Shown piece after piece: positions 1-64,000 of a stretch of DNA of 64,000 bases (positions are counted from its first letter, which is position 1; every line of letters begins with the position of its first letter). The stretch comes from Candidatus Moraniibacteriota bacterium. Its GTDB lineage: Bacteria > Patescibacteriota > Minisyncoccia > Moranbacterales > UBA1568. The stretch is taken from NCBI GenBank assembly GCA_028711705.1, contig JAQTRS010000003.1, positions 27,818-91,817 on the forward strand, in the 5' to 3' direction. Below the pieces are notes generated by a model that searched no databases, was not told where the DNA came from, and saw nothing but the letters and a program-made list of their open reading frames with translations. Made by a program: the position numbers and the translations under genes.

Positions 1-717
1 AATCTGCACGCCGTCGACCTCGAAAAAGATCTGATTGTCCTCGAAAGCCAGCTTCACCTCTTTGCTTTCCGGACTAATCACGCGGGACACTTCCGAAAAG
101 GTCGCGGCCGGGATGATGCATGACCCTTGCGGAAACGATGAGGCGACGCTTGCGACATTGGCGCTATCCAGAGCGATCGTCTCTTCCGCCAAACGGAAGC
201 TGTCCGTCGCCGCCAGACACATCGAATTGTCCGAAAAAATGATATTCACGCCGGTCAATTCCAAGCGGGCCTCGTTGAGCGCGACACACGGTAAGAGCTT
301 CGCGAGCGTGGCGCGGAGCGGTTGTGCCGGGATATTGAGGAATTGCGTACCGTGATGCTGCGGGATAAGCGGGAATTCCTGTGCGTCCAATCCCTTGATT
401 TTCACCTGGTAACCGCCGCTGGAAATCTTCAACGACTGCCCCTCCGACTCCAAAACAATGGTATCGCCCGAGGGGAGATTGCTGATAAAATTGCTCATTA
501 GCTTGGCAGGGATGGTGATACGTCCATCAGACTCGATCTTGGCGCCCACGCGAGCGATCACCCCGATTTCCAAATTGGTGGCGGAAAGCTTCAACCGTCC
601 ATTCTCGGTCTCGAGCAAGAAGTTTCCCAAAATAGGCAGTGTGCTCTGCCGCCCGACAGCCCGCTCAGCCGCCGCTATCGCCTTTCGCAAATTTTCTTGT
701 GTGCAGATCAATTTCAT
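1..717 (-). CDS. dnaN: DNA polymerase III beta sliding clamp, N-terminal part; C-terminus lies beyond the window start
   Basis: Reverse-complement translation from ~717 reads MKLICTQENLRKAIAAAERAVGRQSTLPILGNFLLETENGRLKLSATNLEIGV..., a typical beta-clamp N-terminus. It lies immediately downstream of dnaA on the same strand. Confidence 0.8.
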   Translation of the reverse strand, partial: MKLICTQENLRKAIAAAERAVGRQSTLPILGNFLLETENGRLKLSATNLEIGVIARVGAKIESDGRITIPAKLMSNFISNLPSGDTIVLESEGQSLKISSGGYQVKIKGLDAQEFPLIPQHHGTQFLNIPAQPLRATLAKLLPCVALNEARLELTGVNIIFSDNSMCLAATDSFRLAEETIALDSANVASVASSFPQGSCIIPAATFSEVSRVISPESKEVKLAFEDNQIFFEVDGVQI

Positions 718-745
718 ATCGATATTTTTAACGTGTAATTCTTCC

Positions 746-864
746 GTTGTTTATGAAAGATGATGGTTTTTTGGAGGCCTGCGAGCCGCGACGGCGCGAG
801 TACGAGGAATTTTTTAGCAAAAAAATATCCGTACTCCAAAAAACCATCATCTTTCATAAACAAC
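746..864. repeat. 31-bp perfect inverted repeat (GTTGTTTATGAAAGATGATGGTTTTTTGGAG and its exact reverse complement) around a 57-nt loop, in the dnaA-dnaN intergenic space
   Basis: Arms read directly at 746-776 and 834-864. The loop contains TTTTTTAGCAAAAAAA. Confidence 0.8.
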
Positions 865-873
865 ATCCCCCCT

Positions 874-2325
874 CTATTCTCTATACAGCTTTTCCTTCAG
901 ACTGGTGATTTCCTCCTTGAGCCGCAGATTCTCATCCAGATCCTCCTTGATCTTCTCGCAGGCATGCAAAACCGTCGTATGATCGCGCCCACCGAAATAC
1001 TTCCCGATGGCTGCAAACGAGGTCTGCAGTTCCGAACGCATGAGATACATCCCCACCTGCCTCGGGTGCACCACTTCCTTCTTGCGACCCTTGCGCGTCA
1101 GGTCATCCTCTTCGATATTATAGAACTCGGCGGTCATCTTCATGATGCGTTCCGGACTGACGACGCGTTTGGTGTTCGCGATGATATTACCCAGCGTCTT
1201 TTTGATATACGAGATGGTCGGCGTAATCTTGTGGAATTCGCAGGAGGCGATGATGCGATTAAGCGCCCCCTCAAGCTCGCGGATATTATTGGTGACATTC
1301 TCGGCGATGAAACGCACCGCTTCGTCATCGAGATAAAAATGTCTCTCGGCTGTCTTGATTTTCAAGATAGCCATGCGTGTCTCAAGATCCGGACGCCCGA
1401 TATCCGCGATCATCCCCCCTTGAAAACGCGACCGCAAACGGTCCTCCAGCGTCGGGATGGCCTGTGGAGGCCGGTCGCTACTGAGTACGATCTGCTTATT
1501 GGCCTGATACAGGGTATTGAAAATATGGAAGAATTCATCCTGCGTCTTTTCTCGTCCCGAAAGGAACTGGATATCATCGATAATCAGAAGATCCGCTTTC
1601 TGATACGCCTCCTTGAACTCCGCAACTTTCTGATTGCGAATCGACTCCACCAATTCCCCGGTAAACCAATCGGCTGTTGTATACTTGATGCGTATATTCG
1701 GTTGCTGCCTTAAGACTTCATTGCCAACAGATTGCAAAAGATGTGTCTTACCCAAACCCACGCCTCCGTAAATGAAAATCGGGTTGTAGAGTTGTCCCAA
1801 ATTTTGCGAGACGGCATAGCACGCAGCACGTGCCAGCTCATTGTTTTCACCCACGATGAAATTTTCAAACGTATAGCGCGGATTGAGCGCATGTTCTTGC
1901 TTCGCTTTCGGCATTGCCTGTAAAGGATGCGCTTGTGGCGGATAGTACGGCACGGATGCTCCGGGCGGATACGTCGGCGGCGGCTGCGATGAGGATTGCT
2001 GTTGCAAGGAAACTCCCTGCACCGATGAAAATCCGGTCTGGGTCTGGGTGAATTGTTGCCCCTGCGCCGCTTTTTGTTCCGGCGCATTGATGACGCAGGA
2101 AAATTCCGAGATATCGCTTTGCAGGTGCCGCAAAGACTGCAGGATATGCATATTCACCTTATTCTCAAGCCATTCCCTGGCAAAACCGCTCGGGACACCG
2201 ATAACCACACGCCCATCCTGATTGGAAACGATGGAAGTGTTTTTAAACCACGTATTGAATTCTCCTTTGGATATGGAAAGTTCCAATTCTCCCAAAACCG
2301 CTTTCCACAGCTCTTCGTTATTCAT
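874..2325 (-). CDS. dnaA: chromosomal replication initiator DnaA
   Basis: 483-aa ORF. N-terminus is MNNEELWKAVLGELELSISKGEFNTWF. Walker A is GGVGLGKTHL. The C-terminal DNA-binding domain (HTTVLHA) is present. DnaA boxes lie upstream. Confidence 0.95.
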   Translation of the reverse strand: MNNEELWKAVLGELELSISKGEFNTWFKNTSIVSNQDGRVVIGVPSGFAREWLENKVNMHILQSLRHLQSDISEFSCVINAPEQKAAQGQQFTQTQTGFSSVQGVSLQQQSSSQPPPTYPPGASVPYYPPQAHPLQAMPKAKQEHALNPRYTFENFIVGENNELARAACYAVSQNLGQLYNPIFIYGGVGLGKTHLLQSVGNEVLRQQPNIRIKYTTADWFTGELVESIRNQKVAEFKEAYQKADLLIIDDIQFLSGREKTQDEFFHIFNTLYQANKQIVLSSDRPPQAIPTLEDRLRSRFQGGMIADIGRPDLETRMAILKIKTAERHFYLDDEAVRFIAENVTNNIRELEGALNRIIASCEFHKITPTISYIKKTLGNIIANTKRVVSPERIMKMTAEFYNIEEDDLTRKGRKKEVVHPRQVGMYLMRSELQTSFAAIGKYFGGRDHTTVLHACEKIKEDLDENLRLKEEITSLKEKLYRE

Positions 2326-2392
2326 AAATTGAGCATTTTTTCCTTTAGTATATGGATTATATCATAGTGGAAAAACAAAGAATAGGGGTGTA

Positions 2393-2401
2393 TGTGGATA
2401 A
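2393..2401. promoter_or_regulatory. DnaA box TGTGGATAA (perfect consensus TTATCCACA on the other strand)
   Basis: Exact 9-mer between dnaA and rpmH. Confidence 0.7.
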
Positions 2402-2424
2402 CTTGTGCACAAGCTCATGCCTCT

Positions 2425-2433
2425 TGTGGATAA
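2425..2433. promoter_or_regulatory. DnaA box TGTGGATAA (second perfect copy, 32 bp from the first)
   Basis: Exact 9-mer. Two same-orientation boxes upstream of dnaA. Confidence 0.7.
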
Positions 2434-2562
2434 CTTGAAAGAATTTCCTTCGATTAGGTATAATTCCCGTCATGAACACAGGCGACGCATACCAGAGCAG
2501 CGCCCGATACGGCAGAGAACATCAGTCATGCAGACACCGAAAGGGAAGGCGCGCGAAGTTTT

Positions 2563-2598
2563 ATTTGACTTTTTTGGCTTTATTGGTATACTGAGTAC
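2563..2598 (+). promoter_or_regulatory. sigma70-like promoter for rpmH (TTGACT, ~17 nt spacer, TATACT)
   Basis: The sequence reads tttgacttttttggctttattggtatactgag, about 35 nt upstream of the rpmH ATG. Confidence 0.5.
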
Positions 2599-2632
2599 TA
2601 CATTGTTAAATAGCGTATAACCCTCATTTTTT

Positions 2633-2770
2633 ATGCCGAAGAGAACGTTTCAGCCAAAGAGCCTTAAGCGAAAGAAGCAGCACGGCTTCCGTGAGCGCAT
2701 GTCCACCAAAAACGGGCAGAACATCATCAAAAGCCGCCGCGCTCAGGGACGCAAGAAACTCACCGCTTAG
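2633..2770 (+). CDS. rpmH: 50S ribosomal protein L34
   Basis: Translation is [45 protein letters not shown], a textbook L34. Its position (rpmH-rnpA) supports the call. It is too short for the ORF track. Confidence 0.9.
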
Positions 2771-2785
2771 TTTTCTCTCACTGCC

Positions 2786-3136
2786 ATGCTGCCAGCATCC
2801 TCTCGATTGTCGCACAAAAAGGCTTTCGCCATAGTGTTCAAAGAAGGACAGTACGCGGCACACGGCGCTCTTTCCATCAAATGGCGATCAACCCACCCCT
2901 CGCAGACCAGGGTGGGTTTTATTGCGAACAAGAAAAACTTCACAAAAGCGCGCGCGCGCAATCGCGCCAAGCGGCTTCTGCGCGAAGCTACGCGCCCTCT
3001 GCTCTTTCAATTACGGCCCGGTTTTGATATCATTATCTTGTATCGCTACAAACCGGAGCAACTTGACCTTGATACGGTAGCAGGCATGCTCCGGATGCTT
3101 TTGGAAAAAAATAATCTCTTACAAAAAATCTCATGA
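2786..3136 (+). CDS. rnpA: ribonuclease P protein component
   Basis: 116 aa, basic, with an RNR-like motif (RARNRAKRLLREA). Located downstream of rpmH. Confidence 0.85.
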   Translation: MLPASSRLSHKKAFAIVFKEGQYAAHGALSIKWRSTHPSQTRVGFIANKKNFTKARARNRAKRLLREATRPLLFQLRPGFDIIILYRYKPEQLDLDTVAGMLRMLLEKNNLLQKIS

Positions 3137-3864
3137 TGGCTTTTTTTGATACCCTTGTCTATAACCCTATCTATAATGTCCTGATCTTCCTCTACAACAC
3201 CGTTCCGGGGCAGGATTTCGGTATCGCCATCATCCTCACCACACTCGTCCTGAAGTTCATACTTTTGCCGCTCTCCAAGCAACAGATCGAATCCCAAAAG
3301 AAGATGCAGGAACTCCAGCCGAAAATCAAGGATCTGCAACAAAAATACAAAGATGACAAAGAAAAGCAGACCCGCGCTGTCATGGAGTTCTACAAAGAAA
3401 ACAAAGTCAATCCTCTTGCGGGCTGCCTCCCGCTCATCGTGCAGTTAACCTTTCTTATCGCTATCTACCGCGTCCTTATCAATGTCTCCACAGCTGGACT
3501 TCTGGTAGAAGATATCAATCTCTATTCATTCGTCGCCAACCCCGGACAAATCAACCATCTCTTCATCAGCATCGTCGATCTTACCAAACCGAATTACCTC
3601 TTCGCGGTATTGGCCGCTGCCGCCCAGTATTATCAGACGAAAATCATGATAGCCCGCCAACCTAAGGCCGAACAAAAAGAAGGTGAGGCACCGGATTTCG
3701 CAACCATCATGACCAAGCAGATGCTTGTCATCGGACCACTCCTCACATTGTTCATCGGTTTCACATTTCCTGCAGGACTCTCGCTCTACTGGCTCATTTC
3801 CACCCTGTTTATGATCGTACAGCAAGAATATATTTTAAAGACGGCTCATCCGGTTAAGAACTAA
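3133..3864 (+). CDS. yidC: membrane protein insertase YidC/Oxa1 (short form)
   Basis: 243-aa polytopic protein. Contains the charged loop QKKMQELQPKIKDLQQKY and a C-terminal LSLYW-type motif. Conserved rnpA-yidC-jag order. Confidence 0.85.
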   Translation: MMAFFDTLVYNPIYNVLIFLYNTVPGQDFGIAIILTTLVLKFILLPLSKQQIESQKKMQELQPKIKDLQQKYKDDKEKQTRAVMEFYKENKVNPLAGCLPLIVQLTFLIAIYRVLINVSTAGLLVEDINLYSFVANPGQINHLFISIVDLTKPNYLFAVLAAAAQYYQTKIMIARQPKAEQKEGEAPDFATIMTKQMLVIGPLLTLFIGFTFPAGLSLYWLISTLFMIVQQEYILKTAHPVKN

Positions 3865-3874
3865 GCACAATACT

Positions 3875-4351
3875 ATGGATATCACTAAAGCAACCCGCAT
3901 ACAGGAAATGACTCAGGCCGTCGTCGAGCACATGGGATTTCATACGCAGGTTACCCTGCGGGAGCCGGTGTGCGAAGGACAAGGGGATTTCATCTGCAAT
4001 ATCCGCGTCGAGGGGGATTCCAATCTTTTGATCGGCCAGCACGGGGTCAACCTCCAAGCTCTCCAGCATCTCATTAGGCTGCTTGCCAAGAAAGAGTTCC
4101 AAGAAAACATCGTCTTTTCTCTGGATGTCAACTCATACTGGGAACAAAAGAGTCAGGCGCTCGTCAAAGAAGCCCATCAAGCGGCACAGACAGCCATCCA
4201 AACCAATGCCGCCGTTACCTTACGACCGATGGCCGGCTATGAACGGAAAATCATCCATGCCGAGCTCGCGCTCATCAAAGAAGTGGCCACCGAAAGCACC
4301 GGGGCCAATGAGAATCGCAAGGTGATCGTCAAACCGGCCATCGCCGCCTAA
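3875..4351 (+). CDS. jag: Jag/KhpB-like RNA-binding protein (KH + R3H domains)
   Basis: 158 aa. C-terminal R3H-like segment is AGYERKIIHAELALIKEV. Follows yidC as in most bacteria. Confidence 0.75.
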   Translation: MDITKATRIQEMTQAVVEHMGFHTQVTLREPVCEGQGDFICNIRVEGDSNLLIGQHGVNLQALQHLIRLLAKKEFQENIVFSLDVNSYWEQKSQALVKEAHQAAQTAIQTNAAVTLRPMAGYERKIIHAELALIKEVATESTGANENRKVIVKPAIAA

Positions 4352-4365
4352 AGCGCTTTCTTTCT

Positions 4366-4406
4366 GAAGGAATCCTTGATACAATACCGGTACCAAGGAT
4401 TTTTTC
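4366..4406 (+). terminator. rho-independent terminator after jag (stem AATCCTTG/CAAGGATT followed by TTTT)
   Basis: Hairpin plus T-run read directly. Confidence 0.6.
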
Positions 4407-4427
4407 ATTTCCACATCGGTCTCACGG

Positions 4428-4543
4428 GGTTTTAGAATTCGAGTGCAGTTCTAGGCGCAATCGAGGAGCGGAGTAAGACGTACACGGGGTACGTCGTCGA
4501 GCACCGGAGCTTGCAACGACGAAATGTGCCGAATTCTAAAACC
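4428..4543. repeat. structured element: 14-bp perfect inverted repeat GGTTTTAGAATTCG / CGAATTCTAAAACC around ~88 nt of GC-rich sequence, ending 12 nt before the flippase start codon
   Basis: Arms read directly. The interior contains CACGGGGT twice and CGTCGT/ACGACG pairing. Confidence 0.6.
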
Positions 4544-4554
4544 TCTATCACTCT

Positions 4555-6003
4555 ATGGCACTTGCCGGAAGAATCGCCTATAATGTCGTCTTCAATGCTG
4601 TCGCGAAAGTCATCTCGACGGCTTTGGCGTTGGTAGCTATCGGATTTATCACACGTTATCTGGGTAAGGATGGTTTCGGCAACTATGCCACCATGCTCGC
4701 GTTTTTCGCGTTTTTCAACGCCATAGGAGACCTTGGCCTCCAATCGGTCACGGCCCGAGAAATATCGCGCGAAGGAGCCAAAGAGAGTCATATCATGAGC
4801 AATGTGCTGACACTGCGTCTTGCCATTTCTTTGCTTATCCTCGTCCTCACGCCAGCTCTTGCCTTCTTTCTCCCCTACTCGGTCGATCTTAAATTCGCCA
4901 TTATCGTCGCAGCCCTCGCCTTCGTTTTCTCCTCTGTTTCCATGACCCTCAACGGTATCTTCCAAAAGCACCTGGCCATGGATAAAGTGGCCACTATCGA
5001 ACTTGGCGGCAAGCTCGTGCAGCTTAGCATCATCATCATCGCCGTACAAAAGGATCTCGGCTTCATGACCATCGCGCTCGCCCTCCTGAGTTACATGATG
5101 TTCAATGCGCTCGCCGTTTTCTTCATAAGCCGCAACTATTTTTCCTTTTCCTTCCAGTGCGACTGGGCATACTGGAAAGGATTCCTCAAGCAGTCCATCC
5201 CGCTCGGCATCGCCTCCGTCATCGGTTTCGCGTACTTCAAGGCCGACACCATCATGCTCTCGTTTCTGAAATCCAGCGCCGATGTCGGTATCTATAATGT
5301 CGCCTACAAGGTTATCGAGAACCTCATCTTCTTTCCTGCCATGGTCGCCGGACTCGTTTTGCCGCTCCTCTCCCGTTTCATCTTCACGGAACGCGCTAAG
5401 TTCGACCTCATCGCCAACAAGACTTTCAAGGTCTTTCTTGTACTCGTCGTGCCGCTCGTCATCGGGGTATTTTCCTTGGCACCGCAAATCGTGGGTATCA
5501 TCGGAGGGGCCGGATTTCCCGAATCGGCCGCTATCTTGCGCACCCTTATTTTCTCCCTCGCCTTCATTTTCTTCGGTCAATTCTTCAATACCATCGTGGT
5601 GGTCAGTAACCTCCAAGGCAAGCTCATGAACGCCTTCATCCTCGCGGCCATCATCAACATCTCGCTCAACCTACTGCTCATCCCCCGGTATTCCTACACA
5701 GGAGCTGCCTTCACCTCCGTCCTGACAGAAATGGTCGTCGTCGCCTGCTCGTTCCTGATCGTCTACAGACACACGCATTATCGGCCGACCATCACTAATT
5801 TGTGGTCCATTGCCCTCTCCGGGGCGCTTATGGGACTCTACCTATGGTTTTTCTCATCCCTTCACCTTGCCCTCCTCATCCTCGGCAGCATCGCCATCTA
5901 CCTTAGCTCGCTGTGGATGACCGACGCCATCGAAAAAGAGGAAATCCTCCAAGTCCTTGCCGGCTCAAAATTCGCCCGAAACAACGGTGCCATCGTTGAA
6001 TAA
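4555..6003 (+). CDS. polysaccharide biosynthesis / Wzx-like flippase (MOP superfamily) membrane protein
   Basis: 482 aa with ~12-14 predicted TM segments and a typical flippase N-terminus. Sits with glycosyltransferases and ligase-like genes. Confidence 0.7.
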   Translation: MALAGRIAYNVVFNAVAKVISTALALVAIGFITRYLGKDGFGNYATMLAFFAFFNAIGDLGLQSVTAREISREGAKESHIMSNVLTLRLAISLLILVLTPALAFFLPYSVDLKFAIIVAALAFVFSSVSMTLNGIFQKHLAMDKVATIELGGKLVQLSIIIIAVQKDLGFMTIALALLSYMMFNALAVFFISRNYFSFSFQCDWAYWKGFLKQSIPLGIASVIGFAYFKADTIMLSFLKSSADVGIYNVAYKVIENLIFFPAMVAGLVLPLLSRFIFTERAKFDLIANKTFKVFLVLVVPLVIGVFSLAPQIVGIIGGAGFPESAAILRTLIFSLAFIFFGQFFNTIVVVSNLQGKLMNAFILAAIINISLNLLLIPRYSYTGAAFTSVLTEMVVVACSFLIVYRHTHYRPTITNLWSIALSGALMGLYLWFFSSLHLALLILGSIAIYLSSLWMTDAIEKEEILQVLAGSKFARNNGAIVE

Positions 6004-6013
6004 TAATCAAGTT

Positions 6014-6454
6014 ATGCCTCTGGATTTCTTTTCGAAAACACCTGTGTCAAACGCCCTGCCAGATGGGATGCGCCACATTATAGATGAGCTTAAACAGTCA
6101 GCCTCTCAAGAGGAGTGTTTGAAAAAGGCATACGTGATTCTCACGAAAAAATACCACGGCGAACGAATAAGGACATATAGAAACCTGTTCGATATTTTCA
6201 AACGAGACTTGGACACGCTTTGGAATAAGAGTGGCTTCCTTCATTGCACCAACATCAACTACCTTCTACGGACACTTCTTGTGCAAAGCGCATTTTTCAC
6301 TGAAGATGACATCCGCTTGAAATGGACGCTTGTCTGGTATGTCTCGCCGCATCAATACCTGCAAGTGCTGGTCGGGTCCGAATGGATCAATGTCGACATC
6401 TGGGCACATGCCTATGGTATCGGTTTCGGCGATAATGCATGCGGATTCCACTGA
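6014..6454 (+). CDS. hypothetical protein, possibly transglutaminase-like cysteine-peptidase fold (Cys-His-Asp candidates)
   Basis: ORF followed by a clean terminator. Candidate triad is GFLHCTN, YVSPHQ and NVDIW. The start was moved to the ATG at 6014, after the flippase stop. Confidence 0.4.
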   Translation: MPLDFFSKTPVSNALPDGMRHIIDELKQSASQEECLKKAYVILTKKYHGERIRTYRNLFDIFKRDLDTLWNKSGFLHCTNINYLLRTLLVQSAFFTEDDIRLKWTLVWYVSPHQYLQVLVGSEWINVDIWAHAYGIGFGDNACGFH

Positions 6455-6471
6455 GTCGCTTACACACTTTT

Positions 6472-6499
6472 GGCCGCAGACACACCCTGCGGCCTTTTT
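6472..6499 (+). terminator. rho-independent terminator (GGCCGCAG-loop-TGCGGCC, then TTTTT)
   Basis: Read directly. Confidence 0.65.
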
Positions 6500-6552
6500 G
6501 CATCCATCCTGAAATGCTATACTGAAGATATTATCCAACAGTCTGCTTTTTT

Positions 6553-7407
6553 ATGCATCAACCCAAAGTTTTCATTCTCATCCTCAATTACAACGGCAAA
6601 GCGACGCTCAAACAATGTCTCCAATCCATCTACCAGCTCAACTATCCCGATTTCGAGGTCGTGGTGATCGATAACGATTCCAAAGACGGATCACTCGAGA
6701 AAATCAAACATGCCTATTCTCGCGCACACTTCATCAAAAACGACGCCAATCTCGGCTTTGCGGCCGGCAATAATGTCGGTATCCGTTTTGCACTCGAGAA
6801 AGGCGCCGACTATGTCTGGCTCGTCAACAACGACGCGAAAGTCGAGAAAGACTCGCTTGCAAAACTCATCGATGCCGGCGAGCAGCGCCCCAAGGCAGGC
6901 ATCCTCAGTCCGCTCATCCTTCACACCGAAACGAAGAATATCTGGTTCGGCAAAGGCATCATCGATTGGGTATCCATGAAAACCCTTCACATCAGCCCGC
7001 CCACGCTCCTACAATCCTTCACTTCGGAATATATCTGCGGCTGCGCCATGCTCATCAAAAAAGACGTCTTCAAAAAAATCGGCCTCCTCAGCGAGAAGTA
7101 CTTCCTTTACTACGAGGATGCCGACTTCAGCGTCAAGGCATCACGCGCCGGCTTCGAACTCTGGACCATACCCACCGCCCATGTCCTTCACGCCGAGGCT
7201 TCCGAAAACAATCCCGAAAAAACCTATTGGCTGGTCATTTCCGGCTTACAATTCTTTCACGAAAACACCCCTTCCCACCTCAAGCCATGGGTCGCCCTCT
7301 ATTTCCAAGCCCGCCGCATCAAAAATTATTTCGACTGCGCTTCTGGGAAAAACCCCATCGCCAAAGAAGTAGCCCGCGCCTATCGGGATTATCTTGCGCA
7401 TGTATGA
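6553..7407 (+). CDS. family 2 glycosyltransferase
   Basis: Residues ILNYNGKATLKQCLQSI...VVVIDNDSKDGS...NLGFAAGNNVG...YYEDADFS match a GT2 (DXD and ED motifs). Confidence 0.85.
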   Translation: MHQPKVFILILNYNGKATLKQCLQSIYQLNYPDFEVVVIDNDSKDGSLEKIKHAYSRAHFIKNDANLGFAAGNNVGIRFALEKGADYVWLVNNDAKVEKDSLAKLIDAGEQRPKAGILSPLILHTETKNIWFGKGIIDWVSMKTLHISPPTLLQSFTSEYICGCAMLIKKDVFKKIGLLSEKYFLYYEDADFSVKASRAGFELWTIPTAHVLHAEASENNPEKTYWLVISGLQFFHENTPSHLKPWVALYFQARRIKNYFDCASGKNPIAKEVARAYRDYLAHV

Positions 7408-8195
7408 ATTCCCTCTTTTCCTTCATCGTCATCAATTTCAAGAGCGCTCACTTGCTTTCTGATTGGTTCGCATCGCTTTCCAAAACCGGACTTTCTTCCA
7501 ATGAATATGAAATCATCATCGTCAATAACGACTTGAGCGAAGCAGAAAAACTTGACACACTCAATCAACAACACCAATTCAAACTCATCCATGCAAAAAG
7601 CAATATCGGTTTCGGGGCGGCCTGCAACCTCGGGGCAACCGTCGCTACCGGTGAAATACTCGGATTCATCAATCCCGACACGGAATTCCTCAGCGGCGAC
7701 CTGCACCTACTCTATGATCGATTCCTCAACAACTCTTCATTGGGCATCATCGGCCTCAAACTTCTCACCCAGCAAGGCTTGGTTCAAGAGTGGAGTGTCG
7801 GAACACGGATCACTCTCTGGGACATCATCAACAACAACCTCGGATTCCCGAAAAGCAAGCTGCTTTGGGAGAGTCAAAAACCGATTGGGGTTGATTGGGT
7901 CAGCGGCGCCTCACTTTTCATACCAAAAACACTATTTCAAGAAGTCAACGGCTTCGACGAAGATTTTTTCCTCTACTTCGAAGATACCGATCTCTGTGAA
8001 CGCGTTCGATTGGAAGGAAAATCCATCCTCTATTTCCCGCCCATCTCCCTTCAACACCTCTGTGGTCACAGCGCCCCGTCACATAAGCAGCAAAAAGAAT
8101 ATTTTTACACTTCCCAAGACATCTACTTCGCCAAACACCGTCCGAAATGGGAAGGTTGGTGCGTAAAGATATTGAGAAGAATTTTTTTCCTCTAG
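7404..8195 (+). CDS. family 2 glycosyltransferase (second copy)
   Basis: Residues FSFIVINFKSAHLL...IIIVNND...NIGFGAACNLG...YFEDTDLC. Start is set at an ATG overlapping the upstream stop (ATGA). The long N-terminal extension in the track (6966..) is rejected. Confidence 0.8.
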   Translation: MNSLFSFIVINFKSAHLLSDWFASLSKTGLSSNEYEIIIVNNDLSEAEKLDTLNQQHQFKLIHAKSNIGFGAACNLGATVATGEILGFINPDTEFLSGDLHLLYDRFLNNSSLGIIGLKLLTQQGLVQEWSVGTRITLWDIINNNLGFPKSKLLWESQKPIGVDWVSGASLFIPKTLFQEVNGFDEDFFLYFEDTDLCERVRLEGKSILYFPPISLQHLCGHSAPSHKQQKEYFYTSQDIYFAKHRPKWEGWCVKILRRIFFL

Positions 8196-8198
8196 ATT

Positions 8199-9452
8199 AT
8201 GCTCACTATCATCTCCCTTCTTTACCTTCTTCTTCCCTTCCAGATAGCGCTCAGCCCGTCCGCGTCTTTCGATGTGGCCTCGGTGCGGATCATCATCCCG
8301 CTGATCGTGATAACGTGGCTTATCAAAAGCCTGATTACCAAAAAACTCTGGGTGTCTTCGCGCATCCAGACGCCGCTTCTGCTATCATTCCTTTTTTTAA
8401 GCACGCTTTCACTTATCAGTGCGCAGGAAATTTCCTGGGGACTGCGCAAGCTCCTGTTCCTCCTTTCTTTTTTCCCGCTCTACTTTGTCCTCACCGCCAT
8501 CCTCGATACGCACGAAAAGGTTAGGAGCTTAATGAAATATGTCGTTTTGGGGTCCTTCGCCCTCGCCATAACCGGCATCGTCCAATTCCTCCTCCAATTC
8601 CTCTTCCCGCTAGGCGTCCTCTTCCGTTTTTGGACGAGCCACCTACTCCCTTTGTTTCTCGGCGACGCTTTCGCGCAATCCGTCGCAAATTATCCGAGTA
8701 TATTCGTCGATATCGGCGGCCACACCCTGATGCGTGCAGTAGCGATATTTCCGGATCCGCATATGCTTTCTTTTTATCTCGGAATGACGGCGCCGCTCGC
8801 CATCGGACTCGCGCTTACGCATTCTCATAAAAAATACTTTTTCTTTTTCATTGCGGCCGCCCTTCTTGTGGCGGACCTTCTGACATTCTCCCGCGGTGGA
8901 TATCTTGGTATAATCGGTGGATTACTTTTCCTCTTCATCCTTCAGTTCCGTACGTGGGCGCCGCGCACCAAAAAAACCACACTCGCATTGCTTATCGCGA
9001 GCGCCTTTGTCATATTTTCCAGCCCGATTGGCACTCGACTGATCTCAAGCTTCAATACGAAAGAGGGCTCCAATCAGGGACGGATCGAAATGTGGCGGGC
9101 CGCGACCGATATCATCAAAGAGTATCCATTTTTCGGTGTGGGTACCGGCAATTACTCCCTCGCCGTAAAACCCAGCGCAAGCTATCGCGACCCGATTTAT
9201 GCTCACAACCTTTTCCTGGATATCGCGGCCGAAACTGGCATTGCCAATGCATTGATTTTCCTCTCACTCATTCTTGTATCCCTCTTTTCACTCTACAAAA
9301 ATAGCCTCACGCAAAGATTCTATCTTTGGCCAGCCCTTTCCATTATCATCTTTACCGTCCATTCCCTCGTCGAAACCCCGCTCTACTCCGTGCACATCCT
9401 CCCACTTTTTATCTTCCTCATCGCTCTTAATACCATAAAAAACACCGACTGA
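8199..9452 (+). CDS. O-antigen ligase-like (Wzy_C) polytopic membrane protein
   Basis: 417 aa, multi-TM. Carries the ligase signature YAHNLFLDIAAETGI. Confidence 0.7.
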   Translation: MLTIISLLYLLLPFQIALSPSASFDVASVRIIIPLIVITWLIKSLITKKLWVSSRIQTPLLLSFLFLSTLSLISAQEISWGLRKLLFLLSFFPLYFVLTAILDTHEKVRSLMKYVVLGSFALAITGIVQFLLQFLFPLGVLFRFWTSHLLPLFLGDAFAQSVANYPSIFVDIGGHTLMRAVAIFPDPHMLSFYLGMTAPLAIGLALTHSHKKYFFFFIAAALLVADLLTFSRGGYLGIIGGLLFLFILQFRTWAPRTKKTTLALLIASAFVIFSSPIGTRLISSFNTKEGSNQGRIEMWRAATDIIKEYPFFGVGTGNYSLAVKPSASYRDPIYAHNLFLDIAAETGIANALIFLSLILVSLFSLYKNSLTQRFYLWPALSIIIFTVHSLVETPLYSVHILPLFIFLIALNTIKNTD

Positions 9453-9457
9453 AACTC

Positions 9458-9545
9458 AAAAAAGAATGTGCTTCGGATCTTGGGGAGTGGCTGTTTGGCG
9501 TACTCGGCAAGGCCGCGGAACAAGATCTGAAGCACATTCTCCCTA
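9458..9545. terminator. long hairpin / probable bidirectional terminator (20-bp arms AGAATGTGCTTCGGATCTTG / CAAGATCTGAAGCACATTCT, one mismatch)
   Basis: Read directly. Preceded by an A-run. Confidence 0.5.
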
Positions 9546-9597
9546 CTACATAATCTGCCTACCTCTTAAAACAAAAAAATGTTATCCTGAAGGCGCT

Positions 9598-10863
9598 ATG
9601 AAGTCACAAAAAATCCTTCACTATCTCCTCCTTGCCACTATCCTGACGCTCCCTTTTTCCGGAGTCCGCTTTTTCATACTCGGAGTACCGATTTGTATGC
9701 CGGAATTGATGGTTATTTTCGCTTCTGCGATGTTTGTGTATATAAAATGGCATACTGACACCTTCAGAATGCAAAAGCTCCCACGATCGATTGTAGCGTC
9801 AATTACAATGATTGTTATCGGATTGTTTTCATCTTCGATTTTCAATGGCCTATCAACCGTTTCGCTCGGCATCATCAAAAGCTGGTTCTTCTTTCCCATA
9901 CTCTTCGCCTGGCTTCTTTTCCAATCATTCCACCTGCGATCGAGCGGCGCCAAAAACCTTCCTGAAAAAATGTCTCCACTTCCGCAATACACGCTGCTCA
10001 TCTGGTATATAACCCTCTCACTCACATCCATCGCGGCGCTTTCCTTTTTTTTCCAAAACGACTTGACTTATGACGGACGACTGAGGGCCTTTTATCTCTC
10101 TCCGAACTATCTCGCCCTCTTCCTTTTCCCGGGGGTTTTGCTCGGGTGGCATTTCCTCATAAAGTACTGGGTGCAAAGAAAGCCTTGGCTCTTTGCCATC
10201 GCTCTCGCTTCGTGGATGATGCTATGCGCCACGCTCTATCTCACGCTTTCCTATACCGTCATCACCGCATCGCTCCTGGGTTTTTTCATCGCTTTATTCC
10301 TTGCATCCAACCGATCTTATTTCTCACGCATCACTCTTATCGCGCTCTTCGTCAGCTCCATCTCCTTTTTCCTGCTCTTTCAGATGCACGGGCAAAAATT
10401 CTCCGATCTTATCCACTTCAATGAACGCTCCTCTTTGGTATCGCGCATGATGATCTGGCAGTCATCGATAAAAATGATCGCCGATCATCCCATTATCGGT
10501 ATCGGTCCGGGCAATTTCCAGACGACCTACCTCGACTACCAGTCATATTTCCCACCCTACCTTGAATGGGCTGTGCCGCATCCGCATAATCTCTACCTTG
10601 CCTTTTGGCTGCAAACAGGCATCATCGGACTAATCGGATTCATATGCCTCAACATTTTCTGGATACACCATATTAGCAGCTACGTGACTCACGGTACGAA
10701 AAAAGTGCCCTTCGCGTGGACGCTTCTTGGCATACTCATAGCGCTACTCTGTATCGGGCTGCTCGACACGCCATATTGGAAGAACGATCTTGCCTACACC
10801 TTCTGGCTACTGATCGCTCTTGGTCTCTACAAACCTTCTTTGGAAAAGGACATCAAAGCTTGA
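9598..10863 (+). CDS. O-antigen ligase-like (Wzy_C) polytopic membrane protein, second paralog
   Basis: Signature HPHNLYLAFWLQTGIIGL. Start is set at MKSQKILHYLL, downstream of the hairpin. The track ORF starts at 9466. Confidence 0.7.
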   Translation: MKSQKILHYLLLATILTLPFSGVRFFILGVPICMPELMVIFASAMFVYIKWHTDTFRMQKLPRSIVASITMIVIGLFSSSIFNGLSTVSLGIIKSWFFFPILFAWLLFQSFHLRSSGAKNLPEKMSPLPQYTLLIWYITLSLTSIAALSFFFQNDLTYDGRLRAFYLSPNYLALFLFPGVLLGWHFLIKYWVQRKPWLFAIALASWMMLCATLYLTLSYTVITASLLGFFIALFLASNRSYFSRITLIALFVSSISFFLLFQMHGQKFSDLIHFNERSSLVSRMMIWQSSIKMIADHPIIGIGPGNFQTTYLDYQSYFPPYLEWAVPHPHNLYLAFWLQTGIIGLIGFICLNIFWIHHISSYVTHGTKKVPFAWTLLGILIALLCIGLLDTPYWKNDLAYTFWLLIALGLYKPSLEKDIKA

Positions 10864-11989
10864 TGCTATAGAGTTTTCCGTCGGCACGATTCAAGAATAT
10901 GAGCAACGACTCATCATCATTCACCATCATCGATGCGGCATCGTAGCTTTTGGATATCTCTTTGGTTTCCACGATACGGCTCTTTTCGCCCGTTTCCATA
11001 TTCACCTTCCAAAACGTATCCTGTGTCAAAAGCGGCTTGGAAAAATAATCATTCGGCAAAATCGCATCATCCGGAAGCGATCCAGGCAAAGCATAGTACA
11101 CCGAGTCGCTATTTTTCGCCCAGACCGTTTTGGAAACCAGTGTCGGAATCTGGAGATTCTGATACTGGGCACCCTGATTGAGCAAAATGCCGAGCGTCGT
11201 CAGCATTCCGCCTTTCTGATCCGTCGAGCTCATCAAAAGTTTTTGCCCATCCGGGGAAAAAACATACTCCGCCCCGAACTTCCCGGAAAAAAGCGTCTTC
11301 ACATCACCACCAATAAGTGAAACGCTTCGCAAAGATGTTTCCTCGAAAGCATTGCCCTGATTCCAGAAGGCGAGCAACGAACCCTGCGGCATTACCATGG
11401 CATTCATATTCACAAACGGGCTATCCCCGATTTTTTTCCACTCGGAGCCGTTGGGATTCGCGATATTCAAAGAGCGCTCTTTGGTTTTGACATCATAATA
11501 TTTGTACACGATATGGTCCCCCAAATTCGTCCAGATCGGCGTCTCCATATTATCCTTGAGCGGCGTTTCGGTTTTCGCAACGGTATCCACCAAATACCAT
11601 TTGGCGCTATCGGCGATCTTCATTTCAACCAAAGCCTGCGTATGAAGCGGCGACCACACGGCGCGAAGCGGTTCCCCGGAAAGAGTCATGATCCGTGCTA
11701 CGGATTCCGTATCCAAAGAAATTTTCTTTATTTCCCTGCCTTGTACTGTGAAATACACAACCTGATTCCCTTCCAGATCATATGTCGGACTCATTATTTT
11801 TTCCTCGGTCAAAGCCTTGATATGAGCCTCTTCCTTTGGGACTTCAGGCGTCGTATTTTTCACCTCGATAGTTTTCGAATCGTTCACGAATGGGCTATTG
11901 ACATTATTTCGGAACGCGAAATTATACACCGCAAGCAAAAGCAATGCGATACCTAATACGACAGAAGAGATGAAAAACAATTTTTTCAT
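10853..11989 (-). CDS. membrane-anchored periplasmic/extracellular beta-propeller protein (PD40/TolB-like repeats)
   Basis: N-terminal TM is SSVVLGIALLLLAVY. Contains SPDG-type repeats (YVFSPDGQKLL). First gene (3' end) of the minus-strand T4SS-like run. Confidence 0.45.
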   Translation of the reverse strand: MKKLFFISSVVLGIALLLLAVYNFAFRNNVNSPFVNDSKTIEVKNTTPEVPKEEAHIKALTEEKIMSPTYDLEGNQVVYFTVQGREIKKISLDTESVARIMTLSGEPLRAVWSPLHTQALVEMKIADSAKWYLVDTVAKTETPLKDNMETPIWTNLGDHIVYKYYDVKTKERSLNIANPNGSEWKKIGDSPFVNMNAMVMPQGSLLAFWNQGNAFEETSLRSVSLIGGDVKTLFSGKFGAEYVFSPDGQKLLMSSTDQKGGMLTTLGILLNQGAQYQNLQIPTLVSKTVWAKNSDSVYYALPGSLPDDAILPNDYFSKPLLTQDTFWKVNMETGEKSRIVETKEISKSYDAASMMVNDDESLLIFLNRADGKLYSIKL

Positions 11990-12022
11990 AGAAACATCAA
12001 TGAAAAAGAAATGAGCACGCCA

Positions 12023-12925
12023 TTAGAAACGGACATGAATATGGTCGGCCCCGACACAATCCGCCTTGTAATTCCCATTAACATCTTCGCAAAATGTTCC
12101 CGATCCGTTCGGATTATTAGGCAGGGCGCCCTTGAGGATAAACTGATCGCGAAGAGCAACGGAAGGAGGTGTGACATCAAAAGCATTGCCCGAATAATGC
12201 GCTGAGTTTGCAGCATGAGACCCTCCCGCGATACTGGTAATTTGGTAATTCCCATTCACGCTGCTGATGGCGGAAAGCATCGCTGCAGACGGTGTGACTT
12301 TTCCAGTGCAGGCAGCGCTCGTCGCATTGCAACCGCTGAAGCAAGCCGTCATAGACTGACCCTGCTTCGCTTCATTGATATTGGATTGGGGCGAAACGGC
12401 CGCACCGTTCGTATCCTTGCAATCCCCTCCATTGGCGAGTTTGCCATCAGCGATCTGGCTGGCAGCCTGTTGTGCTGAAGCAGACGGTACCGGAGCCGTG
12501 CCTCCGTTAACCGGCGTTGAGGATGTTCCGGTGCCGACACCGCTGAAATTAAGCGTGGTCAGATCCGGATTGATAGTGTTGACGATAAGCCATGCAGCCA
12601 ACCCGAGCGTCAACCCAATCAAGGCATCCTTGATGACGCCCTTCGCCGTGCTGGCCGATGAGGTATTTCCCGCACTCGTAAGGTACATGAATCCGCCGAC
12701 CGTCAGCATGAACATCGCCGAGATACCGATTATCCACAAAGCGAGCTGATAGACGGAACTCACATATTCAGGAAAGGTTTTATTGCCTTCGTATCCGGGA
12801 ATATTTTCCAATTGCTGGTACTGTGGCATCGATGCGGCATCGATAGCAAAAGCGTCTTGTCCTCCAAAAACGACTACCGCGATACCGATCGCAAACGCTA
12901 TCACATAAAGACGAGATGATTTCAT
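12023..12925 (-). CDS. membrane-anchored LAS/M15-type zinc peptidase (peptidoglycan DD/LD-peptidase-like) with a pilin-like N-terminal topology
   Basis: Signal peptide (AFA|ID). Two hydrophobic helices (LALWIIGISAMFMLTVGGFMYL and ALIGLTLGLAAWLIVN) as in TrbC/VirB2. The C-terminus has H-x6-D (SHAANSAHYSGNAFD) and HxH (ADHIHV) motifs. Confidence 0.5.
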   Translation of the reverse strand: MKSSRLYVIAFAIGIAVVVFGGQDAFAIDAASMPQYQQLENIPGYEGNKTFPEYVSSVYQLALWIIGISAMFMLTVGGFMYLTSAGNTSSASTAKGVIKDALIGLTLGLAAWLIVNTINPDLTTLNFSGVGTGTSSTPVNGGTAPVPSASAQQAASQIADGKLANGGDCKDTNGAAVSPQSNINEAKQGQSMTACFSGCNATSAACTGKVTPSAAMLSAISSVNGNYQITSIAGGSHAANSAHYSGNAFDVTPPSVALRDQFILKGALPNNPNGSGTFCEDVNGNYKADCVGADHIHVRF

Positions 12926-12954
12926 AAAAATATTCTTAGATACTCACACATATA

Positions 12955-15585
12955 TTACTGCACTTTTTTCTCCGGAATGAAAGAGAAGGTGATTCCTAGC
13001 GCCAACAAAATAAGGCCCATAGTCACCACCAATCTGAAAAAGAAGATCACTGAAGCAGGCACATACGAGATGATGCTGGCGAAAAACTTCTTTGAACTAT
13101 CCAAAGGCCCCGAGGCGAGCTGCCCGGTGTTTTGAATCATTTCAACCTGAACACTGCGTGACAGCTTCACGTCGACCACATCGGCTATAGAAACGCCCCA
13201 GATATCGAATAGGGCTTTTTTATTCTTCGCAGGCGGCACATATACACCGCTTAAAGAAACGGAGTAGACCATCCCTGGCACAGCCGCCGTATCGGAGACC
13301 TGAATCAAACCGGAAGCATCCGCCATCACCGAGGAGCCGTTCACGGACCAAGCGACATTGGCGCCGCTCTTCAATGAATTAGGATAGAACAATCCTTTCA
13401 AAGCAAACGATCCCCCAGAGAAAGATTCAAACATATCTTTGCTATAATTATCCGTTGTGGCGCCATTCGCATCCACGTACTGTCCAAGGTATTTCGGCCA
13501 CACATTGCCGGTATCTGAGGAGATGATAAGCACGGAAGGATCAACGACACGAAAAACCCTATTCAAAGTCAACGACTTCCCCGACAAAGGATTGGTCGCT
13601 GTCATAGCAATCGTATATGATTCACCGACATCGCCCGTCACGGGAAAATAATTCACCGTGCCGAATTCGGGCTTATTCGGATCGCAGGCATTTGAATTAG
13701 AGACGCTCAAGGAACATTTGAACGGCTTATTGTTGATCAGCCACGAAATATCGGATCCGCTATTCGCCGGGAAACCGAGCACATCAGCATCGAAATCCAG
13801 TCCAATAATCTGTCCTTTTACGACAGGACAGACGGCGCGATCCTCAACAGTATCTTCACACAGCAATCCCGTATCAGACGCCGACGCCGACGCGAATTTC
13901 AACTTCCAGTTCGCATCGACATCGACTGAGTGCGTCTGTATCTGAGCCTGCGACTGCACTATCTTCACCACCACAGAACTTCGCCCCACGCGCTTCTGAT
14001 TCGAATCGTAATTCTCTGTCGCCGTCACATTGATACGGAAATAACCTATAGCGTCCTCAAAGTACCGATCAAAAAAATCCTGACCATTGGCCTTGGTCCC
14101 CTCTTTGACATTTAAATTTATCTTCAACGAAGGCAAATCGCTTCCGGAAACGCTCGAGATGGCATGCGCGTCAATGAGTCCTTTGGTGATATCTTCCCAG
14201 GCCGTATCGTCCGTCTGCGACTTGCTGCTATTGGCATACACCTTCCATTCATAGGATATATTAGAGTCCTTAGTGGCTGAATTGATCAATACCGCATGCG
14301 TGGTCAAAAGATCGCCACGATTGTCAGGATTGTTCTGTGAAAAGGAATCTATGACCGGATTTTCGGGAGTAGCCGTCAACTGGATCTCGAACTTACCGGC
14401 TTGATTGCCGTTCGTTGGATCAACCAAGTTGTCCGCGATACAATCATTCAAATCTTGATCGGCTGTGGGAATCTGTGCGGTTCCCCCGTTATAGGGCGCA
14501 CCAGACATATACCTCCCTGTCGGCCGCGGCGTGCACTGATTCTTCGCGAAAGCCCATGTCACCTGCATGGATGAATCCTGATACTTCGTCGCATTCATCG
14601 ACAAACCCTCAATCACGACACCTACTTGATCCTTGGAAGCATAATTCCATGTGAATTTATCCTGACCCAAACCGACAACGTTGGCCTCATCCTTATTGCC
14701 ATTTTGTGCCGTGCTTGGATCCTTGGGATCCGTGTGCCAAAATTCCTCTTCACTATTTCCGAAAGCACCATCTCCTGTGGTATGACCGGGCGCATCAGGA
14801 AAAAGATGCTCGCAGCCGCTGCCGATCCAATCGCCATTCGTGTTGTAGTGTTCCAATTCGTAGTCCACGCCAGTCTCGAAATCATGGATATAGCAGTATC
14901 CGCTCGTACTCCTGTCACCACCGAATTGAGCCCTGTACTCGTCATTATCACCGCCGGGCTGGCCATAATTCACCTGATCGCCAGCAAAGCCGCCATTCGT
15001 AACCCGGCGCATAGCCTCTATCTTCCAGTCCTCGATGGTAATCTTATTGTTATTATCAAGATCGCATAATTTCTTTTCCAAAGCACTCAGGTTGCTTGTT
15101 TTCAGATCACACTCTTTGCGCTTGAGGTACCATGTGAAATACAGATTCTCCTTCTGGCTTGAGAAATATAGAGGGAAAGCCTGAGCGGTTATCTCCTGGC
15201 CGTTTTTTGGATCGGTAGGATTAAAAAAAAGATTCATCTGCGGCGCCATTTCCTTGTTTGGGGAGATGTTCATACCTTCACCAAGATTCTGTATAGAAAG
15301 CGGATTAAGGTGATAGCGCTTTTCGATGTCGTCTATGATGCTATTGGCCGAACCGGATCCGAATGTTCCTGCGCCGAACGCATCGGCTCCGAATGATCCG
15401 GGATTGAATGATCCGGAACTGCCAGAAAGACTCCCGATATCGAACAAGTCTGCATTGGCAGGTGTCGGACTCACGAAGGCGAAAATGATCTGGAAGAAAA
15501 TGATACTTACAGTTATTGTTTTGTAAAGATATTTTGTTTTTGTGGCCATGGCGTGTTTCATACAAATAGATGTTTTATACGACAC
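12955..15585 (-). CDS. large secreted/surface protein with C-terminal TM anchor (876 aa), function unknown
   Basis: N-terminal signal/TM. Gly/Ser/Phe-rich segment SGSFNPGSFGADAFGAGTFGSG. C-terminal hydrophobic anchor. No recognisable catalytic motif. Confidence 0.6.
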   Translation of the reverse strand: MSYKTSICMKHAMATKTKYLYKTITVSIIFFQIIFAFVSPTPANADLFDIGSLSGSSGSFNPGSFGADAFGAGTFGSGSANSIIDDIEKRYHLNPLSIQNLGEGMNISPNKEMAPQMNLFFNPTDPKNGQEITAQAFPLYFSSQKENLYFTWYLKRKECDLKTSNLSALEKKLCDLDNNNKITIEDWKIEAMRRVTNGGFAGDQVNYGQPGGDNDEYRAQFGGDRSTSGYCYIHDFETGVDYELEHYNTNGDWIGSGCEHLFPDAPGHTTGDGAFGNSEEEFWHTDPKDPSTAQNGNKDEANVVGLGQDKFTWNYASKDQVGVVIEGLSMNATKYQDSSMQVTWAFAKNQCTPRPTGRYMSGAPYNGGTAQIPTADQDLNDCIADNLVDPTNGNQAGKFEIQLTATPENPVIDSFSQNNPDNRGDLLTTHAVLINSATKDSNISYEWKVYANSSKSQTDDTAWEDITKGLIDAHAISSVSGSDLPSLKINLNVKEGTKANGQDFFDRYFEDAIGYFRINVTATENYDSNQKRVGRSSVVVKIVQSQAQIQTHSVDVDANWKLKFASASASDTGLLCEDTVEDRAVCPVVKGQIIGLDFDADVLGFPANSGSDISWLINNKPFKCSLSVSNSNACDPNKPEFGTVNYFPVTGDVGESYTIAMTATNPLSGKSLTLNRVFRVVDPSVLIISSDTGNVWPKYLGQYVDANGATTDNYSKDMFESFSGGSFALKGLFYPNSLKSGANVAWSVNGSSVMADASGLIQVSDTAAVPGMVYSVSLSGVYVPPAKNKKALFDIWGVSIADVVDVKLSRSVQVEMIQNTGQLASGPLDSSKKFFASIISYVPASVIFFFRLVVTMGLILLALGITFSFIPEKKVQ

Positions 15586-15612
15586 TCGTATTTTTTGGTC
15601 AGGTGCGTGTGT

Positions 15613-16257
15613 TTATTTTACAAAAAGAACCGCGCTTGCTATCCCAAGTATAGCAGAGATATATGAAAATAAAAACGAGTATACTATTGAGCGTGATTGC
15701 GCGACGAGAAATCCCGAAAAAACAGCCATGGCAATCGCGATAAGAAATAATATATCCACTTTTCCGTGCGAACCTGCCACTAAAAACAACATGAAGAGCA
15801 GTGTCTGCATCGCTATCGCCTTCATCCCCCCGAATTTTTCCCACACGAAGAATACGAAACCTCGGAAGAAGAATTCGAAAATAAAGATATATACCCCGGT
15901 CACGAATAGGTAGAGGAGGAACATAAGGAAGCTCACGCGTATCGACAATGGCACCGCGAATCGGGCAAGGATATCCGTATAGTGGATCACCGCGGCCAGG
16001 CCTGCGACAATTCCCGAAAGCAGCACGATCATCCACAAGCTGCCTCGCAGCATCTTACCCAAAGAAAAACCGTATTCAGAAAGATCTCCTTTAAGGAGAA
16101 ACTTGACAAAGAATATCGGGAGAATGACCAGAAACACGCTGTCAGAAATGAGTGATTGAATAGCATTCTCGGTCGGGAAAAACGCCGCGGCCAACAAGCT
16201 AGCTACGATAATCGCATTACTCATCCAAAATTGCTTATTGTGTATCGACAGAGTCAT
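15613..16257 (-). CDS. polytopic membrane protein, possibly a CPBP/Abi-family intramembrane protease
   Basis: 214 aa, ~6 TM. Has an ExxxR-like motif (FEFFFRG) and candidate His residues. The motif match is weak. Confidence 0.35.
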   Translation of the reverse strand: MTLSIHNKQFWMSNAIIVASLLAAAFFPTENAIQSLISDSVFLVILPIFFVKFLLKGDLSEYGFSLGKMLRGSLWMIVLLSGIVAGLAAVIHYTDILARFAVPLSIRVSFLMFLLYLFVTGVYIFIFEFFFRGFVFFVWEKFGGMKAIAMQTLLFMLFLVAGSHGKVDILFLIAIAMAVFSGFLVAQSRSIVYSFLFSYISAILGIASAVLFVK

Positions 16258-16268
16258 TTCTTTGTATG

Positions 16269-16691
16269 TTAAGCCTCCAATTCAACGCGACTCTTACTTG
16301 CCTTCTTATCTATAAAATAAATGAATAAGACTGTCATGGTTTCTATGGGGAGCATATTGATTCCGATAAGCACACCTTCTGTCAGTGTTCCGATAAGCAA
16401 TATCAGGCTTTTTTTTGCGAGCGAGTATCGCTGGCCAGACCCACTCAGCATCAGCAAGAAAAAGATGAGGATGGAAAAGCAGAGCGTGATGATCGTCCCA
16501 AGCCCAGGAAGCGATCCTATGAATACCAAGTCAAGCAGATCTTTAAGGATGGCCACACAGAGCGCTGGCATATAGGAAAAGAAGGATACCGGCCGACCCG
16601 AGACTACCTGCCCTTTCGTGAGATGCCCCTGCGATTGCCTCCTGGCCTCGCGCTGGGTCGCCTTAAGCTTTTCATTCCATGTCGCATCCAT
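16269..16691 (-). CDS. small membrane protein (2-3 TM), T4SS-associated by position
   Basis: 140-aa hydrophobic ORF immediately downstream of the VirB4 ATPase gene. Confidence 0.45.
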   Translation of the reverse strand: MDATWNEKLKATQREARRQSQGHLTKGQVVSGRPVSFFSYMPALCVAILKDLLDLVFIGSLPGLGTIITLCFSILIFFLLMLSGSGQRYSLAKKSLILLIGTLTEGVLIGINMLPIETMTVLFIYFIDKKASKSRVELEA

Positions 16692-16694
16692 AGA

Positions 16695-18512
16695 TTAGCT
16701 GTTTTCATTCTCTTGATCAAAATCACGCTTCGCCTGTTCGATTTCCAAGAGCTGCCGCGGATCCGAAGTGATGATCTGATCCTCGCTATAGGACGCGATA
16801 ATTTTGATCGCCACATGCTTGGTGCCTGCAAAAAAGATCCCTTCCCCGACATTGCTTTCCAAAAGCAGGAACTTTTCATGATCGGTAAGATAGAAGGTTT
16901 CCGCGATCAGCTCGATAGACGCCGGGGATTGGCGTAGCAAAAGCTGCAGCGATGAGTTGGTCAGGATGGGTTTCCCATAGCGCGAGTGCATGAAATCACC
17001 AATATCCTGCGTAATCGTCGTCAGTCCCGTATAGTATTTGCGGCAGCGCTTGGCGATGCCATAGAGAAACGAAGCCGCATCCTCATGCTGCATCATCACC
17101 CACGCCTCATCCACGACGACGATGCGTTTCTTGAGCTCTGAGCGCATCTCATTCCAGATGAACTGCAGGATGATGTACATGGCGATAGGACGAAGCTCCT
17201 CCTCCAAATCACGGATATTGAAGACCACCAGCTGTTCCCGCAAGGACACATTCGTATGGCTGCTCAAAAAGCCCGCGAAGATGCCTTCGGTATACTTCTC
17301 AAGACGGGCTGCCAAAGACTCGGCGCCTTCCATATTCTTCAATACCTCATACAGGTCCACCATAGTAGGGAAGGCGTTGGATGGTATGTCTTTGAAGCGT
17401 CCCGTCGGTGTTATATCGCGGATAGCATAGGTTTCCCGTAAGGCGCGATCCAAAATCGAGTCTTCTTCCGGTGTCAGGTTGCCAAGCATCAGGTGGATCA
17501 AACCGATAAGGCCGGCAATAGTGTTTCGGAGCACCGCCGTCAGATCCTCGTCCTCGCCAACGCGCGGCAAATCGAACGGATTGAGGTGAAAACTCGTGCT
17601 CAGGTTGATGTCGATAAACGATCCGCCGACCATCTCGCACAAGTGACGGTACTCGTTTTCCGGATCGATAATGATCACGCCCGTGCCGAGCATCATCGAA
17701 CGCAGCACCTCAAGCTTCACGGTATAACTTTTTCCGGCACCGGATTTTGCGAACACCACCATATTGGCATTTTCCAATTTGAACCTATCGAATAGGATAA
17801 GACTATTATTGTGGCGATTGATACCATACAAGATGCCCTCATTTGAGGAAAGATCAGCGGAAACGAAGGGGAAGGTAGTGGAAAGCGGTGCGGTATTGAG
17901 ATTGTTGGCGATATCCAACACATCGGTCACGAGCGGACGGGTCGAAACGAATCCCTGCTCCATGCGCAGCACGGCCGGCTTGATATAGACCAGCTGCGAT
18001 TCCAGGATCGCCTCCACAGCCTGACTCATCCGATTGAGCTCATCTAGAGTTTGCGCGTACAATGTGATATATAGGCCAAAGCGGAAGAATTTTTCCGTCC
18101 CCTGCTGCAATTTATCCCGCAATTCTTCGATATCAGTAAGCGCTGTTTCAAGTATCGGATCACGCACTTTTCCACCTTCCTCCTCGATATGGATCTGCGA
18201 CTGCACCTGGGTCACGGATTTTCGCAGGTTTTTCAATATTTCCCGGGTATCGATCGGATGGATCATCATGGCAATATCCAAGGGAAAGTCCAGGTTAACG
18301 ATAGGCGAGAACCAATTCGTATTCAAATAGCGGGGATAGGCGACCACGAAATGCGTGCGTGCTATCGTTTCCCCCACCTGCATATAATTGGAACTGAGCT
18401 TGATCGCCGACGGAGCGATAAGGTCACGTATCGTCGCGATGCCTTTTTGATACAGTTCCTCACTTGCCAAAAATTCATCGGTAGTTATTTTATTTTTTGA
18501 AAAAAATGCCAT
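16695..18512 (-). CDS. VirB4/TrbE/CagE-family type IV secretion ATPase (ATPase domain)
   Basis: Walker A is FAKSGAGKSY. Walker B is IVVVDEAW. ~600 aa with the usual conjugative-ATPase layout. Confidence 0.85.
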   Translation of the reverse strand: MAFFSKNKITTDEFLASEELYQKGIATIRDLIAPSAIKLSSNYMQVGETIARTHFVVAYPRYLNTNWFSPIVNLDFPLDIAMMIHPIDTREILKNLRKSVTQVQSQIHIEEEGGKVRDPILETALTDIEELRDKLQQGTEKFFRFGLYITLYAQTLDELNRMSQAVEAILESQLVYIKPAVLRMEQGFVSTRPLVTDVLDIANNLNTAPLSTTFPFVSADLSSNEGILYGINRHNNSLILFDRFKLENANMVVFAKSGAGKSYTVKLEVLRSMMLGTGVIIIDPENEYRHLCEMVGGSFIDINLSTSFHLNPFDLPRVGEDEDLTAVLRNTIAGLIGLIHLMLGNLTPEEDSILDRALRETYAIRDITPTGRFKDIPSNAFPTMVDLYEVLKNMEGAESLAARLEKYTEGIFAGFLSSHTNVSLREQLVVFNIRDLEEELRPIAMYIILQFIWNEMRSELKKRIVVVDEAWVMMQHEDAASFLYGIAKRCRKYYTGLTTITQDIGDFMHSRYGKPILTNSSLQLLLRQSPASIELIAETFYLTDHEKFLLLESNVGEGIFFAGTKHVAIKIIASYSEDQIITSDPRQLLEIEQAKRDFDQENENS

Positions 18513-18548
18513 ACTGTGATTCTCTTGTTATATATTCACACCCCCATA

Positions 18549-19235
18549 CTATACCAGCGAACTCAGCTCGATATCCTTGATATTATTGGTCAATGTCGTG
18601 GAGAATAACGATGGGTTATAGGTATTGTAGAGCAATTCGATAGTCTCTTCCGTGTTCAGTGCCGCAACTTTCACGCCGGTCCCGGAAAGCCCCATGGTCA
18701 CGTGATCCACGCGTTGCCAGAGTTGGTTCTTATAGGTTTCAAAGAGTTCTCGCTGTTCATGTATGGCTTGTTTGGGATTAAGGATATTGCCTATCTTCTC
18801 AAAAAAGCCGCTATGTTCATCCTCGATAGCTGCGAAAGGCACGATAACATAGAAATACTTCGACATGATGTCGGATACTTCCGTAAGATTCTTGATAAAA
18901 TGTTGATACTCGGATATCTGAAGCCGCAAAAGCTCATTCATCTGCTCTTCCTCCTTTTCCTTGAGGAGCTGCAAATAGGGCTCTATATTGAATCTGCGAG
19001 AATGGATAAGCACCTGCACCGGAAAATCCAATGAATTGAGAAAAGCTTGGTACTGAGAAATGATAGCATCCTGCTCTTCGGTCGATTTCAGATCGAAATT
19101 CAGAGAGGATACTAAAAGAATAGCGCGCAAACCCCCGTTTCGCAGGACGACCACACCATCGCGAACCTCCTTCACATCGACGTATTGTTGTGTGCTCGCA
19201 TTCGATGATTTTTTGTTTTTCTGGGAACTCTCCAT
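18549..19235 (-). CDS. hypothetical protein, candidate detached N-terminal domain of VirB4
   Basis: 228 aa with no TM. Lies immediately upstream of the ATPase ORF, which at 605 aa is short for a VirB4. The segment VVLRNGGLRAILLVSSLNFDLKSTEEQDAIISQYQAFLNSL resembles a VirB4 N-terminal region. Confidence 0.4.
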   Translation of the reverse strand: MESSQKNKKSSNASTQQYVDVKEVRDGVVVLRNGGLRAILLVSSLNFDLKSTEEQDAIISQYQAFLNSLDFPVQVLIHSRRFNIEPYLQLLKEKEEEQMNELLRLQISEYQHFIKNLTEVSDIMSKYFYVIVPFAAIEDEHSGFFEKIGNILNPKQAIHEQRELFETYKNQLWQRVDHVTMGLSGTGVKVAALNTEETIELLYNTYNPSLFSTTLTNNIKDIELSSLV

Positions 19236-19250
19236 AAGATAGCTGCTTGA

Positions 19251-19649
19251 TTATTTTTGATTGTCGACTATTTTCGCCAGACGACTCACTTCATCCGCTG
19301 TCACCACTTTCTGCACGCTCACTATATGTGCCTCAGGCGTTTCCTTCACCTTCTTCGCGGATATGACTTTTGTAGGACGGTCCCATACATACACCTTCGG
19401 ACGCACTATGAACAGTATAGCATTGCCGATAAAGACGATGAGGGGCTGATTATACGGCCGATAGAAAGCGAGCGCCACAAAAATGCACACTACCGGCACG
19501 GCCGCTATAAAAAAAGCGAGCGGGTCATAGATATTCCAGAGTATCATGAGTACAGCAACCATGCCGATCATCCAAAGCAGCTGTTTCACGGTCAAAGGAC
19601 CTGCCACCTTATCTTCGACATCGATATATTGTGGGACATTGAATAGCAT
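19251..19649 (-). CDS. PrgI/VirB3-like small membrane protein
   Basis: 132 aa with two TM helices. Its position upstream of VirB4 matches Gram-positive conjugation loci. Confidence 0.45.
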   Translation of the reverse strand: MLFNVPQYIDVEDKVAGPLTVKQLLWMIGMVAVLMILWNIYDPLAFFIAAVPVVCIFVALAFYRPYNQPLIVFIGNAILFIVRPKVYVWDRPTKVISAKKVKETPEAHIVSVQKVVTADEVSRLAKIVDNQK

Positions 19650-19817
19650 AAGTGGAAGCGCTTTTTGAATAAAATGTTCACTACTCCGGAAAAAATGGCG
19701 TTGTGTCGTTCAAAACGCAACTTAGGTGAAGTTGTTTAGTGGCAACAAACAACAATTGCGGCTCTTGCTCGCCGACACGATGAATAGGAAATGCTACCTT
19801 TTCAGTATACCATACCT

Positions 19818-21116
19818 TTATTCATCCGATCGCAAATCCACGACGTTTTGCAATGCGGGAGGAATATCCCATACTTCTTTCTTCTGCGCGGTCGGCGATG
19901 GACCACTACTATAACCCAAACCGAAAGATGATTTCGCAGCCTTCGGTTTGAGCGAGGCGGCGCTTGTGGCTTGTTTTTCCGCCGGGAGCGTCTGCCCTGA
20001 TGAGAACTGGAATGCATCAGGTGAAGATGGATGAAGCGGCTTTAGTGTCAGAGGAGCAGCTTTTGGGGTAAATGAAGGCGTGCTTGAGAAATTTTTATCG
20101 GTAGCTGCTGACATTACGGACGAAGTCTGAGGCATGGCAGGAACAGATGGAGAGGATTTTGAAAAATTGAAGCTTTTGATGAATGGTGTCTGTGTCTTTG
20201 GAGGCATGGGAATTGATGACGCAGAGAAAGGTCTCGCTTCTGGCGCCGTAGCAGACGGAAAATCCTGATACGATTCCTGCATCTTGGCAGGCGCCGCCTT
20301 CGGAAGAGGGGCGGCTATGGGCTGCGCGGGCTTCGGCGCCGAAGTAGAGACAGATTTCGACAATGGCGGCATCGTCGGAGCGGCTGGAAATATGATCTCT
20401 TGCCTCTCTGCATCAATAGAAATCGGCTCATTCTCATCGAGTGATTTGAGTATCAATGAAATCTTCTCGCGGTCCTGCATCGTCAGATTCTTGGTATTTT
20501 CTGCCTGGAAAAGAAATTGCCCACGCTCAACGGAAGAGTGTTTCCGCGCGCCAACGATATCGCGGTAGGCACGCAGCCAGTTCCGCACCGATCCGCGTAC
20601 CAATTCTTTCTCGCTCCTGATTTTCAACCGGCTGCCGGTAACTTGCTGATCATTAAGACGGGAATACTTCGACAAAGCGTCAAGCAGGGCCATCTCCACA
20701 ATAGAGGCCTTTTTTACCGCCGCTTCTTCTGTCACCTTTTTTTCCGCCTTAAGCGTCAGTATTTCCGTTCGGATAAAATTCATAGCTGCCTCAACCTTAT
20801 CCTGCGGGAAATCCACATCATTTTTCAATGCGAGAGAGAATTGCTCGAGTGTTGTTTTCTTGAAATACAGCAATCGTAACAATGAGGCTGTTTTCATTGC
20901 AACATCATCGGTCAACTGCAGTAGCCCTTTCATTTTGAAAATCGCTTCAGCTACTAGTGGTGAACTTAGTGTTACATAAACATCCTCCGGAACATCACGA
21001 AGATTCATCCACATCGCCACACGCTCTGGTTGCGTCAAATACACCCCATTAGGGTGGATATTTACCAATAAAGGATCGAATTTCAACGCATCATTATTTG
21101 TCATAGAATCATTCAT
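19818..21116 (-). CDS. hypothetical protein with Pro/Ser/Ala-rich low-complexity C-terminal half
   Basis: 432-aa ORF with no TM or catalytic motifs. Lies between the VirB6-like and VirB3-like genes. Confidence 0.5.
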   Translation of the reverse strand: MNDSMTNNDALKFDPLLVNIHPNGVYLTQPERVAMWMNLRDVPEDVYVTLSSPLVAEAIFKMKGLLQLTDDVAMKTASLLRLLYFKKTTLEQFSLALKNDVDFPQDKVEAAMNFIRTEILTLKAEKKVTEEAAVKKASIVEMALLDALSKYSRLNDQQVTGSRLKIRSEKELVRGSVRNWLRAYRDIVGARKHSSVERGQFLFQAENTKNLTMQDREKISLILKSLDENEPISIDAERQEIIFPAAPTMPPLSKSVSTSAPKPAQPIAAPLPKAAPAKMQESYQDFPSATAPEARPFSASSIPMPPKTQTPFIKSFNFSKSSPSVPAMPQTSSVMSAATDKNFSSTPSFTPKAAPLTLKPLHPSSPDAFQFSSGQTLPAEKQATSAASLKPKAAKSSFGLGYSSGPSPTAQKKEVWDIPPALQNVVDLRSDE

Positions 21117-21154
21117 GTTTGTTTTTCAAAAAGACACAGGTCTACACGCTATGA

Positions 21155-23245
21155 CTATGCCCTAGACTTAACCCCGCCAACTTCCCATGCAGACACGATA
21201 GCTTCCCTATTTTCTCTCGCCATGGCAGCATAGGCCTCCTTCTGGGATTGTTCTGTCTTGAATGTCATATAGTCGATGAAATCCCTACTAATAAGCATCG
21301 TCTCATCTTGTTTCGCCATATCGTTCGCGCTAATCTTATTGAACACGTCAGCATAGGCTTTCTGCTGTGCAGCAGGTGTTATAGGTCCGGCGGCTTTGAG
21401 ACTATTCAGGTTGGACTGAACGCGAATATGGGCTTGACCCTGCTCCACGAGTCGCTTATCATACATCTTTTTCAAATCCCCGGTAGCGGCAATATCTATC
21501 ATCTCCTTACCGGAAGCATCTTTCATAACATTACCATTGGCATCCTTCTGTTTAATCTGCAATTGAGCAAGCACTTTATCATACCCTTCGCCGTTAGCAC
21601 CCAAAGCTCCCTTCTCAGCCTTGGCCACCATATCACCTAATAATTTCTGATTGCCATTAGCGTTAAGAATCTCAAGTGACTTTTCAAAATCACCTGCACT
21701 TTGAAGCACTGACTTCGGAGCTTTGGCGATAATACCCTTGGCCGCAGAAAGATCCTTACCCACCGCCTGCAAGGCCATCTGGAAATCACCAGCACCCGTG
21801 AGCGCTTCTTTTTCGGAAAGATACAAAGCGGCCGCCTTTTTCTTTTCAGGGGAAAATTTTTTATCACGCAGCATCGCTTGCGCTTGCGTCACATTACCAA
21901 GCTTCTTCAATGACTCCTGCTCAGCAGCCACCCGCTTCGCAAAAGCCGCATCCAATGCGTTCGCATGAGCCACAGTGCCCCCAGCAAGCAATGCAGCCAC
22001 ATTACCCTCACGTCTTTCCTGTGCCCGTCTCGCATCGCTTCCGAACATCATACGCCTATCTTTCCAAGCCTGTTTCACACCACCAGGAACACCGGTCCAG
22101 TTGGCAGCCCCTTTGGCGCCGCGCCATGGCTGGCGACCCGCCCATTTCACGAACATACTGCCATATTTGGTACCGGTATAACCAAGTTCACTGCTCATCT
22201 TTTCGGCGGAAGTGATAGCGATCCAAAAAAGAATGATTGGAACAGCAAAATACACAAGGGTCACCAAGATATCGGTGTTTATAGAGCCCGTATTCGCACC
22301 CATACCCTGAAATGTCGTTGCCATACCCATCTTCCAATTCTGCATCTGGCCAAGCACGCGGATACTCACCAACACCATAAATACCGCTATCGGTCCGTAC
22401 GAGGCATACTGAAACAACTTATCCCACCACTTCTTGGCATAGCCTTGGGTAATTGGGGCGGCCATACCAGCAAATCCGATTGGGGAAAACATCACCAATA
22501 TCGGCAAGGCCACTAAGCGGACAAGCAACATAAGCGAAAGCACGAGCAGGGTGATCATAAAGATGAACATCACGATGATAGCGAGGAAAATGAGCGCCCA
22601 ATCTGACTTAGCCCCTTGAGGCAGAAAAATCTTTTCCAATTGAGCGCCTCCTAAAATACCGCTCGCTGCCGCCGGACCCGTCGTTTGAAACACCGACTGC
22701 ACGAAAAAATACATCATGCTATTGAAGAAGTCGATAATGGTGCGAGAAATAGGCCAGCTGAAATTTACCAGCAAAGCCATGATGATCACCATCCACAAGA
22801 TGCGGTTATATTTATATTTATCCACCTGATAGATGGTGGCGAATGCCGAGAAAAGCAGGACGAGAATGAAGAGCATGTTCATGGTATCGCGGACGATTTT
22901 CCAGATTTCATAAAACACCCCATTATTCATGATACTGGAAAACGAATTCGGATCGAGGATATAGGCAAATAACACGGCGGCAGCATTGGCAAGACCGGCC
23001 TCGACACTCAGCAAGGCCACTGCAGCCGGCTTCAGCATCGAATCGATTCCGATTCCGATATCCGCTCCCACCTTCTCCCACGGACAGCTGCCATCATCCA
23101 AACTCTTCGTCCACCAACCGCAATCAGCGTGCGCTTGAGGCACCGCAAAAACAAACATCGACGAGAAGAGGAATACGGAAAGGAATACGGAAAAAACCTT
23201 CTTATACTGAATAAAAAGGTGAGAAACCTTGAATTGTATTTTCAT
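21155..23245 (-). CDS. VirB6/TrbL-like polytopic membrane protein with long hydrophilic C-terminal domain
   Basis: Signal-like N-terminus (start set at MKIQFK). At least 6 TM helices in the first ~400 aa. The rest is hydrophilic and K/A-rich. Confidence 0.55.
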   Translation of the reverse strand: MKIQFKVSHLFIQYKKVFSVFLSVFLFSSMFVFAVPQAHADCGWWTKSLDDGSCPWEKVGADIGIGIDSMLKPAAVALLSVEAGLANAAAVLFAYILDPNSFSSIMNNGVFYEIWKIVRDTMNMLFILVLLFSAFATIYQVDKYKYNRILWMVIIMALLVNFSWPISRTIIDFFNSMMYFFVQSVFQTTGPAAASGILGGAQLEKIFLPQGAKSDWALIFLAIIVMFIFMITLLVLSLMLLVRLVALPILVMFSPIGFAGMAAPITQGYAKKWWDKLFQYASYGPIAVFMVLVSIRVLGQMQNWKMGMATTFQGMGANTGSINTDILVTLVYFAVPIILFWIAITSAEKMSSELGYTGTKYGSMFVKWAGRQPWRGAKGAANWTGVPGGVKQAWKDRRMMFGSDARRAQERREGNVAALLAGGTVAHANALDAAFAKRVAAEQESLKKLGNVTQAQAMLRDKKFSPEKKKAAALYLSEKEALTGAGDFQMALQAVGKDLSAAKGIIAKAPKSVLQSAGDFEKSLEILNANGNQKLLGDMVAKAEKGALGANGEGYDKVLAQLQIKQKDANGNVMKDASGKEMIDIAATGDLKKMYDKRLVEQGQAHIRVQSNLNSLKAAGPITPAAQQKAYADVFNKISANDMAKQDETMLISRDFIDYMTFKTEQSQKEAYAAMARENREAIVSAWEVGGVKSRA

Positions 23246-23450
23246 TTTTTGCAGCACAGACGCTCTGCTAATGACTAAGATTTCATCACAATCGGAGTAT
23301 ACCACACAATGCAACGGGGTGCAAAAAAGGAATGACCTACTCGATCATCCCTTTTCTTGGGTCTTACGGTAAACTTCGTCGCAAGCTTATTTTTATGCCT
23401 TCTTGAGTATCATATCCTCCCTTGCTAAAATATTTCCTTAAGCCTTCTTT

Positions 23451-24641
23451 TTAATACACGTATCCCTTTATAGAACGGCTCGCTATCGGAATAACACGAC
23501 GATTCACCTTACCCCAACCTTTGTAGTTCATCTCGCTCACCGTAATGGTGCCGCTCCCGACACTTTCCACCAAGGCGACGTGCCCATAATACGGGCTGTC
23601 CGTCGTTACCACGATCGACCCGACCGTAGGGGATTTACCGGTCTTATATCCTTGCGCCTTCGCATTATACAGCCAGGTTCCCGCATTGCCGCCCCATGGC
23701 ACATAGCGTTTCTGCGCCACATACCACGTACAATACCCATACGGGAAGCGATGGCCAGTGCCTGCCTTACCCTCAAGTTTCTTCCATCCTGAAGAAATAT
23801 CGGTTGCGGTTCCCGCTCCGGAAGAGGTTGCATACTGACGACGGAGCGTATCGCTCGTGTCCGTCTGCGTCGGTTTTGGAATCTCCTTTTGTCCGTCCGG
23901 AATAACAATTTCCTGATCGTTTTTTATTTCGCCATTGGCAGGCAATTCATTGAATGCGATGATGCGACCCTTATCCGCATGATACTTCTGCGCGATAGAG
24001 TCCAAAGTCTCACCATTTTGCACCGTGTGCGTCACGCCGGCCACCGGCAGAATAAATATCTGGTCTCCCGGCTTGATGGCGTCAACATTCTCCAAGTCGT
24101 TCGCCCACAAGATAGTATTGACCGTAATAAAGTTTTTGGCAGCGATACCGCTCACGGTATCACCCTCCTTTACCGTATATATGCTCACGCCACCGTCTTC
24201 TTCCGGATCCTTCATGATACCGACCGAAGAAGCCACGATTTGACTTCCCTGTGATCCTGTTGACATATCAGCCACCGACAAGACCATATCTTTTTCTTCA
24301 GGATCCACCTTGGTAGACGCGCTCGCTAATGGCACGAGCGATAAGCTGTCTTTTTTACTTGCCTGACCGGCAATTTTATGTTTCGCAAGAGAAGCCTCAC
24401 CGGATTCATCCTGAAAATACCCTGATAAAAATCCGCCGGATTCATCGGTAGCGGCCACATTCGTTCCGGTTACCAAAAAAGCGCTTCCCACAACAACCGA
24501 AAGCGCTGAATAATTCCTGAACAAATGAAGGAAATAAAGCGTCTTGTGCTGTTTGAGATACTGTGTCAGACGTTTCTGGGCTCGATAGACTCGAGTCTGA
24601 AAGTCCCTAAACCTTAGCCGCTTGTGCTTGAAAGAATTCAA
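23451..24641 (-). CDS. membrane-anchored peptidoglycan hydrolase: two LysM domains plus a C-terminal CHAP domain
   Basis: LysM segments are YTVKEGDTVSGIAAKN and HTVQNGETLDSIAQKY. CHAP Cys is GYCTWYV and His is GHVALV. Confidence 0.8.
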   Translation of the reverse strand: MNSFKHKRLRFRDFQTRVYRAQKRLTQYLKQHKTLYFLHLFRNYSALSVVVGSAFLVTGTNVAATDESGGFLSGYFQDESGEASLAKHKIAGQASKKDSLSLVPLASASTKVDPEEKDMVLSVADMSTGSQGSQIVASSVGIMKDPEEDGGVSIYTVKEGDTVSGIAAKNFITVNTILWANDLENVDAIKPGDQIFILPVAGVTHTVQNGETLDSIAQKYHADKGRIIAFNELPANGEIKNDQEIVIPDGQKEIPKPTQTDTSDTLRRQYATSSGAGTATDISSGWKKLEGKAGTGHRFPYGYCTWYVAQKRYVPWGGNAGTWLYNAKAQGYKTGKSPTVGSIVVTTDSPYYGHVALVESVGSGTITVSEMNYKGWGKVNRRVIPIASRSIKGYVY

Positions 24642-24856
24642 GCCTGTGCGTAGAAGATTATTACTAATATGATCGATCCTTCAGTTAAGTTTACACCGTA
24701 GAGAACCAACACCCTCGTGTTTAAGCGGTGTCTCATTGGAGCAAACCCTAATTTTTATGTATTCCCATAGTACTAGACCCTCGGAATTTTGTCAATGTAA
24801 AATGACACAAAATTGCCATTTTTTGGCTTGTATAAAGCATATGGTACAATACGGGT

Positions 24857-25783
24857 ATGCCTACTATCCATACCTGGAAGCGCCGATTCCTTGAATACCT
24901 TGAGATCGAGCTCAACCGGTCGCTCAAAACCATAGAAAACTATGATCAGTGCCTGAATCAGTTTTTCATCTGGTCGAAAATCAAAAAACCACAGGATATC
25001 ACCACCGAGATGATACGGAAATACCGCCTTTTTCTCAATCATCCCTCCACCATCCATAAGGATGCTCTCAAAAAAAACTCCCAGTCGCATCACGTCATCA
25101 TCCTACGTACCTTCCTTAAATTCCTCACCAAACAAGAACTCTCCGTTGTATCGCCTGAAAAAATTGAGGTGGGCAAGTCGCCCATGCGGCAAGTGGACTT
25201 CTTAGAACTCGAGGAAATCGAGCGGCTTTTCGCCGCCGCCTCGGGAAAAAGCTTCAAATCTCTCCGTGACAGAGCCATCCTCGAACTCCTTTTTTCCTCC
25301 GGGCTCCGTGTTTCCGAGCTGGTCAACCTCAACCGCGACCAGATCAACCTTGAAAAACAGGAATTCAGCGTCCGCGGCAAAGGCGGTAAGGTTCGACTCA
25401 TATTCCTCTCCATTCAAGCCAGACAGGCTCTGGAAGCTTATCTACACAAACGAAGCGATGTCGATCAGGCTCTTTTCGTCGCCTATTCGAAGGGCTTTGG
25501 AAAAAAAACAAACGATGCTGAGCTTCGTCTCACGCCCCGTACCATACAACGCATCGTCAAATACTATACGCTTAAAGCCGGCATCGTAAAAGATGTCCAC
25601 CCGCACACGCTGCGACACAGCTTCGCCACCGACCTTCTTGCCAATGGCGCCGATATCCGCAGCGTACAGGCTATGCTCGGGCACGCTTCCATCACCACAA
25701 CCCAGGTCTACACCCACGTCGTCGACAAAGGCCTTCGCGAAATCTACAAGCAATTCCACGGAAAAAGAACTAAAAAGGGCTGA
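24857..25783 (+). CDS. tyrosine site-specific recombinase (XerC/XerD family)
   Basis: Catalytic region HPHTLRHSFATDLLANGADIRSVQAMLGHASITTTQVYTHV carries the R..H..R..Y residues. Confidence 0.85.
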   Translation: MPTIHTWKRRFLEYLEIELNRSLKTIENYDQCLNQFFIWSKIKKPQDITTEMIRKYRLFLNHPSTIHKDALKKNSQSHHVIILRTFLKFLTKQELSVVSPEKIEVGKSPMRQVDFLELEEIERLFAAASGKSFKSLRDRAILELLFSSGLRVSELVNLNRDQINLEKQEFSVRGKGGKVRLIFLSIQARQALEAYLHKRSDVDQALFVAYSKGFGKKTNDAELRLTPRTIQRIVKYYTLKAGIVKDVHPHTLRHSFATDLLANGADIRSVQAMLGHASITTTQVYTHVVDKGLREIYKQFHGKRTKKG

Positions 25784-25819
25784 ATTTTCAATAGCCTTGT
25801 ATGCTCATTACACACACTG

Positions 25820-28003
25820 TCACAATTTTTTCAAAGGCACTAAAGCGATACTGATTTTTTTCAAGCCTTTCTTCTTGAAAGCGATAGTTGCGATATCATT
25901 CACCAGCGTCACGATAAGTCCCTGACCAAAATCCGGGTGGGTAATGGAATCCCCAGGACGGAAGGCATCCGATTTTGAGAAGAGTTTCGGCTTCCTTTTC
26001 TCCTGCTCTTCTGCAAAAGCGCTGAGCATCATATCCGATCGTTTCAATCGCTCCTCATTCACCAGCTCTTCCGGTATCTCGGAAACGAAACGTGATGGGG
26101 GATTGATCTGAGTCGAACCGAAAATGGTGCGCTGATCGGCGAAGAGAAGATAGATTTTCTGCTTCGCGCGAGTGAGCGCCACATACATGAGCCGCCTTTC
26201 CTCCTCAAGCTCATGTTGTGAAAAAGCGCTTCGCGAATGCGGAAAAATCCCTTCCTCCAAACCGATAACGAAAATAACCGGGAATTCCAATCCCTTGGAA
26301 CTGTGTACGGTCATTAGGTGTATGGCTGGTTGTTTTTGATCAATGGAATCCGTGTCGGAAGCGAGCATCACCTCTTCCAAAAAGGCGTTCAGCGCCTCTT
26401 GGGTATCATATTCGTCATACTTTTTAGCAACGCTCAAAAGCTCCCGCACATTCTCCTGGCGAGCCTCTCCTTCGCTCGTCTTATCATCAAGACTCTTCAG
26501 ATAACCACTCTTCTTCAGGATATGACCGATGAGATGGAAGAGTGATTTCGAAGTTTCGATCGTTTTGTGAAATCCTTGTATCAATTCGCAAAAAGCATGA
26601 ATCGATCGTAGCTTAACCTCCCGTAAACCGCTTTCCTCGGCCGTTATGCAAAATCCGGACTCAAGCAGGTTCATGTCTTGGGACTGCGCATATGCGGACC
26701 ATTTCTCAAGTGTCGCCTTGCCTAAATTCCTTTTCGGCTCATTGATGATCCTTTCTAAGGCCAGGTTATCCAGCGGGTTTTTTGTCAATCGCAAATACGC
26801 GATAATATCCTTGATTTCTTTTCGCTGATAGAATTTGATACCGCCCACCACGCGATAGGGAAGCGACGCTCGCAAAAAGGCTTCTTCCATCATACGCGAC
26901 TGGGCATTGGTGCGGTATAACACAGCAAAGTCAGACATTGGTCGATGCTCTTCCTCTGCGCGCCGTATAACTTCCTGCACCACATATTCCGCCTCTTCCC
27001 GCTCATCGCGAGCCGAAAAAACGACAATCTTTTCACCCTCGACTAACTCTGTCCACATTTTTTTATGCCGCTGATTCTCATTGCGCGCAATCACACTCCC
27101 GGCTGCATCGAGAATAATCTGCGTAGAACGGTAATTCCGATCCAAGGTAATAATTTTCGCGTCAGCATAATCTTTTTCAAAATCCAAGATATTGCGAATA
27201 TCAGCCTGTCTCCAACCATAGATAGATTGATAGTCGTCTCCGATCACGAACAAATTGCGATGCCTTTTCGCGAGCAAGGTAATCAGCATATACTGGGAAT
27301 GGTTCGTATCCTGATACTCATCCACCATGATATAGCGGAAGAGATTCTGATATTTCTCCAAGACAGGCAGAAAGTCCTGCAAAAGCCTGACGGTCAGGAA
27401 AATAAGGTCGTCAAAATCCAATGTATTGGCGCATCGCAATTCCTTTTGGTATTCGCGGTACGCCTTCGCCACCTGTTCTTCGTAGTAGCTGCTGGCCGAA
27501 AGCGCGAACTGCTCTTCATCCAAGAGCTCGTTTTTGGCTTTAGATATGGCGCTCAATATGGAACGAGGCTGAATCTGATCCGTATTGATATCCAAAGACT
27601 TCATCACCTTTTTCATCAAAGATAGTTGGTCCTGATCATCGGAGATATTGAAATTTTTTCCATAGCCCAACACTTCGATTTCTTGGCGCAAAATTTTGGC
27701 GCAGATATTGTGGAAGGTGCCGATATGCGGCAATGCCTGCCGATGGGTGGCGTGTTCGCCAGTCATAGCCTCGAGAAGATGAGTGATACGCTCGCGCATT
27801 TCCTGCGAAGCCTTATTGGTGAAAGTGACGGCTAAAATATTATGCGGCGCGATATGCTTTTCATGCATCAAATACGCCAGACGATGGGTCAATGTCTTAG
27901 TCTTACCGGATCCGGCACCGGCCAAAATGAGCACCGGCCCATCCGTTGCCTTCATGGCGCGCAACTGTTCAGGATTGAGGCCTTTTTCTAAAAAATCTTT
28001 CAT
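25820..28003 (-). CDS. pcrA: ATP-dependent DNA helicase UvrD/PcrA family
   Basis: Residues ILAGAGSGKTKTLTHR with full SF1 helicase motifs. Start set at MKDFLEKGLNPEQ. Confidence 0.9.
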   Translation of the reverse strand: MKDFLEKGLNPEQLRAMKATDGPVLILAGAGSGKTKTLTHRLAYLMHEKHIAPHNILAVTFTNKASQEMRERITHLLEAMTGEHATHRQALPHIGTFHNICAKILRQEIEVLGYGKNFNISDDQDQLSLMKKVMKSLDINTDQIQPRSILSAISKAKNELLDEEQFALSASSYYEEQVAKAYREYQKELRCANTLDFDDLIFLTVRLLQDFLPVLEKYQNLFRYIMVDEYQDTNHSQYMLITLLAKRHRNLFVIGDDYQSIYGWRQADIRNILDFEKDYADAKIITLDRNYRSTQIILDAAGSVIARNENQRHKKMWTELVEGEKIVVFSARDEREEAEYVVQEVIRRAEEEHRPMSDFAVLYRTNAQSRMMEEAFLRASLPYRVVGGIKFYQRKEIKDIIAYLRLTKNPLDNLALERIINEPKRNLGKATLEKWSAYAQSQDMNLLESGFCITAEESGLREVKLRSIHAFCELIQGFHKTIETSKSLFHLIGHILKKSGYLKSLDDKTSEGEARQENVRELLSVAKKYDEYDTQEALNAFLEEVMLASDTDSIDQKQPAIHLMTVHSSKGLEFPVIFVIGLEEGIFPHSRSAFSQHELEEERRLMYVALTRAKQKIYLLFADQRTIFGSTQINPPSRFVSEIPEELVNEERLKRSDMMLSAFAEEQEKRKPKLFSKSDAFRPGDSITHPDFGQGLIVTLVNDIATIAFKKKGLKKISIALVPLKKL

Positions 28004-28052
28004 AGTCTTGGTATTATAGCACGGTTTTCGTCTCTCATGGTACACTATCTTT

Positions 28053-29699
28053 ATGAAAAACATCATTCACTCACTCAAAAACGGTGTTCGCACCATCGAA
28101 TCGGTACCGACAAGCTATACGCTATGGCTGACGTCTTTTTCCAGCCTGATCATTATAAGAATCATGGTTGAAAACTGGCTATCCGGATTCGAAAGCCGTT
28201 CCTCTCAATTCCTGTTCTATGAATTCACGCACACATTCTTCTTTTTCCTGCTTTCTTTCCTCGTTCTCTGGCCCGTGGTCTCATTTTTCGGCAAAGTAAC
28301 GCTCTCGCAAACCTCAACCATCCTCCTGTTCGGATTCATTATCATCCTCACGCCCCCTCTTTTGGATACCTGGATCGCAAATGGGGCTCATCTCTGGAGT
28401 TTTTATAAATTCGATAGCCTTGCCGGCCTTTGGCAGCGCTATTTCACACTTTTCGGCGACCGCCCCGACATCGGCATCACCTATGGCGTGCGCATCGAAG
28501 TGATCCTCACTACGGTTTTGATCGGCATCTATACCTTTATCAAAACCGATCATCTGCCCCGATCCGTCGTTGCGATGATTTCCACCTATAGCATCCTCTT
28601 TATTTTAGGAACATTCCCATCTTGGCTTACCTTCCTCATCCTCGGACTTCAAAAAAATATCTTTTCTATCACCGATATCGATATCGCTTCCCTCTTCCTT
28701 TCTCCGTTCACGCTTCTGATGCGATCGAATTTCGAATTATCCTCCATCCTCAATGTCAAGATGAGCCTTATATACGCGCCATTAACGCTTACACTCACCG
28801 CCATCTATCTTTGGCGATACTTCCCTGAAAAGTTCTTCGCGCTCTATCATAATGCGCGCATCCCTCAAATCATCTACCATGGCGGATTGTTTCTTGTCGG
28901 CATAGGGCTTGCGCTTGCATTGACACAAGCGACTCTCTCTTACAATCTCTTCAATCTCATCGGAATCATCGATACCCTGATTGCTATCGGGTGCGCATGG
29001 CTTTCTTCCGTCATCACCAATGATCTTTTCGACCAGAAGATAGATATCCTGACCAATCCGACACGCCCTCTCCAAAAGCAAGTCTTTTCCCAAGAGGAAT
29101 ACAAGGCTGTCGGCATGACATTTTTCATGACGTCGCTTATCTTTTCGGCCCTGGTGAGCTTTAAGATCATGCTCTTGCTTCTCATCTATCAGGCACTTGC
29201 CTGGGTATACTCCGCCTGGCCGCTTCGCCTCAAAAAATTCCCCGTCATAGCCACTTTTTTTGCCGCTCTCGCCTGCGTCATCGTCCTTATCGCCGGCTTT
29301 ACCCTAATAGCTCCGGAAGGAACCACCGAAAAGCTCCCAGCATCTTTCATTTGGTTTTTCCTCTTCATCCTCACCGTTTTTCTTCCCTTCAAGGACTTTA
29401 AAGACATCGCTGGCGATAAGGCCGACAATGTCTATACCATACCCGTTCTTTTCGGCGAGCACACCGGAAAACTCATCATCGGCAGCGGAATCTTCCTTTC
29501 CTATATGCTTAGTATTTCCATCTTCCACGAACCAAGACTCTTCTTATGGGCCCTGCTTTTCGGAAGCCTTTCTTTTTGGACGCTCATGATTTCCCAATCG
29601 GACAGAAAACAGCTTCTTTCATACCATAAGCTTCCCGGATGGCTCCTTGGTATCGCCTTCATCTACGGACTCATCCTTACAAATATCATCTTCTACTAA
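28053..29699 (+). CDS. UbiA-family prenyltransferase fused to an N-terminal ~250-aa polytopic membrane domain
   Basis: C-terminal half carries NDLFDQKID (NDxxDxxxD) and KDFKDIAGDKAD. The N-terminal half is hydrophobic with no recognisable motifs. Confidence 0.65.
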   Translation: MKNIIHSLKNGVRTIESVPTSYTLWLTSFSSLIIIRIMVENWLSGFESRSSQFLFYEFTHTFFFFLLSFLVLWPVVSFFGKVTLSQTSTILLFGFIIILTPPLLDTWIANGAHLWSFYKFDSLAGLWQRYFTLFGDRPDIGITYGVRIEVILTTVLIGIYTFIKTDHLPRSVVAMISTYSILFILGTFPSWLTFLILGLQKNIFSITDIDIASLFLSPFTLLMRSNFELSSILNVKMSLIYAPLTLTLTAIYLWRYFPEKFFALYHNARIPQIIYHGGLFLVGIGLALALTQATLSYNLFNLIGIIDTLIAIGCAWLSSVITNDLFDQKIDILTNPTRPLQKQVFSQEEYKAVGMTFFMTSLIFSALVSFKIMLLLLIYQALAWVYSAWPLRLKKFPVIATFFAALACVIVLIAGFTLIAPEGTTEKLPASFIWFFLFILTVFLPFKDFKDIAGDKADNVYTIPVLFGEHTGKLIIGSGIFLSYMLSISIFHEPRLFLWALLFGSLSFWTLMISQSDRKQLLSYHKLPGWLLGIAFIYGLILTNIIFY

Positions 29700-29705
29700 T
29701 CACGC

Positions 29706-30503
29706 CTATTCGAATGCGGTAGCGACCCGCTGCCAATCATCGATAGCAAGCGCCTGGGCCCGGATATTCGCATCAAGACCCAATCGATCGAGTTTTTGAG
29801 CCACAGCGTCTTTCGGCAGATGGAAACTCGCCGAGAAATTATTCACCAGCGTCTTGCGCCTGGATGAAAATCCAGCCTTGACACAACGAAAAAATTTCTT
29901 ATCCAGGTCTTTATCGAAGCTCCGTTTCGGAACAAGCCGAACCACCGCGCTATCGACTTGCGGCACCGGCTCAAAGGCAGTTTTCGGGACAATGAATGAA
30001 AGCTCTGCATCGGCATAGTATTGCACCGAAACCGCCAGGATGCTCAAGGCACCCACCTTAGCGGTAATACGTTCCGCTACTTCTTTTTGCACCATCAACA
30101 CGATACATTCCGGCGGCATAGGGAGCTCTAAAAGATACTGGATGATCGGAGCGGTAATGTAGTACGGGATATTCGCCACCACCTTATACGACTGTCCTTC
30201 CGGCAATTGGCTTTTCTTCAGCACTTCCATCAGATCCGCCTGCAAAATATCCTGCCTTACAATAGTGACATTGCTTGAGAGTGGGAATCGTTTCAGCAAA
30301 TTCGGGATAAGATCGCTATCGAGTTCTAAAGAAATGACCCGCTTCGCTTTTTCCGAAAGGACCTGCGTCAAGATCCCTGTTCCGGGGCCGATTTCCACCA
30401 CGAAATCATCGGGTGCTATATTCGCGCTTGCCACGATACGACCAAGAACCCCTTCGTCTTTCAAGAAGTTCTGTCCGAGATGCTTTTTCGCCTTCACTTG
30501 CAT
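29706..30503 (-). CDS. rsmA: 16S rRNA (adenine1518/1519-N6)-dimethyltransferase
   Basis: Residues HLGQNFL...VVEIGPGTGILT. Start set at MQVKAKK. Confidence 0.85.
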   Translation of the reverse strand: MQVKAKKHLGQNFLKDEGVLGRIVASANIAPDDFVVEIGPGTGILTQVLSEKAKRVISLELDSDLIPNLLKRFPLSSNVTIVRQDILQADLMEVLKKSQLPEGQSYKVVANIPYYITAPIIQYLLELPMPPECIVLMVQKEVAERITAKVGALSILAVSVQYYADAELSFIVPKTAFEPVPQVDSAVVRLVPKRSFDKDLDKKFFRCVKAGFSSRRKTLVNNFSASFHLPKDAVAQKLDRLGLDANIRAQALAIDDWQRVATAFE

Positions 30504-30650
30504 AGATATGATGATTATATACTCGATCCAATATCTTCCACTATACATATATACCCCCTATAAAGCAATAATCTCTTCTTATTGTTTATAGAGAATACAT
30601 AAAGTTATGCACATTATATACAAAGTTATGCACACTTGAGGATAACTTCT

Positions 30651-31622
30651 TTAATTCGCCACTTCTTCCACCTTAAGTGAGATAACGCCGGCGCCGATAG
30701 AGGCGATTTTGGCGAAGGCGACTTTATCAAGATCGATGATGCGGTTTTTCCCAAACGGACCGCGATCATTTATCTTTACGATCACCGTTTTTCCATTTTC
30801 CTGATTGGTCACTTTCGCATAGCTTCCCATCGGAAGCCACGGACTGGCAGCTGCCAGTGTCCCGGTATACGCATACCACGTACCTAGTCCCGTATGCGCT
30901 GTTCCTTTCACTGCCACATACGTCCCCTGCATAGTTTTTTCCGTTACCGGCTCCTTCACTATTTCTTGCTTCATGATTGTGCGATCGATTTCCTTGCCAT
31001 CATACGAGACGACCCTATACGTCGATCTTTTTATGCCCGCCTCACCTTTTTGCGTCACGATGGCCTTCCGCCAACTCAATTTCTCATCTTCCTCGATTGT
31101 TATAGCAAAAGCGATCGTCTTATCAATAATTTCTTCTTTGACAATGACCCGCACGACACTCACAGAGGCTTTATCTATGACTACGTCCTCATTTTTCGGC
31201 AAAACAAAATCATCCTCACCTAAAATCACATCATTCTCCAAGAGCATCCTCTCCACGCTCGTCTGATACGTTACCAAAGCCCGTTTTTCTCCCCCCACTG
31301 CCAGCGTGATATGTTTCGCCCGATGAATACCAATGGTCGCGTGCGCATATACACGGTTTTCCAAAGGTCCGAACACGACATCCTCATCACCCAACACTAT
31401 TTTCTGCTCATCCAAAAAATCCTTTATATTCGTCGACTTCGTCATCACATCAAATACCCTCCCATCGTCATCTAATGTCACGCGTACCGCCTTTGAATAA
31501 CCTTCCGGCATCCAAGTTTCGTTCACATGCCAAAAACTCATCTGCGAGATATCATCCCTCAAAAACCATACTCCTGTAATAATAAGCATTGCCAAAACCA
31601 ATAAACGCACCATTTTTTTCAT
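30651..31622 (-). CDS. YabE-like protein (N-terminal TM, G5-like middle, C-terminal 3D/RlpA-like DPBB domain)
   Basis: C-terminus is YAKVTNQENGKTVIVKINDRGPFGKNRIIDLDKVAFAKIA. It sits next to ksgA, as in Firmicutes. Confidence 0.55.
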   Translation of the reverse strand: MKKMVRLLVLAMLIITGVWFLRDDISQMSFWHVNETWMPEGYSKAVRVTLDDDGRVFDVMTKSTNIKDFLDEQKIVLGDEDVVFGPLENRVYAHATIGIHRAKHITLAVGGEKRALVTYQTSVERMLLENDVILGEDDFVLPKNEDVVIDKASVSVVRVIVKEEIIDKTIAFAITIEEDEKLSWRKAIVTQKGEAGIKRSTYRVVSYDGKEIDRTIMKQEIVKEPVTEKTMQGTYVAVKGTAHTGLGTWYAYTGTLAAASPWLPMGSYAKVTNQENGKTVIVKINDRGPFGKNRIIDLDKVAFAKIASIGAGVISLKVEEVAN

Positions 31623-31670
31623 TCAAAGATGTATCGGCAACGTATAGTATAGCGCATTCCGGTATAAAAA

Positions 31671-33200
31671 TCACTCTTCCGTGCGGAACCTATACTGGAT
31701 AGCCTCGCCGATATGCTGCGCTGCGATATTTTCCACACCCTCAAGATCCGCGATAGTGCGCGCCACCTTGATCAACCGATGATAGCCTCGCGCGCTCAGA
31801 TGAAACGTCGAGACCGCTTGCCGCAGCAAATCAAGACTCGCCTTATCCAGTGCGCAATATTTCTTGATCTGACTCGAAATCATTTCGCTATTCGTCAGAA
31901 TAGCTGACTTTTCAAAACGTTTTTGCTGTATAGTTCTCGCATTTTCCACGCGATTACGGATATCCCTGCTCTTTTCGGAAGCCTGCGTCGCTTCGAGTTT
32001 ATCGAAATGGAGGCGCGGCACTTCGATATGCAGATCGATACGATCCAAAATCGGCCCCGATATTCTCTGTTTGTATTTCTCACGCTGCTGATGCGAGCAC
32101 GAGCACATCCGTTCCGGATCACTCGCATTGCCGCATGGACACGGATTCATCGCTGCGATAAGCATAAATCGCGACGGGAATTGAATGGACCCTTTAGCCC
32201 TTGTCACGCTGATATACCCATCTTCAAGCGGTTGTCTGAGATTTTCTAAAATATTTTTCGAAAACTCAGCGAATTCATCCAGAAACAATACGCCCCGATG
32301 CGCCAGACTGATTTCACCCGGACGCGGAATCGAACCGCCCCCCACCAGCGACACCGCGCTCGCGCTATGATGCGGTGAGCGAAAGGGTCTTTTTGTTATA
32401 AGGGTGTTATTTCGCGTCAATCGTCCCGACACGGAAAATATTTTCGTTATCTCAAGACTCTCCTCGAAAACGAGTTTCGGTAAAATAGAAGGTAGTGTTT
32501 TCGCAAGAAGCGTTTTTCCTGATCCGGGAGGTCCGATCAGAAGAATATTATGACCACCGGCAGCCGCGATTTCCAATGCCCGCTTGGCATGTTCCTGCCC
32601 TTTGATGTGCTCCATATCGAAAAGATGCTCTTCTTCCTCAAAAACATTCTTTCCAGCCTCAAATACCACTGGATCAATCATTTCTATCCCTTGCAAGTGC
32701 TTTACCGTCTGCACAAGCGTCTGTATGGGGAAAATTTTAATACCACCCGCCAAGACTGCCTCCTTTGCATTATCTTCCGGAACATACAATTCCTCAAATC
32801 CCTTTTTCTTGGCTAATAGGGCTATAGGCAGCGTGCCATGAATCGGACGGATCCGACCATCCAAAGCCAACTCCCCTAAGAAAAGCTTTTTATGCACATC
32901 CATACGCAGCTGCTCGGTCGCCACCAAAAAAGAAAGTGCTATCGGAACATCATAGACAGGGCTATTTTTCGGCAAATCTGCCGGCGCCAAATTCACTGTT
33001 ATCCTTCCGCAATGATGCGGGGGCTTCAGCCCGCTATTTTTGATCGCCGAACTCACACGATCGCGCGATTCTTTGATGGCAGTATCAGGAAGCCCCACCA
33101 GGGTGAATCTATGCAATCCGGAACCCAATACATCTACCTCAACTTCAACTATTTCACCTTCCAACCCGAGGATCGCTGCTGAAAATATCTTTGCGGGCAT
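31671..33200 (-). CDS. comM: Mg-chelatase-like AAA+ ATPase YifB/ComM
   Basis: Residues IFSAAILGLEGEIVEVEVD...LLIGPPGSGKT...C-terminal ChlI domain. Confidence 0.85.
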   Translation of the reverse strand: MPAKIFSAAILGLEGEIVEVEVDVLGSGLHRFTLVGLPDTAIKESRDRVSSAIKNSGLKPPHHCGRITVNLAPADLPKNSPVYDVPIALSFLVATEQLRMDVHKKLFLGELALDGRIRPIHGTLPIALLAKKKGFEELYVPEDNAKEAVLAGGIKIFPIQTLVQTVKHLQGIEMIDPVVFEAGKNVFEEEEHLFDMEHIKGQEHAKRALEIAAAGGHNILLIGPPGSGKTLLAKTLPSILPKLVFEESLEITKIFSVSGRLTRNNTLITKRPFRSPHHSASAVSLVGGGSIPRPGEISLAHRGVLFLDEFAEFSKNILENLRQPLEDGYISVTRAKGSIQFPSRFMLIAAMNPCPCGNASDPERMCSCSHQQREKYKQRISGPILDRIDLHIEVPRLHFDKLEATQASEKSRDIRNRVENARTIQQKRFEKSAILTNSEMISSQIKKYCALDKASLDLLRQAVSTFHLSARGYHRLIKVARTIADLEGVENIAAQHIGEAIQYRFRTEE

Positions 33201-33261
33201 AATGAAGAGCTCATGGGATTATTTTTCCATTATACACGGGTGCGATAAAATTTTTCTAAAA

Positions 33262-33666
33262 TTATTCTCTCAACCCCTCCCGATACCTGAAAACAAACAG
33301 TATGGCACCGATAAGGATGCTTACATCCGCGATATTAAACCAGGGAAAATACGGTATCATGTGTAGGTAATCGATCACGCAACCATACACGATCCGATCG
33401 ATACTATTCGAAAGCGCTCCGAAAGAAATAAAGAGCAATCCGCTGGCGCCTACATACTCACCCGATCGTACACAGCGTACCCCATAACCGATGATAAATA
33501 TAAGGGTTATTCCGCTCAGAAATAGTATTATTTCCTGCGGAATATATATACTAAAAGCGACTCCGGGATTGCAAACGGCCGCAGTCAAAGGGTAAGAGCC
33601 CTTCATTACGCGATCAATAGCAAATAAGAGTACGCTTATAGTTGATAGACAATACGGTATCACCAT
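33262..33666 (-). CDS. lspA: lipoprotein signal peptidase II
   Basis: 134 aa, 4 TM. Contains the NIADVSI and IDR motifs. Confidence 0.8.
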   Translation of the reverse strand: MVIPYCLSTISVLLFAIDRVMKGSYPLTAAVCNPGVAFSIYIPQEIILFLSGITLIFIIGYGVRCVRSGEYVGASGLLFISFGALSNSIDRIVYGCVIDYLHMIPYFPWFNIADVSILIGAILFVFRYREGLRE

Positions 33667-33669
33667 GCA

Positions 33670-34023
33670 CTAGTTGTGATTCATGCAGATTTTAGCTGAA
33701 GGATAGGCCTGGAGACGATCCAAGGCTATATCGGCGCCACACACTTCGCATTTCCCATACGTACCGGCTTCCATGCGCTCCAGCGCCTCGATAATATCTT
33801 GGAGTTTCTGCTCGAGCGTGTTTTCAACTGCTATATTATCGACATATTGTTCCGTTTCGGTCTCACTATCCCCTTCTTCCCGACCAAAATCCTCGAAACG
33901 GGTTTCGTATTCTCCGGGAGTGCCGGTCGGATTCGCGATTCTACCTAATTCTTGTTCCAATGTGAGCTTATTAGCCTCAAGTTGCGTTTTTAATTCCTGA
34001 AGGACTGATTGTTCGATTGCCAT
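33670..34023 (-). CDS. DksA/TraR-family C4 zinc-finger protein
   Basis: Coiled-coil N-terminus. C-terminal zinc finger is CEVCGADI...C. Confidence 0.7.
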   Translation of the reverse strand: MAIEQSVLQELKTQLEANKLTLEQELGRIANPTGTPGEYETRFEDFGREEGDSETETEQYVDNIAVENTLEQKLQDIIEALERMEAGTYGKCEVCGADIALDRLQAYPSAKICMNHN

Positions 34024-34139
34024 AACATTACCGGGAGAATATTTTCAAATATTTTTGCCAATATCCCTTTATTTAAGAGTTTTTTATCCACATTTTCCAC
34101 ACCTTATACACTCTATTATACCAAAACCATCCCCATTGT

Positions 34140-34523
34140 CTAGAAAAATATATGCTCCAGATGCCGCACTTTCGCATTTTTAGTATGCGGATCGATCAAG
34201 ATAGAGAGTGCATCGAAACGATATTCCTTCTTCCAAAGCTTTTTTATCGTCAAATAGGTCGATGCGATCTTTTCAAGATGCCTCAGTTTTTGAGGAGATA
34301 TATTCTCCTCAGGCAAAACCGTATCACTGCTTCTTGCGATCCGTGTCTTCACTTCCACAAAGATGATTATTTCTCCCTGAAGAGCGATAATGTCGATTTC
34401 TCCGTATTTATATCCTTTGGTATTCTGAAAATTTCTTTCAACGATCGCATACCCTTTTCTTTGAAGGTAGGTGCAAGCGATGGATTCTCCAAGGGTTCCG
34501 ACGGATTGAGAAGAAGGGATCAT
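34140..34523 (-). CDS. yraN: YraN/UPF0102-family endonuclease
   Basis: GEIDIIALQGEIIIFVEVKTR matches the PD-(D/E)xK-like core typical of YraN. Confidence 0.7.
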   Translation of the reverse strand: MIPSSQSVGTLGESIACTYLQRKGYAIVERNFQNTKGYKYGEIDIIALQGEIIIFVEVKTRIARSSDTVLPEENISPQKLRHLEKIASTYLTIKKLWKKEYRFDALSILIDPHTKNAKVRHLEHIFF

Positions 34524-34559
34524 AAATATATACGTATAAATTATTTTTTTCTTTATGGT

Positions 34560-35695
34560 TACTACTAGTGCGGTGCATTAGTGGATAAGGGACATCTCCT
34601 TTTAGGTAAAGAGTTTTTTAGAATACTTCTTTGTGTATAAATGGAAGCATCATTGTGAAAATGGTAGATACGTGAGTGATGTGGAGAATAAGAGGATAAC
34701 TTATGAACCAATGTTCTTAGGTTACGCAAGAATTAAACACGTAGATACCCCCAAAAACCAAGCGGTTACGAACGCTTTATACACATTTTATCAACAAATC
34801 AGCGGGATGTATGTGTGTAAGAATGTGCATAAGTGGTAAACATTGTGAATAAGCGTAGTCTGCTTGGGTTCCATTTAAAGAATAATGCAGAGGAGATAAA
34901 ATAAAAAGAGTTTAAGGAATTATGCAATATACATCGTGGATTTTAGTATAAAAAAACACCCTATAGGTGAATGGTTGGAGGTGGAGTTTGTTGGTGTCGG
35001 AGAGCTCAGTGACGCCTTAAATAAAGATTATTGGGCAGTGTGAGCTATCCGACGTTGCATGTGCCAACATGTGTAGTGTGATTATCCCATCCCTGATGGT
35101 ATATCCCCGGGTGAGAAGATATGGTATCTTAAGATGAATCTAATCAAGCTTTCTACGCATGTAATATGTGCGCATGCTCCTTAATGATGTTTATCTGACT
35201 TTACATCTTTTCTCTTTACCGTTCTCTGGTACTTGACCTTTGTTTAAAGAACTGGTTTTTTTGTTTATTTTGATTTTATCCCTTATTTTTTATTTTTTGT
35301 AAGGGCACGCCTAAGTCAGTTATCTATCCGCTAGCATAGTGCTAGTAAGCAGAGAACTGACTTAGAACATGTTTTTATTTTTGTTTTATAGTTCCTCGGT
35401 CAGATCGAGGGAGATCTTACATTGAAGATCATTTGAACAGTAAGAGAATTCCAATCACAAATAGGGGGAAATTGTGATTGGAAACACTCTCACGGTTCAT
35501 AGGTTGTCAAAGTTCTTTCCGTACTCTTATAGATATAGTATAGCAGAAAAAATAGGCTGAGTCAATAAATGATGCGAAGCACTCCTTGTTTTTATTTCTA
35601 TAAAGGATCACACATCACCATGTGTATTTTTGTGGGCTGATGCTCCACTTGGCTGATTGAAAATGCTTCCCTTCTTTTTCTTTTAAAGAGCGCAT
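34560..35695. other. ~1.1 kb AT-rich region with no ORFs, containing several local inverted repeats. Candidate ncRNA locus or decayed insertion.
   Basis: Stops in all six frames. Composition is visibly AT-richer than the flanks. Hairpins include CCAATCACAA...TTGTGATTGG and TAAGTCAGTT...AACTGACTTA. Confidence 0.5.
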
Positions 35696-35733
35696 AAAAA
35701 AATAATTCTCTTTTGAGGGAGAATTATTTTTCT
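35696..35733. terminator. bidirectional rho-independent terminator (AATAATTCTC / GAGAATTATT, flanked by an A-run and a T-run)
   Basis: Read directly. Lies immediately 3' of the minus-strand gene ending at 35749. Confidence 0.6.
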
Positions 35734-35748
35734 GATCTTTCTTATTTT

Positions 35749-36777
35749 TTAGCGGACGATATCCAAAAGCGCGTGATGCGTTTTCATACTTGTCCCGATG
35801 ATAAGATACGTTGTCGTTGTGGCGTAATCGACGGAGAGGCCCGTCTCTGGATGAATATTGTTATAGCGAAGCGAAATGTTTTTATAGATGCCGTTACTGA
35901 ACGTCGCCGTCGTTTTTGTCGGAGTGTCATTAAGGAAGAGTGGCGATAGGCCTTGTACGAGTGTTGCCTCGTCCTGTTTCATGGCTGCCTGGATCGCATT
36001 TTTATCCCTAAACTCAATAGATAGTCCTATGCGCGGTGTTTGATCGCTTGTATAGATGAATAATGAGAAGTTTTCAGAAAGTGCCGCAAGCGTCGCTTGA
36101 GAAAGTTGTATTCCGGAGAGTTGTGCGAATGAGGCGAATGGTATCGGAGTATTGTTCGTATCGGTGATGATGAATTCGATAGGCGTAGCGCTATTGAGAG
36201 CAGCTACCTGTTTCGCTGTTTGCAGGAGGGTAGTTTGCAGTGTCTGCGGTGTTGAATTATTAGCATCAATAGGAAGGTAGTTGGGTGTTTCGGTTGAGAA
36301 TAGGGTGAGCATTTCTTGCTCATCGATCGCATGAGAGTCTTTTGTTACGATCTGTTCTTCTATAGAAGGTGCTTCAGTGGGAGTTTCGCGTGTTGTTATG
36401 AAATAGTATATTCCACCGATAGATACTAGTACGACAAGTATGATCGCTGGGATAATAATTTTTGAGGAAGAAGATGTTTGAGGTTGTATGCTGATGTTTG
36501 AAGTAGACACCGGTAGCGGTGTTGCGTGTGCATAGGTATCGGATGACGATACAGTATCGACCGCTTGTTCATTATTAATGAAGGGGTTTTGATTGATGAA
36601 TGTTTGCTTGTGTGTGCCGTCTTGATTGATGACAGAAGGATTTTGCTGTAAGGGAGCGTCTTCTTGGTATATGACGCCGTTTATAGCATCAAGATCATCC
36701 TGCATAGTTTTGATTACCGCCCCATTATTTGCGGAATCGCTCTGGCCAGGCAAGGGTTTTTTAGAAAATAGAGACAT
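35749..36777 (-). CDS. hypothetical single-pass membrane protein
   Basis: 342-aa ORF with one TM (IIIPAIILVVLVSIGGIYYFI). Ser/Thr/Gln-rich. Confidence 0.55.
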   Translation of the reverse strand: MSLFSKKPLPGQSDSANNGAVIKTMQDDLDAINGVIYQEDAPLQQNPSVINQDGTHKQTFINQNPFINNEQAVDTVSSSDTYAHATPLPVSTSNISIQPQTSSSSKIIIPAIILVVLVSIGGIYYFITTRETPTEAPSIEEQIVTKDSHAIDEQEMLTLFSTETPNYLPIDANNSTPQTLQTTLLQTAKQVAALNSATPIEFIITDTNNTPIPFASFAQLSGIQLSQATLAALSENFSLFIYTSDQTPRIGLSIEFRDKNAIQAAMKQDEATLVQGLSPLFLNDTPTKTTATFSNGIYKNISLRYNNIHPETGLSVDYATTTTYLIIGTSMKTHHALLDIVR

Positions 36778-36863
36778 AGGCGGTTTTTATTTTGATAAAC
36801 GAATAGAGATATCTTTGAAGATATCTCTATTGTATAATAAAACATTTGTATTGGCGAGTTTGC

Positions 36864-38999
36864 CTATGCCTTATCCGTATCGGTTTGCCTGATAGCCTTC
36901 ATGGAGAGGTTAATCCTTCCTTGGCTGTCAATTTCCTTAACCTTCACGGAAACCATATCCCCTACCGCAACCACATCCTCAACCTTATCGACGCGCTCAG
37001 TGGAGAGTTCCGAAATATGGATGAGACCTTCCTGATTAGGAAGTACTTCCGCAAATGCGCCGAAATTCATAATACGGGTAATGCGAGCGGTGAAGATTTC
37101 ACCAGCTACTACTTCTCGCGTGATGTTATTGATCCACGTCGTGGCCGCCTTGGCGCTCATTTCATCGACGGAGGTGATGAATACCGACCCATCATCCTCG
37201 ATATCGATGGAAACGCCTGTTTCATCGATAATCTGGTTGATCATCTTGCCGCCAGGTCCGATAACATCACGGATCTTGTCTGGATTGATATGGAGCGTGA
37301 TGATGCGTGGAGCATAGGCGGAAAGGTTCTGGCGCGGTTCCGGAATCGTGGCGAGCATCGTATCGAGGATTTCTTTGCGATTGCCATGGGATTGTATAAG
37401 GACCGCCTCAAGCATCTCAAGTGTGACGCCGTCCACTTTCACATCCATCTGCATGGCGGTAATGCCTTTGGTGGTACCGGCGGCTTTGAAGTCCATGTCC
37501 CCATAGTGATCCTCAAGGCCTTGAATATCGGTGAGTACTTTGAAATTCTTATCGTCTCCGACAATGATTCCCATGGCGATACCGCTCACAGGAGCCTTGA
37601 TCGGCACACCGGCGTCCATAAGCGATAGGGTTGAGCCGCATGTTGATGCCATAGAAGATGATCCGTTCGAGGCAAGCACTTCTGAGACGAGCAAAACAGT
37701 GTATGGAAAAGTTTCTTTGCTCGGAAGTACCGGTATAAGTGCCTTTTCCGCGAGAGCTCCGTGACCGATTTCACGACGTCCCGGTCCTCGCATCGGGCGC
37801 ACCTCGCCTACCGAGTATGGCGGGAAATTATAATGGTGAATATAACGCTTCTTTGCGTCGGTTTCCATGGTGTCGATGGTTTGTTCGTCGCCAGGAGCAC
37901 CGAGTGTCGTGACAGTAAGGGCCTGCGTTTCACCACGGGTAAAGAGTCCTGTGCCATGTGTGCGCGGCAAAATACCTACGCAACAATGAATGGGGCGGAT
38001 TTCAGTAAGCTTCCTTCCATCCGGACGTATTTCGTTTTCCAGTACGTTCTTGTGCACGATCTCATCGGAAACCTCATCGAAAACCTGTCTGGCGACATCT
38101 TGGAGTTTATTGATATCCTCAGTGTAGTTTTCGCTTATATATGTGGCTACGGCGGACTGAATTTCATCGGTGCGAGTATAGACAGCTTTTTTATCCTTCA
38201 AATAAAGTGCTTCCCCAAGATTTTTGGCATGCAAAAGTTCCCGTACCTTGGCTTCGAATTCAGCAGGCCCCTGAAGGAGTGCCGGAAGAGCCTTTCCCTT
38301 ACCCGCTTCCTGGCGGATAGATTCGATAAAAGCGGCGATTTTCTGGAGCGCTTCAAATCCGAAAGCAAAAGCTTTGGCTATAGTTTCTTCGGGAACCTCG
38401 TTTGCTCCCACTTCCAACATATTGATTTTCGTCTGTGTTCCGGAAATCAAGAGATCAAGAGCGCTTTCTTTACGTTCCGCATTGACCGGATTGAGTACGA
38501 ATTGATCATTGATGAGGCCGACACGAACCGCTCCGATAGGGCCATTCCATGGGATATCCGAAAGAGAGAGTGCAGCAGATGCTGCGATCATCGCCACGAT
38601 GTCCGACGAATTTTCACTATCGAATGAGAGGGTGGTGACAATAACCTGCACCTCATTGCGCATCCTCGGATTAAAAAGAGGTCTGATGGTGCGGTCAACG
38701 GCGCGCCCAGCAAGCACTGATTCTTCAGAAGGGCGCCCCTCCCGCTTGACGAATCGAGAACCTTTGATTTTTCCTGCGGCATATTGACGTTCCTCAAAAT
38801 CCACCATGAGCGGGAAATACCCGTTGATTTTTGAGGCGCCCTTGCTCATAACGGCCGTAGCGAGGACGACGGTATCACCGTAACGGACGGTAACGGCGCC
38901 ATTGGCCTGATGTGCCAATAACCCGGTCGAGATAACCAATTCGCGCCCACCGATTTGGAGGGACCATTGTTTCTCTTGCATATGTGATTTTCGCATCAT
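36864..38999 (-). CDS. pnp: polynucleotide phosphorylase
   Basis: 711 aa. N-terminus is WSLQIGGRELVISTGLLAHQANGAVTVRYGDT. PH, KH and S1 regions are all present. Confidence 0.9.
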   Translation of the reverse strand: MMRKSHMQEKQWSLQIGGRELVISTGLLAHQANGAVTVRYGDTVVLATAVMSKGASKINGYFPLMVDFEERQYAAGKIKGSRFVKREGRPSEESVLAGRAVDRTIRPLFNPRMRNEVQVIVTTLSFDSENSSDIVAMIAASAALSLSDIPWNGPIGAVRVGLINDQFVLNPVNAERKESALDLLISGTQTKINMLEVGANEVPEETIAKAFAFGFEALQKIAAFIESIRQEAGKGKALPALLQGPAEFEAKVRELLHAKNLGEALYLKDKKAVYTRTDEIQSAVATYISENYTEDINKLQDVARQVFDEVSDEIVHKNVLENEIRPDGRKLTEIRPIHCCVGILPRTHGTGLFTRGETQALTVTTLGAPGDEQTIDTMETDAKKRYIHHYNFPPYSVGEVRPMRGPGRREIGHGALAEKALIPVLPSKETFPYTVLLVSEVLASNGSSSMASTCGSTLSLMDAGVPIKAPVSGIAMGIIVGDDKNFKVLTDIQGLEDHYGDMDFKAAGTTKGITAMQMDVKVDGVTLEMLEAVLIQSHGNRKEILDTMLATIPEPRQNLSAYAPRIITLHINPDKIRDVIGPGGKMINQIIDETGVSIDIEDDGSVFITSVDEMSAKAATTWINNITREVVAGEIFTARITRIMNFGAFAEVLPNQEGLIHISELSTERVDKVEDVVAVGDMVSVKVKEIDSQGRINLSMKAIRQTDTDKA

Positions 39000-39133
39000 T
39001 ATCCCCTGACCCCAACACGATACTGGATTGAATGTTTTTCAATACACTATAGTGCTTCAGTCTTTGAAATAATGACGTATTTATATATTAAACCCCTCTT
39101 ATTTTGAAGCATTTTTTGAATTTTGTCAAAAAT

Positions 39134-39169
39134 AAAAGAAACCACTCTCCAAGGGAGTGGTTTCTTTTG
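39134..39169. terminator. rho-independent terminator (AGAAACCACTC / GAGTGGTTTCT)
   Basis: Read directly. Downstream of the NYN gene on the minus strand. Confidence 0.6.
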
Positions 39170-39182
39170 ATCGCCCGTTGTT

Positions 39183-39680
39183 TTAGATGAGGAATTTCTT
39201 CTTATCAGAGGAGAGATTAAGGAAATCATCTACCTTTTCTATGAGTTTCGAGCTGGTTGATTCCTGAAACGCGATGAGCTCTACCCGGCATCCGGTAGTA
39301 TTTTGGATGTACTCGACGAGCGGGATGTAATCTCCATCGCCAGAGACCAGGATAACAGCATCAAGACTCTGCGACATCTTGATGGCATCGATAGCGAGTC
39401 CAACATCCCAATCACCTTTTTTTGCACCATCCGGGAATATCTGCAAATCCTTTGTTTTGACTTCGAATCCGGATTTTTCCAGCGCGTCGAAAAATTTTTC
39501 TTCCATGCCGTCAACTGTGCTTATACCATATGCTATTGCGCGGATAAGCTTTCTATCCACAGCTCCCGCGAGGAGGATATTTTTAAAATTAGCTTTCTTT
39601 CCGTATAAAACCCGTGCGCTATAGTAGATGTTTTGAATATCTACCAACATACCGACGCGCTGCTCTTTGAATTTCGCCAT
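39183..39680 (-). CDS. NYN/LabA-like (PIN-like) domain protein, putative ribonuclease
   Basis: Residues GMLVDIQNIYY...AVDRKLIRAIAYG...AVILVSGDGDYIPLV match the NYN (DUF88) pattern. Confidence 0.7.
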   Translation of the reverse strand: MAKFKEQRVGMLVDIQNIYYSARVLYGKKANFKNILLAGAVDRKLIRAIAYGISTVDGMEEKFFDALEKSGFEVKTKDLQIFPDGAKKGDWDVGLAIDAIKMSQSLDAVILVSGDGDYIPLVEYIQNTTGCRVELIAFQESTSSKLIEKVDDFLNLSSDKKKFLI

Positions 39681-39720
39681 AAACGTTGCAATAGTATTTA
39701 CCCTTTATATAGGCACAAGA

Positions 39721-39760
39721 AACCAAAAATGCAGGTTGAAGCACCTGCATTTTTGGTTTA
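39721..39760 (-). terminator. rpsO terminator: 17-bp stem AAACCAAAAATGCAGGT / ACCTGCATTTTTGGTTT
   Basis: Read directly, immediately 3' of rpsO. Confidence 0.65.
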
Positions 39761-40024
39761 TTTCAAGTTGAGCTTCTTAGCTAAAGTCTGCTGCGCACCC
39801 TCATCGGTCTTCTTGAGGTATGACATAAGCTTGCGCCTTTTCGCCACCATCTTCAGTAATCCGCGGCGTGAGTGAAAATCCTTATTATTTTTTTTCAAGT
39901 GAGTGGTAAGTTTTTTGATTCTTTCTGTAAAAAGAGCGATCTGGTATTCCGGGGATCCGGTATCTTTATCATGCCTCTTGATGCTTTTTGTCACCTTTTC
40001 CTTCTGTTGATGCGTGAGCGCCAT
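39758..40024 (-). CDS. rpsO: 30S ribosomal protein S15
   Basis: 88 aa. MALTHQQKEKV...HDKDTGSPEYQIALFTERI...HSRRGLLKMV is classic S15. Confidence 0.9.
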   Translation of the reverse strand: MALTHQQKEKVTKSIKRHDKDTGSPEYQIALFTERIKKLTTHLKKNNKDFHSRRGLLKMVAKRRKLMSYLKKTDEGAQQTLAKKLNLK

Positions 40025-40198
40025 AGCGATATATCAGCAGCATGCTCGTTTTGGTACACCAAAACCAATATGCGCTTCTTTCTTATAAATTAGTGCTATA
40101 CTATAATAGAATAACAGAGAATTTTTCTTTTGGCAAATTTTTCTCATCGATAAACCTTTTATTTTGTGTAAAGGATGTTTTTATTGACATTTTTCCAA

Positions 40199-40636
40199 TC
40201 ATTTTTTATTTGAAGCTAGGCATTTTTCCAAAAGCATGGAGAGCTGCAAAGACTCATTTGTATGCAGATGACCGCATATTTCCTTGCTGAGGGTAAGATT
40301 GGTGGACTCGAATATCTTTTGCAGCATCGATCCTTTCGCAGTCAGAAAAATGCGGCGAACCCTTTTGTCTCGGGCATCATTGACGAGCTTGATATACCCG
40401 CGTTGATGTAATTCCCGTACGTATATACCGATAGTTTGCTTGGTCATTTTTGTGGCGCGCGCAAGTTCTGATGCGCTTTGTCCATCGTTCTCAAAAAGGG
40501 GAAAAAATACAGCACAGAACGATGGCTTCAAATTATAGTAGCCCTTGGAGCGTAAGATATCCATAAACCGCTGATTCCAGACGCGAGTTACCTGAGATAA
40601 GGCATACCCAAGGCTTTTTTGGTATTTTTGTTTCAT
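40199..40636 (-). CDS. MarR-family transcriptional regulator
   Basis: 145 aa. Winged-helix core is ASELARATKMTKQTIGIYVRELHQRGYIKLVNDARDKRVRRIFLTAKG. Confidence 0.8.
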   Translation of the reverse strand: MKQKYQKSLGYALSQVTRVWNQRFMDILRSKGYYNLKPSFCAVFFPLFENDGQSASELARATKMTKQTIGIYVRELHQRGYIKLVNDARDKRVRRIFLTAKGSMLQKIFESTNLTLSKEICGHLHTNESLQLSMLLEKCLASNKK

Positions 40637-40754
40637 AAAATCTTGATTGATCCCGGAGGATATTTTGGTCAGATAATCATACCGAAAGAGTGAAACGAAC
40701 GAGTATTTTTGAGTATCGGTGGTTGGATTACTGTTTGAGAAAGTCGTTTGTTGG

Positions 40755-40831
40755 TGGTGGACCTGAGGAGATTCGAACTCCTGACCTCTTCCATGCCATG
40801 GAAGCGCTCTACCAGGCTAAGCTACAGGCCC
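40755..40831 (-). tRNA. tRNA-Ala (anticodon GGC), CCA encoded
   Basis: Cloverleaf folds by hand, including G3:U70. Anticodon loop is AUGGCAU. Confidence 0.75.
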
Positions 40832-40936
40832 CCGTGTTTTTCATAAAACATTAGTATTATACCAGATTCACAGTATTCGTCAAATATCCAAAAGATAATA
40901 AACTCTGTATAATAGAGCCAAATAAACTATATATAG

Positions 40937-42445
40937 ATGAATTTTTTTAAAACCGTACTCAAAAATAGGTGTGAGGATATCGATATATGGCTTTTTCTAG
41001 GCTTTCTTTTGGTCTTACCTTTATCTGTACGGAAAGTCATTTGGTATATTCCTCTGCGCGGATCTTTCAATGAGTATGCGGATATTTCAGTATATGCTTC
41101 AGATATTTTTCTTGTAGCGGCCATCAGTACCTGGATTATAAAGGAGTACAATAATATACATATTTTGTCAATAGATAAAAAATGTTTCACATGGAACATG
41201 CTGAGTGTTATCTCCATACGATCTCTTTTACTCTTCCTCCCATTGATTTTGATTGTATGGACGTCTTTATCTCTATTTTACGCGATAGAACTGTATATAG
41301 GTGTATTTTTTGTGGTTAAGTTGTTGGAATTGTATGGAATGTATCTATTTCTTATTTTCCGACTTGTTCCATGTGGAACAAAATTCATAACAGGAAGGAT
41401 ACCTACTTTCAAGGCGACTATTTGGAGTATAATGCTGGTGGGTGTGGCAGAGTCTTTGTTGGGGATAATTCAATTTTTACGACAACGCTCACTAGGACTC
41501 TCTTTTCTTAAGGAGAGTGTTATTGATCCGTCAATGCCGGGAGTTGCTAAGATAATTGTAGATGGTAGTCAATATATACGTTCTTATGGAACGTTTCCGC
41601 ACCCTAATATATTCGCTGGATTTCTTTTGATATCCATTATCGTGAGTCATTTCTACTTGAAGCAGTTTCACGTGGAACAAAATCGAGTACGAGTAGGGAA
41701 TGTAATCGTATTACTTGTTCAATATGTCGGGATTGTCCTCACATTTTCAAAATCAGCAATTATCGGCCTTGGTCTCGCATTGATGTATGTTGGGGTTGTT
41801 TCACGTGGAACGCAATCAGATATGCAATTAATGGGAGGGAGATTTTTAGTAAGGATGAAGAATTTGTTTCACGTGAAACATCACAAGTGGATAATATTGA
41901 CAGCGGCTACGGGTGTGGGAATTATTATAGCTGGATTTCTGTTGAACATAAATGCTGATGCCTTATTTTTTCAATCCCTCAGGGAACGTGATCTATACCA
42001 AAAGATAGCCATCGATGTTATCCAGAAGTATAGTATTTTGGGGATAAGTTGTGGACAACTCGTCATATTTATGTCCCAACAGGGTATTTATCCACTACTT
42101 GAGTGGCAATTGCAACCGGTCCACAATGTTTTTCTTCTCGTCTGGGCAGAGCTCGGCGTGGGGGGTTTTTGTATATTTTTACTATGGTACCTTCTTGTGT
42201 TGGTATCGCCAGTGCGTGATGAAAAACAAAGAAGGAGGAGTAGAGACCTTTTTATGCAAGTTGTTTCACGTGGAACAGACATGTTCGCACGGATGGAGGT
42301 GTATTGGCGTGCGATAGTATGGGGGATGCTTCCGGTACTTCTTTTCGATCATTATTTATGGGATATTCAACAAGGACAACTCATGCTGTGGCTTGTGATG
42401 GGAATGTCCGTAGGGTGTATATTACATCATAAAAGTATATATTAA
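40937..42445 (+). CDS. O-antigen ligase-like (Wzy_C) polytopic membrane protein, third paralog. Carries six palindromic inserts.
   Basis: Signature QPVHNVFLLVWAELGVGGF. ~12 TM helices. The near-palindromic 14-mers fall in hydrophilic loops. Confidence 0.65.
   Translation: MNFFKTVLKNRCEDIDIWLFLGFLLVLPLSVRKVIWYIPLRGSFNEYADISVYASDIFLVAAISTWIIKEYNNIHILSIDKKCFTWNMLSVISIRSLLLFLPLILIVWTSLSLFYAIELYIGVFFVVKLLELYGMYLFLIFRLVPCGTKFITGRIPTFKATIWSIMLVGVAESLLGIIQFLRQRSLGLSFLKESVIDPSMPGVAKIIVDGSQYIRSYGTFPHPNIFAGFLLISIIVSHFYLKQFHVEQNRVRVGNVIVLLVQYVGIVLTFSKSAIIGLGLALMYVGVVSRGTQSDMQLMGGRFLVRMKNLFHVKHHKWIILTAATGVGIIIAGFLLNINADALFFQSLRERDLYQKIAIDVIQKYSILGISCGQLVIFMSQQGIYPLLEWQLQPVHNVFLLVWAELGVGGFCIFLLWYLLVLVSPVRDEKQRRRSRDLFMQVVSRGTDMFARMEVYWRAIVWGMLPVLLFDHYLWDIQQGQLMLWLVMGMSVGCILHHKSIY
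41184..41197. repeat. near-palindrome copy 1: GTTTCACATGGAAC
   Basis: Read directly. Confidence 0.7.
41367..41380. repeat. near-palindrome copy 2: GTTCCATGTGGAAC
   Basis: Read directly. Confidence 0.7.
41665..41678. repeat. near-palindrome copy 3: GTTTCACGTGGAAC
   Basis: Read directly. Confidence 0.7.
41798..41811. repeat. near-palindrome copy 4: GTTTCACGTGGAAC
   Basis: Read directly. Confidence 0.7.
41866..41879. repeat. near-palindrome copy 5: GTTTCACGTGAAAC (perfect palindrome)
   Basis: Read directly. Confidence 0.7.
42263..42276. repeat. near-palindrome copy 6: GTTTCACGTGGAAC
   Basis: Read directly. Confidence 0.7.
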
Positions 42446-42591
42446 GCAAGTACTTGTCTTTAATGTTATGATAGTTTGCGCGGTGCGAAAGTTTTCAATA
42501 ATTGAGCGTCGGTATCTGCGTATAATTTTGCTAAACTGCAAAGTAGTGGTATAGTGAAGATATACATAATATATTGCAATATTAAAGCATT

Positions 42592-43608
42592 ATGTTTCCG
42601 TTTCTTTCTCAAAAAATAAAAATAAAAAATCTTAAGATAACACTATTCGTATTCAGCAGCCTTTTTGTACTGAGCTTCGCTGTTTTTTCTTTCGCTGATA
42701 CGCAAAGTACTACCGATAAAAATATTTTCCAGGACACCGACCAGGATGGTTTGAGTAATGATGAGGAAAAACTTTACGGGACTAATCCGAATGAAGCAGA
42801 CACTGATGGGGATAGCTATACCGATGGAACGGAAATTAAAAGCGGTTATAATCCATTGAAAGCAGCTCCTGGGGATAGGGTGAGCTCACTCGCTGATCTT
42901 GAAGAGCAGGAGCAAAACATCTCGCGTGAAACGGTATCTGTGGCAAAGAAGGTGAATCTTACGGAGGAGGTTTCCAGGCAAGTGGCGATGACGATGAAAG
43001 AGAGCGTTTCAAATAAGGAGGATCTGTCTTTGGATGAATTGCGGGAAACTGTCCAAAAGACAATGGCCGACAATATCACTACAGATGCTTTGCCGGAAAT
43101 CGATACGAAGGATATAAAGATCAAAAAACAGAAATATGACAGCCTTTCAGAAGCTGATCGTGCCGAAAAGATAAAAGAAGATACGCTGGAGTATACAACA
43201 GCCTTGTCGTATATCTTCATCAACAATTCCCCTGTTTCTATACAATCAGATAGCGATGCGGAGAATTTCGCGTCCAGTATGTTGGGGAGTTCAGTGACAA
43301 TGCTTACCGGTGGGAATCCTGCGATGCTGGAAGAAATTACCAAGAAAGGCGTTATGATTACCGAGCAGCTTCAGAATGTTACCGTGCCGGAACATATGCT
43401 TGAGCTTCATATTAAAGCGCTACGCCTTGCGCAGTATGCTATGACGTTCAAGGATGGTATCCAGTCTGCTGGTAGTGCCGATCCGCTAGCGCAGATCAAT
43501 ACTCTTGCAAAAGTACAAGGCTTCATAAGTTTGTTTTCCGGATTTGCAAGTGATATGAACGCTGTGCTTGTGAAATATGATGTTCAGGTCCCTGTCGCTT
43601 CAAGTTAA
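42592..43608 (+). CDS. secreted protein with thrombospondin-type-3-like Ca-binding Asp repeats
   Basis: Signal/TM N-terminus. Repeats read DTDQDGLSNDEE...NPNEADTDGDSYTDGTE. Confidence 0.55.
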   Translation: MFPFLSQKIKIKNLKITLFVFSSLFVLSFAVFSFADTQSTTDKNIFQDTDQDGLSNDEEKLYGTNPNEADTDGDSYTDGTEIKSGYNPLKAAPGDRVSSLADLEEQEQNISRETVSVAKKVNLTEEVSRQVAMTMKESVSNKEDLSLDELRETVQKTMADNITTDALPEIDTKDIKIKKQKYDSLSEADRAEKIKEDTLEYTTALSYIFINNSPVSIQSDSDAENFASSMLGSSVTMLTGGNPAMLEEITKKGVMITEQLQNVTVPEHMLELHIKALRLAQYAMTFKDGIQSAGSADPLAQINTLAKVQGFISLFSGFASDMNAVLVKYDVQVPVASS

Positions 43609-43635
43609 GGGCCATTATTCATTTGTCTTATTGAC

Positions 43636-45024
43636 ATGCGCAATAAAAATCAAAAATCATTTCTGATGTTTGCTAAGGTGCTTATTTTTCAATTTGCCCT
43701 CGTTTTTTCTTTATTCGGATTGACACAGCGTGCTTATGCGGGTGTATGGGGCTATGATGAGGCAAATAACTGGGCGATAGAGATATATGATACGCTTTCG
43801 ATTCAGATTCAGGATGTTATTACCGGTGTTGCTAAACAGGCAGTCGGTCAGCTCATGAATACCCAGATATCTATGATGGTGGGCGGGGGTAATGGTAAAG
43901 GACCTATGTTCATCACGAATTGGCAGACGTTTCTCGTGAGTGATCCTCAGCGCCAGACGAATCTGTATATGAACGACTTTTTTTCACTGACAACGAGAGG
44001 ACGTAACTCGACGGCAAATTATCGTTCTGCGCCATCCGTCGATGCGATTGCTCAGGAGGGTATTACCAATGGTTCTCAGGTAGCGATGTACGGATCTCAT
44101 TGGGAGACTATAGACGGGAGGCAAGTGTGTGTTGGTGATGTTCCTTGTGTAGTTGCTGCCTACGATAAAAACTACTATAAGTACCAGACAGACACGGCTA
44201 TGAGCACTATTGGTTCAGGTGTGCCGAATATAGATCTTATGGATTATGTTCGTAGTCCATCTGATATATTCGATGGTGGAAGCTGGCGGGGTTTCAATGC
44301 TTTTTTCTCTAATACAGCCAATAACCCTATCGGGTATTCTATGATGGCAGGGCAAGCCTACCAAGGACAATTAGCGCAGGAGCAGCGAAAAGCCGATGTG
44401 CAGGCGATCGCTTATCAAGGATTTAAGGCTGTTACTGGACAAGGTGGTGTTGTGAAGACGCCTGGTATTACAGTTGGCCAGCTCGTGGACAAGGTGCAAG
44501 GATTTAGTTTCGATAGTATTTCAAGTGCGAAGGGGGCTGGAGCGATTGTTGGCTCGATGGCTACGATAGCTATCAATACCGTGGTTCAGACGGGTTTGAG
44601 TGCGGCCACCGAGGCGGTGCAATCGGGTCTGGATACAGCTACCGGTTCTTTGTCGAGTGCTACCGGAGGTGTGTTGAATCTTGGATTGAACGCTAACTCG
44701 CTTGCCAATGTGGACTGGAGTAGTTCTGGTACAGGGCAATCTGCTGAATTCAATAATGGTGTCAATAGTTTCAATTCAGATATTCAGAGCGGTCTTATGG
44801 GAAATAATCAGGTGTGGGGTGATATGAATTTTTCCGGTGCGAACGTGGGCAGCACAAACGCCTCGAATCAGAACAGTTATTCGCCACTTGACTCAGTCAA
44901 TTTCCAGAGTCTTCAAAACACAGGGAGTTTAGGCGCGGCGCCGAACGCATTCAATCCGGATACCACTTGGTCAGCACCTGCTTCACCGCAAACAAAAGAT
45001 CCTTTGTGGGTGGGTGGTAACTAG
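43636..45024 (+). CDS. secreted hypothetical protein with Gly/Ser/Asn-rich C-terminus
   Basis: Signal peptide ends in AYA. No recognisable domain. Confidence 0.5.
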   Translation: MRNKNQKSFLMFAKVLIFQFALVFSLFGLTQRAYAGVWGYDEANNWAIEIYDTLSIQIQDVITGVAKQAVGQLMNTQISMMVGGGNGKGPMFITNWQTFLVSDPQRQTNLYMNDFFSLTTRGRNSTANYRSAPSVDAIAQEGITNGSQVAMYGSHWETIDGRQVCVGDVPCVVAAYDKNYYKYQTDTAMSTIGSGVPNIDLMDYVRSPSDIFDGGSWRGFNAFFSNTANNPIGYSMMAGQAYQGQLAQEQRKADVQAIAYQGFKAVTGQGGVVKTPGITVGQLVDKVQGFSFDSISSAKGAGAIVGSMATIAINTVVQTGLSAATEAVQSGLDTATGSLSSATGGVLNLGLNANSLANVDWSSSGTGQSAEFNNGVNSFNSDIQSGLMGNNQVWGDMNFSGANVGSTNASNQNSYSPLDSVNFQSLQNTGSLGAAPNAFNPDTTWSAPASPQTKDPLWVGGN

Positions 45025-45045
45025 AACGGACAGATTTTAGAAGGG

Positions 45046-45084
45046 ATAATAAACCCACACGTTTTCGTGTGGGTTTATTATTTC
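45046..45084 (+). terminator. rho-independent terminator (AATAAACCCACACG / CGTGTGGGTTTATT)
   Basis: Read directly. Confidence 0.65.
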
Positions 45085-45107
45085 CGAGGGACTTACCTAT
45101 TGATGTG

Positions 45108-45181
45108 TGGGTGTATCCTGACTCGAACAGGAGACCTCTACAATGTCAATGTAGCGCTCTAACCAACTGAGCTATACACCC
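45108..45181 (-). tRNA. tRNA-Val (anticodon GAC)
   Basis: Hand-folded cloverleaf. Acceptor stem is GGGTGTA/TACACCC. Anticodon loop is UUGACAU. Confidence 0.7.
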
Positions 45182-45420
45182 AAAACATTATCAGTATACA
45201 CAAAGTCCCTATAAAAATCAAGAGCTTAAGGGATTAATCGGCATAGCCGCGCATTATCAGTCCATGTTTCCAAATCAAAAGGTGTTCAACAATTTTACTC
45301 TATAGCCTGAGAGTGCGGGATGGCTACTGTGCGAGGTTTCCGAGTGTCTTTGCGGCTATATGATGAGGATTAATAATAGGCTCATGGGCAAGGTGTATTA
45401 ACATCAGGGGATGGATATAT

Positions 45421-45456
45421 TATAAAACAGGGCGTAGAAAAGCCCTGTTTTATAAT
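45421..45456. terminator. terminator 3' of ftsH (AAAACAGGGC / GCCCTGTTTT)
   Basis: Read directly. Confidence 0.6.
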
Positions 45457-45476
45457 AGCAAGGTGTAATCGGAATG

Positions 45477-47306
45477 CTAATCCTTTTTAGTTGATATCCC
45501 GACAATTGCATTGAATTCTTCCTTTTCGAGAATTTCTTTTTCAAGAAGAGCATCCGCAATCTTTTTCAGGATGTCCTGTTTGTCCATTAAAATGCCACGT
45601 GCGCGGTCATAGGCCTCACTGACGAGTCTTGATACCTCCTGGTCGATTTCCTGGGCCGTTTTTTCGGAATAATTACGTTCTTCATGCATCTCACGTCCGA
45701 GGAATACAAGTTCTTCTTTCTTTCCGAATGTGCGTGGTCCGAGTGTGCTCATGCCGTAGCGGGTCACAATGCTGCGAGCCATCTGCGTGGCACGTTCTAG
45801 ATCATTGGATGGTCCAGTGGTGATGTCATCAAAGATAAGCTTTTCGCTGGCATACCCACCCAGGAATGTTGCCAGCTCGTCCAAGAAATACTTGTAGGAA
45901 TGCAAACTCCTGTCTTCTATCGGGACAGCAAGCGTGTATCCTCCGGCATGACCGCGAGAGATGATGGAAACTTTTTGTACCGGGTCGGCATACTCAAGAT
46001 TGGCGGCGACAAGTGCGTGCCCTCCTTCGTGGTAGGCGATAATCTCCTTTTCTTTCTGGTTGATAACCTTACTTCTTCGTTCCGGTCCGAGGATAACCTT
46101 CTCGATAGACTCAGTGAGTTCCGCGATGCCGATGGTTTTTTTATTGCGACGGGCTGCTAAAATAGCAGCCTCATTGACGAGGTTGGCAAGATCGGCTCCT
46201 GAAAATCCAGGTGTGCGCTCAGCAAGCGTTCGCAAACGGACTTCCTTTTCAAGGGGCTTGTTTTTCACATGAATAGCGAGGATAGCTTCACGCTCGTTGA
46301 TGTCCGGCAAATCCATGGTGACGCGACGATCGAAACGTCCTGGGCGAAGAAGCGCCGGATCTAAGACATCTGGGCGATTGGTGGCGGCGATGACGATGAC
46401 ATTCGTATCGGTTTCGAAACCATCCATCTCAACCAAAATCTGGTTGAGCGTCTGCTCACGCTCATCATGTCCTCCGCCGAGTCCTGCGCCGCGATGACGA
46501 CCGACAGCGTCGATCTCATCGATGAATACGATAGCTGGAGCGCTTTTCATAGCCTGTTTGAAGAGATCTCGTACGCGGCTTGCACCGACACCGACAAACA
46601 TCTCGACGAATTCGGAACCGCTGATATTGAAGAAGGGAACTCCTGCTTCACCAGCGACCGCTCGTGCCATAAGTGTTTTACCGGTTCCTGGCTGTCCCAA
46701 AAGCAGGACACCTTTGGGTATTTTCGCACCCATATCCTTGAATTTTTTCGGGTGTTTGAGGAATTCGACGACTTCCTGGAGTTCTACCTTCGCTTCTTCC
46801 GCACCAGCGACATCGGAAAACTTCACCTGCTTTTTTTTGTCATGAGGATCAACCATACGGGCACGGCTCATGCCGAATGAGAGGGCCTGGGAATTGCCGC
46901 GTTGCGCCTGGCGAAGCATAAACCACAGCAAGGCTCCGATAAGGAGGAACGGCAAAAGAAAGGGAAGGATGGCGCCCGCCCAAAAAGAGGCGCTCGATTC
47001 TTCCTTAATGGTTATATTCACATCCTTGAGCTTGTCTTTGTCAACGCCGTAATTGCTTAATGTGTCCGTAAGCGATGCTTCCGATTCTTTGATAGCCTTC
47101 TCTTGTTTTTTATCTTTCAAATCGATAGAGAGCTCGTTTTGGTTGACTGTGATCTGTTCCACTTGGCCATTATTAAGCTGTTCGGCCAGCTGGCTGAGCG
47201 ATACATCAGTCGGTTTCTGTGTCGGTGATTGATAGAGGATCATCACTCCTGAAATAAGGAGAAAAAGGAGGATGATACCGCTTATATTTTTTGCGAAGGC
47301 ATTCAT
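45477..47306 (-). CDS. ftsH: ATP-dependent zinc metalloprotease FtsH
   Basis: Walker A is [19 protein letters not shown]. Zn motif is HEGGHAL. Start set at [17 protein letters not shown]. The track ORF extends to 47435 through an alternative start. Confidence 0.9.
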
Positions 47307-47468
47307 AGAGGTATCATGGTTATGTATTAATATCGGTCCGTGCTGAGCGTAATCAGCGCGTCTTAAAACTCTTAAAAGGACTCTTATATACCTAAGAGTC
47401 CTTGTTACTGTAGCATCCTTTTGAATTATTTTCAACCTAGGGAGGCGTTTTTTTTGGATTATCCCCCC

Positions 47469-48446
47469 TTATTTTTGGAGGAGGGCGCGCATGGTGACGG
47501 TCGTGCCTCTGTAGGTGACGGTCAATCCCTGAAAGGAAAGGGTTTTTATCTTACTTTTATCGCTACTGAGCATTTTGAGGACCTCGTTCGTATGCGTACC
47601 ACAAATACCTTGTACGTCCCCTCGGAGAATGGTAAAGAAGTTTCGCAATATCATTTTCTGCATACTTATGCTCAGTGCGAGCAGATCGCTGGCCTGAAAA
47701 CTGATTGTCTGCTCCTCTTGATGGAAGATTATCGGGCATAATTCGGCAAAAGAAAGCAGCGTGTTATAATCTTCGCCTACAATGTGGGCAGTATGTGCCA
47801 AAACATCCTGTATGGATGGATTGAAATTTTCCCGGAGATAGGGAAGGAGCTTATGCCTGATCCGGTTGCGAAGGAAGCGCATGTCTTCATTGGAGGCATC
47901 GATGCGATAGATAAGGCCCTGTTTTTTAAGATAGCTCATGATATCCTTGCGGGATGTTTCCAGGAAGGGGCGTATGATGGTGCCTGTTTTCGGTTGCATG
48001 GCACGAAGCCCCGAAAGCCCGGATCCACGGATAAGGCGCATGAGGACGGTTTCCGCTTGGTCGTCGAGGGTGTGTGCGATAGCGATCGTGTCGAGATGAT
48101 GTTTTTGACGTGTTTTTTCAAAGAAATCGTAACGGATATCCCGCAAAACCTCTTCGAGATTGTTCGTGCCGGTGATTTTCGGTTTCAGTACGGAGCAGGG
48201 GATGCTGTGGCGTTTTGCCAAGCCTTTGACGAAGCGTTCATCGGCAGCTGAATCCTTCCCGCGCAAGCTATAGTTGACATGCGCGATGCGGAGTTCCCAA
48301 TCATATTTTTTGCTGAGGACTACAAGGATATCCAAAAGGCAGACACTGTCCGGTCCACCTGAAACACCCACCAGTATTTTTGATCCTTTCGACCAAAGAT
48401 GGTGGGTATGCGCGGTATTTTGAATGCTTTTGATGAATGCGGACAT
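47469..48446 (-). CDS. tilS: tRNA(Ile)-lysidine synthetase
   Basis: PP-loop SGGPDS. Lies upstream of ftsH, as is widely conserved. Confidence 0.85.
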   Translation of the reverse strand: MSAFIKSIQNTAHTHHLWSKGSKILVGVSGGPDSVCLLDILVVLSKKYDWELRIAHVNYSLRGKDSAADERFVKGLAKRHSIPCSVLKPKITGTNNLEEVLRDIRYDFFEKTRQKHHLDTIAIAHTLDDQAETVLMRLIRGSGLSGLRAMQPKTGTIIRPFLETSRKDIMSYLKKQGLIYRIDASNEDMRFLRNRIRHKLLPYLRENFNPSIQDVLAHTAHIVGEDYNTLLSFAELCPIIFHQEEQTISFQASDLLALSISMQKMILRNFFTILRGDVQGICGTHTNEVLKMLSSDKSKIKTLSFQGLTVTYRGTTVTMRALLQK

Positions 48447-48451
48447 GGGAG

Positions 48452-49012
48452 CTACTTTCCTTGCTGGATTATTGACCGTACTTTTTCGACAGCTTCATCC
48501 AACTTACCCTGTTCATTGACGACGGTATAGTCGTATATGTCGGTGTGTTTCATCCATTCTTGCGTGTATTTCATACGTTCCGCGATATGGATTTCTGTTG
48601 CTCCTCCTCGATGCCTGAGTCGTTCCGTAAGAACATCTAGTGAGGAAACGGTGATGAAAATAGATTTTATTTTCGGGAGAATTTTTTTGACCGACATCAC
48701 ACCTTGATACTCGATTTTCCAAAGCGCTGTTTTTCCTGTCTGTGCTGCGCGATTAAGCTCCTCGCGCGTTACGCCGTAGAAATTGTCATTGTACTGCTGG
48801 GCATATTCCGCGAATTTTTCCTCATTGATGCCATTTTGGAATTCTTCTTGGGAGATGAAGTAGTAGGGATGTCCTTGGGACTCACCTTCGCGCATTGCCC
48901 GTGTCGTAGTGGTAATAACTCTCTCTATAGGCATAATTGCACTCAATTTTTCGATAATAGAATCCTCTCCAGCACCTGAGGGACCAGAAATGATAAAGAT
49001 ATTTGAGTACAT
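48452..49012 (-). CDS. gmk: guanylate kinase-like protein with an atypical P-loop
   Basis: TTRAMREGESQGHPYYFIS matches the Gmk signature. The P-loop reads ISGPSGAGEDSI (Glu in place of the Walker-A Lys). Start set at MYSNIF. Confidence 0.6.
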   Translation of the reverse strand: MYSNIFIISGPSGAGEDSIIEKLSAIMPIERVITTTTRAMREGESQGHPYYFISQEEFQNGINEEKFAEYAQQYNDNFYGVTREELNRAAQTGKTALWKIEYQGVMSVKKILPKIKSIFITVSSLDVLTERLRHRGGATEIHIAERMKYTQEWMKHTDIYDYTVVNEQGKLDEAVEKVRSIIQQGK

Positions 49013-49142
49013 AAAGGCAGGTGTATTATGGTTTAGTTGATAGCTTATTATAGTATCCGTCAACGAAAAAGGCAATGCTGCACAGGGTGTTATATAACAA
49101 AAAACGAGACCCTGTGTCTCGTTTTTTGCGCTTTGTAATCGC

Positions 49143-50351
49143 TTATTTGACCGGAAGCAATCCCATGCGGTGCGTTTTCGGTTCGATGGAAAGGATTTTC
49201 CACTTGTAGACTTCGCCTGTCTTGAAGATGTCCTCCATCTTCTTTCCGGTATAGACGTCTTGGAATTCGCTCACGTGAGCAAGTCCATGAATATCCTTAT
49301 CCAGGTAGACGAACGATCCGAAGTGATTGATCTTGTCCACTTTTCCGTCGACGATGTCACCGACATTGTACTTCTCTTTCACACGGCTCCATGGATCTTC
49401 TCGCAAGGTCTTCATAGAGAGGGAGATGCGGGTGTCCTCGATGCCGATTATCTGAGCTGAAACGATGTCGCCCATCTTGACGATCTCACGAGGATCATCG
49501 ATAAGCTGCCATGCCAACTCGGAAATGTGTACCAAACCTTCCAGTTTCTCGCCCTTCTTTCCGCTTGGCGAAGGGAATTTCACGAAAGCACCGAAGTCGA
49601 CGACGCCGCTGACCTCACCCTCGATCTTGTCTCCGATCTTGAGATTCGAGATCACCTCGCGTTCCTTCTCGCTTTGTGCGGCCTTTTCGCTACCGATCAG
49701 CTTCTCCGCCTCACGATCAGCATCCAGGATGCGTACGGTGAGCTCTTGACCGATCAATTTGCGCAAGAGTTCGAGAATCTTGTTCTTGTCGCCATCCTCA
49801 ACGCGCGGATAGTGCTCGCTTGAGAGCTGCGAAACCGGAAGAAATCCGACGATACCGTTGATTTCGATCATCAGTCCTCCCTTGTTCGCCTCGAGTACCT
49901 TCGTGGTGACGATATCCTTGTTATCACGCTTGGACTCGATATCATCCCATGATTTTTCGTAGGAAGCCTCACGGATAGAGAGCTCGATATACCCATCCTC
50001 GTTTTCAAGGTCGGTAAGGGTGGCTGTCACCACATCGCCTATTTTGAGCTTCGCGTTCGAACCAAGGCCATCTTTCATCTCCTTGCCCAAAACGACACCG
50101 GTTCCGAGCGGTCCTAAGTCCAATAATGCGGAATTCGAGGAGACGTCGATAACGGTTCCAGCGAGCACATCGCCCACTTTCGGAATCTCAAACGGGTGGG
50201 CGCTCATCAGGGCTTCCATCACGGATACCTCTGCTTCAGCGCTTTTTTGAGCCTTTACGGGGGTCGCCTTTGTGGAAACCTCGGCTTCCATCGTGTCGAC
50301 CAAATCCTTAAGAGTCTTTTTTGTCATAAAAATGTCTGTTGATAGCCGCAT
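49143..50351 (-). CDS. rpsA: 30S ribosomal protein S1 (four S1 domains)
   Basis: Repeated S1-domain pattern (GDVLAGTVIDV..., GDVVTATLTDL..., GQELTVRILD..., GDKIEGEVSGVVDFGAFVKF...). An alternative start at 50327 (MTKKTL) is possible. Confidence 0.8.
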   Translation of the reverse strand: MRLSTDIFMTKKTLKDLVDTMEAEVSTKATPVKAQKSAEAEVSVMEALMSAHPFEIPKVGDVLAGTVIDVSSNSALLDLGPLGTGVVLGKEMKDGLGSNAKLKIGDVVTATLTDLENEDGYIELSIREASYEKSWDDIESKRDNKDIVTTKVLEANKGGLMIEINGIVGFLPVSQLSSEHYPRVEDGDKNKILELLRKLIGQELTVRILDADREAEKLIGSEKAAQSEKEREVISNLKIGDKIEGEVSGVVDFGAFVKFPSPSGKKGEKLEGLVHISELAWQLIDDPREIVKMGDIVSAQIIGIEDTRISLSMKTLREDPWSRVKEKYNVGDIVDGKVDKINHFGSFVYLDKDIHGLAHVSEFQDVYTGKKMEDIFKTGEVYKWKILSIEPKTHRMGLLPVK

Positions 50352-50593
50352 CCGCTATCAGTTAAAATTATGATGCGTTACAAAACCTACTATTTCCTTT
50401 ATTTAGGTTTTCAAGCTATTTTAGCGTACTTCCTCTTATTTGGCAAGTAGCGCGTATTTTATGGGTATAGTCCGGCCATCCGCTTCTCGACAAGGAATGG
50501 CCGGCATAGTATACTGGTAAAGAAATCGAGTCTGCTTGGTCCGAGAGAGGATCCGGCGATATTTTACTTATACCTCATGTTTAGAAGACTATT

Positions 50594-51253
50594 ATGAATA
50601 TCCAATACTACGGAGATTATTGTTTCAAGATCGTAGCGAAGCCAGGAGGACGCGCGACAGAGGATATCGTTATCTGGACGGATCCTTGCGATAAATCGAC
50701 AGGGCTTCGCAGCCCGCAAGGACAGGCCGATATCATCTTCTTGTCCCATGATAATGGCGTGGACGTGGAAGCGGCCGGTTTGAAGGGCGAGAGAGCGACC
50801 TTGCGGAACCCGGGAGAATATGCGATCAAAGGAATCAATGCTTTCGGTATCGCATCCTATCAGGATATGCAAAGCGGAGCTGAGCGAGGGCAGAACACGG
50901 TGTTCGTATTTCAGGCAGAATCTTTGAATCTGTGTTTTTTGGGTGCCCTGGGTCATGAGTTGACGCCGGCTCAGATCGAAAAGATCGCCGCTGTTGATAT
51001 CTTGTTCATTCCGGTTGGCAATCATGACACATTGGCCATCAAGCAGCTTGATGATGTCATACGAAAGATCGAACCCTCTTTGGTGGTGCCTATGCACTAT
51101 AAGATGGACGGTTTACATCTTCCGATCGAGGATGAACAGACGTTCTGCGCGGAAATCGGCAATTGCCCGAGTGAAAAAATCGCCAAACTTACCGTCAAGA
51201 AGAAGGATTTGGAAGGAAAATCCATGGAGATCGTCATATTCGAGAAAGCATAG
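50594..51253 (+). CDS. metallo-beta-lactamase-fold hydrolase
   Basis: 219 aa. IIFLSHDNGVD and VPMHY match MBL-like metal-ligand positions. Confidence 0.5.
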   Translation: MNIQYYGDYCFKIVAKPGGRATEDIVIWTDPCDKSTGLRSPQGQADIIFLSHDNGVDVEAAGLKGERATLRNPGEYAIKGINAFGIASYQDMQSGAERGQNTVFVFQAESLNLCFLGALGHELTPAQIEKIAAVDILFIPVGNHDTLAIKQLDDVIRKIEPSLVVPMHYKMDGLHLPIEDEQTFCAEIGNCPSEKIAKLTVKKKDLEGKSMEIVIFEKA

Positions 51254-51272
51254 CTAAGGAAGGGGGATCGTT

Positions 51273-51554
51273 TTGAAATTTGAACAAAAAAATATGGGCA
51301 TCCAAACCAAAATCGAAGAAATTCGTCGGCAACCGGAACGGGTACGAATGCGTTATGTGCTTACGAGCGTATTCGTTTCGATGCTGGTCATCAGCGTTCT
51401 TTGGATTTTCTCTATCACGACGTCGTTTCAGAGCCAGAAAGAAATCGTTCCTGCTCCGATGAATCAGGGTAGTCAGAATCAGGATATGCAGGCAGGCGCC
51501 ATCACTCAGCAACCGGATGTGGCCCCATCGCTTGATGAATGGATAAAAAAGTAA
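51273..51554 (+). CDS. small single-TM hypothetical protein
   Basis: 93-aa ORF between the MBL gene and gyrA. Confidence 0.4.
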   Translation: MKFEQKNMGIQTKIEEIRRQPERVRMRYVLTSVFVSMLVISVLWIFSITTSFQSQKEIVPAPMNQGSQNQDMQAGAITQQPDVAPSLDEWIKK

Positions 51555-51572
51555 AGAATTTATTGTACCGCT

Positions 51573-54041
51573 ATGGCGAAAAAGAATCACATTTTCAAAG
51601 AATATAAAGATGGTGTCATCAATCCTCGTACCATTACGGATGAAGTCAAGCAATCCTACCTTGACTATGCCATGAGCGTTATCGTGTCACGTGCCTTGCC
51701 TGATGTCCGTGACGGTCTGAAACCGGTGCATAGGCGTATTCTGTACTCTATGTGGTCAACGGGATTGCGGTCGACGGCGAAGTTTAGGAAATCGGCGACG
51801 GTAGTCGGTGAAGTGCTTGGAAAATGGCACCCGCACGGCGATACCGCGGTGTATGATTCGATGGTGCGCATGGCGCAGGATTTTTCATTGCGTTACCCGC
51901 TTATTTGGGGACAGGGAAACTTCGGTTCCATGGATGGCGACAGTCCTGCAGCCTATCGTTATACGGAAGCCAAACTCAAGGCGATTGCCGAGGAGATGCT
52001 CATCGATCTTGAAAAGGATACGGTGGATTTCATTCCGAACTACGATGGCGTGCACCAAGAGCCGATGGTGCTTCCTGCCAAGTTGCCGCAGCTTCTTTTG
52101 AATGGTGTGATGGGTATCGCCGTGGGTATGGCGACCAATATCCCGCCGCATAATTTGTCCGAGCTTATCGATGCTATCAGTTGCTTGATTGACAATCCTG
52201 ATGCGACGATCGACGATTTGCTTCAGTTCATAAAAGGACCAGACTTTCCGACGGGAGGCACGATCTATAATGCTGCTGATATCCGCAATGCCTATGTTAC
52301 GGGAAGGGGTCGTGTCGTGACCCGCGCCAAGGCTGAAATCGAGGAAACGAAGTCGGGGATGTTCCAGATTGTCGTGACCGAGATGACCTATGCCACCAAT
52401 AAAGCAACCATGATCGAGAAGATGGCGGATCTGGTCAAGGAAGCGAAGATTTTAGGTATCCGCGATCTGCGCGATGAGTCCGACAAGGACGGCGTCCGCA
52501 TCATTATCGAGCTTAAGAAAGAGGCTTATCCGCAAAAGGTGCTCAATCAACTCTATTCACATACGGATCTTCAGAAGAACTTCAATTTCAATATGCTCGC
52601 TCTGGTTGATGGTATCGATCCGCAGATTCTCAATCTGAAGTCTATCCTTGAACACTATATCAAGCATCGGGAAACGGTCGTGGTGAGACGAACGCAGTTC
52701 GAGCTCCAGAAAGCGAAGGATCGCGCCCATATTTTGGAAGGGCTTAAAACAGCGCTCGATCATATCGATGAGGTGATCGCAGTTATCAAAAAGTCCCCGA
52801 CACGTGAAGTCGCCCACAGCAGCCTGATGCGAAAATTCAAGCTTTCCGAGAGGCAGGCGACCGCCATCTTGGAAATGCGCTTGCAGACATTGGCCGGATT
52901 GGAGCGCAAGAAGATCGAGGATGAATTAGTGGAGAAATTGCAGTTTATCGCCAAACTTGAGGATATCCTCGCTCATCGCGAAAAGATATTCGGCATTATC
53001 AAGGATGAGTTGGCGGAGCTTAAGGAAAAATACGGTGATGCCCGTAAAACGAAAGTCGTGCGCGCCGGTATCGGTGAATTCAGCCAAGAAGACCTTATCC
53101 CTGATGAGGAGGCTATCATCACGTTAAGCGAGGATGGCTATATCAAGCGTATGAATCCGGATGTGTATCGCGTCCAAAAGCGCGGCGGCAAGGGCGTGAT
53201 CGGCGCCACCACCAAAGAGGGCGATTCTATCGCGCAGGTGACTAGCATTATGACGCACGATGACCTGATGTTCTTTACGAATACCGGAAAAGTCTTTCGC
53301 ACTAAGGCCTATGAGATTCCGGAGTCATCTCGAACTTCCAAGGGTCAGGCCGTTGTCAATTTCCTCCAGCTGGCCCAGGGAGAGAAGATCACTGTGATGA
53401 TTGCCCTCAATGCCAAAGAGGACGGCTATAAGTATCTTTTTATGACCACTAGCAACGGAACGGTCAAAAAGACCAAGATCGAAGACTTCGCCAATGTGCG
53501 TCGCAGCGGCTTGATCGCCATCACGCTCGAGAAGGGTGATGCGCTCGGATGGGTCAGGCCGACGACCGGTACGGATCAGGTGATCATCACCACCTCGGAT
53601 GGGCAGGCCATCCGCTTCAAGGAAACTGATGCCCGCTCTATGGGCCGCAATGCTGCCGGCGTGCACGGTATCAAACTGAAGGACAAGGACGTGGTGGTGG
53701 GTATGGATGTCATGCCGCAGGATCAGAAGAGCTCGCAATTACTTATCCTCACCGCGAACGGTTATGGCAAGCGCAGCGAAATCAAGCACTATAAGATCCA
53801 GAAGCGCGGCGGGTCCGGTATCCGCACTGTCAAAGTGACACCTAAGACCGGTAATCTGATCGGCGCTCGCGTGATGCGTAAGGGTGAAGAGGAAGAAGCA
53901 GATATCATGTCGACTTCCGAAAAGGGCACCATCATCCGCGTGCCGCTTAAGAGCGTACCATTGCTCAGCAGAGTTACTCAGGGTGTACGTGTGATGCGTC
54001 CACAAACAGGCGATAAAGTGGGTTCATTCACATTCGTATAG
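51573..54041 (+). CDS. gyrA: DNA gyrase subunit A
   Basis: [27 protein letters not shown] holds the catalytic Tyr. C-terminal beta-pinwheel repeats are present. Confidence 0.95.
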
Positions 54042-54188
54042 GATTTGTGAGTAAGACGTAGCTGGAAAATCCCTCGACATTCCTGTGGAGGGATTTTTCA
54101 TTAAAGGGGCCGTCTCAATACGCTGTATATGCTGTAGTTGCTCGGATCTATTTTCGATGGTATAGTGAAATATCGTTTTATATACGAT

Positions 54189-54260
54189 GCCTTTGTAGTT
54201 CAATGGATAGAACGGGCCCGTCCTAAGGGTTAGATGTAGGTTCGATTCCTACCAAGGGCA
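54189..54260 (+). tRNA. tRNA-Arg (anticodon CCU)
   Basis: Hand-folded. Acceptor stem is GCCTTTG/CAAGGGC. Anticodon loop is GUCCUAA. Confidence 0.6.
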
Positions 54261-54383
54261 CAAAAAGTTTCATTTTGGCGCATTTCGTCGTTCCAATCTC
54301 CGGTGCGCGACGCCGTATTTCTTTATACGTCTTACTTGCGCTCCTCGATTGCGCCTAGGACTGCACCAAAATGAAACTTTTTG
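54261..54383. terminator. very long hairpin abutting the tRNA-Arg 3' end: 23-bp arms CAAAAAGTTTCATTTTGGCGCAT / CTGCACCAAAATGAAACTTTTTG (one mismatch) around ~77 nt. Probable bidirectional terminator.
   Basis: Read directly. Has an A-run on the 5' side and a T-run on the 3' side. Confidence 0.5.
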
Positions 54384-54406
54384 TAAGTTGATATAAGAGA
54401 AAAAGT

Positions 54407-54742
54407 ATGGCAGGGTTACGATTGGAAAAAATTAATGAGTTGTTGCAGCACAAGATAAGCGCGCTTCTGACGAAAGGGGTGAGTTTCAAATTGGGCGTCT
54501 TCGTCACAGTAGCCCGAGTGAGTACATCCCCGGATCTTCGCCGAAGCAAAGTTTTGGTAAGTGTTTTTCCTGCCAGCGAAGGACAGTATGTTTTAAAAAC
54601 GCTTAAAAAAGAAGTGTACGCATTTCAGGGAGCATTGAACAATCAATTGCATATGAATCCATTGCCTCGTATCCATTTTGAACTCGATACAACTGAGGAG
54701 GAAGCTCAGAAAGTGGAAGATATCCTTCGCGACCTTCGCTAG
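54407..54742 (+). CDS. rbfA: ribosome-binding factor A
   Basis: 111-aa RbfA-like sequence (RSKVLVSVFPASE...PRIHFELD). Confidence 0.8.
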   Translation: MAGLRLEKINELLQHKISALLTKGVSFKLGVFVTVARVSTSPDLRRSKVLVSVFPASEGQYVLKTLKKEVYAFQGALNNQLHMNPLPRIHFELDTTEEEAQKVEDILRDLR

Positions 54743-54753
54743 AACATACCGTT

Positions 54754-55719
54754 ATGAAAAATAGATTCATCGCAGAATTTCGGAATTTGAAATATATCGT
54801 CGAAAATGCGGATAGCGTCCTTTTAGTGGCGCATACACGTCCTGATCCCGATACCATCGGTGCCAATGTTGCCTTGAAGGAGTACCTGATGGATCTTGGC
54901 AAGAGGGCGGACATCGTCTGTTTCGATCCCTTCCCAGATTATCTGAGGAGTCTTTTCGTGCATGAGTTCCACGCTCCTGACCAGGTGGATTGGGGGTCTT
55001 ATCAGGCGATCATTGCTTCCGATAGTGTTAATAGGGGGTTTGACAGGATGATGAAGCAGTATGTGACCGATAAGCACGCAACCGTCTTGATCGATCATCA
55101 CCCGGATATCGATACGATGGGGGATGTGGTGATGATCGATGCCTCGTATTCGTCCACGTGCGAGATTCTATTCAATTATTTCGAATCATCCCATATTCCG
55201 ATCACATCTCGTATGGCCACAGCACTTTTGACAGGTATCTCGGGCGACACTGGGAGCTTCCAGCACTCCTGCACCACGCCGCGCGTGATGGAGATCGCCT
55301 CTATCCTTATGAAGCGAGGAGCGCCGCTTTCGAAAATATCGGACAGCGTCTTTACCAATAAGAAAATATCGACTCTCAAGTTGTGGGGGCGGGCCTTTGC
55401 GAAGGCGAAGATCAATCAAAGAAACGGCATGATCGTTTCCGCTTTGACGCAGCAGGATATCGCCGAATGTGAAGCCTCCACTAATGATGTCAATCAGGTG
55501 GCAACGATTCTCAATACCGTGCCGGGGACGAAATTCTCGCTCGTATTCTTTCAGTTGAACGATACAACGGTCAAGGGAAGCCTGCGTTCCGAAGAGGGCA
55601 AGGGTGTGGATGTCTCATCGATCGCACATCAGTTTGGAGGGGCTGGACACCGTCTTGCTAGCGGATTTGAGATGGCTGGAAGAATCCAGGAGACGCAAGA
55701 AGGGTGGATGGTGGTGTAA
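54754..55719 (+). CDS. nrnA: DHH-family phosphoesterase NrnA (oligoribonuclease/pAp phosphatase)
   Basis: Contains the HTRPDPDTIGA and DHHP motifs, plus the DHHA1 GGGH-like GGAGH. Confidence 0.8.
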   Translation: MKNRFIAEFRNLKYIVENADSVLLVAHTRPDPDTIGANVALKEYLMDLGKRADIVCFDPFPDYLRSLFVHEFHAPDQVDWGSYQAIIASDSVNRGFDRMMKQYVTDKHATVLIDHHPDIDTMGDVVMIDASYSSTCEILFNYFESSHIPITSRMATALLTGISGDTGSFQHSCTTPRVMEIASILMKRGAPLSKISDSVFTNKKISTLKLWGRAFAKAKINQRNGMIVSALTQQDIAECEASTNDVNQVATILNTVPGTKFSLVFFQLNDTTVKGSLRSEEGKGVDVSSIAHQFGGAGHRLASGFEMAGRIQETQEGWMVV

Positions 55720-55763
55720 ATATAATCAGCAAGGAACAATGAACAAAAAAAATCGAATCAAAT

Positions 55764-56342
55764 ATGACTATAAAACAAAAACACTTGCATGAATTGAATC
55801 AAAAAATGGCGGAAGAATGCCAGTGTGCGTTGAAATCGACAGCGATCAATGTCGTTCCTGGAGAAGGGAATGCGGATGCCGATATTTTGTTTATCGGTGA
55901 AGCTCCGGGAAAAAAAGAGGACGAACAGGGTAAACCATTCATCGGGGCTGCCGGAAAGTTTCTGAATGAAATGCTTGCCTCGATCGGTCTGAAGCGTGAG
56001 GATATCTATATCACCAATGTGGTGAAGTATCGACCGCCAGGGAATCGCGACCCATTGCCGGATGAGGTGGCGGATTGCCTTCCATGGCTTGAGGCACAAA
56101 TACAACTGATCAAACCGAAGTTGATCGTGCCGTTGGGGCGGCATGCCATGGAGCGGTTCTTGAAGGGAAAAAAGATTTCCGAGGTGCATGGACAATTGTT
56201 TGAGATCAAGATGCCTCATATCGGAAAAAGGAACTTCTATACCCTCTATCATCCTGCGGCAGCATTGTATAACGGATCGATGCGCAAGGTGCTACTCGAA
56301 GATTTCAGTAGGATACCGAAACTCTTGAAAAAAATACAATAG
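55764..56342 (+). CDS. uracil-DNA glycosylase, family 4
   Basis: Residues ILFIGEAPGKKEDEQGKPFIGAAGKFL...YITNVVKYRPP. Confidence 0.8.
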   Translation: MTIKQKHLHELNQKMAEECQCALKSTAINVVPGEGNADADILFIGEAPGKKEDEQGKPFIGAAGKFLNEMLASIGLKREDIYITNVVKYRPPGNRDPLPDEVADCLPWLEAQIQLIKPKLIVPLGRHAMERFLKGKKISEVHGQLFEIKMPHIGKRNFYTLYHPAAALYNGSMRKVLLEDFSRIPKLLKKIQ

Positions 56343-56352
56343 CCCTTGGGAG

Positions 56353-57627
56353 CTATTGTATTTTTACGTTCGTTTCGATCTGCCGTTTGGATTCCGCAAG
56401 AAAAGTCTCTATGAATTCCATGCATTCGCTATCGGTTTCTTTCGGTGGCAGCGCGGGAAGATTGTTATGGGCGGATGCTTTGACGTTTGGGTATTGATTA
56501 CTGATCCATAGATAGACCAGTGCTTTATTGAGGCGTCCGATGGAGGCTTCGCGTATGAGTTCGACGAATATCTCAAATTCGTTGAAGCTCTTTTTGTAGA
56601 CCCGATCGCTCCTTAAGGCATCGGTTTTATCGGCGATGGAGATGAGGTGCATCATGGCATATTCATCGATTTCTGTGCTTATTTGAAGGGCAGCGATACT
56701 TATCTTGTGTTTCGAATCCTCACCTTTGTAATTATGATGGTGTCCGGCAAGTTCCGCAACGATGGCATCATCGCCTAATATGCTCGCACTCGCTTCCTCA
56801 TGCAATTCCAGGATGCTTTTCAGGGTTTGTTTTCGGGAGTAGCCATTTTGGTCGATGATTTCCAGGAGTTTCGGGTAGCGTTCCTGCGGAAAGGCCTCTT
56901 CTATCGGCACGAGATCGACCGAACGGTAGCCTTCGGCAAATATCGTCTTGAGAATTGTTTCATCACTTACGGTTTCACCATGAAGCAAACCGAGTGTGGT
57001 GCAGATATCTTTGCAGGCGCCGTTATGAAACATCCGAAGGATGATGCGGTCCATCTCGGGATCGGTGAAGTCGTTATTCAGGATTTCCCTGGGAATAGTG
57101 ACCTTGCCGATGTCATGAAAAAGAGCGGCCCGCAGGAATTGCCGGAGCGACACGCCTTCGCTTCGGATAAAAACCTCCAAGCGGATGGCTTCATCATTCG
57201 GACCAGAGAGTGTTTTGGTCATCATGTCGTGAGCGATGTCGAATGTGCGGATGCTGTGTTCAAGGGTCGGCGTATCATACAGATCGAGGATGGCCAACAT
57301 CTCCCAATCTTTCTGTTCGAGAACGAAGTTTTTTTCGCTGAAGTGTTGAGAATATTCTTCTTGGACGGTCTTTGTATGTTTCTCTAAGATCTGTTTTTCA
57401 GTGAGTTCGGCGTGTATGGACTCATAGTCACATTTCCCAGCGATTTCCTGGGCATGGGCGATATCGTAGGGAGCTCTTTGATCGATTAATTCATCGGGGT
57501 GTCGGTAGGTTTCTAGACGCATAGGTTTTTTGTTTTCAATAGGCTGTGTTGCAAAAGGGACTCGCCTTGCGGGCCCGGGTTTGCCTATTTCATAAACAAA
57601 CCCTTCTCGTCCCTTTTCAGAAGCCAA
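56353..57627 (-). CDS. HD-domain phosphohydrolase (degenerate HD-GYP-like)
   Basis: Contains H...HD (IAHDMM) and LFHDIGK. GHHHNYKGED stands where the HHExxDGxGYP motif would be. Confidence 0.6.
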   Translation of the reverse strand: MASEKGREGFVYEIGKPGPARRVPFATQPIENKKPMRLETYRHPDELIDQRAPYDIAHAQEIAGKCDYESIHAELTEKQILEKHTKTVQEEYSQHFSEKNFVLEQKDWEMLAILDLYDTPTLEHSIRTFDIAHDMMTKTLSGPNDEAIRLEVFIRSEGVSLRQFLRAALFHDIGKVTIPREILNNDFTDPEMDRIILRMFHNGACKDICTTLGLLHGETVSDETILKTIFAEGYRSVDLVPIEEAFPQERYPKLLEIIDQNGYSRKQTLKSILELHEEASASILGDDAIVAELAGHHHNYKGEDSKHKISIAALQISTEIDEYAMMHLISIADKTDALRSDRVYKKSFNEFEIFVELIREASIGRLNKALVYLWISNQYPNVKASAHNNLPALPPKETDSECMEFIETFLAESKRQIETNVKIQ

Positions 57628-57697
57628 GACTTTGGCTTCTTGCTGCCTTAATCACGGATAATCTCAAATAGGAATCTATTTTTTTCGGTGTCTTCTG

Positions 57698-57781
57698 TGC
57701 TGCGGAAGGGACTCGAACCCTTAAGCCTTTTCAGGCAGCAGATTTTAAGTCTGCCGTGTATACCAATTCCACCACTGCAGC
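57698..57781 (-). tRNA. tRNA-Leu (anticodon UAA), long variable arm
   Basis: Hand-folded. Anticodon loop is CUUAAAA. 84 nt with an extra arm. Confidence 0.6.
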
Positions 57782-57791
57782 AATTTATGTG

Positions 57792-57862
57792 AGGTCCGAA
57801 GCGGAATTGAACCGCTGTAGAGGGTTTTGCAGACCCTTGCCTCACCACTCGGCCATCGGACC
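57792..57862 (-). tRNA. tRNA-Cys (anticodon GCA)
   Basis: Hand-folded. Acceptor stem is GGTCCGA/TCGGACC. Anticodon loop is CUGCAAA. Confidence 0.65.
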
Positions 57863-57931
57863 ATTGGTTGAAGTCTACCAAAATTATGGCCAGCGGTCAA
57901 TGTAAAAAAGAGGGATATGGATATATCCAAA

Positions 57932-57958
57932 GCAAAAACCACTCCCGAAAGAGTGGTG
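57932..57958 (-). terminator. terminator 3' of the 3D-domain gene (ACCACTC / GAGTGGT)
   Basis: Read directly. Confidence 0.5.
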
Positions 57959-57971
57959 TAATGCAAGAAGT

Positions 57972-58553
57972 TTACTGCACGACCTGTGCCAATAAATGGC
58001 GGCGGCCGAACGCGAAAGCCTCTGTTTTGGTTTCTGTGTAAATGTCGAAGTGGTTTCCTTTGATGGCACCACCACGGTCTTCACACGTAAAGACACCGTA
58101 TCCTTCGATGCTGATTTTCGTGCCGAATGGATACATTTGTGGGCAAGCCAAAGTTCTTTTTTCTTGTACTTTGACGCCAGAAGCGGTTATGCCGTCGCTT
58201 TTACCGCATTCATCGGCAGCTGCCGTATAGGCAGAAGCGTTGATGGTAAAAGGTTCTGTCGGGAGATTATTCCACAAGTGCTGCTGTTTGACTTTCCATT
58301 TTTCAAGGGTCTGTTCGTATTTGATATCCGCCTCGGTTTTTTCAGGAGCCGCCATCTTCTCAGAATTTATCATTCCCGAGAGGCTATAGAGGCCGTATCG
58401 TATCAAGAAGGGGTCGTTTTGTATCGTGTACGTATTGATCTCATTTGATATTTTTGTATTGATGTTAGTATTCATGATGTCTGCAGATGCCTTAGGCGTC
58501 GATATGACAGCGAAAAGCGCGAGCGTGGCAACAATCGTACTAATAATACGCAT
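57972..58553 (-). CDS. secreted 3D-domain protein (lytic-transglycosylase-like, YocH/YuiC type)
   Basis: Signal peptide ends in ASA. C-terminus is DGITASGVKV...TLACPQ...GTKISIEGYGVFTCEDRGGAIKGNHFDIY. Confidence 0.7.
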   Translation of the reverse strand: MRIISTIVATLALFAVISTPKASADIMNTNINTKISNEINTYTIQNDPFLIRYGLYSLSGMINSEKMAAPEKTEADIKYEQTLEKWKVKQQHLWNNLPTEPFTINASAYTAAADECGKSDGITASGVKVQEKRTLACPQMYPFGTKISIEGYGVFTCEDRGGAIKGNHFDIYTETKTEAFAFGRRHLLAQVVQ

Positions 58554-58740
58554 AGAGTGCTGTCAATGTTTATCCAGATGCTATAGAGGAGTCGACGCAG
58601 TGCCGATCCTGTTGTATAAGAGCTGGGCCAGACCTCTTGGAGGTTGACTGACTACTATAGCATATGATAAGAAAAAAGTCAAGCAAAAATGCTTGGCTCA
58701 GTCTCTTTTTATGGCTTACATTAAGCAAATATACGATATT

Positions 58741-59982
58741 TTACTGATCGTTGGAAAGCACCGTATTAAGAGCATCCTCATCTTGGCAGGTGTATTTATT
58801 ATCCGGTGAATAAAAACGTTTTTTCGGGCCATAGCAGCTTCCGTTTTCCGCTGGTAGCGGGGCGAGGAAGGGGAGGAAAAAGCCGATGTCTCGGGAGGTG
58901 AAGTATTTGTGGAGCTTTTTCATGGCCTTGGCCCGATCATTTTGGGACATGCGGGCGAAGGTGCTCATATCATCGCCGGATCGGCCGCTCCAGTCGAGGT
59001 GGATGAAGACATTATTGGCCTTTGACGCGAATTTGTTGTGCCAAAGGAGCGCCCAACACCAATCCCCCTCCTTTTTCCACCAGCGGGAAAAGCAGGGGCC
59101 GTCCTCGATGCTGCCGTCGGCATGGAGCCCGACGCCGCCCTCGATATAATCGAACATACGAAGGTAACTTTCATCTTCGATATCGTTGGTCTGGGCGCCG
59201 ATAACGATTTGCATACCCTTGGACTGCGCATACCCGCGCATGGAGCTCATGACCGCATTGAGGAGCGATCTATCAGGGTCATTGGCGTCCTGGAGGAAGA
59301 CCTGGCCGAACATGAAGCTCTGGATACCCATGTCCATGGCCTGTTTGGTGATGTATTGCACATAGAGCATATACTCGCGCTTTTCAAAAGACGGCTGGCA
59401 GGTGTGTTCGCCCCATTTGTTCTTGCTGCCATCCCGGCACATTTTCGCGAATTCGAAATCCCTTTGTTCAGGCGGATAAAAATAATCCGCCTTGGTGTCG
59501 ATGGCTTCCGCGATAAACATGCCATAGACGATGTCGGGTTTGGTGACGCGCGCTTTTATTTTTTGCGCCAGTTCGAAATCAGGCGGCCGAAGCCAGGTTT
59601 CAAGCGATCGGTGCAGGTAGTAGCAGTTCGAGCGGCTGATGAGCTTCGCGGTGCTGCCGGCATTTTCCCCATAATCGGAAAGGAAGCCATCGGCGATGCA
59701 GCCCTGGCGCTTCATCCGTTCCATGGAAGGCGGGGTGGGCGGGGTTTCTTTCGGAGTGACGGTTTCGATCGGACCGAAACCGTTGTCCGTAAGACCTTGC
59801 CCCGGATGTTCAGGGAGGGGGATGTCGGGGATGCGCGGATGTTCGGTGGATTTCAAAACGATAAATACACCCATGAGGAGTATCATGAGTGTTAAGCTAA
59901 GAGCTATCGTATGTGATCGGATAAATATCAGCAGTGGATGCATAGGGCATATGAAAACGATATCGCTATATAAGTATAGCAC
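58741..59982 (-). CDS. membrane-anchored hypothetical protein, possibly glycoside-hydrolase-like
   Basis: 413-aa ORF with one N-terminal TM. No motif I can name with confidence. Confidence 0.45.
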   Translation of the reverse strand: MLYLYSDIVFICPMHPLLIFIRSHTIALSLTLMILLMGVFIVLKSTEHPRIPDIPLPEHPGQGLTDNGFGPIETVTPKETPPTPPSMERMKRQGCIADGFLSDYGENAGSTAKLISRSNCYYLHRSLETWLRPPDFELAQKIKARVTKPDIVYGMFIAEAIDTKADYFYPPEQRDFEFAKMCRDGSKNKWGEHTCQPSFEKREYMLYVQYITKQAMDMGIQSFMFGQVFLQDANDPDRSLLNAVMSSMRGYAQSKGMQIVIGAQTNDIEDESYLRMFDYIEGGVGLHADGSIEDGPCFSRWWKKEGDWCWALLWHNKFASKANNVFIHLDWSGRSGDDMSTFARMSQNDRAKAMKKLHKYFTSRDIGFFLPFLAPLPAENGSCYGPKKRFYSPDNKYTCQDEDALNTVLSNDQ

Positions 59983-60100
59983 TTTTAAGCCGAATATATT
60001 TCACGGGCGCCTCTGATTCATCGCCTGTACGAGATTATTGCGCACGAGAATTCGTATGCACAGGAAAGGAAAGTCCATAAACTTTGAAGGGAGGAGGTGA

Positions 60101-60520
60101 ATGATTATGACACGGGAAATAATTCCTTGGGGCGCTGCTCGGGATATCGATGCGTTTCTGGGCGATTTCGGGCTCGGTCATTTCGGTGGGCGGTTCGTGC
60201 CGTCGATGGACGTGTATCAGGACAAGGACCAGGTGGTGGTCGATGTCTCGATCGCGGGCGTCGATCCGGAAAAGGTCGATATCACCATCGAGGGCGATGT
60301 GCTGACCGTAAGCGGTCACACTGAGGAGCGAAAGGAGATAAAGCATGAGGACTACTATCGCAAGGAAGTGCGCAGCGGTTCTTTTACGCGGTCCGTCATA
60401 CTCCCGATGCGCGTTAAGGGCGATCTTGCGGAGGCTCAGTATTCCAAGGGTATCCTGAGGATAACGATGCCGAAGGCGGAAGAGGAAAAGTCAAAGAAAA
60501 TCGCTGTCAAAGTGAAGTGA
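60101..60520 (+). CDS. Hsp20/alpha-crystallin small heat-shock protein
   Basis: Residues PSMDVYQDKDQVVVDVSIAGVDPEKVDITIEGDVLTVSG...GSFTRSVILP...GILRITMPK. Confidence 0.85.
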   Translation: MIMTREIIPWGAARDIDAFLGDFGLGHFGGRFVPSMDVYQDKDQVVVDVSIAGVDPEKVDITIEGDVLTVSGHTEERKEIKHEDYYRKEVRSGSFTRSVILPMRVKGDLAEAQYSKGILRITMPKAEEEKSKKIAVKVK

Positions 60521-60550
60521 CCGATGCTTTGTTTGGGCGGTGATCTTGAT

Positions 60551-60582
60551 AAAAGCAGCCTTTACTCAGGGCTGTTTTTGTT
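60551..60582 (+). terminator. terminator after the sHSP gene (AAAAGCAGCC / GGCTGTTTTT)
   Basis: Read directly. Confidence 0.6.
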
Positions 60583-60590
60583 ATAAAACC

Positions 60591-60619
60591 TTGACTTTTT
60601 TTGAGAGTCGTCCTATACT
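60591..60619 (+). promoter_or_regulatory. near-consensus sigma70 promoter: TTGACT, 17-nt spacer, TATACT
   Basis: Reads ttgactttttttgagagtcgtcctatact. Sits ~60 nt upstream of the small-ORF pair. Confidence 0.55.
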
Positions 60620-60677
60620 GAGCTCGTCAATTCATATTTTGGAATGATACAACTGAAGCGTTTTTTTGGAGGTGAGT

Positions 60678-60860
60678 ATGAAAAGTAATAACGGTGGTAG
60701 GGGAAATAACGGGTTCCCTGATGAAAAAAGCATCGAACAGGTTCAAGAACAATTCATCATTGGCAGTGACGAATTGTTGATTGATCCGGATGATGTTTGG
60801 CTCCTGAGAGAAATTTGTGACTGCGGTCATAGGGACTGCATATGCCCCTCAGATGAGTAA
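60678..60860 (+). CDS. small acidic Cys-rich peptide (60 aa; C-terminus CDCGHRDCICPSDE)
   Basis: RBS GGAGG sits 5 nt upstream of the ATG. Translation is MKSNNGGRGNNGFPDEKSIEQVQEQFIIGSDELLIDPDDVWLLREICDCGHRDCICPSDE. Confidence 0.45.
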   Translation: MKSNNGGRGNNGFPDEKSIEQVQEQFIIGSDELLIDPDDVWLLREICDCGHRDCICPSDE

Positions 60861-60899
60861 TATGCGGATGGACAGCCTACCCTAAAGGAGGGGATAGCG

Positions 60900-61037
60900 A
60901 TGAAAACGAGTAATAATCCAACTGATTATGATCAGCTGGGATGGGAGATTACCGGCGCACCGAATCTTCCAAGGTGGCTAGTATCGACGGCAATCAGTAT
61001 GGTGTTGGTGGTGTTGCTGATTGCGGCGTTTGTATAG
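60900..61037 (+). CDS. small single-TM peptide (45 aa)
   Basis: RBS AAGGAGGGG. Translation is MKTSNNPTDYDQLGWEITGAPNLPRWLVSTAISMVLVVLLIAAFV. Shares the MK(S/T)SNN start with the preceding ORF. Too short for the ORF track. Confidence 0.4.
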   Translation: MKTSNNPTDYDQLGWEITGAPNLPRWLVSTAISMVLVVLLIAAFV

Positions 61038-61161
61038 CCAAGACAGGTTTATTGAAACTGAGGCCTAGAAGCTCTAGGCATTGGCTTGAAACGAGCCAAG
61101 AATACAGGCATTGTCGCTTAAAAAAGTGATGATGCCTCTTTCTTTTTGAGATGTATGATCA

Positions 61162-61830
61162 ATGAGATATATCCTGAAAGGACTGTATTTTGTGTATCGT
61201 AGTAGGAAAGAGAGTATGAATATACCGTTATGTCCTATGCATCACAAAAGACTTCAGGTATTTGCAGGCGTTACGTTCATTGTTCTGGGCATTGTGTTGC
61301 TCCGCGTCCCCCAGGAGTGGTTCCCGGATTTTTATCGAGCCTCATATATAGGCGTTATCGCGCTGCTTTCTTCGGTGCTTATTTATCTTCCATCGTTGAT
61401 GCTCACGCAAGACACGCCCAAAAAGCGGGAATTGGTCCTGCAAAGCCGATCCGTCATAGCGTTTTCACTGAGTATCAATCTATTGGGTGAGCTCGGACTG
61501 TTTCAACTCTATCGATTCGGATTCGAATATGATAAATTCGCCCATTTCATTGTTTGCATGGCTTTTACGGTGATACTCTGCGAAGCGCTTATAGAATGGA
61601 AGCATTGCCATTCCAAGCAAGCCATCATAGTAGCAGTCTTGATCATTGTTGGTTCCGGAATATTGTGGGAAGTTGTTGAGTTTTCCTCAGATGTGCTTTT
61701 TGGAACGCAAGAATGGGGAGTCTATGGAAAATACACGGTTCCGGATACGATTAAGGATATTCTTTTCAACATCGTGGGCATCATTTCTGGTATAATCATC
61801 TTTAAACCCCCAAAAAGGCTTTCGAAGTGA
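61162..61830 (+). CDS. hypothetical polytopic membrane protein
   Basis: 222-aa ORF with ~5 TM. The real start may be MNIPL at ~61216. Confidence 0.5.
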   Translation: MRYILKGLYFVYRSRKESMNIPLCPMHHKRLQVFAGVTFIVLGIVLLRVPQEWFPDFYRASYIGVIALLSSVLIYLPSLMLTQDTPKKRELVLQSRSVIAFSLSINLLGELGLFQLYRFGFEYDKFAHFIVCMAFTVILCEALIEWKHCHSKQAIIVAVLIIVGSGILWEVVEFSSDVLFGTQEWGVYGKYTVPDTIKDILFNIVGIISGIIIFKPPKRLSK

Positions 61831-61911
61831 GTAGGTATACCCGTATTTATTATGAAAGCGCATGTCTTTATAACCTTGTTGTATCATAATCTCATTGTTT
61901 GATTATCGATA

Positions 61912-62268
61912 TTACAATAGCTTTAAAAGGGGTTGTTTCTGTAAAATACCGGAAAGATCTCCAGGGTTTCTCCTTATTATCAACAGTGGCCCAAAGCTGA
62001 TCAGAGGAAGAAATCCTATAACCCCAATGAGTTTGAGCGCTGTTTTAATAATTGGAAGTTCGCTCGTATCATTTTTCCATTGTGCGCAAAGCATCGCAGT
62101 GATCGATCCAATAATAGACGCTCCAAATAAAGATGTTAACGAAAGATATCCAAGAAGCATAAGTGTGAAAAATGCTACAGTTGTAAATACCAGGAAATAA
62201 GAAATAAACAGCGTGATGAAGCCATGCACGCTTGTTTTCGGTTTAAGTGTTAGTCCATTCTCATGCAT
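61912..62268 (-). CDS. small hypothetical membrane protein
   Basis: 118-aa hydrophobic ORF antisense to nothing else. Weak call. Confidence 0.3.
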   Translation of the reverse strand: MHENGLTLKPKTSVHGFITLFISYFLVFTTVAFFTLMLLGYLSLTSLFGASIIGSITAMLCAQWKNDTSELPIIKTALKLIGVIGFLPLISFGPLLIIRRNPGDLSGILQKQPLLKLL

Positions 62269-62370
62269 AGTATAATCGTTGTCACTTTATTCAACAAAAA
62301 ACAGAAAACCCACTGAAGCAGATTTTCTGTTGAGGGGTTTTTTACTAGATTTCTACTGGCGATGGCGTTC

Positions 62371-63039
62371 TTAGCGTCTACCTTGGGGTAGTTCTTGAAA
62401 TATCCACTCGCTTCGATCCGGGTCAAGAAAATCAAGAACATCTTCAGCACTTTTTTTACTTAGCCATTTTAAAGTGTCTCTGAAACAGCATGCCTCGACA
62501 ATGCTTAAATTTTCATCAGCTTGTTCCCAGAAATTAGCATGGCGCACAAAAACAACTTTGATCTTATGTTTTTGACATGCTTCAACAACACTTTCTTTAA
62601 ATGACTCTATATCATACAAACAACGGCTACATAGACACGTTACGAAGTACGGACGCTCTTTCGGATTTTGTCCTTTGAATACAATAGTACTCGCCGTATC
62701 CATTATCGCATCATTCCATACAGCGAAGGCGCATTGCGGTAATGATTTTATCTGAAGGAGTGATACGTGACGAAATGTGTCAAGTTGGATCACATCAACC
62801 GTATCTTGGTGCCCAGTTGTGATGATTGTCTCCTTAAGAGATTTTCCTTCGATTACTCCTCCACGTGGAAAGACGTATCTGCCGACTGCTTTAGTTTCAC
62901 TTGATCCTGATTGTGTTAGATTGCGCCCAGTGACAGTGGGTGCGTGATGTTTTGTTATTGCGATTAAACCATCTTTAACTTTGAATACTATATTCTTTAG
63001 ATGATAGAATGCGCCGAGTAGGGCTACTTTTATTTTCAT
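62371..63039 (-). CDS. hypothetical Cys-containing protein (222 aa)
   Basis: Clean ORF with a downstream hairpin at ~62300-62340. Motifs I do not recognise (VTCLCSRCLYD). Confidence 0.5.
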   Translation of the reverse strand: MKIKVALLGAFYHLKNIVFKVKDGLIAITKHHAPTVTGRNLTQSGSSETKAVGRYVFPRGGVIEGKSLKETIITTGHQDTVDVIQLDTFRHVSLLQIKSLPQCAFAVWNDAIMDTASTIVFKGQNPKERPYFVTCLCSRCLYDIESFKESVVEACQKHKIKVVFVRHANFWEQADENLSIVEACCFRDTLKWLSKKSAEDVLDFLDPDRSEWIFQELPQGRR

Positions 63040-63178
63040 GGAAAAACTCCTTTATTTGGGGTTGTGTATTTTATTGTTAAATAATCTGCTCATGCAGACT
63101 TTCGATCCTAGTATATGTTATGAATTTTGTCAATATAAATACCAAAAACAAGGTCCTTTCAAACCTTGTTCTTATCTG

Positions 63179-63250
63179 AGCGAGTAACGGGAGTCGAACC
63201 CGTATCTTGACCTTGGCAAGGTCACATAATAGCCGCTATACGATACCCGC
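63179..63250 (-). tRNA. tRNA-Gly (anticodon GCC)
   Basis: Hand-folded. Acceptor stem is GCGGGTA/TACTCGC with G4:U69. Anticodon loop is UUGCCAA. Confidence 0.6.
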
Positions 63251-63304
63251 TTATGCTATTTTTATCACTATTTTACACACAGAATATGAGAAAGCAAATG
63301 GTCT

Positions 63305-63380
63305 TGGTGGGTCCGGCTGGAATCGAACCAGCGACCTAGAGATTATGAGTCCCCCGCTCTAACCGCTGAGCTACGGACCC
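63305..63380 (-). tRNA. tRNA with CAU anticodon (elongator Met, or Ile2 if lysidinylated by TilS), CCA encoded
   Basis: Hand-folded. 1:72 is a G:C pair, so it is not an initiator. Anticodon loop is CUCAUAA. Confidence 0.6.
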
Positions 63381-64000
63381 CCCTTTTCGAACTTAAGCAA
63401 CTTCATGCCCTCTATCCATCCAATAATTCGGAAGAATAACCGTACATCATACATTCTAATATGAACCGTGCCGTGAGTCAAGGTGTTTCCGCGCTTTCCT
63501 TGGCTTGATTTATTTGCTTTCAATTGTGTTTTGATGAACTGATTTTTCGGAATAGAAGTGACGTTCGACCAAAAGGAAATGACCGTATCTGTATCGATAT
63601 TGGGATGCGCTATGACCTGTATTTTTATTTCCGAGTCGTTTTTGATGCAAAATGTCCGAAAAAAGGCCATCATTAGTGTAATCATTTGCGGATCCGAATT
63701 TGCGAAATCTACGCATTTCCATTTGCTTCCGTAGGCGCCTTTTTTGTATCCTTCCGCCCAATAAAGGGATACTCCTATGAGGAAAAGGGGATTTTCAGAA
63801 AGTTTATGGACTTCTTGCGTGGCATTGTCACGAATATCATCCGCCTGTTTTTTGGCAAGCGCTGTTTGATTTTTATTTCTTTGAATTAGTGATCGTATAC
63901 TTGTAGCACATACCCGGGTGGATATTTTTTGCTGAGCCTCTGTTGAAAGAGGTATATCTTTGAGCCACGAGCTGAGTGTGCTTTTGGGAATATGTAAGCT
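63371..64000 (-). CDS. hypothetical protein, partial (N-terminus beyond the window end). HTH-like segment plus weak LAGLIDADG-like motifs.
   Basis: Reverse-complement ORF is open from the window end. Reads ...IPKSTLSSWLKDIP...LIGVSLYWAEGYKKG...FFRIIGWIEGM. The stop overlaps the tRNA-CAU 5' end. Confidence 0.35.
   Translation of the reverse strand, partial: SLHIPKSTLSSWLKDIPLSTEAQQKISTRVCATSIRSLIQRNKNQTALAKKQADDIRDNATQEVHKLSENPLFLIGVSLYWAEGYKKGAYGSKWKCVDFANSDPQMITLMMAFFRTFCIKNDSEIKIQVIAHPNIDTDTVISFWSNVTSIPKNQFIKTQLKANKSSQGKRGNTLTHGTVHIRMYDVRLFFRIIGWIEGMKLLKFEKGGP

Follow-up and report, generated by a model that had tools for sequence, protein, structure and literature searches.

VirB4 has been reported in 2,417 of 3,035 Patescibacteria genomes, in type IV secretion systems (T4SS) that are nested within MPF_FATA, relaxase-poor and located near dnaA/ksgA (PMC12102498). 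TrsD, PrgI, VirB6 and VirB2-like pilins were found near virB4, together with VirB1-like hydrolases in Paceibacteria, and the VirB4 phylogeny indicated mainly vertical descent within classes (PMC12102498). Most Patescibacteria genomes are also reported to carry VirD4-like genes, as a rule a long way from virB4. Southlakia epibionticum, a cultured Saccharibacterium, cannot grow epibiotically without its T4SS (PMC10633639), and in cultured Paceibacteria the genes for T4SS pilins rank among those of unknown function with the highest expression (PMC10936435).

We analysed a 64-kb stretch (the window) of a Candidatus Moranbacteria (Patescibacteria/CPR) chromosome, in which 11 consecutive minus-strand ORFs fill positions 10853-24641 with intergenic gaps of 3-168 bp (Table 1). 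A twelfth ORF of 89 aa (11986-12255) overlaps the gene for the 300-aa protein and is probably not a real gene. The first-pass annotation had described a 14-kb co-directional T4SS block of Gram-positive type. The block proved to be real, with profile matches for VirB4, PrgI and LysM-CHAP and, through homologs, for VirB6, and its type was borne out as MPF_FATA-related. We are highly confident that it is a Patescibacteria T4SS that descended from MPF_FATA, the monoderm conjugation class, and has ceased to belong to a mobile element. The novelty implied earlier did not hold, as relaxase-less chromosomal Patescibacteria T4SSs have already been published (PMC10633639; PMC12102498; reviewed in PMC12857230). 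Since such systems are described across the phylum, the main finding is ordinary for it. The initial suggestion, that the block may take up or release DNA or attach cells to each other, is a guess that the published work makes as well.

Table 1. Features of the T4SS block and its surroundings (positions in the window)
Feature	Length (aa)	Position	Strand	Basis
N-terminal membrane anchor or signal helix, then TolB/PD40-like beta-propeller	378	10853..11989	-	weak profile match
Pilin-LAS fusion	300	12023..12925	-	pilin: PF18895; LAS: profile match and fold
Surface protein	876 (NCBI 868)	12955..15585	-	TM/signal helices, domain folds
Polytopic membrane protein, CPBP/Rce1-like	214	15613..16257	-	family matches
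Protein with ~3 TM helices, immediately downstream of VirB4	140	16269..16691	-	TM-like segments
VirB4-family ATPase, C-terminal two thirds of full-length VirB4	605	16695..18512	-	Pfam, NCBIfam
TrsD-like protein, VirB4 N-terminal domain as a separate gene	228	18549..19235	-	NCBIfam
PrgI/VirB3-like membrane protein	132	19251..19649	-	Pfam PrgI, 35.4 bits (cutoff 27)
Soluble protein, conserved ~240-aa N-terminal part and Pro/Ser/Ala-rich tail	432	19818..21116	-	no TM segment
Extended VirB6/TrbL-like protein	719 (NCBI 696)	21155..23314	-	homologs' Pfam TrbL matches
LysM x2 + CHAP peptidoglycan hydrolase, membrane-anchored	396	23451..24641	-	Pfam LysM 2.2e-21, CHAP 3.6e-19
Xer-type tyrosine recombinase (context, outside the machine)		24857..25783	+	XerD/XerC, XerA models
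Probable oriC (context)		33836..34852	.	DnaA-box cluster, low GC, GC-skew switch

The T4SS of Southlakia epibionticum (SEML1_0006-0019; Wang et al. 2023) and those of the phylum survey (Quinonero-Coronel et al. 2025) likewise lie on the chromosome near dnaA/ori and ksgA. They share with the block an MPF_FATA-related VirB4, a separate TrsD, PrgI/VirB3, VirB6, a VirB2-like pilin (PF18895), which is unusual for a monoderm, and a wall hydrolase in the cluster, with relaxase and coupling protein absent nearby. The pilin and TrsD, both hallmarks of the Patescibacteria T4SS, had been overlooked in the first pass. However, the block comes from the Paceibacteria/Moranbacteria and Southlakia from the Saccharimonadia; the single pilin gene of the block encodes an enzyme-like LAS head, as against an array of six plain pilins, and its hydrolase is a LysM-CHAP enzyme, as against a peptidase and lysozyme pair. 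We found no mention in the Patescibacteria T4SS literature searched of its extra conserved genes (for the 432-aa soluble, 140-aa membrane, CPBP-like, 876-aa Ig-like surface and propeller proteins), and the earlier remark that the accessory proteins are not part of canonical T4SS descriptions was upheld.

The ATPase matched Pfam P-loop_TraG (98 bits, 4.6e-28), along with AAA_10 and DUF87, and passed the cutoff of NCBIfam conju_CD1110 (362 bits against 325), aligning with positions 178-734 of that 752-position model; its translation shows a Walker A motif (KSGAGKSY) and a Walker B motif (VVVDEAW). The 228-aa protein matched NCBIfam TrsD (E = 1.2e-8), as well as conju_CD1110 positions 2-120 and positions 95-233 of a Mycoplasma ICE VirB4 model. 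PrgI has hydrophobic segments at aa 19-88. Profile searches thus supported both VirB4 and PrgI/VirB3 at their cutoffs, but the placing of PrgI directly upstream of VirB4 was wrong, as the TrsD-like gene sits between them. The 140-aa protein gave no family match in Pfam and NCBIfam profile searches.

The claim of a VirB6/TrbL-like polytopic protein stood only through homologs. The 719-aa protein has at least 6 TM helices (aa ~40-370) and a ~350-aa hydrophilic C-terminal region, and its direct Pfam TrbL match was insignificant (E = 5.4), though it spanned model positions 26-211 of 215. Its homologs P0294, P0296, P0353 and P0337 (E 1e-53 to 1e-73) exceeded the TrbL cutoff of 25.9 bits; a profile search of the 719-aa protein against PDB returned nothing useful. 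The 432-aa protein matched none of the Pfam, NCBIfam or PDB profiles. The LysM-CHAP hydrolase was confirmed by both of its domains and, as judged from sequence, is a candidate VirB1/PrgK-type wall opener.

A domain scan of the window's listed ORFs of at least 120 aa, except a small number that overlap others or lie within them, found no VirD4, relaxase or VirB11, in agreement with the first-pass annotation, and no VirB8-like protein was recognised. The MPF_FATA conjugative T4SSs of Firmicutes/Actinobacteria (CTn2/CD1110 family, pCF10 Prg, pGO1/pIP501 Trs/Tra) resemble the block in having PrgI, TrsD, a VirB6-like protein and a CHAP-containing wall hydrolase (as PrgK/TraG) and in lacking outer-membrane core components. 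In contrast to them, the block is fixed in the core chromosome without relaxase, T4CP, oriT or element borders, no VirB8-like protein or PrgB-type adhesin is recognisable, and it has a VirB2-like pilin, which the Gram-positive systems do not. A classical conjugation module is very unlikely.

The block lies ~9-23 kb from the probable oriC among housekeeping genes, and its flanks carry dnaA, yidC, xer, pcrA, ksgA, comM, pnp, ftsH and gyrA. The origin was assigned from 10 DnaA-box matches (at most 1 mismatch) in ~1 kb, with 40 such matches observed against 14.8 expected over the whole window, and from the cumulative GC skew, which reaches its minimum at 33-36 kb, where GC is 0.38-0.41.

We considered whether the block is an integrated conjugative element, or the decayed remnant of one, recently acquired horizontally, with the adjoining tyrosine recombinase as its integrase. 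In its favour, a tyrosine recombinase gene does border the T4SS genes, and among curated VirB4 families the one from Clostridioides conjugative transposons comes closest. Codon usage in the block was also a little unusual, with an RSCU correlation of 0.80 where random housekeeping subsets gave 0.89 +/- 0.05 (a 4.4% tail). However, GC did not deviate from the flanks (0.482 against 0.489), nor did GC3; no tRNA was found adjacent to the block, and the search for direct repeats at its edges gave only imperfect ~15-nt pairs spanning it. The recombinase, which starts 215 nt past the hydrolase gene and is no clue to mobility, is Xer-type (XerD and XerC, 242 bits each; XerA, 234 bits against a cutoff of 220). 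It was present in 51 of the 80 related loci, adjoined the LysM-CHAP gene wherever both were seen, and had PcrA nearby where the flank extended that far. We rejected it as an island integrase, given its type and its fixed place in ~50 related genomes. The closest plasmid-borne VirB4 proteins (Actinobacteria and Firmicutes) were just 30-36% identical, against 74-96% for the best 120 matches listed, of which all the organism-named ones were Moranbacteria or Patescibacteria. Together with the missing relaxase and T4CP and the vertical VirB4 phylogeny (PMC12102498), these results make such an element most improbable, and this reading is already largely refuted.

Conservation was counted over 80 related loci, taken as species-level genomes. 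The order PcrA-Xer-LysM/CHAP-VirB6-432-aa gene-PrgI-TrsD-VirB4-140-aa gene-CPBP-876-aa gene recurred in ~50 of them, and all named genomes keeping it were Moranbacteria or other Patescibacteria. The TrsD-like gene adjoined VirB4 in 78 loci (median identity 64%), PrgI was present in 75, the 140-aa gene directly followed VirB4 in 64 (in both gene-order types), and the 432-aa gene was kept between VirB6 and PrgI in 53. Median identity at the same loci was higher for VirB4 (76%) than for ComM (66%), Xer (61%), PcrA (54%) and KsgA (52%), which fits strong selection.

The 876-aa protein consists of an N-terminal signal/TM helix, a Gly/Ser-rich linker, a chain of beta-sandwich domains, a conserved SYIPASV motif and a C-terminal TM anchor, in keeping with the signal peptide and anchor first ascribed to it. 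The CPBP-like assignment of the 214-aa protein holds for its family, as 24 of 43 homologs matched Pfam Rce1-like (best E = 2.8e-7), but the window protein itself did not, giving a weak match to the NCBIfam CPBP archaeomyxosortase MrtA (E = 1.5e-4). The family conserves E128-x3-R132-G but no histidine, and the protein apparently lacks the catalytic histidines. Support for the PD40 beta-propeller was weak: the 378-aa protein, with a single N-terminal TM-like segment, matched NCBIfam TolB propeller at E = 1.8e-9, far under the family cutoff, and Pfam PD40 at E = 0.064. Propeller homologs came after the pilin gene in loci L001, L064 and L073 and were also present in L080.

The T4SS could also consist of the core alone (PrgI-TrsD-VirB4-140-aa protein and VirB6), with the LysM-CHAP, CPBP-like, 876-aa and propeller proteins as bystander envelope or cell-division proteins. 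In line with this, the CHAP domain is nearest to the model of the division hydrolase PcsB, the 876-aa folds are generic Ig-like only, propeller and pilin are restricted to a subclade, and in type-B loci five housekeeping genes part LysM-CHAP and VirB6 from VirB4. However, the LysM-CHAP gene adjoined the VirB6-like gene, co-directionally, wherever both were seen in either arrangement, and the CPBP-like and 876-aa genes followed VirB4 and the 140-aa gene in about 47-54 of the 80 loci. A Wolfebacteria locus has the same core order and again a pilin-LAS and propeller pair beside it, the propeller homolog (E = 4e-8) coming after the pilin-LAS gene. With the short intergenic gaps, these observations make a core-only machine improbable.

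The 300-aa protein, first described as a membrane-tethered LAS/M15 peptidase, does carry a LAS-type zinc site, backed by profile match and by fold, but its N-terminal half is a VirB2-like pilin (PF18895, 36.4 bits, cutoff 26.6). A signal peptide is followed by the pilin hairpin (aa ~50-118), a Ser/Thr/Pro linker and a Cys-rich, Hedgehog/M15A DD-peptidase-like zinc domain (aa ~150-300). The latter shares the GxHxxxSxHYxGxAxD and HxH zinc-site motifs with the Hh/DD-peptidase LAS group (MEROPS M15A; Streptomyces albus DD-carboxypeptidase 1lbu; Hedgehog N-terminal domain). It differs from that group in sitting behind a T4SS pilin, in its many conserved cysteines and in being missed by the Pfam M15 and HH_signal models; no obvious equivalent of the hedgehog/M15A general base was seen, so this putative enzyme may bind rather than cut. 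At least 70 protein clusters contain the fusion, and this pilus subunit joined to a zinc peptidase-like domain is the sole feature of the block absent from the literature searched. Most related type-A loci had no pilin gene within 10 kb of VirB4, and hence the pilin is not always in the cluster.

In other T4SSs, VirB4 drives pilus biogenesis without VirD4. Here, the split VirB4 (TrsD and the 605-aa ATPase) would dock on PrgI/VirB3 and the extended VirB6, pull the VirB2-like pilin out of the membrane and polymerise it. The product would be a short pilus, or a conduit, that crosses the cell's own wall at an opening made by the membrane-anchored LysM-CHAP enzyme. In known conjugative pili the two pilin termini point outward, and the LAS zinc domain would therefore be exposed on the surface of the filament or of the cell and could there bind peptidoglycan peptides of a partner cell or cut them. 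The 876-aa Ig-like domain chain and the propeller protein may add surface reach or adhesion, and the role would be host-cell contact and exchange. As a whole, this mechanism of motor, pilus, wall opening and host contact, which we read from the genes, is possible and still tentative. Overall, a Patescibacteria chromosomal T4SS with the proposed pilus and host-contact mechanism is probably the best explanation.

A VirB4-powered pilus might instead import host or environmental DNA, as nucleotides or for recombination, like archaeal Ced or Helicobacter ComB; the idea has been raised (PMC11665869). Ced (CedA/A1/A2/CedB) is likewise a relaxase-less, T4CP-less, conjugation-derived system of a cell without outer membrane, with a VirB4-like ATPase and a VirB2-like pilus, the latter predicted for the block. 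Moreover, comM lies 7 kb from the block and directly after the 140-aa gene in type-B Moranbacteria loci, and comF, recG and radA occur in ABY1-class T4SS loci. Yet the ATPase matches CedB weakly, at 50.6 bits where the cutoff is 700. No channel protein resembling CedA was recognised, and the block encodes neither a DNA-binding nor a nuclease component. In Southlakia, deletion of comEC ends competence and leaves viability unaffected, whereas the T4SS is essential. We consider DNA import unlikely.

Protein delivery is one option favoured in Wang 2023 and a 2024 PNAS perspective. For the block this would mean the export of effectors, possibly with its wall-cutting domains among them, injected into or released onto a host bacterium, which we regard as rather unlikely. 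Such export would use a VirD4-like protein encoded elsewhere, and the distant VirD4 homologs of most Patescibacteria genomes fit this, or a route independent of a coupling protein, as in Bordetella Ptl and Brucella VirB. The pilin head domain diverges sharply even among close relatives, as expected of a host-interaction molecule. However, no T4CP lies in the 64 kb, nor any candidate effector in which a secretion signal can be recognised, and the Southlakia VirD4 homolog is non-essential while its T4SS is essential. Finally, the wall-active proteins of the block need no T4SS for their export, since each carries its own Sec-type signal or anchor.

We observed that the eleven minus-strand ORFs of the block are spaced 3-168 bp apart, and family searches back most of the component assignments by which the first-pass annotation had read them as a T4SS, or type IV secretion system. 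The 605-aa VirB4-family ATPase matched Pfam P-loop_TraG, AAA_10 and DUF87, and its translation shows Walker A (KSGAGKSY) and Walker B (VVVDEAW) motifs. Its nearest curated model, of the MPF_FATA type, was the NCBIfam 'VirB4-like conjugal transfer ATPase, CD1110 family' (362 bits, cutoff 325), in agreement with the original call. The 132-aa protein does belong to the PrgI family, as had been proposed (PrgI/VirB3-like; 35.4 bits, cutoff 27), but it is not immediately upstream of VirB4: a TrsD-like 228-aa gene (E = 1.2e-8) intervenes, and the order is PrgI-TrsD-VirB4. The 228-aa protein also matches VirB4 N-terminal positions. Since it covers positions 2-120 of the CD1110 VirB4 model and the 605-aa protein covers positions 178-734, we regard the two as a split VirB4. 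The predicted LysM-CHAP hydrolase was borne out by a 396-aa protein with a membrane anchor followed by two LysM domains and one CHAP domain, and the predicted PD40 beta-propeller by a 378-aa protein with an N-terminal anchor and a weakly TolB/PD40-like propeller. For the VirB8 component of the minimal T4SS set of Gram-positives (VirB1, B3, B4, B6, B8, D4), no Pfam or NCBIfam match to VirB8, PrgL or TraM was obtained within the block, and the topology of the 140-aa and 432-aa proteins (g140 and g432) is not that of VirB8 (NTF2-fold, N-terminal TM). A family profile of g432 retrieved nothing useful from the PDB.

The 719-aa protein had been described as polytopic and VirB6/TrbL-like. Its direct match to TrbL was not significant (E = 5.4), though the alignment covered nearly the whole model, and none of 39 VirB6-like homologs from related loci matched TrbL in Pfam at E <= 0.01. 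A database search gave 182 homologs; four homologs (E 1e-53 to 1e-73 to the 719-aa protein) exceed the Pfam TrbL/VirB6 cutoff, and the TrbL connection is thus visible only via the more distant database homologs, not the locus-derived ones. PF19590, precomputed on many VirB6-like homologs and presumably a TrbL-like family, was not relied on. Against the PDB, the VirB6-like family profile gave nothing useful and the 719-aa sequence itself gave chance-level matches. The protein has at least six TM helices and a hydrophilic tail of about 350 aa, a topology in keeping with what PMC12857230 calls an 'extended VirB6'. This indirect sequence evidence makes it likely that the protein, which is 100% identical to NCBI PHT88_02945 (Candidatus Moranbacteria MAG), is an extended VirB6/TrbL-like component.

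When compared with the literature, the block agreed point by point with the published description of the Patescibacteria-clade T4SS. A survey by Quinonero-Coronel et al. 2025 (PMC12102498) reported VirB4 in 2,417 of 3,035 Patescibacteria genomes, with nearly all of it in a single clade inside MPF_FATA; its partners are TrsD, PrgI/VirB3, VirB6, VirB2-like pilins and, in Paceibacteria, also VirB1-like hydrolases. Relaxases are rare in the phylum, VirD4 homologs are common yet distant from virB4, and the locus is frequently close to dnaA, dnaN and ksgA (PMC12102498). The block shares with this clade TrsD and PrgI/VirB3 beside virB4, a VirB2-like pilin (PF18895/PF04956) near virB4, no relaxase or coupling protein near virB4, and a chromosomal position near dnaA/ori. 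The 120 best VirB4 homologs listed were 74-96% identical, and all the organism-named ones came from Candidatus Moranbacteria or other Patescibacteria; the clade placement here is one by nearest neighbours. By Tn-seq, Wang et al. 2023 (PMC10633639) showed that the Saccharibacterium Southlakia epibionticum, the sole species tested, requires an apparent T4SS (SEML1_0006-0019) to grow as an epibiont. The nearest relatives of that T4SS are Gram-positive conjugative systems; it has pilins, with no recognisable coupling protein or relaxase. In a 2025 nomenclature review the Patescibacteria systems form a new branch within the superfamily (PMC12857230); a 2024 perspective called their role 'completely unknown' (PMC11665869). 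The block is a published, phylum-wide Patescibacteria feature and not an odd relaxase-less island, and the novelty that the first-pass annotation had implied is superseded (PMC10633639, PMC12102498).

We further evaluated whether the block is mobile. One flank carries dnaA, yidC, jag, polysaccharide genes and two Wzy-like genes; the other carries xer, pcrA, ubiA, ksgA, an RpfB-like gene, comM, lspA, pnp, ftsH, tilS, gmk, rpsA and gyrA. The window is core chromosome. A Pfam and NCBIfam scan of the listed ORFs of at least 120 aa, a few overlapping or embedded ORFs being left out, found no VirD4, relaxase or VirB11 domain in the 64 kb, as had been noted before. Unlike a conjugative T4SS or ICE, the window thus yielded neither relaxase (MOB) nor T4CP (VirD4/TcpA). 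The tyrosine recombinase that the first-pass annotation had noted beyond the hydrolase gene is a housekeeping Xer (XerD and XerC 242 bits each; XerA model 234 against a cutoff of 220) and a conserved neighbour in related loci. The GC and GC3 of the block (0.482 and 0.554) match those of the flanks (0.489 and 0.576), and its codon-usage correlation of 0.80, against 0.89 +/- 0.05 for random housekeeping subsets (4.4% tail), is a marginal deviation. No tRNA gene adjoins the block, and the repeats spanning it are just short imperfect pairs of about 15 nt. An integrative conjugative element was rejected on these grounds: an Xer-type recombinase that is a fixed neighbour, no relaxase or T4CP in the window, no tRNA and no compositional break.

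Ten DnaA-box matches (<= 1 mismatch) fall within about 1 kb of DNA with a GC of 0.38-0.41, where the cumulative GC skew also has its minimum. Because this cluster lies in low-GC DNA at the skew switch, it is the probable oriC, about 31 kb from dnaA and 9-23 kb from the block. Judging from the skew sign, transcription of the block would be co-directional with replication. Seven DnaA-box-like sites form a second cluster within a low-GC Wzy_C-type gene, which may be a composition effect or a genuine binding cluster.

Positions of features in the window and in related loci (L001, L064 and L073 surround VirB4 homologs; L081 is from Wolfebacteria)
Feature	Position	Remark
dnaA	874-2325	
Two perfect DnaA boxes	2393-2433	at 2393 and 2425, just upstream of dnaA
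Wzy_C (O-antigen ligase-like) paralog	8199-9452	
Wzy_C (O-antigen ligase-like) paralog	9466-10863	
T4SS block	10853-24641	eleven ORFs, minus strand
Extra 89-aa ORF	11986-12255	overlaps 300-aa gene; probably not a gene
Pilin gene whose fused domain was compared, window	12023-12925	
g876 gene	12955-15585	
CPBP-like gene	15613-16257	
PcrA/UvrD and UbiA-family ORF overlap	28053-28066	
ksgA	29706-30548	
Probable oriC	33836-34852	
Wzy_C-type (O-antigen ligase-like) paralog	40937-42445	
Second DnaA-box-like cluster	41311-42096	
Pilin gene whose fused domain was compared, L001	15159-16016	
Pilin gene whose fused domain was compared, L064	7410-8684	
Pilin gene whose fused domain was compared, L073	16561-17844	
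Nucleotidyltransferase/HepT-like pair, L081	9382-10001	
Pilin gene whose fused domain was compared, L081	10001-11845	

We mapped the window proteins onto 80 species-level genome loci around VirB4 homologs. The genes proved syntenic, in two conserved orders. Type A, seen in about 50 loci with the window among them, reads PcrA-Xer-LysM/CHAP-VirB6-g432-PrgI-TrsD-VirB4-g140-CPBP-g876, where CPBP is a 214-aa protein and g876 an 876-aa protein. Type B has two pilin genes followed by PrgI-TrsD-VirB4-g140, then ComM-RpfB-KsgA-PcrA-Xer, then LysM/CHAP-VirB6. VirB4-g140 and LysM/CHAP-VirB6 are thus kept apart in type B by a run of five housekeeping genes (comM, rpfB-like, ksgA, pcrA and xer). The two orders show that housekeeping genes are interspersed among the T4SS genes, that the Xer gene is a fixed neighbour and that the LysM-CHAP gene keeps the company of the VirB6-like gene.

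Median identities across the 80 loci were 76% for VirB4, 66% for ComM, 64% for TrsD, 61% for Xer, 54% for PcrA, 52% for KsgA, 48% for PrgI, 37% for g876, 33% for g432 and 30% for the VirB6-like protein, the VirB4 value being slightly favoured by the choice of loci on VirB4 similarity. These values indicate that the motor is more constrained than the neighbouring housekeeping genes, and that the exposed parts diverge fast. The Moranbacteria T4SS sits in the core chromosome near the origin, with an ATPase that outconserves its housekeeping neighbours and with envelope partners that form a fixed, uncharacterised set. Only in a subclade does g876 have pilin and propeller genes after it (L001, L064 and L073; the propeller alone in L080), and in most of the other type-A loci no pilin gene was seen within 10 kb. 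The tandem pilin genes of the type-B Moranbacteria loci lie upstream of PrgI, about 2-4 kb upstream of VirB4 (L004, L006, L011, L012, L017, L018, L024, L029, L031 etc.). The five type-B pilin proteins that we read have N-terminal Cys-rich regions (repeated in L017 and L018), and four of them have two pilin hairpins per protein (L017, L018, L031 and L004).

The pilin of the window lies 3.8 kb from VirB4, in a 300-aa protein that had been called a LAS/M15 peptidase. A LAS-type zinc domain is indeed recognisable at its C-terminus, but the domain matched no curated M15 model, and the N-terminal half is a VirB2-like T4SS pilin (PF18895, 36.4 bits, cutoff 26.6). Structure prediction covered two block proteins, and the AF2 model of this one has a two-helix pilin hairpin. 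The C-terminal 176 residues alone matched 151 representatives of 50%-identity clusters, nearly always at the C-terminus of 240-430-aa proteins. As 70 of the 81 aligned cluster representatives also matched T4SS_pilin, the pilin-LAS fusion is a recurrent family.

No Pfam model matched the head of the window protein even at E = 10, and among its 81 relatives the curated models gave few matches (Peptidase_M15_3, 1; M15_4, 1; HH_signal, 3). Direct search of the 300-aa sequence against the PDB gave chance-level matches only. A profile of the head family retrieved the N-terminal domains of Sonic, Indian and Desert hedgehog (E = 4e-5), with GsHssnSaHYsGkAvDI aligned to GHHSEESLHYEGRAVDI. In the family H237, H243, D250 and H295 are invariant and H297 almost so, and the 300-aa protein has the ligands (H-x6-D ... 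H) and the fold of LAS zinc peptidases. The profile match and the conserved His and Asp residues point to a zinc domain that belongs to the LAS superfamily and there to the Hh/DD-peptidase (M15A) kind, a family described in PMC6027127. No clear general-base residue was seen in the head, and its peptidase activity is putative.

The head is not claimed for all orthologs, since the L001 ortholog (VirB4 95% identical) matched the head HMM weakly and the L064 and L073 orthologs showed no significant match. A distant Wolfebacteria pilin matched strongly (E = 1e-25) and carries two heads in tandem; after its gene comes one for a 378-aa propeller homolog, and the T4SS locus keeps the same core order. 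In this locus an inserted nucleotidyltransferase/HepT-like toxin-antitoxin pair separates the pilin-LAS gene from the T4SS core. The head is evolutionarily unstable, varying sharply at 95% VirB4 identity, and looks like a host-facing module that is being exchanged or is diverging very fast. We found no mention of pilin-LAS fusions in the T4SS literature searched; the pilin with its Hedgehog/DD-peptidase-like head is the sole element of the locus of which this holds, and we treat it as a lead, not a result.

Beyond gene content, chromosomal fixation and conservation, the working of the block is what we infer. It has VirB4, VirB3 and VirB6 together with a pilin and a wall hydrolase, and it lacks a coupling protein; it is therefore best read as a contact machine that builds a pilus or conduit. 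The T4SSs studied so far do not need VirD4 for pilin extraction or pilus assembly, both of which VirB4 drives (PMC12102498). Here VirB4 hexamers, with the N-terminal domain supplied by TrsD, would be seated on PrgI/VirB3 and VirB6, and the LysM-CHAP enzyme would open the producer's own wall. The C-terminal pilin head would face outward and could there bind or cut the partner's peptidoglycan, and the Ig-like stalk and the propeller may contribute to contact. High T4SS pilin expression in cultured Paceibacteria (PMC10936435) is compatible with an active surface structure. The main rivals to a contact machine are effector export and DNA import by a Ced/ComB-like apparatus; the block differs from the archaeal Ced importer in that the CedB model scored 50.6 bits against a cutoff of 700 and CedA gave no match.

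A bolder version, that many Patescibacteria T4SS pilins carry exchangeable enzyme-like heads, with the filament breaching or gripping host peptidoglycan and head swaps setting host range, seems to us improbable, if allowed by the 70/81 fusions, by heads that differ at 95% VirB4 identity and by the tandem Wolfebacteria heads. The pilin-LAS fusion as such suggests a concrete and testable way in which an ultrasmall epibiont might cross the host wall, through peptidoglycan peptidase-like domains on its pilus subunits. Should that idea be wrong, the locus is one further case of a system found in about 80% of Patescibacteria genomes.

Two of the envelope partners could be described further. The 876-aa protein, 100% identical to NCBI PHT88_02910 (Candidatus Moranbacteria MAG), can best be seen as a membrane-anchored protein of stalk or adhesin-like type. 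All its homologs with an organism name are from Moranbacteria or Minisyncoccota, and direct search against the PDB gave chance-level matches only. It ends in a conserved SYIPASV motif (the proline invariant), a TM helix and a short tail. In the family of the 214-aa protein, 24 of the 43 members match PF02517 (CPBP/Rce1-like). When the CPBP motifs (EExxxR, FxxxH, HxxxN/D) were sought in this family, E128-x3-R132 alone was conserved, with no histidine. An active protease is not supported, as the catalytic histidines are not conserved, and the protein is likely a non-catalytic or altered CPBP member. From its place beside g876 with the SYIPASV-TM-tail end, one might speculate that the two work as a pair in C-terminal sorting or processing, much as in myxosortase or rhombosortase systems.

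We also observed three Wzy_C paralogs in the 64 kb of this very small genome. The two tandem ones run convergently into the end of the T4SS block, with an 11-bp overlap with the propeller gene. The 5' ends of the PcrA/UvrD (minus strand) and UbiA-family (plus strand) ORFs share 14 bp, and the start codon of one or the other may be mis-assigned; the UbiA-family ORF has an N-terminal extension of about 290 aa without a family match.

What the first reader, a model, noticed from the sequence alone, without database searches (positions are those of the whole stretch)
12023..12925. Pilin-like two-TM membrane module fused to a LAS/M15 zinc peptidase
After a signal peptide the protein has two closely spaced hydrophobic helices, the topology of TrbC/VirB2 conjugative pilins, then a Ser/Thr/Gly-rich linker. 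The C-terminal domain carries both LAS metallopeptidase signatures, H-x6-D (SHAANSAHYSGNAFD) and HxH (ADHIHV). A wall-cleaving peptidase tethered by a pilin-like anchor inside a T4SS-like operon, in addition to the CHAP hydrolase, is not a standard component. It could be a second wall-remodelling enzyme. It could also be an anti-neighbour effector, given the possible CPBP/Abi immunity-like membrane protein two genes away at 15613..16257.
Basis: partly seen in the sequence, partly recalled or inferred. Interest (0 to 1): 0.55.

Follow-up and report, generated by a model that had tools for sequence, protein, structure and literature searches.

The report
Secretion-system pilin carrying swappable wall-cutting enzyme
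This gene from an ultrasmall (Patescibacteria/CPR) bacterium fuses a conjugation-type pilin to a zinc peptidase domain whose closest solved relatives are animal Hedgehog signalling domains, and related genomes swap this enzyme head like a cassette, which points to a tool for getting through another cell's wall.

Summary
ORF 12023..12925 (-) encodes a signal peptide, a two-helix T4SS_pilin module (Pfam PF18895, above threshold), a Ser/Thr/Gly/Pro-rich linker and a Cys-rich C-terminal domain with H-x6-D and HxH.

H243, D250 and H295 are invariant in 139 homologues. The family profile matches only Hedgehog N-domains among solved structures (E about 1e-6). The AlphaFold model (pLDDT 96.6) has Hedgehog-N, then M15 peptidases, as nearest folds, though weakly.

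The fusion is not a one-off. At least 143 clusters (50% identity) exist, and 111 of 139 aligned sequences carry the pilin domain.

New findings:
- A TolB-like beta-propeller gene follows the pilin gene in 48 loci.
- The pair sits at the end of the Patescibacterial T4SS cluster in at least 11 loci, and next to ribonucleotide reductase genes in the two others annotated.
- The head is an exchangeable cassette. Four mutually distant LAS-type heads, or SLT/lysozyme-like heads, occupy the same slot. DNA identity collapses exactly over the head, and synonymous sites there are saturated.

The CPBP gene goes with the T4SS cluster, not with the head, so the immunity idea is not supported.

Best reading: a modular VirB2-like pilin presenting a peptidoglycan peptidase, probably against a partner cell's wall. 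This is a new variant of a known kind.

The parts
12023..12925 (-). Whole gene: modular T4SS pilin with a LAS-peptidase head (300 aa plus stop)
   Evidence: ORF list; exact protein found once elsewhere, in a Logan assembly, labelled only T4SS_pilin
12845..12925 (-). Signal peptide, residues 1-27, predicted cleavage after AFA
   Evidence: Hydropathy and A-x-A motif; most homologues have an N-terminal hydrophobic segment plus two more
12572..12778 (-). VirB2-like pilin module (Pfam T4SS_pilin, residues 50-118), two TM helices at about 58-82 and 97-119 with a short Lys-containing loop
   Evidence: PF18895 E=5.7e-9, above cut-off; NCBIfam Mbov_0395 pilin-like E=0.0035; AF2 helical hairpin, pLDDT 82; the Lys-containing loop suggests an N-out/C-out topology (inference)
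12431..12568 (-). Low-complexity Ser/Thr/Gly/Pro-rich linker, residues 120-165
   Evidence: Sequence; poorly aligned between homologues
12026..12430 (-). Head: Cys-rich LAS (Hedgehog/DD-peptidase-type) zinc-peptidase domain, residues 166-300
   Evidence: 143 representative homologues; profile vs PDB hits Hedgehog N-domains at E about 1e-6 and 7e-5; AF2 pLDDT 96.6, pTM 0.90; Foldseek top hits are Hedgehog-N, then M15
12176..12217 (-). Core motif H237-x5-H243-Y-x-G-x-A-x-D250 (proposed Zn ligands H243 and D250; H237 accessory)
   Evidence: H243 and D250 in 139/139, H237 in 138/139; aligns with Shh GHHSEESLHYEGRAVD; Zn ligands of Shh are H141, D148 and H183 (PMC6027127)
12086..12088 (-). E280, candidate general base
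   Evidence: Acidic in 132/139 (E 92, D 40); aligned with the Glu of YYESKAHIH in Shh, which is E177, described as catalytic in PMC6027127
12035..12043 (-). HxH motif H295-I-H297 at the extreme C-terminus
   Evidence: H295 in 139/139, H297 in 135/139; nearly all family members end in HxH
12026..12525 (-). Hypervariable or exchangeable cassette (linker plus head)
   Evidence: Window vs L006 DNA identity is 37-42% here against 51-80% in the flanks, with sharp edges. The same pattern holds for L003 vs L010 (49-70% vs 87-100%), where pS is 0.82 in the head vs 0.17-0.28 in the flanks
10853..11989 (-). Conserved partner gene: membrane-anchored TolB-like beta-propeller (378 aa), starting 33 nt after the pilin stop
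   Evidence: NCBIfam TolB propeller E=1.8e-9; one N-terminal TM; immediately downstream of a pilin ORF in 49 ORF pairs, of which 48 loci passed the stricter filter; 50% mean identity whatever the head type
12955..15585 (-). 876-aa secreted protein with a C-terminal TM anchor, between the T4SS core and the pilin
   Evidence: No family hit; TM at both ends; homologues in 15 loci, and directly upstream of the pilin-TolB pair in about 10 loci besides the window
15613..16257 (-). Polytopic CPBP/Rce1-like membrane protein (weak call)
   Evidence: NCBIfam MrtA E=1.5e-4; L083 orthologue Rce1-like 'weak'; travels with the T4SS cluster and the 876-aa gene, not with head type
16695..19235 (-). Split VirB4 ATPase: TrsD/TraC-like N part (18549..19235) and P-loop part (16695..18512)
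   Evidence: Pfam P-loop_TraG E=4.6e-28; NCBIfam TrsD and VirB4
19251..19649 (-). PrgI/VirB3-like protein
   Evidence: Pfam PrgI E=1.6e-8
21155..23314 (-). 719-aa polytopic protein, candidate VirB6/PrgH analogue (inference)
   Evidence: 7 hydrophobic segments; conserved in the T4SS-linked loci; no family hit
23451..24641 (-). LysM + CHAP wall hydrolase, the conventional VirB1-like component, at the head of the cluster
   Evidence: Pfam LysM E=2.2e-21, CHAP E=3.6e-19; promoter-like site at 24795..24767

Best explanation
The gene encodes a modular VirB2-like pilin of the Patescibacterial (Gram-positive-type) type IV secretion system.

Proposed path of the protein:
1. The signal peptide is removed and the two-helix pilin module sits in the membrane with both ends outside (inferred).
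2. A flexible linker of about 45 residues carries a disulfide-stabilised, zinc-dependent LAS domain of the Hedgehog/DD-peptidase type. The proposed ligands are H243, D250 and H297, with H295, H237 and E280 as catalytic helpers (inferred from alignment to Shh).
3. Whether it stays at the base of the machine or is polymerised into, or at the tip of, a pilus, the head is presented outside the cell. There it cuts peptide bonds in peptidoglycan to open a path through a cell wall (inferred).

Three observations suggest the preferred target is the wall of the partner or host cell at the contact site: the head is replaced by recombination between genomes while the pilin module and the downstream TolB-like gene stay conserved; alternative heads are other LAS types or lytic-transglycosylase/lysozyme-like domains; and the operon already has a LysM-CHAP hydrolase. 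Head type would then track the wall chemistry or defences of that target. This last step is the least certain.

The TolB-like membrane-anchored propeller is a constant partner of unknown role.
For: Architecture (shown).

Family and invariant triad (shown).

LAS relationship (shown):
- The profile hits only Hedgehog N-domains in the PDB, at E about 1e-6 and 7e-5.
- The AF2 model has pLDDT 96.6.
- Its 28 best Foldseek hits are all Hedgehog-N, followed by VldE, phage L-Ala-D-Glu peptidase, VanXYc, DD-peptidase 1lbu, LdcB and LysECD7. M15A-type viral peptidases appear in BFVD.

Peptidoglycan as substrate (supported by domain company):
- Relatives combine pilin + SLT + head (P0087), head + SLT (P0131), pilin + head + SLT_3 + M15_4 (P0137), and PG_binding_1/3 + head (P0135).
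- Pilins in the same slot carry SLT or SLT_3 heads instead (L037, L046).

Pilin identity (shown or supported):
- 111/139 relatives have T4SS_pilin and 9 have TrbC.
- P0038 is followed by two small pilins, and L045 has three modular pilins in a row.
- The target is the only pilin-HMM hit in the 64-kb window.
- Synteny of T4SS cluster, 876-aa gene, pilin and TolB-like gene holds in at least 11 loci.

Cassette behaviour (shown):
- There are four head types unlinked by BLAST but related by hhalign at 81-94% probability.
- Within-type vs between-type identity is 47/27% for the head, 63/61% for the pilin module and 50/49% for the TolB-like protein. The nearest TolB-like neighbour has a different head type in 24/42 cases.
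- Identity breakpoints are sharp, and synonymous sites are saturated only in the head.

Background: VirB2-like pilins are widespread and often arrayed in Patescibacteria, the T4SS is essential for epibiotic growth, and its role is unknown (PMC12102498; PMC10633639; PMC11665869).
Against: - No enzymatic, localisation or polymerisation data exist.
- No Pfam or NCBIfam peptidase model reaches threshold.
- Hedgehog-N itself has never been shown convincingly to be a protease, so the closest solved relatives are not proven enzymes.
- The pilin module could not be tied to solved conjugative pilins by structure or profile.
- A 15-kDa head on every subunit may be sterically incompatible with a VirB2-type filament.
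- In the two loci whose upstream genes were annotated (L008, L085), the pair lies next to ribonucleotide reductase rather than T4SS genes. Most of the other fusion-bearing loci also lack T4SS homologues within their flanks, so a T4SS role is not proven for all.
- Target choice (host wall vs own wall) is inferred only from the variability pattern. That pattern could also reflect phage or immune pressure on any exposed domain.
Confidence: 0.55

Rival explanations
1. It is an own-wall remodelling enzyme. The pilin-like hairpin is only a membrane anchor that docks the peptidase beside the T4SS (or another envelope machine), where it clips the producer's own peptidoglycan so the apparatus or pilus can pass. 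This would be a second VirB1-like helper.
For: T4SSs commonly carry dedicated wall hydrolases, and monoderm ones are multi-domain (PMC12102498). The protein is tethered to its own membrane with a linker of only about 45 residues. The pair is conserved next to envelope polysaccharide genes (Wzy_C, GT2) in the window, L083 and L085. The partner is TolB-like, and TolB is an envelope-maintenance protein family.
Against: Housekeeping action on a conserved own wall does not predict cassette replacement with four LAS types plus SLT-type heads between close relatives, nor saturated synonymous divergence confined to the head. The operon already encodes LysM-CHAP.
Confidence: 0.25
2. It is a polymorphic antibacterial toxin: a conserved delivery module with variable wall-degrading toxin domains used against competitors, with self-protection by an immunity protein.
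For: A conserved N-terminal module, a variable C-terminal enzymatic domain and sharp recombination edges are the hallmark layout of polymorphic toxins. In some loci an extra 222-265-aa ORF of unknown family lies between the pilin-head gene and the TolB-like gene.
Against: In the window and most loci the next gene starts within tens of nucleotides and is the TolB-like gene. It does not co-vary with the head: 97.6% vs 58% identity for L003/L010, and the same mean identity within and between head types. CPBP homologues occur only in T4SS-linked loci, accompany several head types and are absent from the ribonucleotide-reductase-linked loci. No silent or orphan head copies lie nearby.
Confidence: 0.1
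3. It is a non-catalytic display domain. The head keeps the LAS fold but acts as an adhesin or ligand-binding module (for example binding wall peptides or a host surface protein), as Hedgehog-N acts as a ligand. It varies because it is an exposed antigen or phage receptor.
For: The closest solved relatives are Hedgehog signalling domains, whose protease activity is disputed (PMC6027127). Modular pilins of type IV pili mostly carry binding modules (PMC8179133). Hypervariability fits an exposed receptor or antigen.
Against: The metal triad, plus H237, H295 and the acidic residue at 280, is near-invariant across 139 divergent sequences. The H...D and HxH elements align across the four head types. 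The head is interchangeable or combined with SLT/lysozyme-like catalytic domains.
Confidence: 0.1

Closest known systems
Hedgehog N-terminal signalling domain and 'bacterial Hedgehog' Hh/DD-peptidases (Roelink 2018, PMC6027127)
   Same: It shares the extended motif G-x-H-x5-H-Y-x-G-x-A-x-D, an acidic residue aligned with Shh E177, and HxH. These are the only solved structures hit by the family profile (E about 1e-6) and the top Foldseek neighbours. Bacterial versions are also C-terminal domains behind TM segments.
   Different: Identity over the Foldseek alignment is only about 19-20%, whereas bacHh proteins share more than 50% with ShhN. Pfam HH_signal is not matched by this protein and only weakly by 6/139 relatives. 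This family has an extra Cys-rich N-terminal subdomain and a Cys-bracketed insertion between the acidic residue and HxH. Ca-binding residues were not assessed. The N-terminal partner is a T4SS pilin.
MEROPS M15 / LAS peptidoglycan peptidases (VanX/VanY, Streptomyces DD-carboxypeptidase 1lbu, LdcB, phage L-Ala-D-Glu endolysins, M15A)
   Same: H-x6-D plus HxH zinc signature; same fold class among Foldseek hits; inferred substrate class (wall peptides).
   Different: No M15 Pfam model matches this protein. The PDB profile hit to an M15 endolysin is E=1.5. Foldseek probabilities for M15 chains are at most 0.13.
VirB2/TrbC conjugative pilins and the VirB2-like pilin arrays of Patescibacteria (PF18895; Quinonero-Coronel 2025, PMC12102498; Wang 2023, PMC10633639)
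   Same: Signal peptide plus two-helix hairpin; PF18895 above threshold; located at the end of a VirB3/VirB4/VirB6-like cluster; relatives sit in pilin arrays.
   Different: Classical VirB2 pilins are about 70-120 aa with no extra domain. Here a 135-aa enzyme head plus linker is grafted on the C-terminus. The papers read describe pilin arrays, and none of the passages retrieved mentions a pilin-enzyme fusion.
Modular type IV pilins (S. sanguinis PilB/PilC; Raynaud 2021, PMC8179133)
   Same: Same design logic: a small pilin 'carrier' module with a functional 'effector' module grafted through a linker, probably tip-exposed, and with many alternative modules.
   Different: A different, unrelated filament system (type IV pili vs T4SS VirB2-like). 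Known grafted modules are mostly binding domains. Here the modules are wall hydrolases and are exchanged at one locus.
VirB1-type T4SS wall hydrolases (PrgK, TcpG, TrsG; SLT/CHAP/M23)
   Same: A wall-degrading enzyme encoded within a T4SS cluster.
   Different: Different catalytic fold for this protein. It is fused to the pilin rather than soluble or singly anchored, it is hypervariable, and a conventional LysM-CHAP enzyme is present as well.
Polymorphic toxin systems (CdiA-CT, Rhs, LXG)
   Same: Conserved N-terminal module, exchangeable C-terminal enzymatic domain, sharp recombination boundary.
   Different: There is no co-varying immunity gene. The downstream gene is conserved independently of head type.

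Membership tests
LAS / Hedgehog-DD-peptidase superfamily (MEROPS clan MD) | H-x6-D and H-x-H zinc-binding motifs, conserved in homologues | tested here: met
   H243-x6-D250 and H295-x-H297; H243, D250 and H295 in 139/139, H297 in 135/139
LAS / Hedgehog-DD-peptidase superfamily (MEROPS clan MD) | Significant sequence-profile similarity to an established member | tested here: met
   Family profile vs PDB: Sonic, Indian and Desert Hedgehog N-domains at E=1.1e-6 (A1) and 7e-5 (A2). No unrelated family scored better than E=1
LAS / Hedgehog-DD-peptidase superfamily (MEROPS clan MD) | DD-peptidase fold (central antiparallel sheet with helices, metal site in a cleft) | tested here: inconclusive
LAS / Hedgehog-DD-peptidase superfamily (MEROPS clan MD) | Zinc binding and peptidase activity | not testable with these tools
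   Needs biochemistry
Pfam Peptidase_M15 families (PF08291 M15_3, PF13539 M15_4, VanY) | Match to the family model at or above the gathering score | tested here: not met
   No hit for this protein even at E<=1. Only 3 (M15_3) and 2 (M15_4) of 139 relatives give weak hits, and the one shown, in P0137, lies in a separate second domain
Hedgehog N-terminal signalling domain (PF01085) / bacHh sensu Roelink | Match to HH_signal at gathering score; more than 50% identity to ShhN over about 145 aa; conserved Ca-binding residues | tested here: not met
   No HH_signal hit for this protein. 6/139 relatives hit weakly (best E=0.0011). Identity over the Foldseek alignment is about 19%. Ca sites were not examined
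VirB2/TrbC-type T4SS pilin (PF18895 T4SS_pilin) | Match to the family model above the gathering score | tested here: met
   E=5.7e-9, 36.4 bits vs 26.6; 111/139 relatives also match, and 9 match TrbC
VirB2/TrbC-type T4SS pilin (PF18895 T4SS_pilin) | Cleavable signal peptide followed by a two-helix hydrophobic hairpin | tested here: met
   hydropathy; AF2: helices 24-56 and 61-91 of the module, pLDDT 82
VirB2/TrbC-type T4SS pilin (PF18895 T4SS_pilin) | Genomic association with VirB4/VirB3/VirB6-type genes | tested here: met
   Window cluster; the same synteny in at least 11 loci. Not universal: the two loci whose upstream genes were annotated have ribonucleotide reductase there instead
VirB2/TrbC-type T4SS pilin (PF18895 T4SS_pilin) | Structural similarity to solved conjugative pilins | tested here: inconclusive
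   Foldseek returns generic helical hairpins. An archaeal conjugation pilin (8dfu) appears only at rank 49, E=3.4. The profile vs PDB finds nothing relevant
VirB2/TrbC-type T4SS pilin (PF18895 T4SS_pilin) | Polymerisation into an extracellular filament | not testable with these tools
   Needs imaging or biochemistry
Polymorphic toxin-immunity systems | Variable C-terminal toxin domain on a conserved N-terminal module | tested here: met
Polymorphic toxin-immunity systems | Cognate immunity gene immediately downstream that co-varies with the toxin domain | tested here: not met
   The downstream gene is the TolB-like gene, conserved irrespective of head type (50/49% within/between types; 97.6% identical where heads are 58% identical). 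CPBP is linked to the T4SS cluster, not to the head

The most novel reading that the evidence does not exclude
Patescibacterial T4SS pili (or pilin-based stubs) are 'lytic pili'. A VirB2-like carrier presents interchangeable peptidoglycan-cutting heads (several LAS peptidase types, or lytic-transglycosylase/lysozyme types). These heads breach the host bacterium's wall at the epibiont-host contact. They are shuffled between lineages by recombination, so head type helps set host range, much as phage tail lysins and receptor-binding proteins do. A side issue is that this abundant CPR family is among the nearest bacterial sequence relatives of the Hedgehog N-domain's metal site, which adds a large prokaryotic branch to the Hh/DD-peptidase story.
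Probability: 0.3. Interest if true: 0.8.

Novelty: new variant of a known kind. Interest (0 to 1): 0.66.

Why it matters
The role of the T4SS in Patescibacteria is described as completely unknown, although it is essential for epibiotic growth in the one species tested (PMC11665869; PMC10633639).

A pilin that carries a wall-cutting enzyme, with heads exchanged between genomes, gives a concrete and testable idea of how these ultrasmall cells get through a partner's wall and what might limit their host range.

It extends the 'modular pilin' principle from type IV pili to VirB2-type pilins. It defines a large protein family with no Pfam or NCBIfam model. It also adds a sizeable bacterial branch close to the Hedgehog N-domain's zinc site.

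The practical outputs are a defined domain (residues about 166-300) for biochemistry and a sharply bounded recombination cassette for population-genomic study.

Tried and rejected
- **Direct searches for the C-terminal domain** all found nothing: Pfam at E<=1, NCBIfam, PHROGs, single-sequence PDB phmmer and the word-indexed protein search. The profile version of that search returned only 5 hits. The exhaustive phmmer search was needed.
- **The search for related loci** failed with the broad alignments A1 and A2 because they were not conserved enough. It worked with 10 close sequences, but the pattern fell in the pilin module, so the loci are biased to Moranbacteria.
- **Tying the pilin module to solved pilins** was uninformative, both by structure and by profile.
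- **CPBP as cognate immunity** was rejected.
- **The TolB-like gene as cognate immunity** was rejected because it does not co-vary with the head.
- **Silent head cassettes nearby** (pilE/pilS-type variation): none were found in the window or flanks.
- **In-situ positive selection as the sole cause of head divergence** was rejected because synonymous sites are saturated only in the head.
- **Promoter and terminator scans** were no better than shuffles.
- **A replication origin next to the cluster** was not supported. There is a GC-skew turn near 34 kb, but none of the ten ORFs scanned between 24.8 and 42.4 kb is dnaA.
- **An AF2 test of a head/TolB-like complex** was considered and not run. The tool returns no interface information, and head swapping argues against a head-specific interface.
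Full report
**1. What is at the coordinates**

The minus-strand ORF 12023..12925 encodes 300 residues. A hydropathy and motif scan shows:
- a signal peptide (1-27, AFA|ID);
- two hydrophobic helices (about 58-82 and 97-119) joined by a short Lys-containing loop;
- a Ser/Thr/Gly/Pro-rich linker (120 to about 165);
- a C-terminal domain with six cysteines, S-A-H-Y-S-G-N-A-F-D (241-250, so H243-x6-D250) and H295-I-H297 three residues from the end.

Pfam places residues 50-118 in T4SS_pilin (PF18895, E=5.7e-9, above the curated cut-off). NCBIfam gives a weak match to the mycoplasma ICE pilin-like family.

Nothing in Pfam, NCBIfam, PHROGs or a single-sequence PDB search recognises the C-terminal domain.

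**2. The C-terminal domain is a real, conserved family of the LAS kind**

The word-indexed search found nothing. An exhaustive phmmer search of 1.8 billion cluster representatives found 143 relatives (50 at E<=1e-10). Nearly all are 280-430 aa with the domain at the extreme C-terminus.

In an alignment of 139 sequences, H243, D250 and H295 are invariant. H237 is present in 138, H297 in 135, Y244 in 135, G246 in 136, an acidic residue at 280 in 132, and five of the six cysteines in at least 127.

A profile of the family matches only Hedgehog N-terminal domains among 177,635 distinct PDB sequences, at E=1.1e-6 with the full-length alignment and 7e-5 with the domain alone. The family's G-s-H-s-x-n-S-a-H-Y-s-G-k-A-v-D aligns on Shh GHHSEESLHYEGRAVD, and its f-C-E on YYE (E177). 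The best M15 enzyme scores E=1.5.

According to Roelink (PMC6027127), H141, D148 and H183 bind zinc in Shh and E177 is the presumed general base. The equivalents here are H243, D250, H297 and E280.

An AlphaFold2 model of residues 160-300, built on 65 homologues, is very confident (pLDDT 96.6, pTM 0.90). Its 28 best Foldseek hits in the PDB are all Hedgehog N-domains (probability up to 0.94). Next come VldE, a phage L-Ala-D-Glu peptidase, VanXYc, the Streptomyces DD-peptidase, LdcB and LysECD7.

It is not a member of any Pfam M15 family or of HH_signal at their thresholds. The label 'LAS / Hedgehog-DD-peptidase-type domain, unmodelled family' is more accurate than 'M15'.

**3. The fusion is the rule, not an oddity**

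Of the 139 aligned sequences (the window protein plus 138 relatives), 111 carry T4SS_pilin and 9 carry TrbC. Most show the pattern of a signal peptide plus two TM segments.

Public annotation, where there is any, is 'hypothetical protein'.

Domain company points to peptidoglycan as the substrate:
- P0087 is pilin + SLT + head;
- P0131 is head + SLT;
- P0137 is pilin + head + SLT_3 + an M15_4-like segment;
- P0135 is PG_binding_1/3 + head.

P0038 is followed by two small pilins.

**4. Organism and neighbourhood**

Relatives recovered from species-representative genomes are almost all Candidatus Moranbacteria/Moraniibacteriota (Patescibacteria). Some TPA MAGs carry an implausible 'Bdellovibrionales' label. 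The window's GyrA is 75% identical to that of a Moraniibacteriota MAG.

In the window the gene is the second-last of a co-directional run:
- LysM-CHAP hydrolase;
- a 7-TM protein;
- a 432-aa protein;
- PrgI/VirB3;
- TrsD-like plus P-loop VirB4;
- a 140-aa membrane protein;
- a weakly CPBP-like protein;
- an 876-aa anchored protein;
- the pilin-peptidase;
- a TolB-like membrane-anchored propeller.

This matches the monoderm-type T4SS described for Patescibacteria (PMC12102498). The target is the only pilin-HMM hit in the 64-kb window.

**5. What is conserved around it**

A pilin gene with a C-terminal tail of more than 100 residues is immediately followed by the TolB-like gene in 48 loci.

The whole arrangement of T4SS cluster, 876-aa gene, pilin and TolB-like gene recurs in at least 11 loci (L083). 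In the two other loci whose upstream genes were annotated (L008, L085), the pilin-TolB pair lies after the ribonucleotide reductase genes. In the window, L083 and L085 it faces the same Wzy_C/GT2 envelope-polysaccharide genes.

CPBP homologues appear only in the T4SS-linked loci. They accompany several kinds of head: LAS types 1 and 2, and pilins with SLT-like or unclassified C-terminal domains.

**6. The head is an exchangeable cassette (new)**

The C-terminal domains at this slot fall into four groups that BLAST does not connect: 18, 13, 10 and 5 loci, with the window in type 1. Profile-profile comparison relates them (94.5%, 81% and 90% probability), with the H...D and HxH elements aligned.

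Other genomes have SLT or SLT_3 lysozyme-like heads on the pilin at the same T4SS-linked slot (L037, L046). L045 has three modular pilins in tandem.

Mean pairwise identity within vs between head types:

| Module | Within type | Between types |
|---|---|---|
| Head | 47% | 27% |
| Pilin module | 63% | 61% |
| TolB-like protein | 50% | 49% |

The nearest TolB-like relative carries a different head type in 24 of 42 cases. For the window that relative is L006 (type 2), with TolB-like 70%, pilin 82% and head 26% identity.

At the DNA level, L003 and L010 are 87-100% identical through the flanking genes and the pilin module. Identity is 49-70% exactly over the linker and head, then 99% again at the TolB-like start. 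Window vs L006 shows the same picture, with edges at about 12525 and 12026.

In L003/L010 the proportion of synonymous differences is 0.82 (saturated) in the head, against 0.28 in the pilin module and 0.17 in the TolB-like gene. The head therefore has a different, older history. This indicates allelic replacement by recombination rather than only fast evolution in place. No silent copies lie nearby.

**7. Mechanism**

*Shown:* the architecture, conservation of the metal triad, kinship with LAS domains, association with wall-hydrolase and wall-binding domains, linkage to the T4SS and to the TolB-like gene, and cassette behaviour.

*Inferred:*
- an N-out/C-out topology, from the Lys-containing loop, the six conserved Cys in the head and analogy to VirB2;
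- zinc-dependent cleavage of wall peptides;
- presentation on or near a T4SS pilus.

*Least certain:* that the preferred target is a partner or host wall. I favour it because a conserved own wall does not explain head replacement, the operon already has a LysM-CHAP enzyme, and Patescibacteria live attached to hosts with an essential T4SS of unknown role.

Rivals are own-wall remodelling (0.25), a polymorphic toxin with an unseen immunity gene (0.10) and a non-catalytic exposed binding domain (0.10).

**8. Comparison with known systems**

It works like a modular pilin. That concept is established for type IV pili, where a carrier module presents an effector module, probably at the tip (PMC8179133). 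Here it is on an unrelated VirB2-type carrier and with wall hydrolases as modules.

It resembles VirB1-type hydrolases in context and polymorphic toxins in evolutionary pattern, but fails the immunity-gene criterion.

None of the T4SS or Patescibacteria papers I could search describes a pilin-peptidase fusion in the passages retrieved. The consecutive Pfam accessions for T4SS_pilin (PF18895) and SLT_3 (PF18896) suggest, as an inference only, that curators may have seen pilin-lysozyme proteins.

**9. Verdict**

This is a new variant of a known kind: a modular VirB2-like pilin with a recombining LAS-peptidase head and a constant TolB-like partner. Interest is moderate to high because it gives a testable handle on what the Patescibacterial T4SS does.

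Noticed in passing
window 10853..11989 (-): A membrane-anchored TolB-like beta-propeller gene follows the modular pilin in 48 loci and stays conserved while the head is swapped. Its role is unknown. Hedgehog-N is bound at its zinc site by the beta-propeller protein Hhip, an analogy I could not test.
   Followed up: partly
window 12955..16257 (-): A weakly CPBP/Rce1-like polytopic protein (15613..16257) always precedes an approximately 876-aa secreted protein with a C-terminal hydrophobic anchor (12955..15585) in the T4SS-linked loci. This could be a protease-substrate (sorting-signal) pair rather than an immunity protein.
   Followed up: partly
L024 10782-11576, L046 10701-11366, L039 11243-11980, L045 12658-13392: In some genomes an extra 222-265-aa ORF with no family match sits between the pilin-head gene and the TolB-like gene. 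It is a candidate accessory or inhibitor protein for those head types.
   Followed up: no
L045 9728-14784: Three pilin-module proteins (372, 589 and 463 aa) lie in a row, each with a different C-terminal extension. Only the last is a recognised LAS type 2 head.
   Followed up: no
window 16695..19235 (-): VirB4 is split into a TrsD/TraC-like 228-aa ORF and a 605-aa P-loop ORF. The same split is seen in every related T4SS locus examined.
   Followed up: partly
window 24857..25783 (+): A tyrosine recombinase (Phage_integrase family) is encoded divergently, right next to the start of the T4SS cluster. It could be XerC/D or a hint that the cluster is or was mobile. The T4SS cluster is absent from this position in the two relatives whose upstream genes were annotated (L008, L085), which have ribonucleotide reductase genes there.
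   Followed up: no
window 4555..10863 (+): Two Wzy_C (O-antigen-ligase-like) genes and two GT2 glycosyltransferase genes converge on the pilin-TolB pair. The same arrangement is conserved in L001, L083 and L085, which links the pair to envelope polysaccharide genes.
   Followed up: partly
window ~33000..36000: Cumulative GC skew reaches its minimum near 34 kb, gene orientation flips there and GC drops to 0.38, as at a replication origin or terminus. None of the ten ORFs scanned between 24.8 and 42.4 kb is dnaA.
   Followed up: partly
window 30651..31622 (-): This is an RpfB-like protein (DUF348 + G5 + DPBB lytic-transglycosylase domain), so another wall-active enzyme lies in the neighbourhood.
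   Followed up: no
L003-L018 and other TPA MAG loci: Many MAG records titled 'uncultured Bdellovibrionales bacterium' carry genes up to 97% identical to each other and syntenic with Moranbacteria loci. The taxonomic labels look wrong.
   Followed up: no

Follow-up and report, generated by a model that had tools for sequence, protein, structure and literature searches.

A probable parS centromere array inside the loop-coding parts of a WaaL-like membrane-protein gene in Moranbacteria and related Parcubacteria

The window (the whole stretch of DNA that was analysed, 64 kb in length) holds a probable replication origin and, in its vicinity, a gene for a polytopic membrane protein within which six short palindromes are found. 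These palindromes, candidate parS sites, are numbered below along the window.

34084..34852, no strand assigned: probable core of oriC, ~770 bp with nine 9-mers that resemble the DnaA box (TTATCCACA, one mismatch or none)
34524..35748, no strand assigned: non-coding gap of 1.2 kb that contains the right part of the DnaA-box cluster along with two structured blocks of high conservation
40937..42445, plus strand: host gene, encoding an intact 502-aa polytopic membrane protein with a Wzy_C / WaaL O-antigen-ligase fold
41183..41198: candidate parS-1, TGTTTCACATGGAACA, 1 mismatch to TGTTNCACGTGAAACA, core CACATG; peptide CFTWN, loop residues 83-87
41365..41380: candidate parS-2, TGTTCCATGTGGAACA, 2 mismatches, the weakest of the six; peptide VPCGT, residues 144-148
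41664..41679: candidate parS-3, AGTTTCACGTGGAACA, 1 mismatch, in the outermost base; peptide FHVEQ, residues 244-248
41797..41812: candidate parS-4, TGTTTCACGTGGAACG, 1 mismatch, in the outermost base; peptide VSRGT, residues 288-292
41865..41880: candidate parS-5, TGTTTCACGTGAAACA, identical to the consensus and palindromic over all 16 bp; peptide FHVKH, residues 311-315
42262..42277: candidate parS-6, TGTTTCACGTGGAACA, identical to the consensus when read on the minus strand (TGTTCCACGTGAAACA); peptide VSRGT, residues 443-447

The NCBI gene call for the host gene is truncated, with MDD5083887.1 covering only residues 171-502. The full-length protein matches Pfam Wzy_C (PF04932) at 31.7 bits, a score equal to the cutoff, and its homologues, for which phmmer returned 5169 matches, carry PF04932; NCBIfam has no model for this subfamily. 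An AlphaFold (AF2) model of the protein (pTM 0.85) gave a sole significant fold match in the PDB, WaaL 7tpg_B (E 1.9e-5; Foldseek prob 1.00), and the catalytic-loop residues R215, H222 and H396 are invariant in the alignment. By the Pfam match, the modelled fold of ~12 TM helices and the conserved Arg/His of the periplasmic loops, which it has in common with WaaL (PDB 7TPG) at ~11% sequence identity, the host protein is Wzy_C / WaaL-like, with a putative ligase activity. A CPR bacterium is not expected to make LPS. None of the described Wzy_C/WaaL family members has been reported with centromere sites. DnaA-box-like words are 2.6-fold denser in the host gene than in its flanks, a weak signal as the gene is also more AT-rich.

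An exact search for GTTYCANNTGRAAC across the 64 kb returned six matches, at 41184, 41366, 41665, 41798, 41866 and 42263, all within the ORF at 40937-42445(+) and spanning 41184-42276, with zero elsewhere, against a chance expectation of 0.01 (0 of 100 dinucleotide-preserving shuffles gave six). Allowing one mismatch to GTTYCANNTGRAAC added a single match in the 64 kb, at 48352, which is unrelated. An initial annotation of this DNA had described a motif confined to the gene, with four CACGTG cores and one perfect palindrome, and this description holds: the core occurs in four of the six copies and the copy at 41866 is the perfect palindrome GTTTCACGTGAAAC. Five of its positions stand as given, and the second copy, which it placed at about 41367, begins at 41366.

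With one flanking base included on each side, the six copies correspond to the 16-bp parS TGTTNCACGTGAAACA, two of them exactly, three with one mismatch and one with two mismatches, and nothing comparable was found elsewhere in the 64-kb window. This is the universal parS consensus, with half-sites GTTCCAC/GTTTCAC (PMC7022226), and judged by sequence the copies are of that kind, that is, a 16-bp inverted repeat of GTTCCAC or GTTTCAC. The two copies with core mismatches (CACATG and CCATGTGG) may bind weakly. The density of the array is 5.5 sites per kb, and reaches ~7 per kb in relatives. The initial annotation had proposed a site read by a dimeric DNA-binding protein, which was the right kind of site, and had missed that the motif corresponds to the ParB-binding parS and lies near an origin.

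The origin-proximal location was seen from nucleotide skew and DnaA boxes. The cumulative GC-skew minimum of the window is at ~34459, within the DnaA-box cluster and ~7 kb from the array, and the skew changes sign at ~34.5 kb even though minus-strand genes flank this point to the left and to the right. The DnaA boxes of the oriC core are kept in three related loci (L005, L006 and L010), dnaA is ~39 kb from the array, and Rfam gave no family match at the array locus or the oriC gap. Among relatives, the cumulative skew minimum fell inside the ~20-kb locus in 32 of 47 cases and the maximum in 4 of 47, the minimum being at a median of 4.7 kb from the array. The DnaA-box cluster at the skew minimum is thus a probable oriC, and the array is origin-proximal, as chromosomal parS sites are. 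With respect to the skew minimum, the host gene has no conserved orientation (~11 loci co-directional, ~21 head-on).

To follow the array across the lineage, 80 species-level GTDB loci were picked via seeds unrelated to parS (WQxQPVHN and RxYGxFPHP) and scanned for strict parS sites. We found 449 strict parS words in 137 kb of gene versus 5 in 1157 kb of flanks, a 761-fold enrichment, with at least one site in 76 of the 80 genes, at least three in 68, and a maximum of 14. A phmmer sample, which uses no word index, had parS peptides in 146 of 150 cluster representatives (median 5, maximum 18). Word-indexed protein search preselects by shared 5-mers and could have created such an enrichment as an artefact; this was ruled out, as word-index-free phmmer and the parS-independent seeds had the same outcome. 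In the inverse direction, the host-gene family holds 1 of 120 metagenome loci with close parS pairs, and the pairs outside the family are mostly intergenic and adjoin parA. Across these ultra-small CPR bacteria, Moranbacteria and their relatives, the parS array seen at the locus is thus almost entirely contained in loop-coding segments of this one conserved membrane-protein gene.

Within the protein, the sites avoid the membrane-spanning parts. None of the six window sites is in a hydrophobic core; they occupy helix ends or short basic loops and match the only places where the AlphaFold model, elsewhere confident, has dips or segments of low confidence (pLDDT <50 at 75-90, 292-314 and 438-441; dips at ~141-150 and ~241-250), in agreement with the initial placement of the motif in inter-helix loops. 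The loops that hold them are flexible and probably cytoplasmic. Family-wide, 36 of 1379 parS peptides are in TM cores, and the peptides cluster in ~8 hot spots whose positions are the same down to ~30% protein identity. About 45% of the sites in the family are in segments that are inserted when compared with the query protein, protein length rises with site count (rho 0.45, p = 2e-12), and in one relative (L003) a 114-nt module with three sites is present in three loops, its copies being 83-86% identical. Several relatives (L005/L006, L007, L068 and L079) have degenerate sites only.

The conservation is that of a DNA word. The six window sites use three reading frames (CFTWN, VPCGT, FHVEQ, VSRGT, FHVKH and again VSRGT), and the initial annotation was right to assign the conservation to DNA instead of peptide. 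In most hot-spot loops of the family all three frames are used, and in every case the DNA behind a parS peptide is the parS word itself or differs from it by 1-2 nt. Alignment of 454 sites from the 80 relatives gave the consensus TGTTCCACGTGGAACA, in which all 16 positions are near-perfectly conserved; T at -1 and A at +14 are 99% conserved, though absent from the search pattern. Information in the site logo falls to background ~5 nt outside the 16-mer, so that the conserved unit is a palindrome of 22-24 bp, and a longer mobile element around the sites is ruled out by the same logo. Because frames are mixed in the hot-spot loops and conservation is limited to this palindrome, selection acts on the DNA. 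The word is conserved independently of its coding context, as expected of parS, and the recurring pentapeptides (VPRGT, CSTWN, FHVEQ) are a DNA-level artefact and no protein motif. Strong purifying selection at the DNA level thus maintains an orthologous array in this gene in 76 or more species-level genomes, from Moranbacteria and related Parcubacteria.

The linkage to parAB that is classical for parS is absent from the CPR array. ParA and ParB genes were absent from the 64-kb window in Pfam scans of ~50 ORFs and in tblastn at E up to 10, which returned chance-level matches only (E >= 3.9), and with Spo0J and Soj as tblastn probes none was found within 10 kb of the gene in ~85 related genomes (~1.4 Mb). 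As a control, the same probes placed ParA or ParB next to 59 of 120 parS pairs of other bacteria (49%). This inspection covered ~2% of each CPR genome, and absence from the flanks says little about the remainder. The literature searched has no mention of ParB or parS in CPR.

Taken together, we consider it probable that the six palindromes are the parS centromere array of the chromosome, an element already known but arranged in a way that is apparently unreported. A ParB dimer of the canonical type, with its gene in another part of the genome, would nucleate at the sites, close into CTP-dependent clamps and slide onto neighbouring origin DNA by analogy with known ParB, and the resulting partition complex would mark and segregate the origin and probably load SMC, as in other bacteria. 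A parS with GGAAC half-sites would be stop-free in three frames and would yield short polar peptides (C-S/F-T-W-N, V-P/S-R-G/E-T and F-H-V-E/K-Q/H), which may do little harm in flexible loops, most of them cytoplasmic and thus across the membrane from the predicted catalytic periplasmic loops; the sites could reside inside a WaaL-fold gene because of these two properties. Site number would shift by in-frame insertion or duplication of short parS modules and by decay of individual sites. Transcription across a ParB-loaded array would be expected to disturb clamp sliding or expression, and the placement is not obviously neutral.

Several other explanations could account for parts of these observations. 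The initial annotation had proposed, among others, an operator array for the MarR-type regulator encoded at 40199-40636, ~300 bp upstream of the host gene across a tRNA-Ala gene, and MarR dimers do bind palindromes. However, a MarR homologue occurs within 10 kb in 1 of the 80 loci while arrays occur in 76, and the sites are internal to a coding sequence over 1.1 kb and not in a promoter, so that the operator proposal fails. Its companion suggestion, recombination or phase variation of a glycan ligase, found no evidence among the conserved neighbours, which include no recombinase (the nearest in the window is ~15 kb off, at 24857-25783), or in the ORF, which is intact and collinear with homologues; we regard either of these readings as very improbable. 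Somewhat less remote, and still improbable, are selfish mini-insertions of MITE or REP type, palindromes that would insert preferentially where loops are encoded and would look like parS while having no host function. A copy number from 0 to 18, the many sites in insertions, the L003 module and the greater number of sites in longer proteins all agree with growth by in-frame insertion or duplication, and this part of the initial suggestion of selfish insertions stands. A dispersing element is contradicted by the near-absence of sites from 1.16 Mb of flanks, by a conserved unit of 22-24 bp with no longer element body or terminal repeats, by a core identical to parS at 16 of 16 positions, by hot spots shared among distant homologues, and by an array that adjoins the origin as a centromere would. 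REP and MITE repeats are likewise short multicopy palindromes that gain copies by insertion; the CPR sites differ in being in one gene, in frame, conserved over 22-24 bp only and identical to parS.

It is also possible, with a likelihood that we rate as low though above that of selfish insertions, that the array is orphaned, ParB having been lost in reduced genomes and the palindromes being read by another protein or persisting as slowly decaying relics. The lack of parAB in the window and related loci, the lineages with degenerate sites only and the core mismatches in two of six window sites could be read this way. Conservation of 16 positions over 454 sites in 80 species, however, requires an active sequence-specific reader, of which ParB is the sole one known, and given the small part of each genome inspected the absence from flanks is a weak argument. 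A different proposal, which we hold to be unlikely, extends the parS reading without replacing it, namely that the placement is itself functional. Either the 12-TM protein, translated and inserted into the membrane while its gene is transcribed (transertion), would tether the ParB-parS complex and with it the origin, or ParB loading and sliding would repress or time the surface-glycan ligase and so couple envelope synthesis to the chromosome cycle. The array is almost exclusively in one orthologous polytopic membrane-protein gene in >70 species with intergenic DNA nearby, it is unlinked to parAB where 49% of control loci are linked, and for other bacteria there are descriptions both of silencing by ParB close to parS and of a crosstalk between ParB and capsule synthesis (PMC7022226). 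Against this, loop tolerance together with historical contingency (an ancient origin-proximal gene) could suffice, gene orientation relative to the skew minimum varies, and several lineages kept the gene while the sites decayed. As a speculation that we hold to be unlikely overall, the centromere of Moranbacteria and related Parcubacteria may have moved from parAB into the membrane-protein gene since the placement is functional, serving as a transertion anchor, with ParA perhaps dispensable, or letting ParB clamps gate the glycan ligase once per cell cycle; in a stronger variant, canonical ParB would be absent and another reader would take its place. If true, the transertion anchor would constitute a mechanism of segregation or origin positioning for tiny cells in which ParA is possibly unneeded.

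If the palindromes are the parS array, as we favour, the result places a CPR centromere precisely, along with the probable origin, in CPR/Patescibacteria, a large and mostly uncultured share of bacterial diversity; the literature searched holds nothing on how these organisms organise and segregate their chromosomes. A WaaL-like gene with VPRGT, CSTWN and FHVEQ peptides could serve as a signature for the origin region in fragmentary MAGs, while in annotation these pentapeptides should not be taken as a protein motif and the truncated NCBI call should be kept in mind. The arrays also take dual coding to an extreme, one ORF holding as many as 14 protein-binding palindromes (18 if peptides are counted) with all frames in use. 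For the ParB field they raise the questions of how clamps and RNA polymerase share one gene, why the array is unlinked from parAB, and whether membrane insertion takes part in origin positioning.

Comparison with known systems sets out what is particular to this arrangement. B. subtilis parS/ParB (Spo0J), with 10 sites of consensus TGTTNCACGTGAAACA, 8 of them in the ori domain, resembles the CPR array in its palindrome, multiple copies and origin-proximal domain; those sites are spread out around oriC over hundreds of kb (PMC7022226), whereas all sites detected in the CPR window are in 1.1 kb of one coding sequence that has no parAB for tens of kb around it. A cluster of comparable density is that of Myxococcus xanthus, where 22 parS sites of consensus TGTTCCACGTGGAACG lie in ~3 kb, ~4 kb upstream of parA (PMC3899335), forming a very dense cluster of the GTTCCAC/GTGGAAC variant near the origin. 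That cluster adjoins parAB and is not described as lying within the loops of one membrane-protein gene (PMC3899335), unlike the CPR arrays, which are unlinked to parAB. Translated sites differ in number and setting: B. subtilis spo0J has a single parS, in parB itself, as opposed to 3-18 sites in all three frames in the loops of an unrelated membrane protein in CPR. The site within the spo0J (parB) coding sequence is functional and provides a precedent for a translated parS. The Spo0J sequence, which we take to contain VPRET, a reading of parS also seen in the array family, matches PDB chains 6sdk and 5noc.

We searched the whole 64 kb for GTTYCANNTGRAAC and found six exact matches, at 41184, 41366, 41665, 41798, 41866 and 42263, all inside the ORF 40937-42445 (+) and none in the rest of the window, against a chance expectation of 0.01 from dinucleotide-preserving shuffles. 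Allowing one mismatch added a single, unrelated match at 48352. The initial annotation had described six copies of a near-palindrome in one gene only, and the exact search confirms this; five of its coordinates stand, the sixth moves by one base (to 41366), and the CACGTG core in four copies and the one perfect palindrome were both recovered. Extended by one base on each side, the copies read as the universal chromosomal parS site TGTTNCACGTGAAACA, the binding word of the partition protein ParB, whose consensus and half-sites GTTCCAC and GTTTCAC are documented in a review (PMC7022226). Beyond these six, the window holds no word with fewer than three mismatches to TGTTNCACGTGAAACA.

parS copies in the window and their match to TGTTNCACGTGAAACA
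41865-41880, parS copy, exact match
42262-42277, parS copy, exact match
41183, parS copy, one mismatch
41664, parS copy, one mismatch
41797, parS copy, one mismatch
41365, parS copy, two mismatches

The host ORF, from a Candidatus Moranbacteria MAG (CPR/Patescibacteria), is intact and encodes a 502-aa polytopic membrane protein whose Pfam Wzy_C score is exactly at threshold; no NCBIfam model covers its subfamily. A phmmer search found 5169 homologues. R215, H222 and H396, in loops of catalytic type, are invariant, and the confident AlphaFold model (pTM 0.85) has the WaaL O-antigen ligase 7TPG as its sole significant PDB match. The sites encode the peptides CFTWN, VPCGT, FHVEQ, VSRGT, FHVKH and VSRGT, all at the ends of helices or in loops that are short and basic. 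Confidence in the model is low at these positions only, which bears out the inter-helix placement seen on first reading. The order of the helices, the positive-inside rule and the location of the catalytic loops suggest that the parS-bearing loops are cytoplasmic. The NCBI protein for this gene, MDD5083887.1, spans residues 171-502 only. Homologues conserve the 170 N-terminal residues that it lacks, so this gene call is truncated, and it makes two parS sites appear intergenic. Two more Wzy_C paralogues (8199-9452 and 9466-10863) lie in a polysaccharide-biosynthesis locus with flippase and GT2 genes at 4555-8195; neither carries parS, and the array is therefore a feature of a single orthologue rather than of the fold.

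A search that preselects by shared 5-mers gave parS-encoded pentapeptides in 114 of its best 120 homologues. Because of this preselection, two unbiased controls were run. A phmmer search with no word index against 1.84 billion representatives gave, in its top 150, at least one parS peptide in 146 proteins and at least three in 126 (median 5 per protein, maximum 18). The second control scanned one genome per GTDB species with seeds unrelated to parS (WQxQPVHN and RxYGxFPHP) and found 538 relatives, of which the best 80 were taken with 10-kb flanks. In these 80 loci the strict word GTTYCACGTGRAAC was 761-fold denser in the gene (449 occurrences in 137 kb) than in the flanks (5 in 1157 kb); at least one site was present in 76/80 genes and at least three in 68/80 (median 5.5, maximum 14). 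The genomes are labeled Moranbacteria/Moraniibacteriota, Parcubacteria, Paceibacterota or Patescibacteria, with a few automatic labels plainly wrong, and synteny with gyrA, lactamase_B, rpsA-like S1, tilS, ftsH and pnp identifies the host genes as orthologues.

In an alignment of 236 members, 1379 parS peptides group in ~8 hot spots, with only 36 within TM cores. At most hot spots the various lineages between them draw on all three reading frames; at ~310-320 and ~350-360 one frame prevails, as would fit old sites passed down vertically. The peptides are invariably encoded by parS itself or by a word 1-2 nt away from it, never by a synonymous alternative. Selection thus acts on the DNA word and not on the peptide, in line with the DNA-level conservation that the initial annotation had read from the differing frames. 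The dominant CPR form, TGTTCCACGTGGAACA, is stop-free in all frames; the TGAAAC half-site reads TGA in one frame, which is never used for that half-site because TGA is a stop there. In a logo of 454 sites from the 80 species loci, the T and A that bound the 16-mer are 99% conserved, although the search pattern left both free, and short symmetric A/T flanks are kept around it (AAAnT...AnTTT; A at -3 in 92% and T at +16 in 88%, in every reading frame), with information content back to background ~5 nt outside the 16-mer. The flanks suggest that the reader in this lineage makes additional contacts or has a DNA-bending preference.

The parS sites of bacterial chromosomes occupy the origin-proximal domain (PMC7022226). 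Cumulative GC skew in the window runs downward from position 1 to ~34.5 kb and upward after; since every gene to either side of the switch (29.7-34.5 kb and 35.7-40.6 kb) is minus-strand, the sign change is due to replication rather than transcription. A 1.2-kb non-coding gap and nine DnaA-box-like 9-mers (34084-34852) mark this point, and the boxes are kept in relatives with proteins only ~50% identical. We regard this as the probable oriC, with the array ~7 kb to its right. The dnaA gene (874-2325, two perfect DnaA boxes upstream at 2393 and 2425) is ~32 kb to its left, and none of the 37 relatives with full flanks has dnaA within 10 kb of the ligase gene. Beside the box cluster are two non-coding blocks (34950-35300 and 35385-35500; counterparts in two related loci, L005 4100-4474 and L010 4054-4554), restricted to the closest relatives and free of Rfam matches; they share 85-97% identity across genomes in which the neighboring proteins share just ~50%. 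Fold z-scores for block A are -3.1 (plus strand) and -5.5 (minus strand), and block B has a three-hairpin fold with two compensatory pairs; the two may represent undescribed ncRNAs or parts of the origin. The adjoining 35749-36777 (also L005 4728-5816) encodes a conserved 342-362 aa protein with no Pfam or NCBIfam match. Words resembling the DnaA box (9-mers with up to one mismatch) also number 7 in the ligase gene (41311-42096), and over 80 loci they are ~2.6-fold denser there than in flanks (0.90 vs 0.34 per kb), an excess of uncertain significance given the gene's lower GC (0.35 vs 0.40). Further left, ~12000-25800 holds a T4SS-like cluster (pilin PF18895, TraG/VirB4-like ATPase, CHAP/LysM hydrolase, several large family-less proteins) closed by a tyrosine recombinase (24857-25783), which may be an integrated element or a CPR-typical T4SS-like apparatus.

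Neither ParB nor ParA is encoded in the window, and neither was found within 10 kb of the host gene in ~85 genomes (~1.4 Mb total). The probes were sequences of B. subtilis Spo0J (ParB) and Soj (ParA), validated by their matches to PDB chains (6sdk, 3e-121; 8ray, 1e-91). As a positive control, 120 metagenome loci with two perfect parS sites 18-45 nt apart yielded ParA and/or ParB on the same contig in 59, with a median of 164 bp from the parS pair to parA; the host-gene family accounted for just a single locus among them (L189, a seven-site Wzy_C protein). The arrangement is thus unlike the classical locus in which parS adjoins parAB. For all 16 positions to be conserved in 80 species, a sequence-specific reader is needed, and ParB is the only known reader of this word, so that ParB is presumably encoded elsewhere in array-bearing genomes.

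Other readings were weighed against parS. An operator array read by the adjacent MarR, one of the initial suggestions, is rejected, as a MarR homologue is linked in just 1/80 loci. Tiny selfish palindromic insertions, also suggested there, would account for gains in copy number, but leave unexplained the confinement to one gene, the 22-24-bp conserved extent, the identity to parS and the origin-adjacent position. Nothing supports sites for recombination or phase variation: the neighbors include no conserved recombinase, and host ORFs are collinear across homologues. An orphan array left after loss of ParB is a less likely possibility, as it fits poorly with the strength of site conservation. 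The motif is real and is parS, and it most likely serves as the chromosome's centromere beside oriC, with the ParB step inferred. That placement within the host gene is itself functional, through membrane tethering by transertion or ParB-gated ligase expression, seems doubtful.

Sites are gained and lost within the family. About 45% lie in insertions relative to the query in the 236-member alignment, and site number correlates with protein length (rho 0.45). In one relative (L003), a 114-nt in-frame module with three parS sites, one per frame, is copied in three separate loops; its internal spacings, 41 and 50 nt, are also the commonest across the family.

Copies of the 114-nt module in L003 (83-86% identity)
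10676-10789, module copy
10955-11068, module copy
11375-11488, module copy

The L005/L006 orthologue (51% identical) has four sites at exactly orthologous positions with a constant 90-nt offset, all with core mismatches; sites are likewise degenerate, with the gene retained, in L007, L068 and L079. In L069 the gene is site-free and two perfect sites (8706, 9655) lie within 1.3 kb upstream. Such lineages might serve as natural experiments on the loss of ParB or on array relocation.

A single parS within the spo0J ORF of B. subtilis is the classic coding-embedded case, and the peptide VPRET is present in our validated Spo0J probe. The CPR array resembles that of M. xanthus, where 22 sites lie in ~3 kb, 4 kb from parA, in being dense, origin-proximal and of nearly the same consensus (PMC3899335). 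What appears to be new is that an entire local array (3-18 sites) has its conserved home in loops of one WaaL-fold membrane-protein gene throughout a large CPR lineage, that it draws on all three reading frames, and that it is unlinked to parAB; searches of open-access papers found nothing relevant on parS-encoded peptides or on parS/ParB in CPR groups, and an earlier account may exist elsewhere. An unrelated low-GC metagenome contig (L115, 6596-7460) has four parS sites located at, and extending into, the 5' end of an ORF for a methyltransferase, and coding-embedded parS may thus occur in other small-genome lineages with hosts other than a membrane protein.
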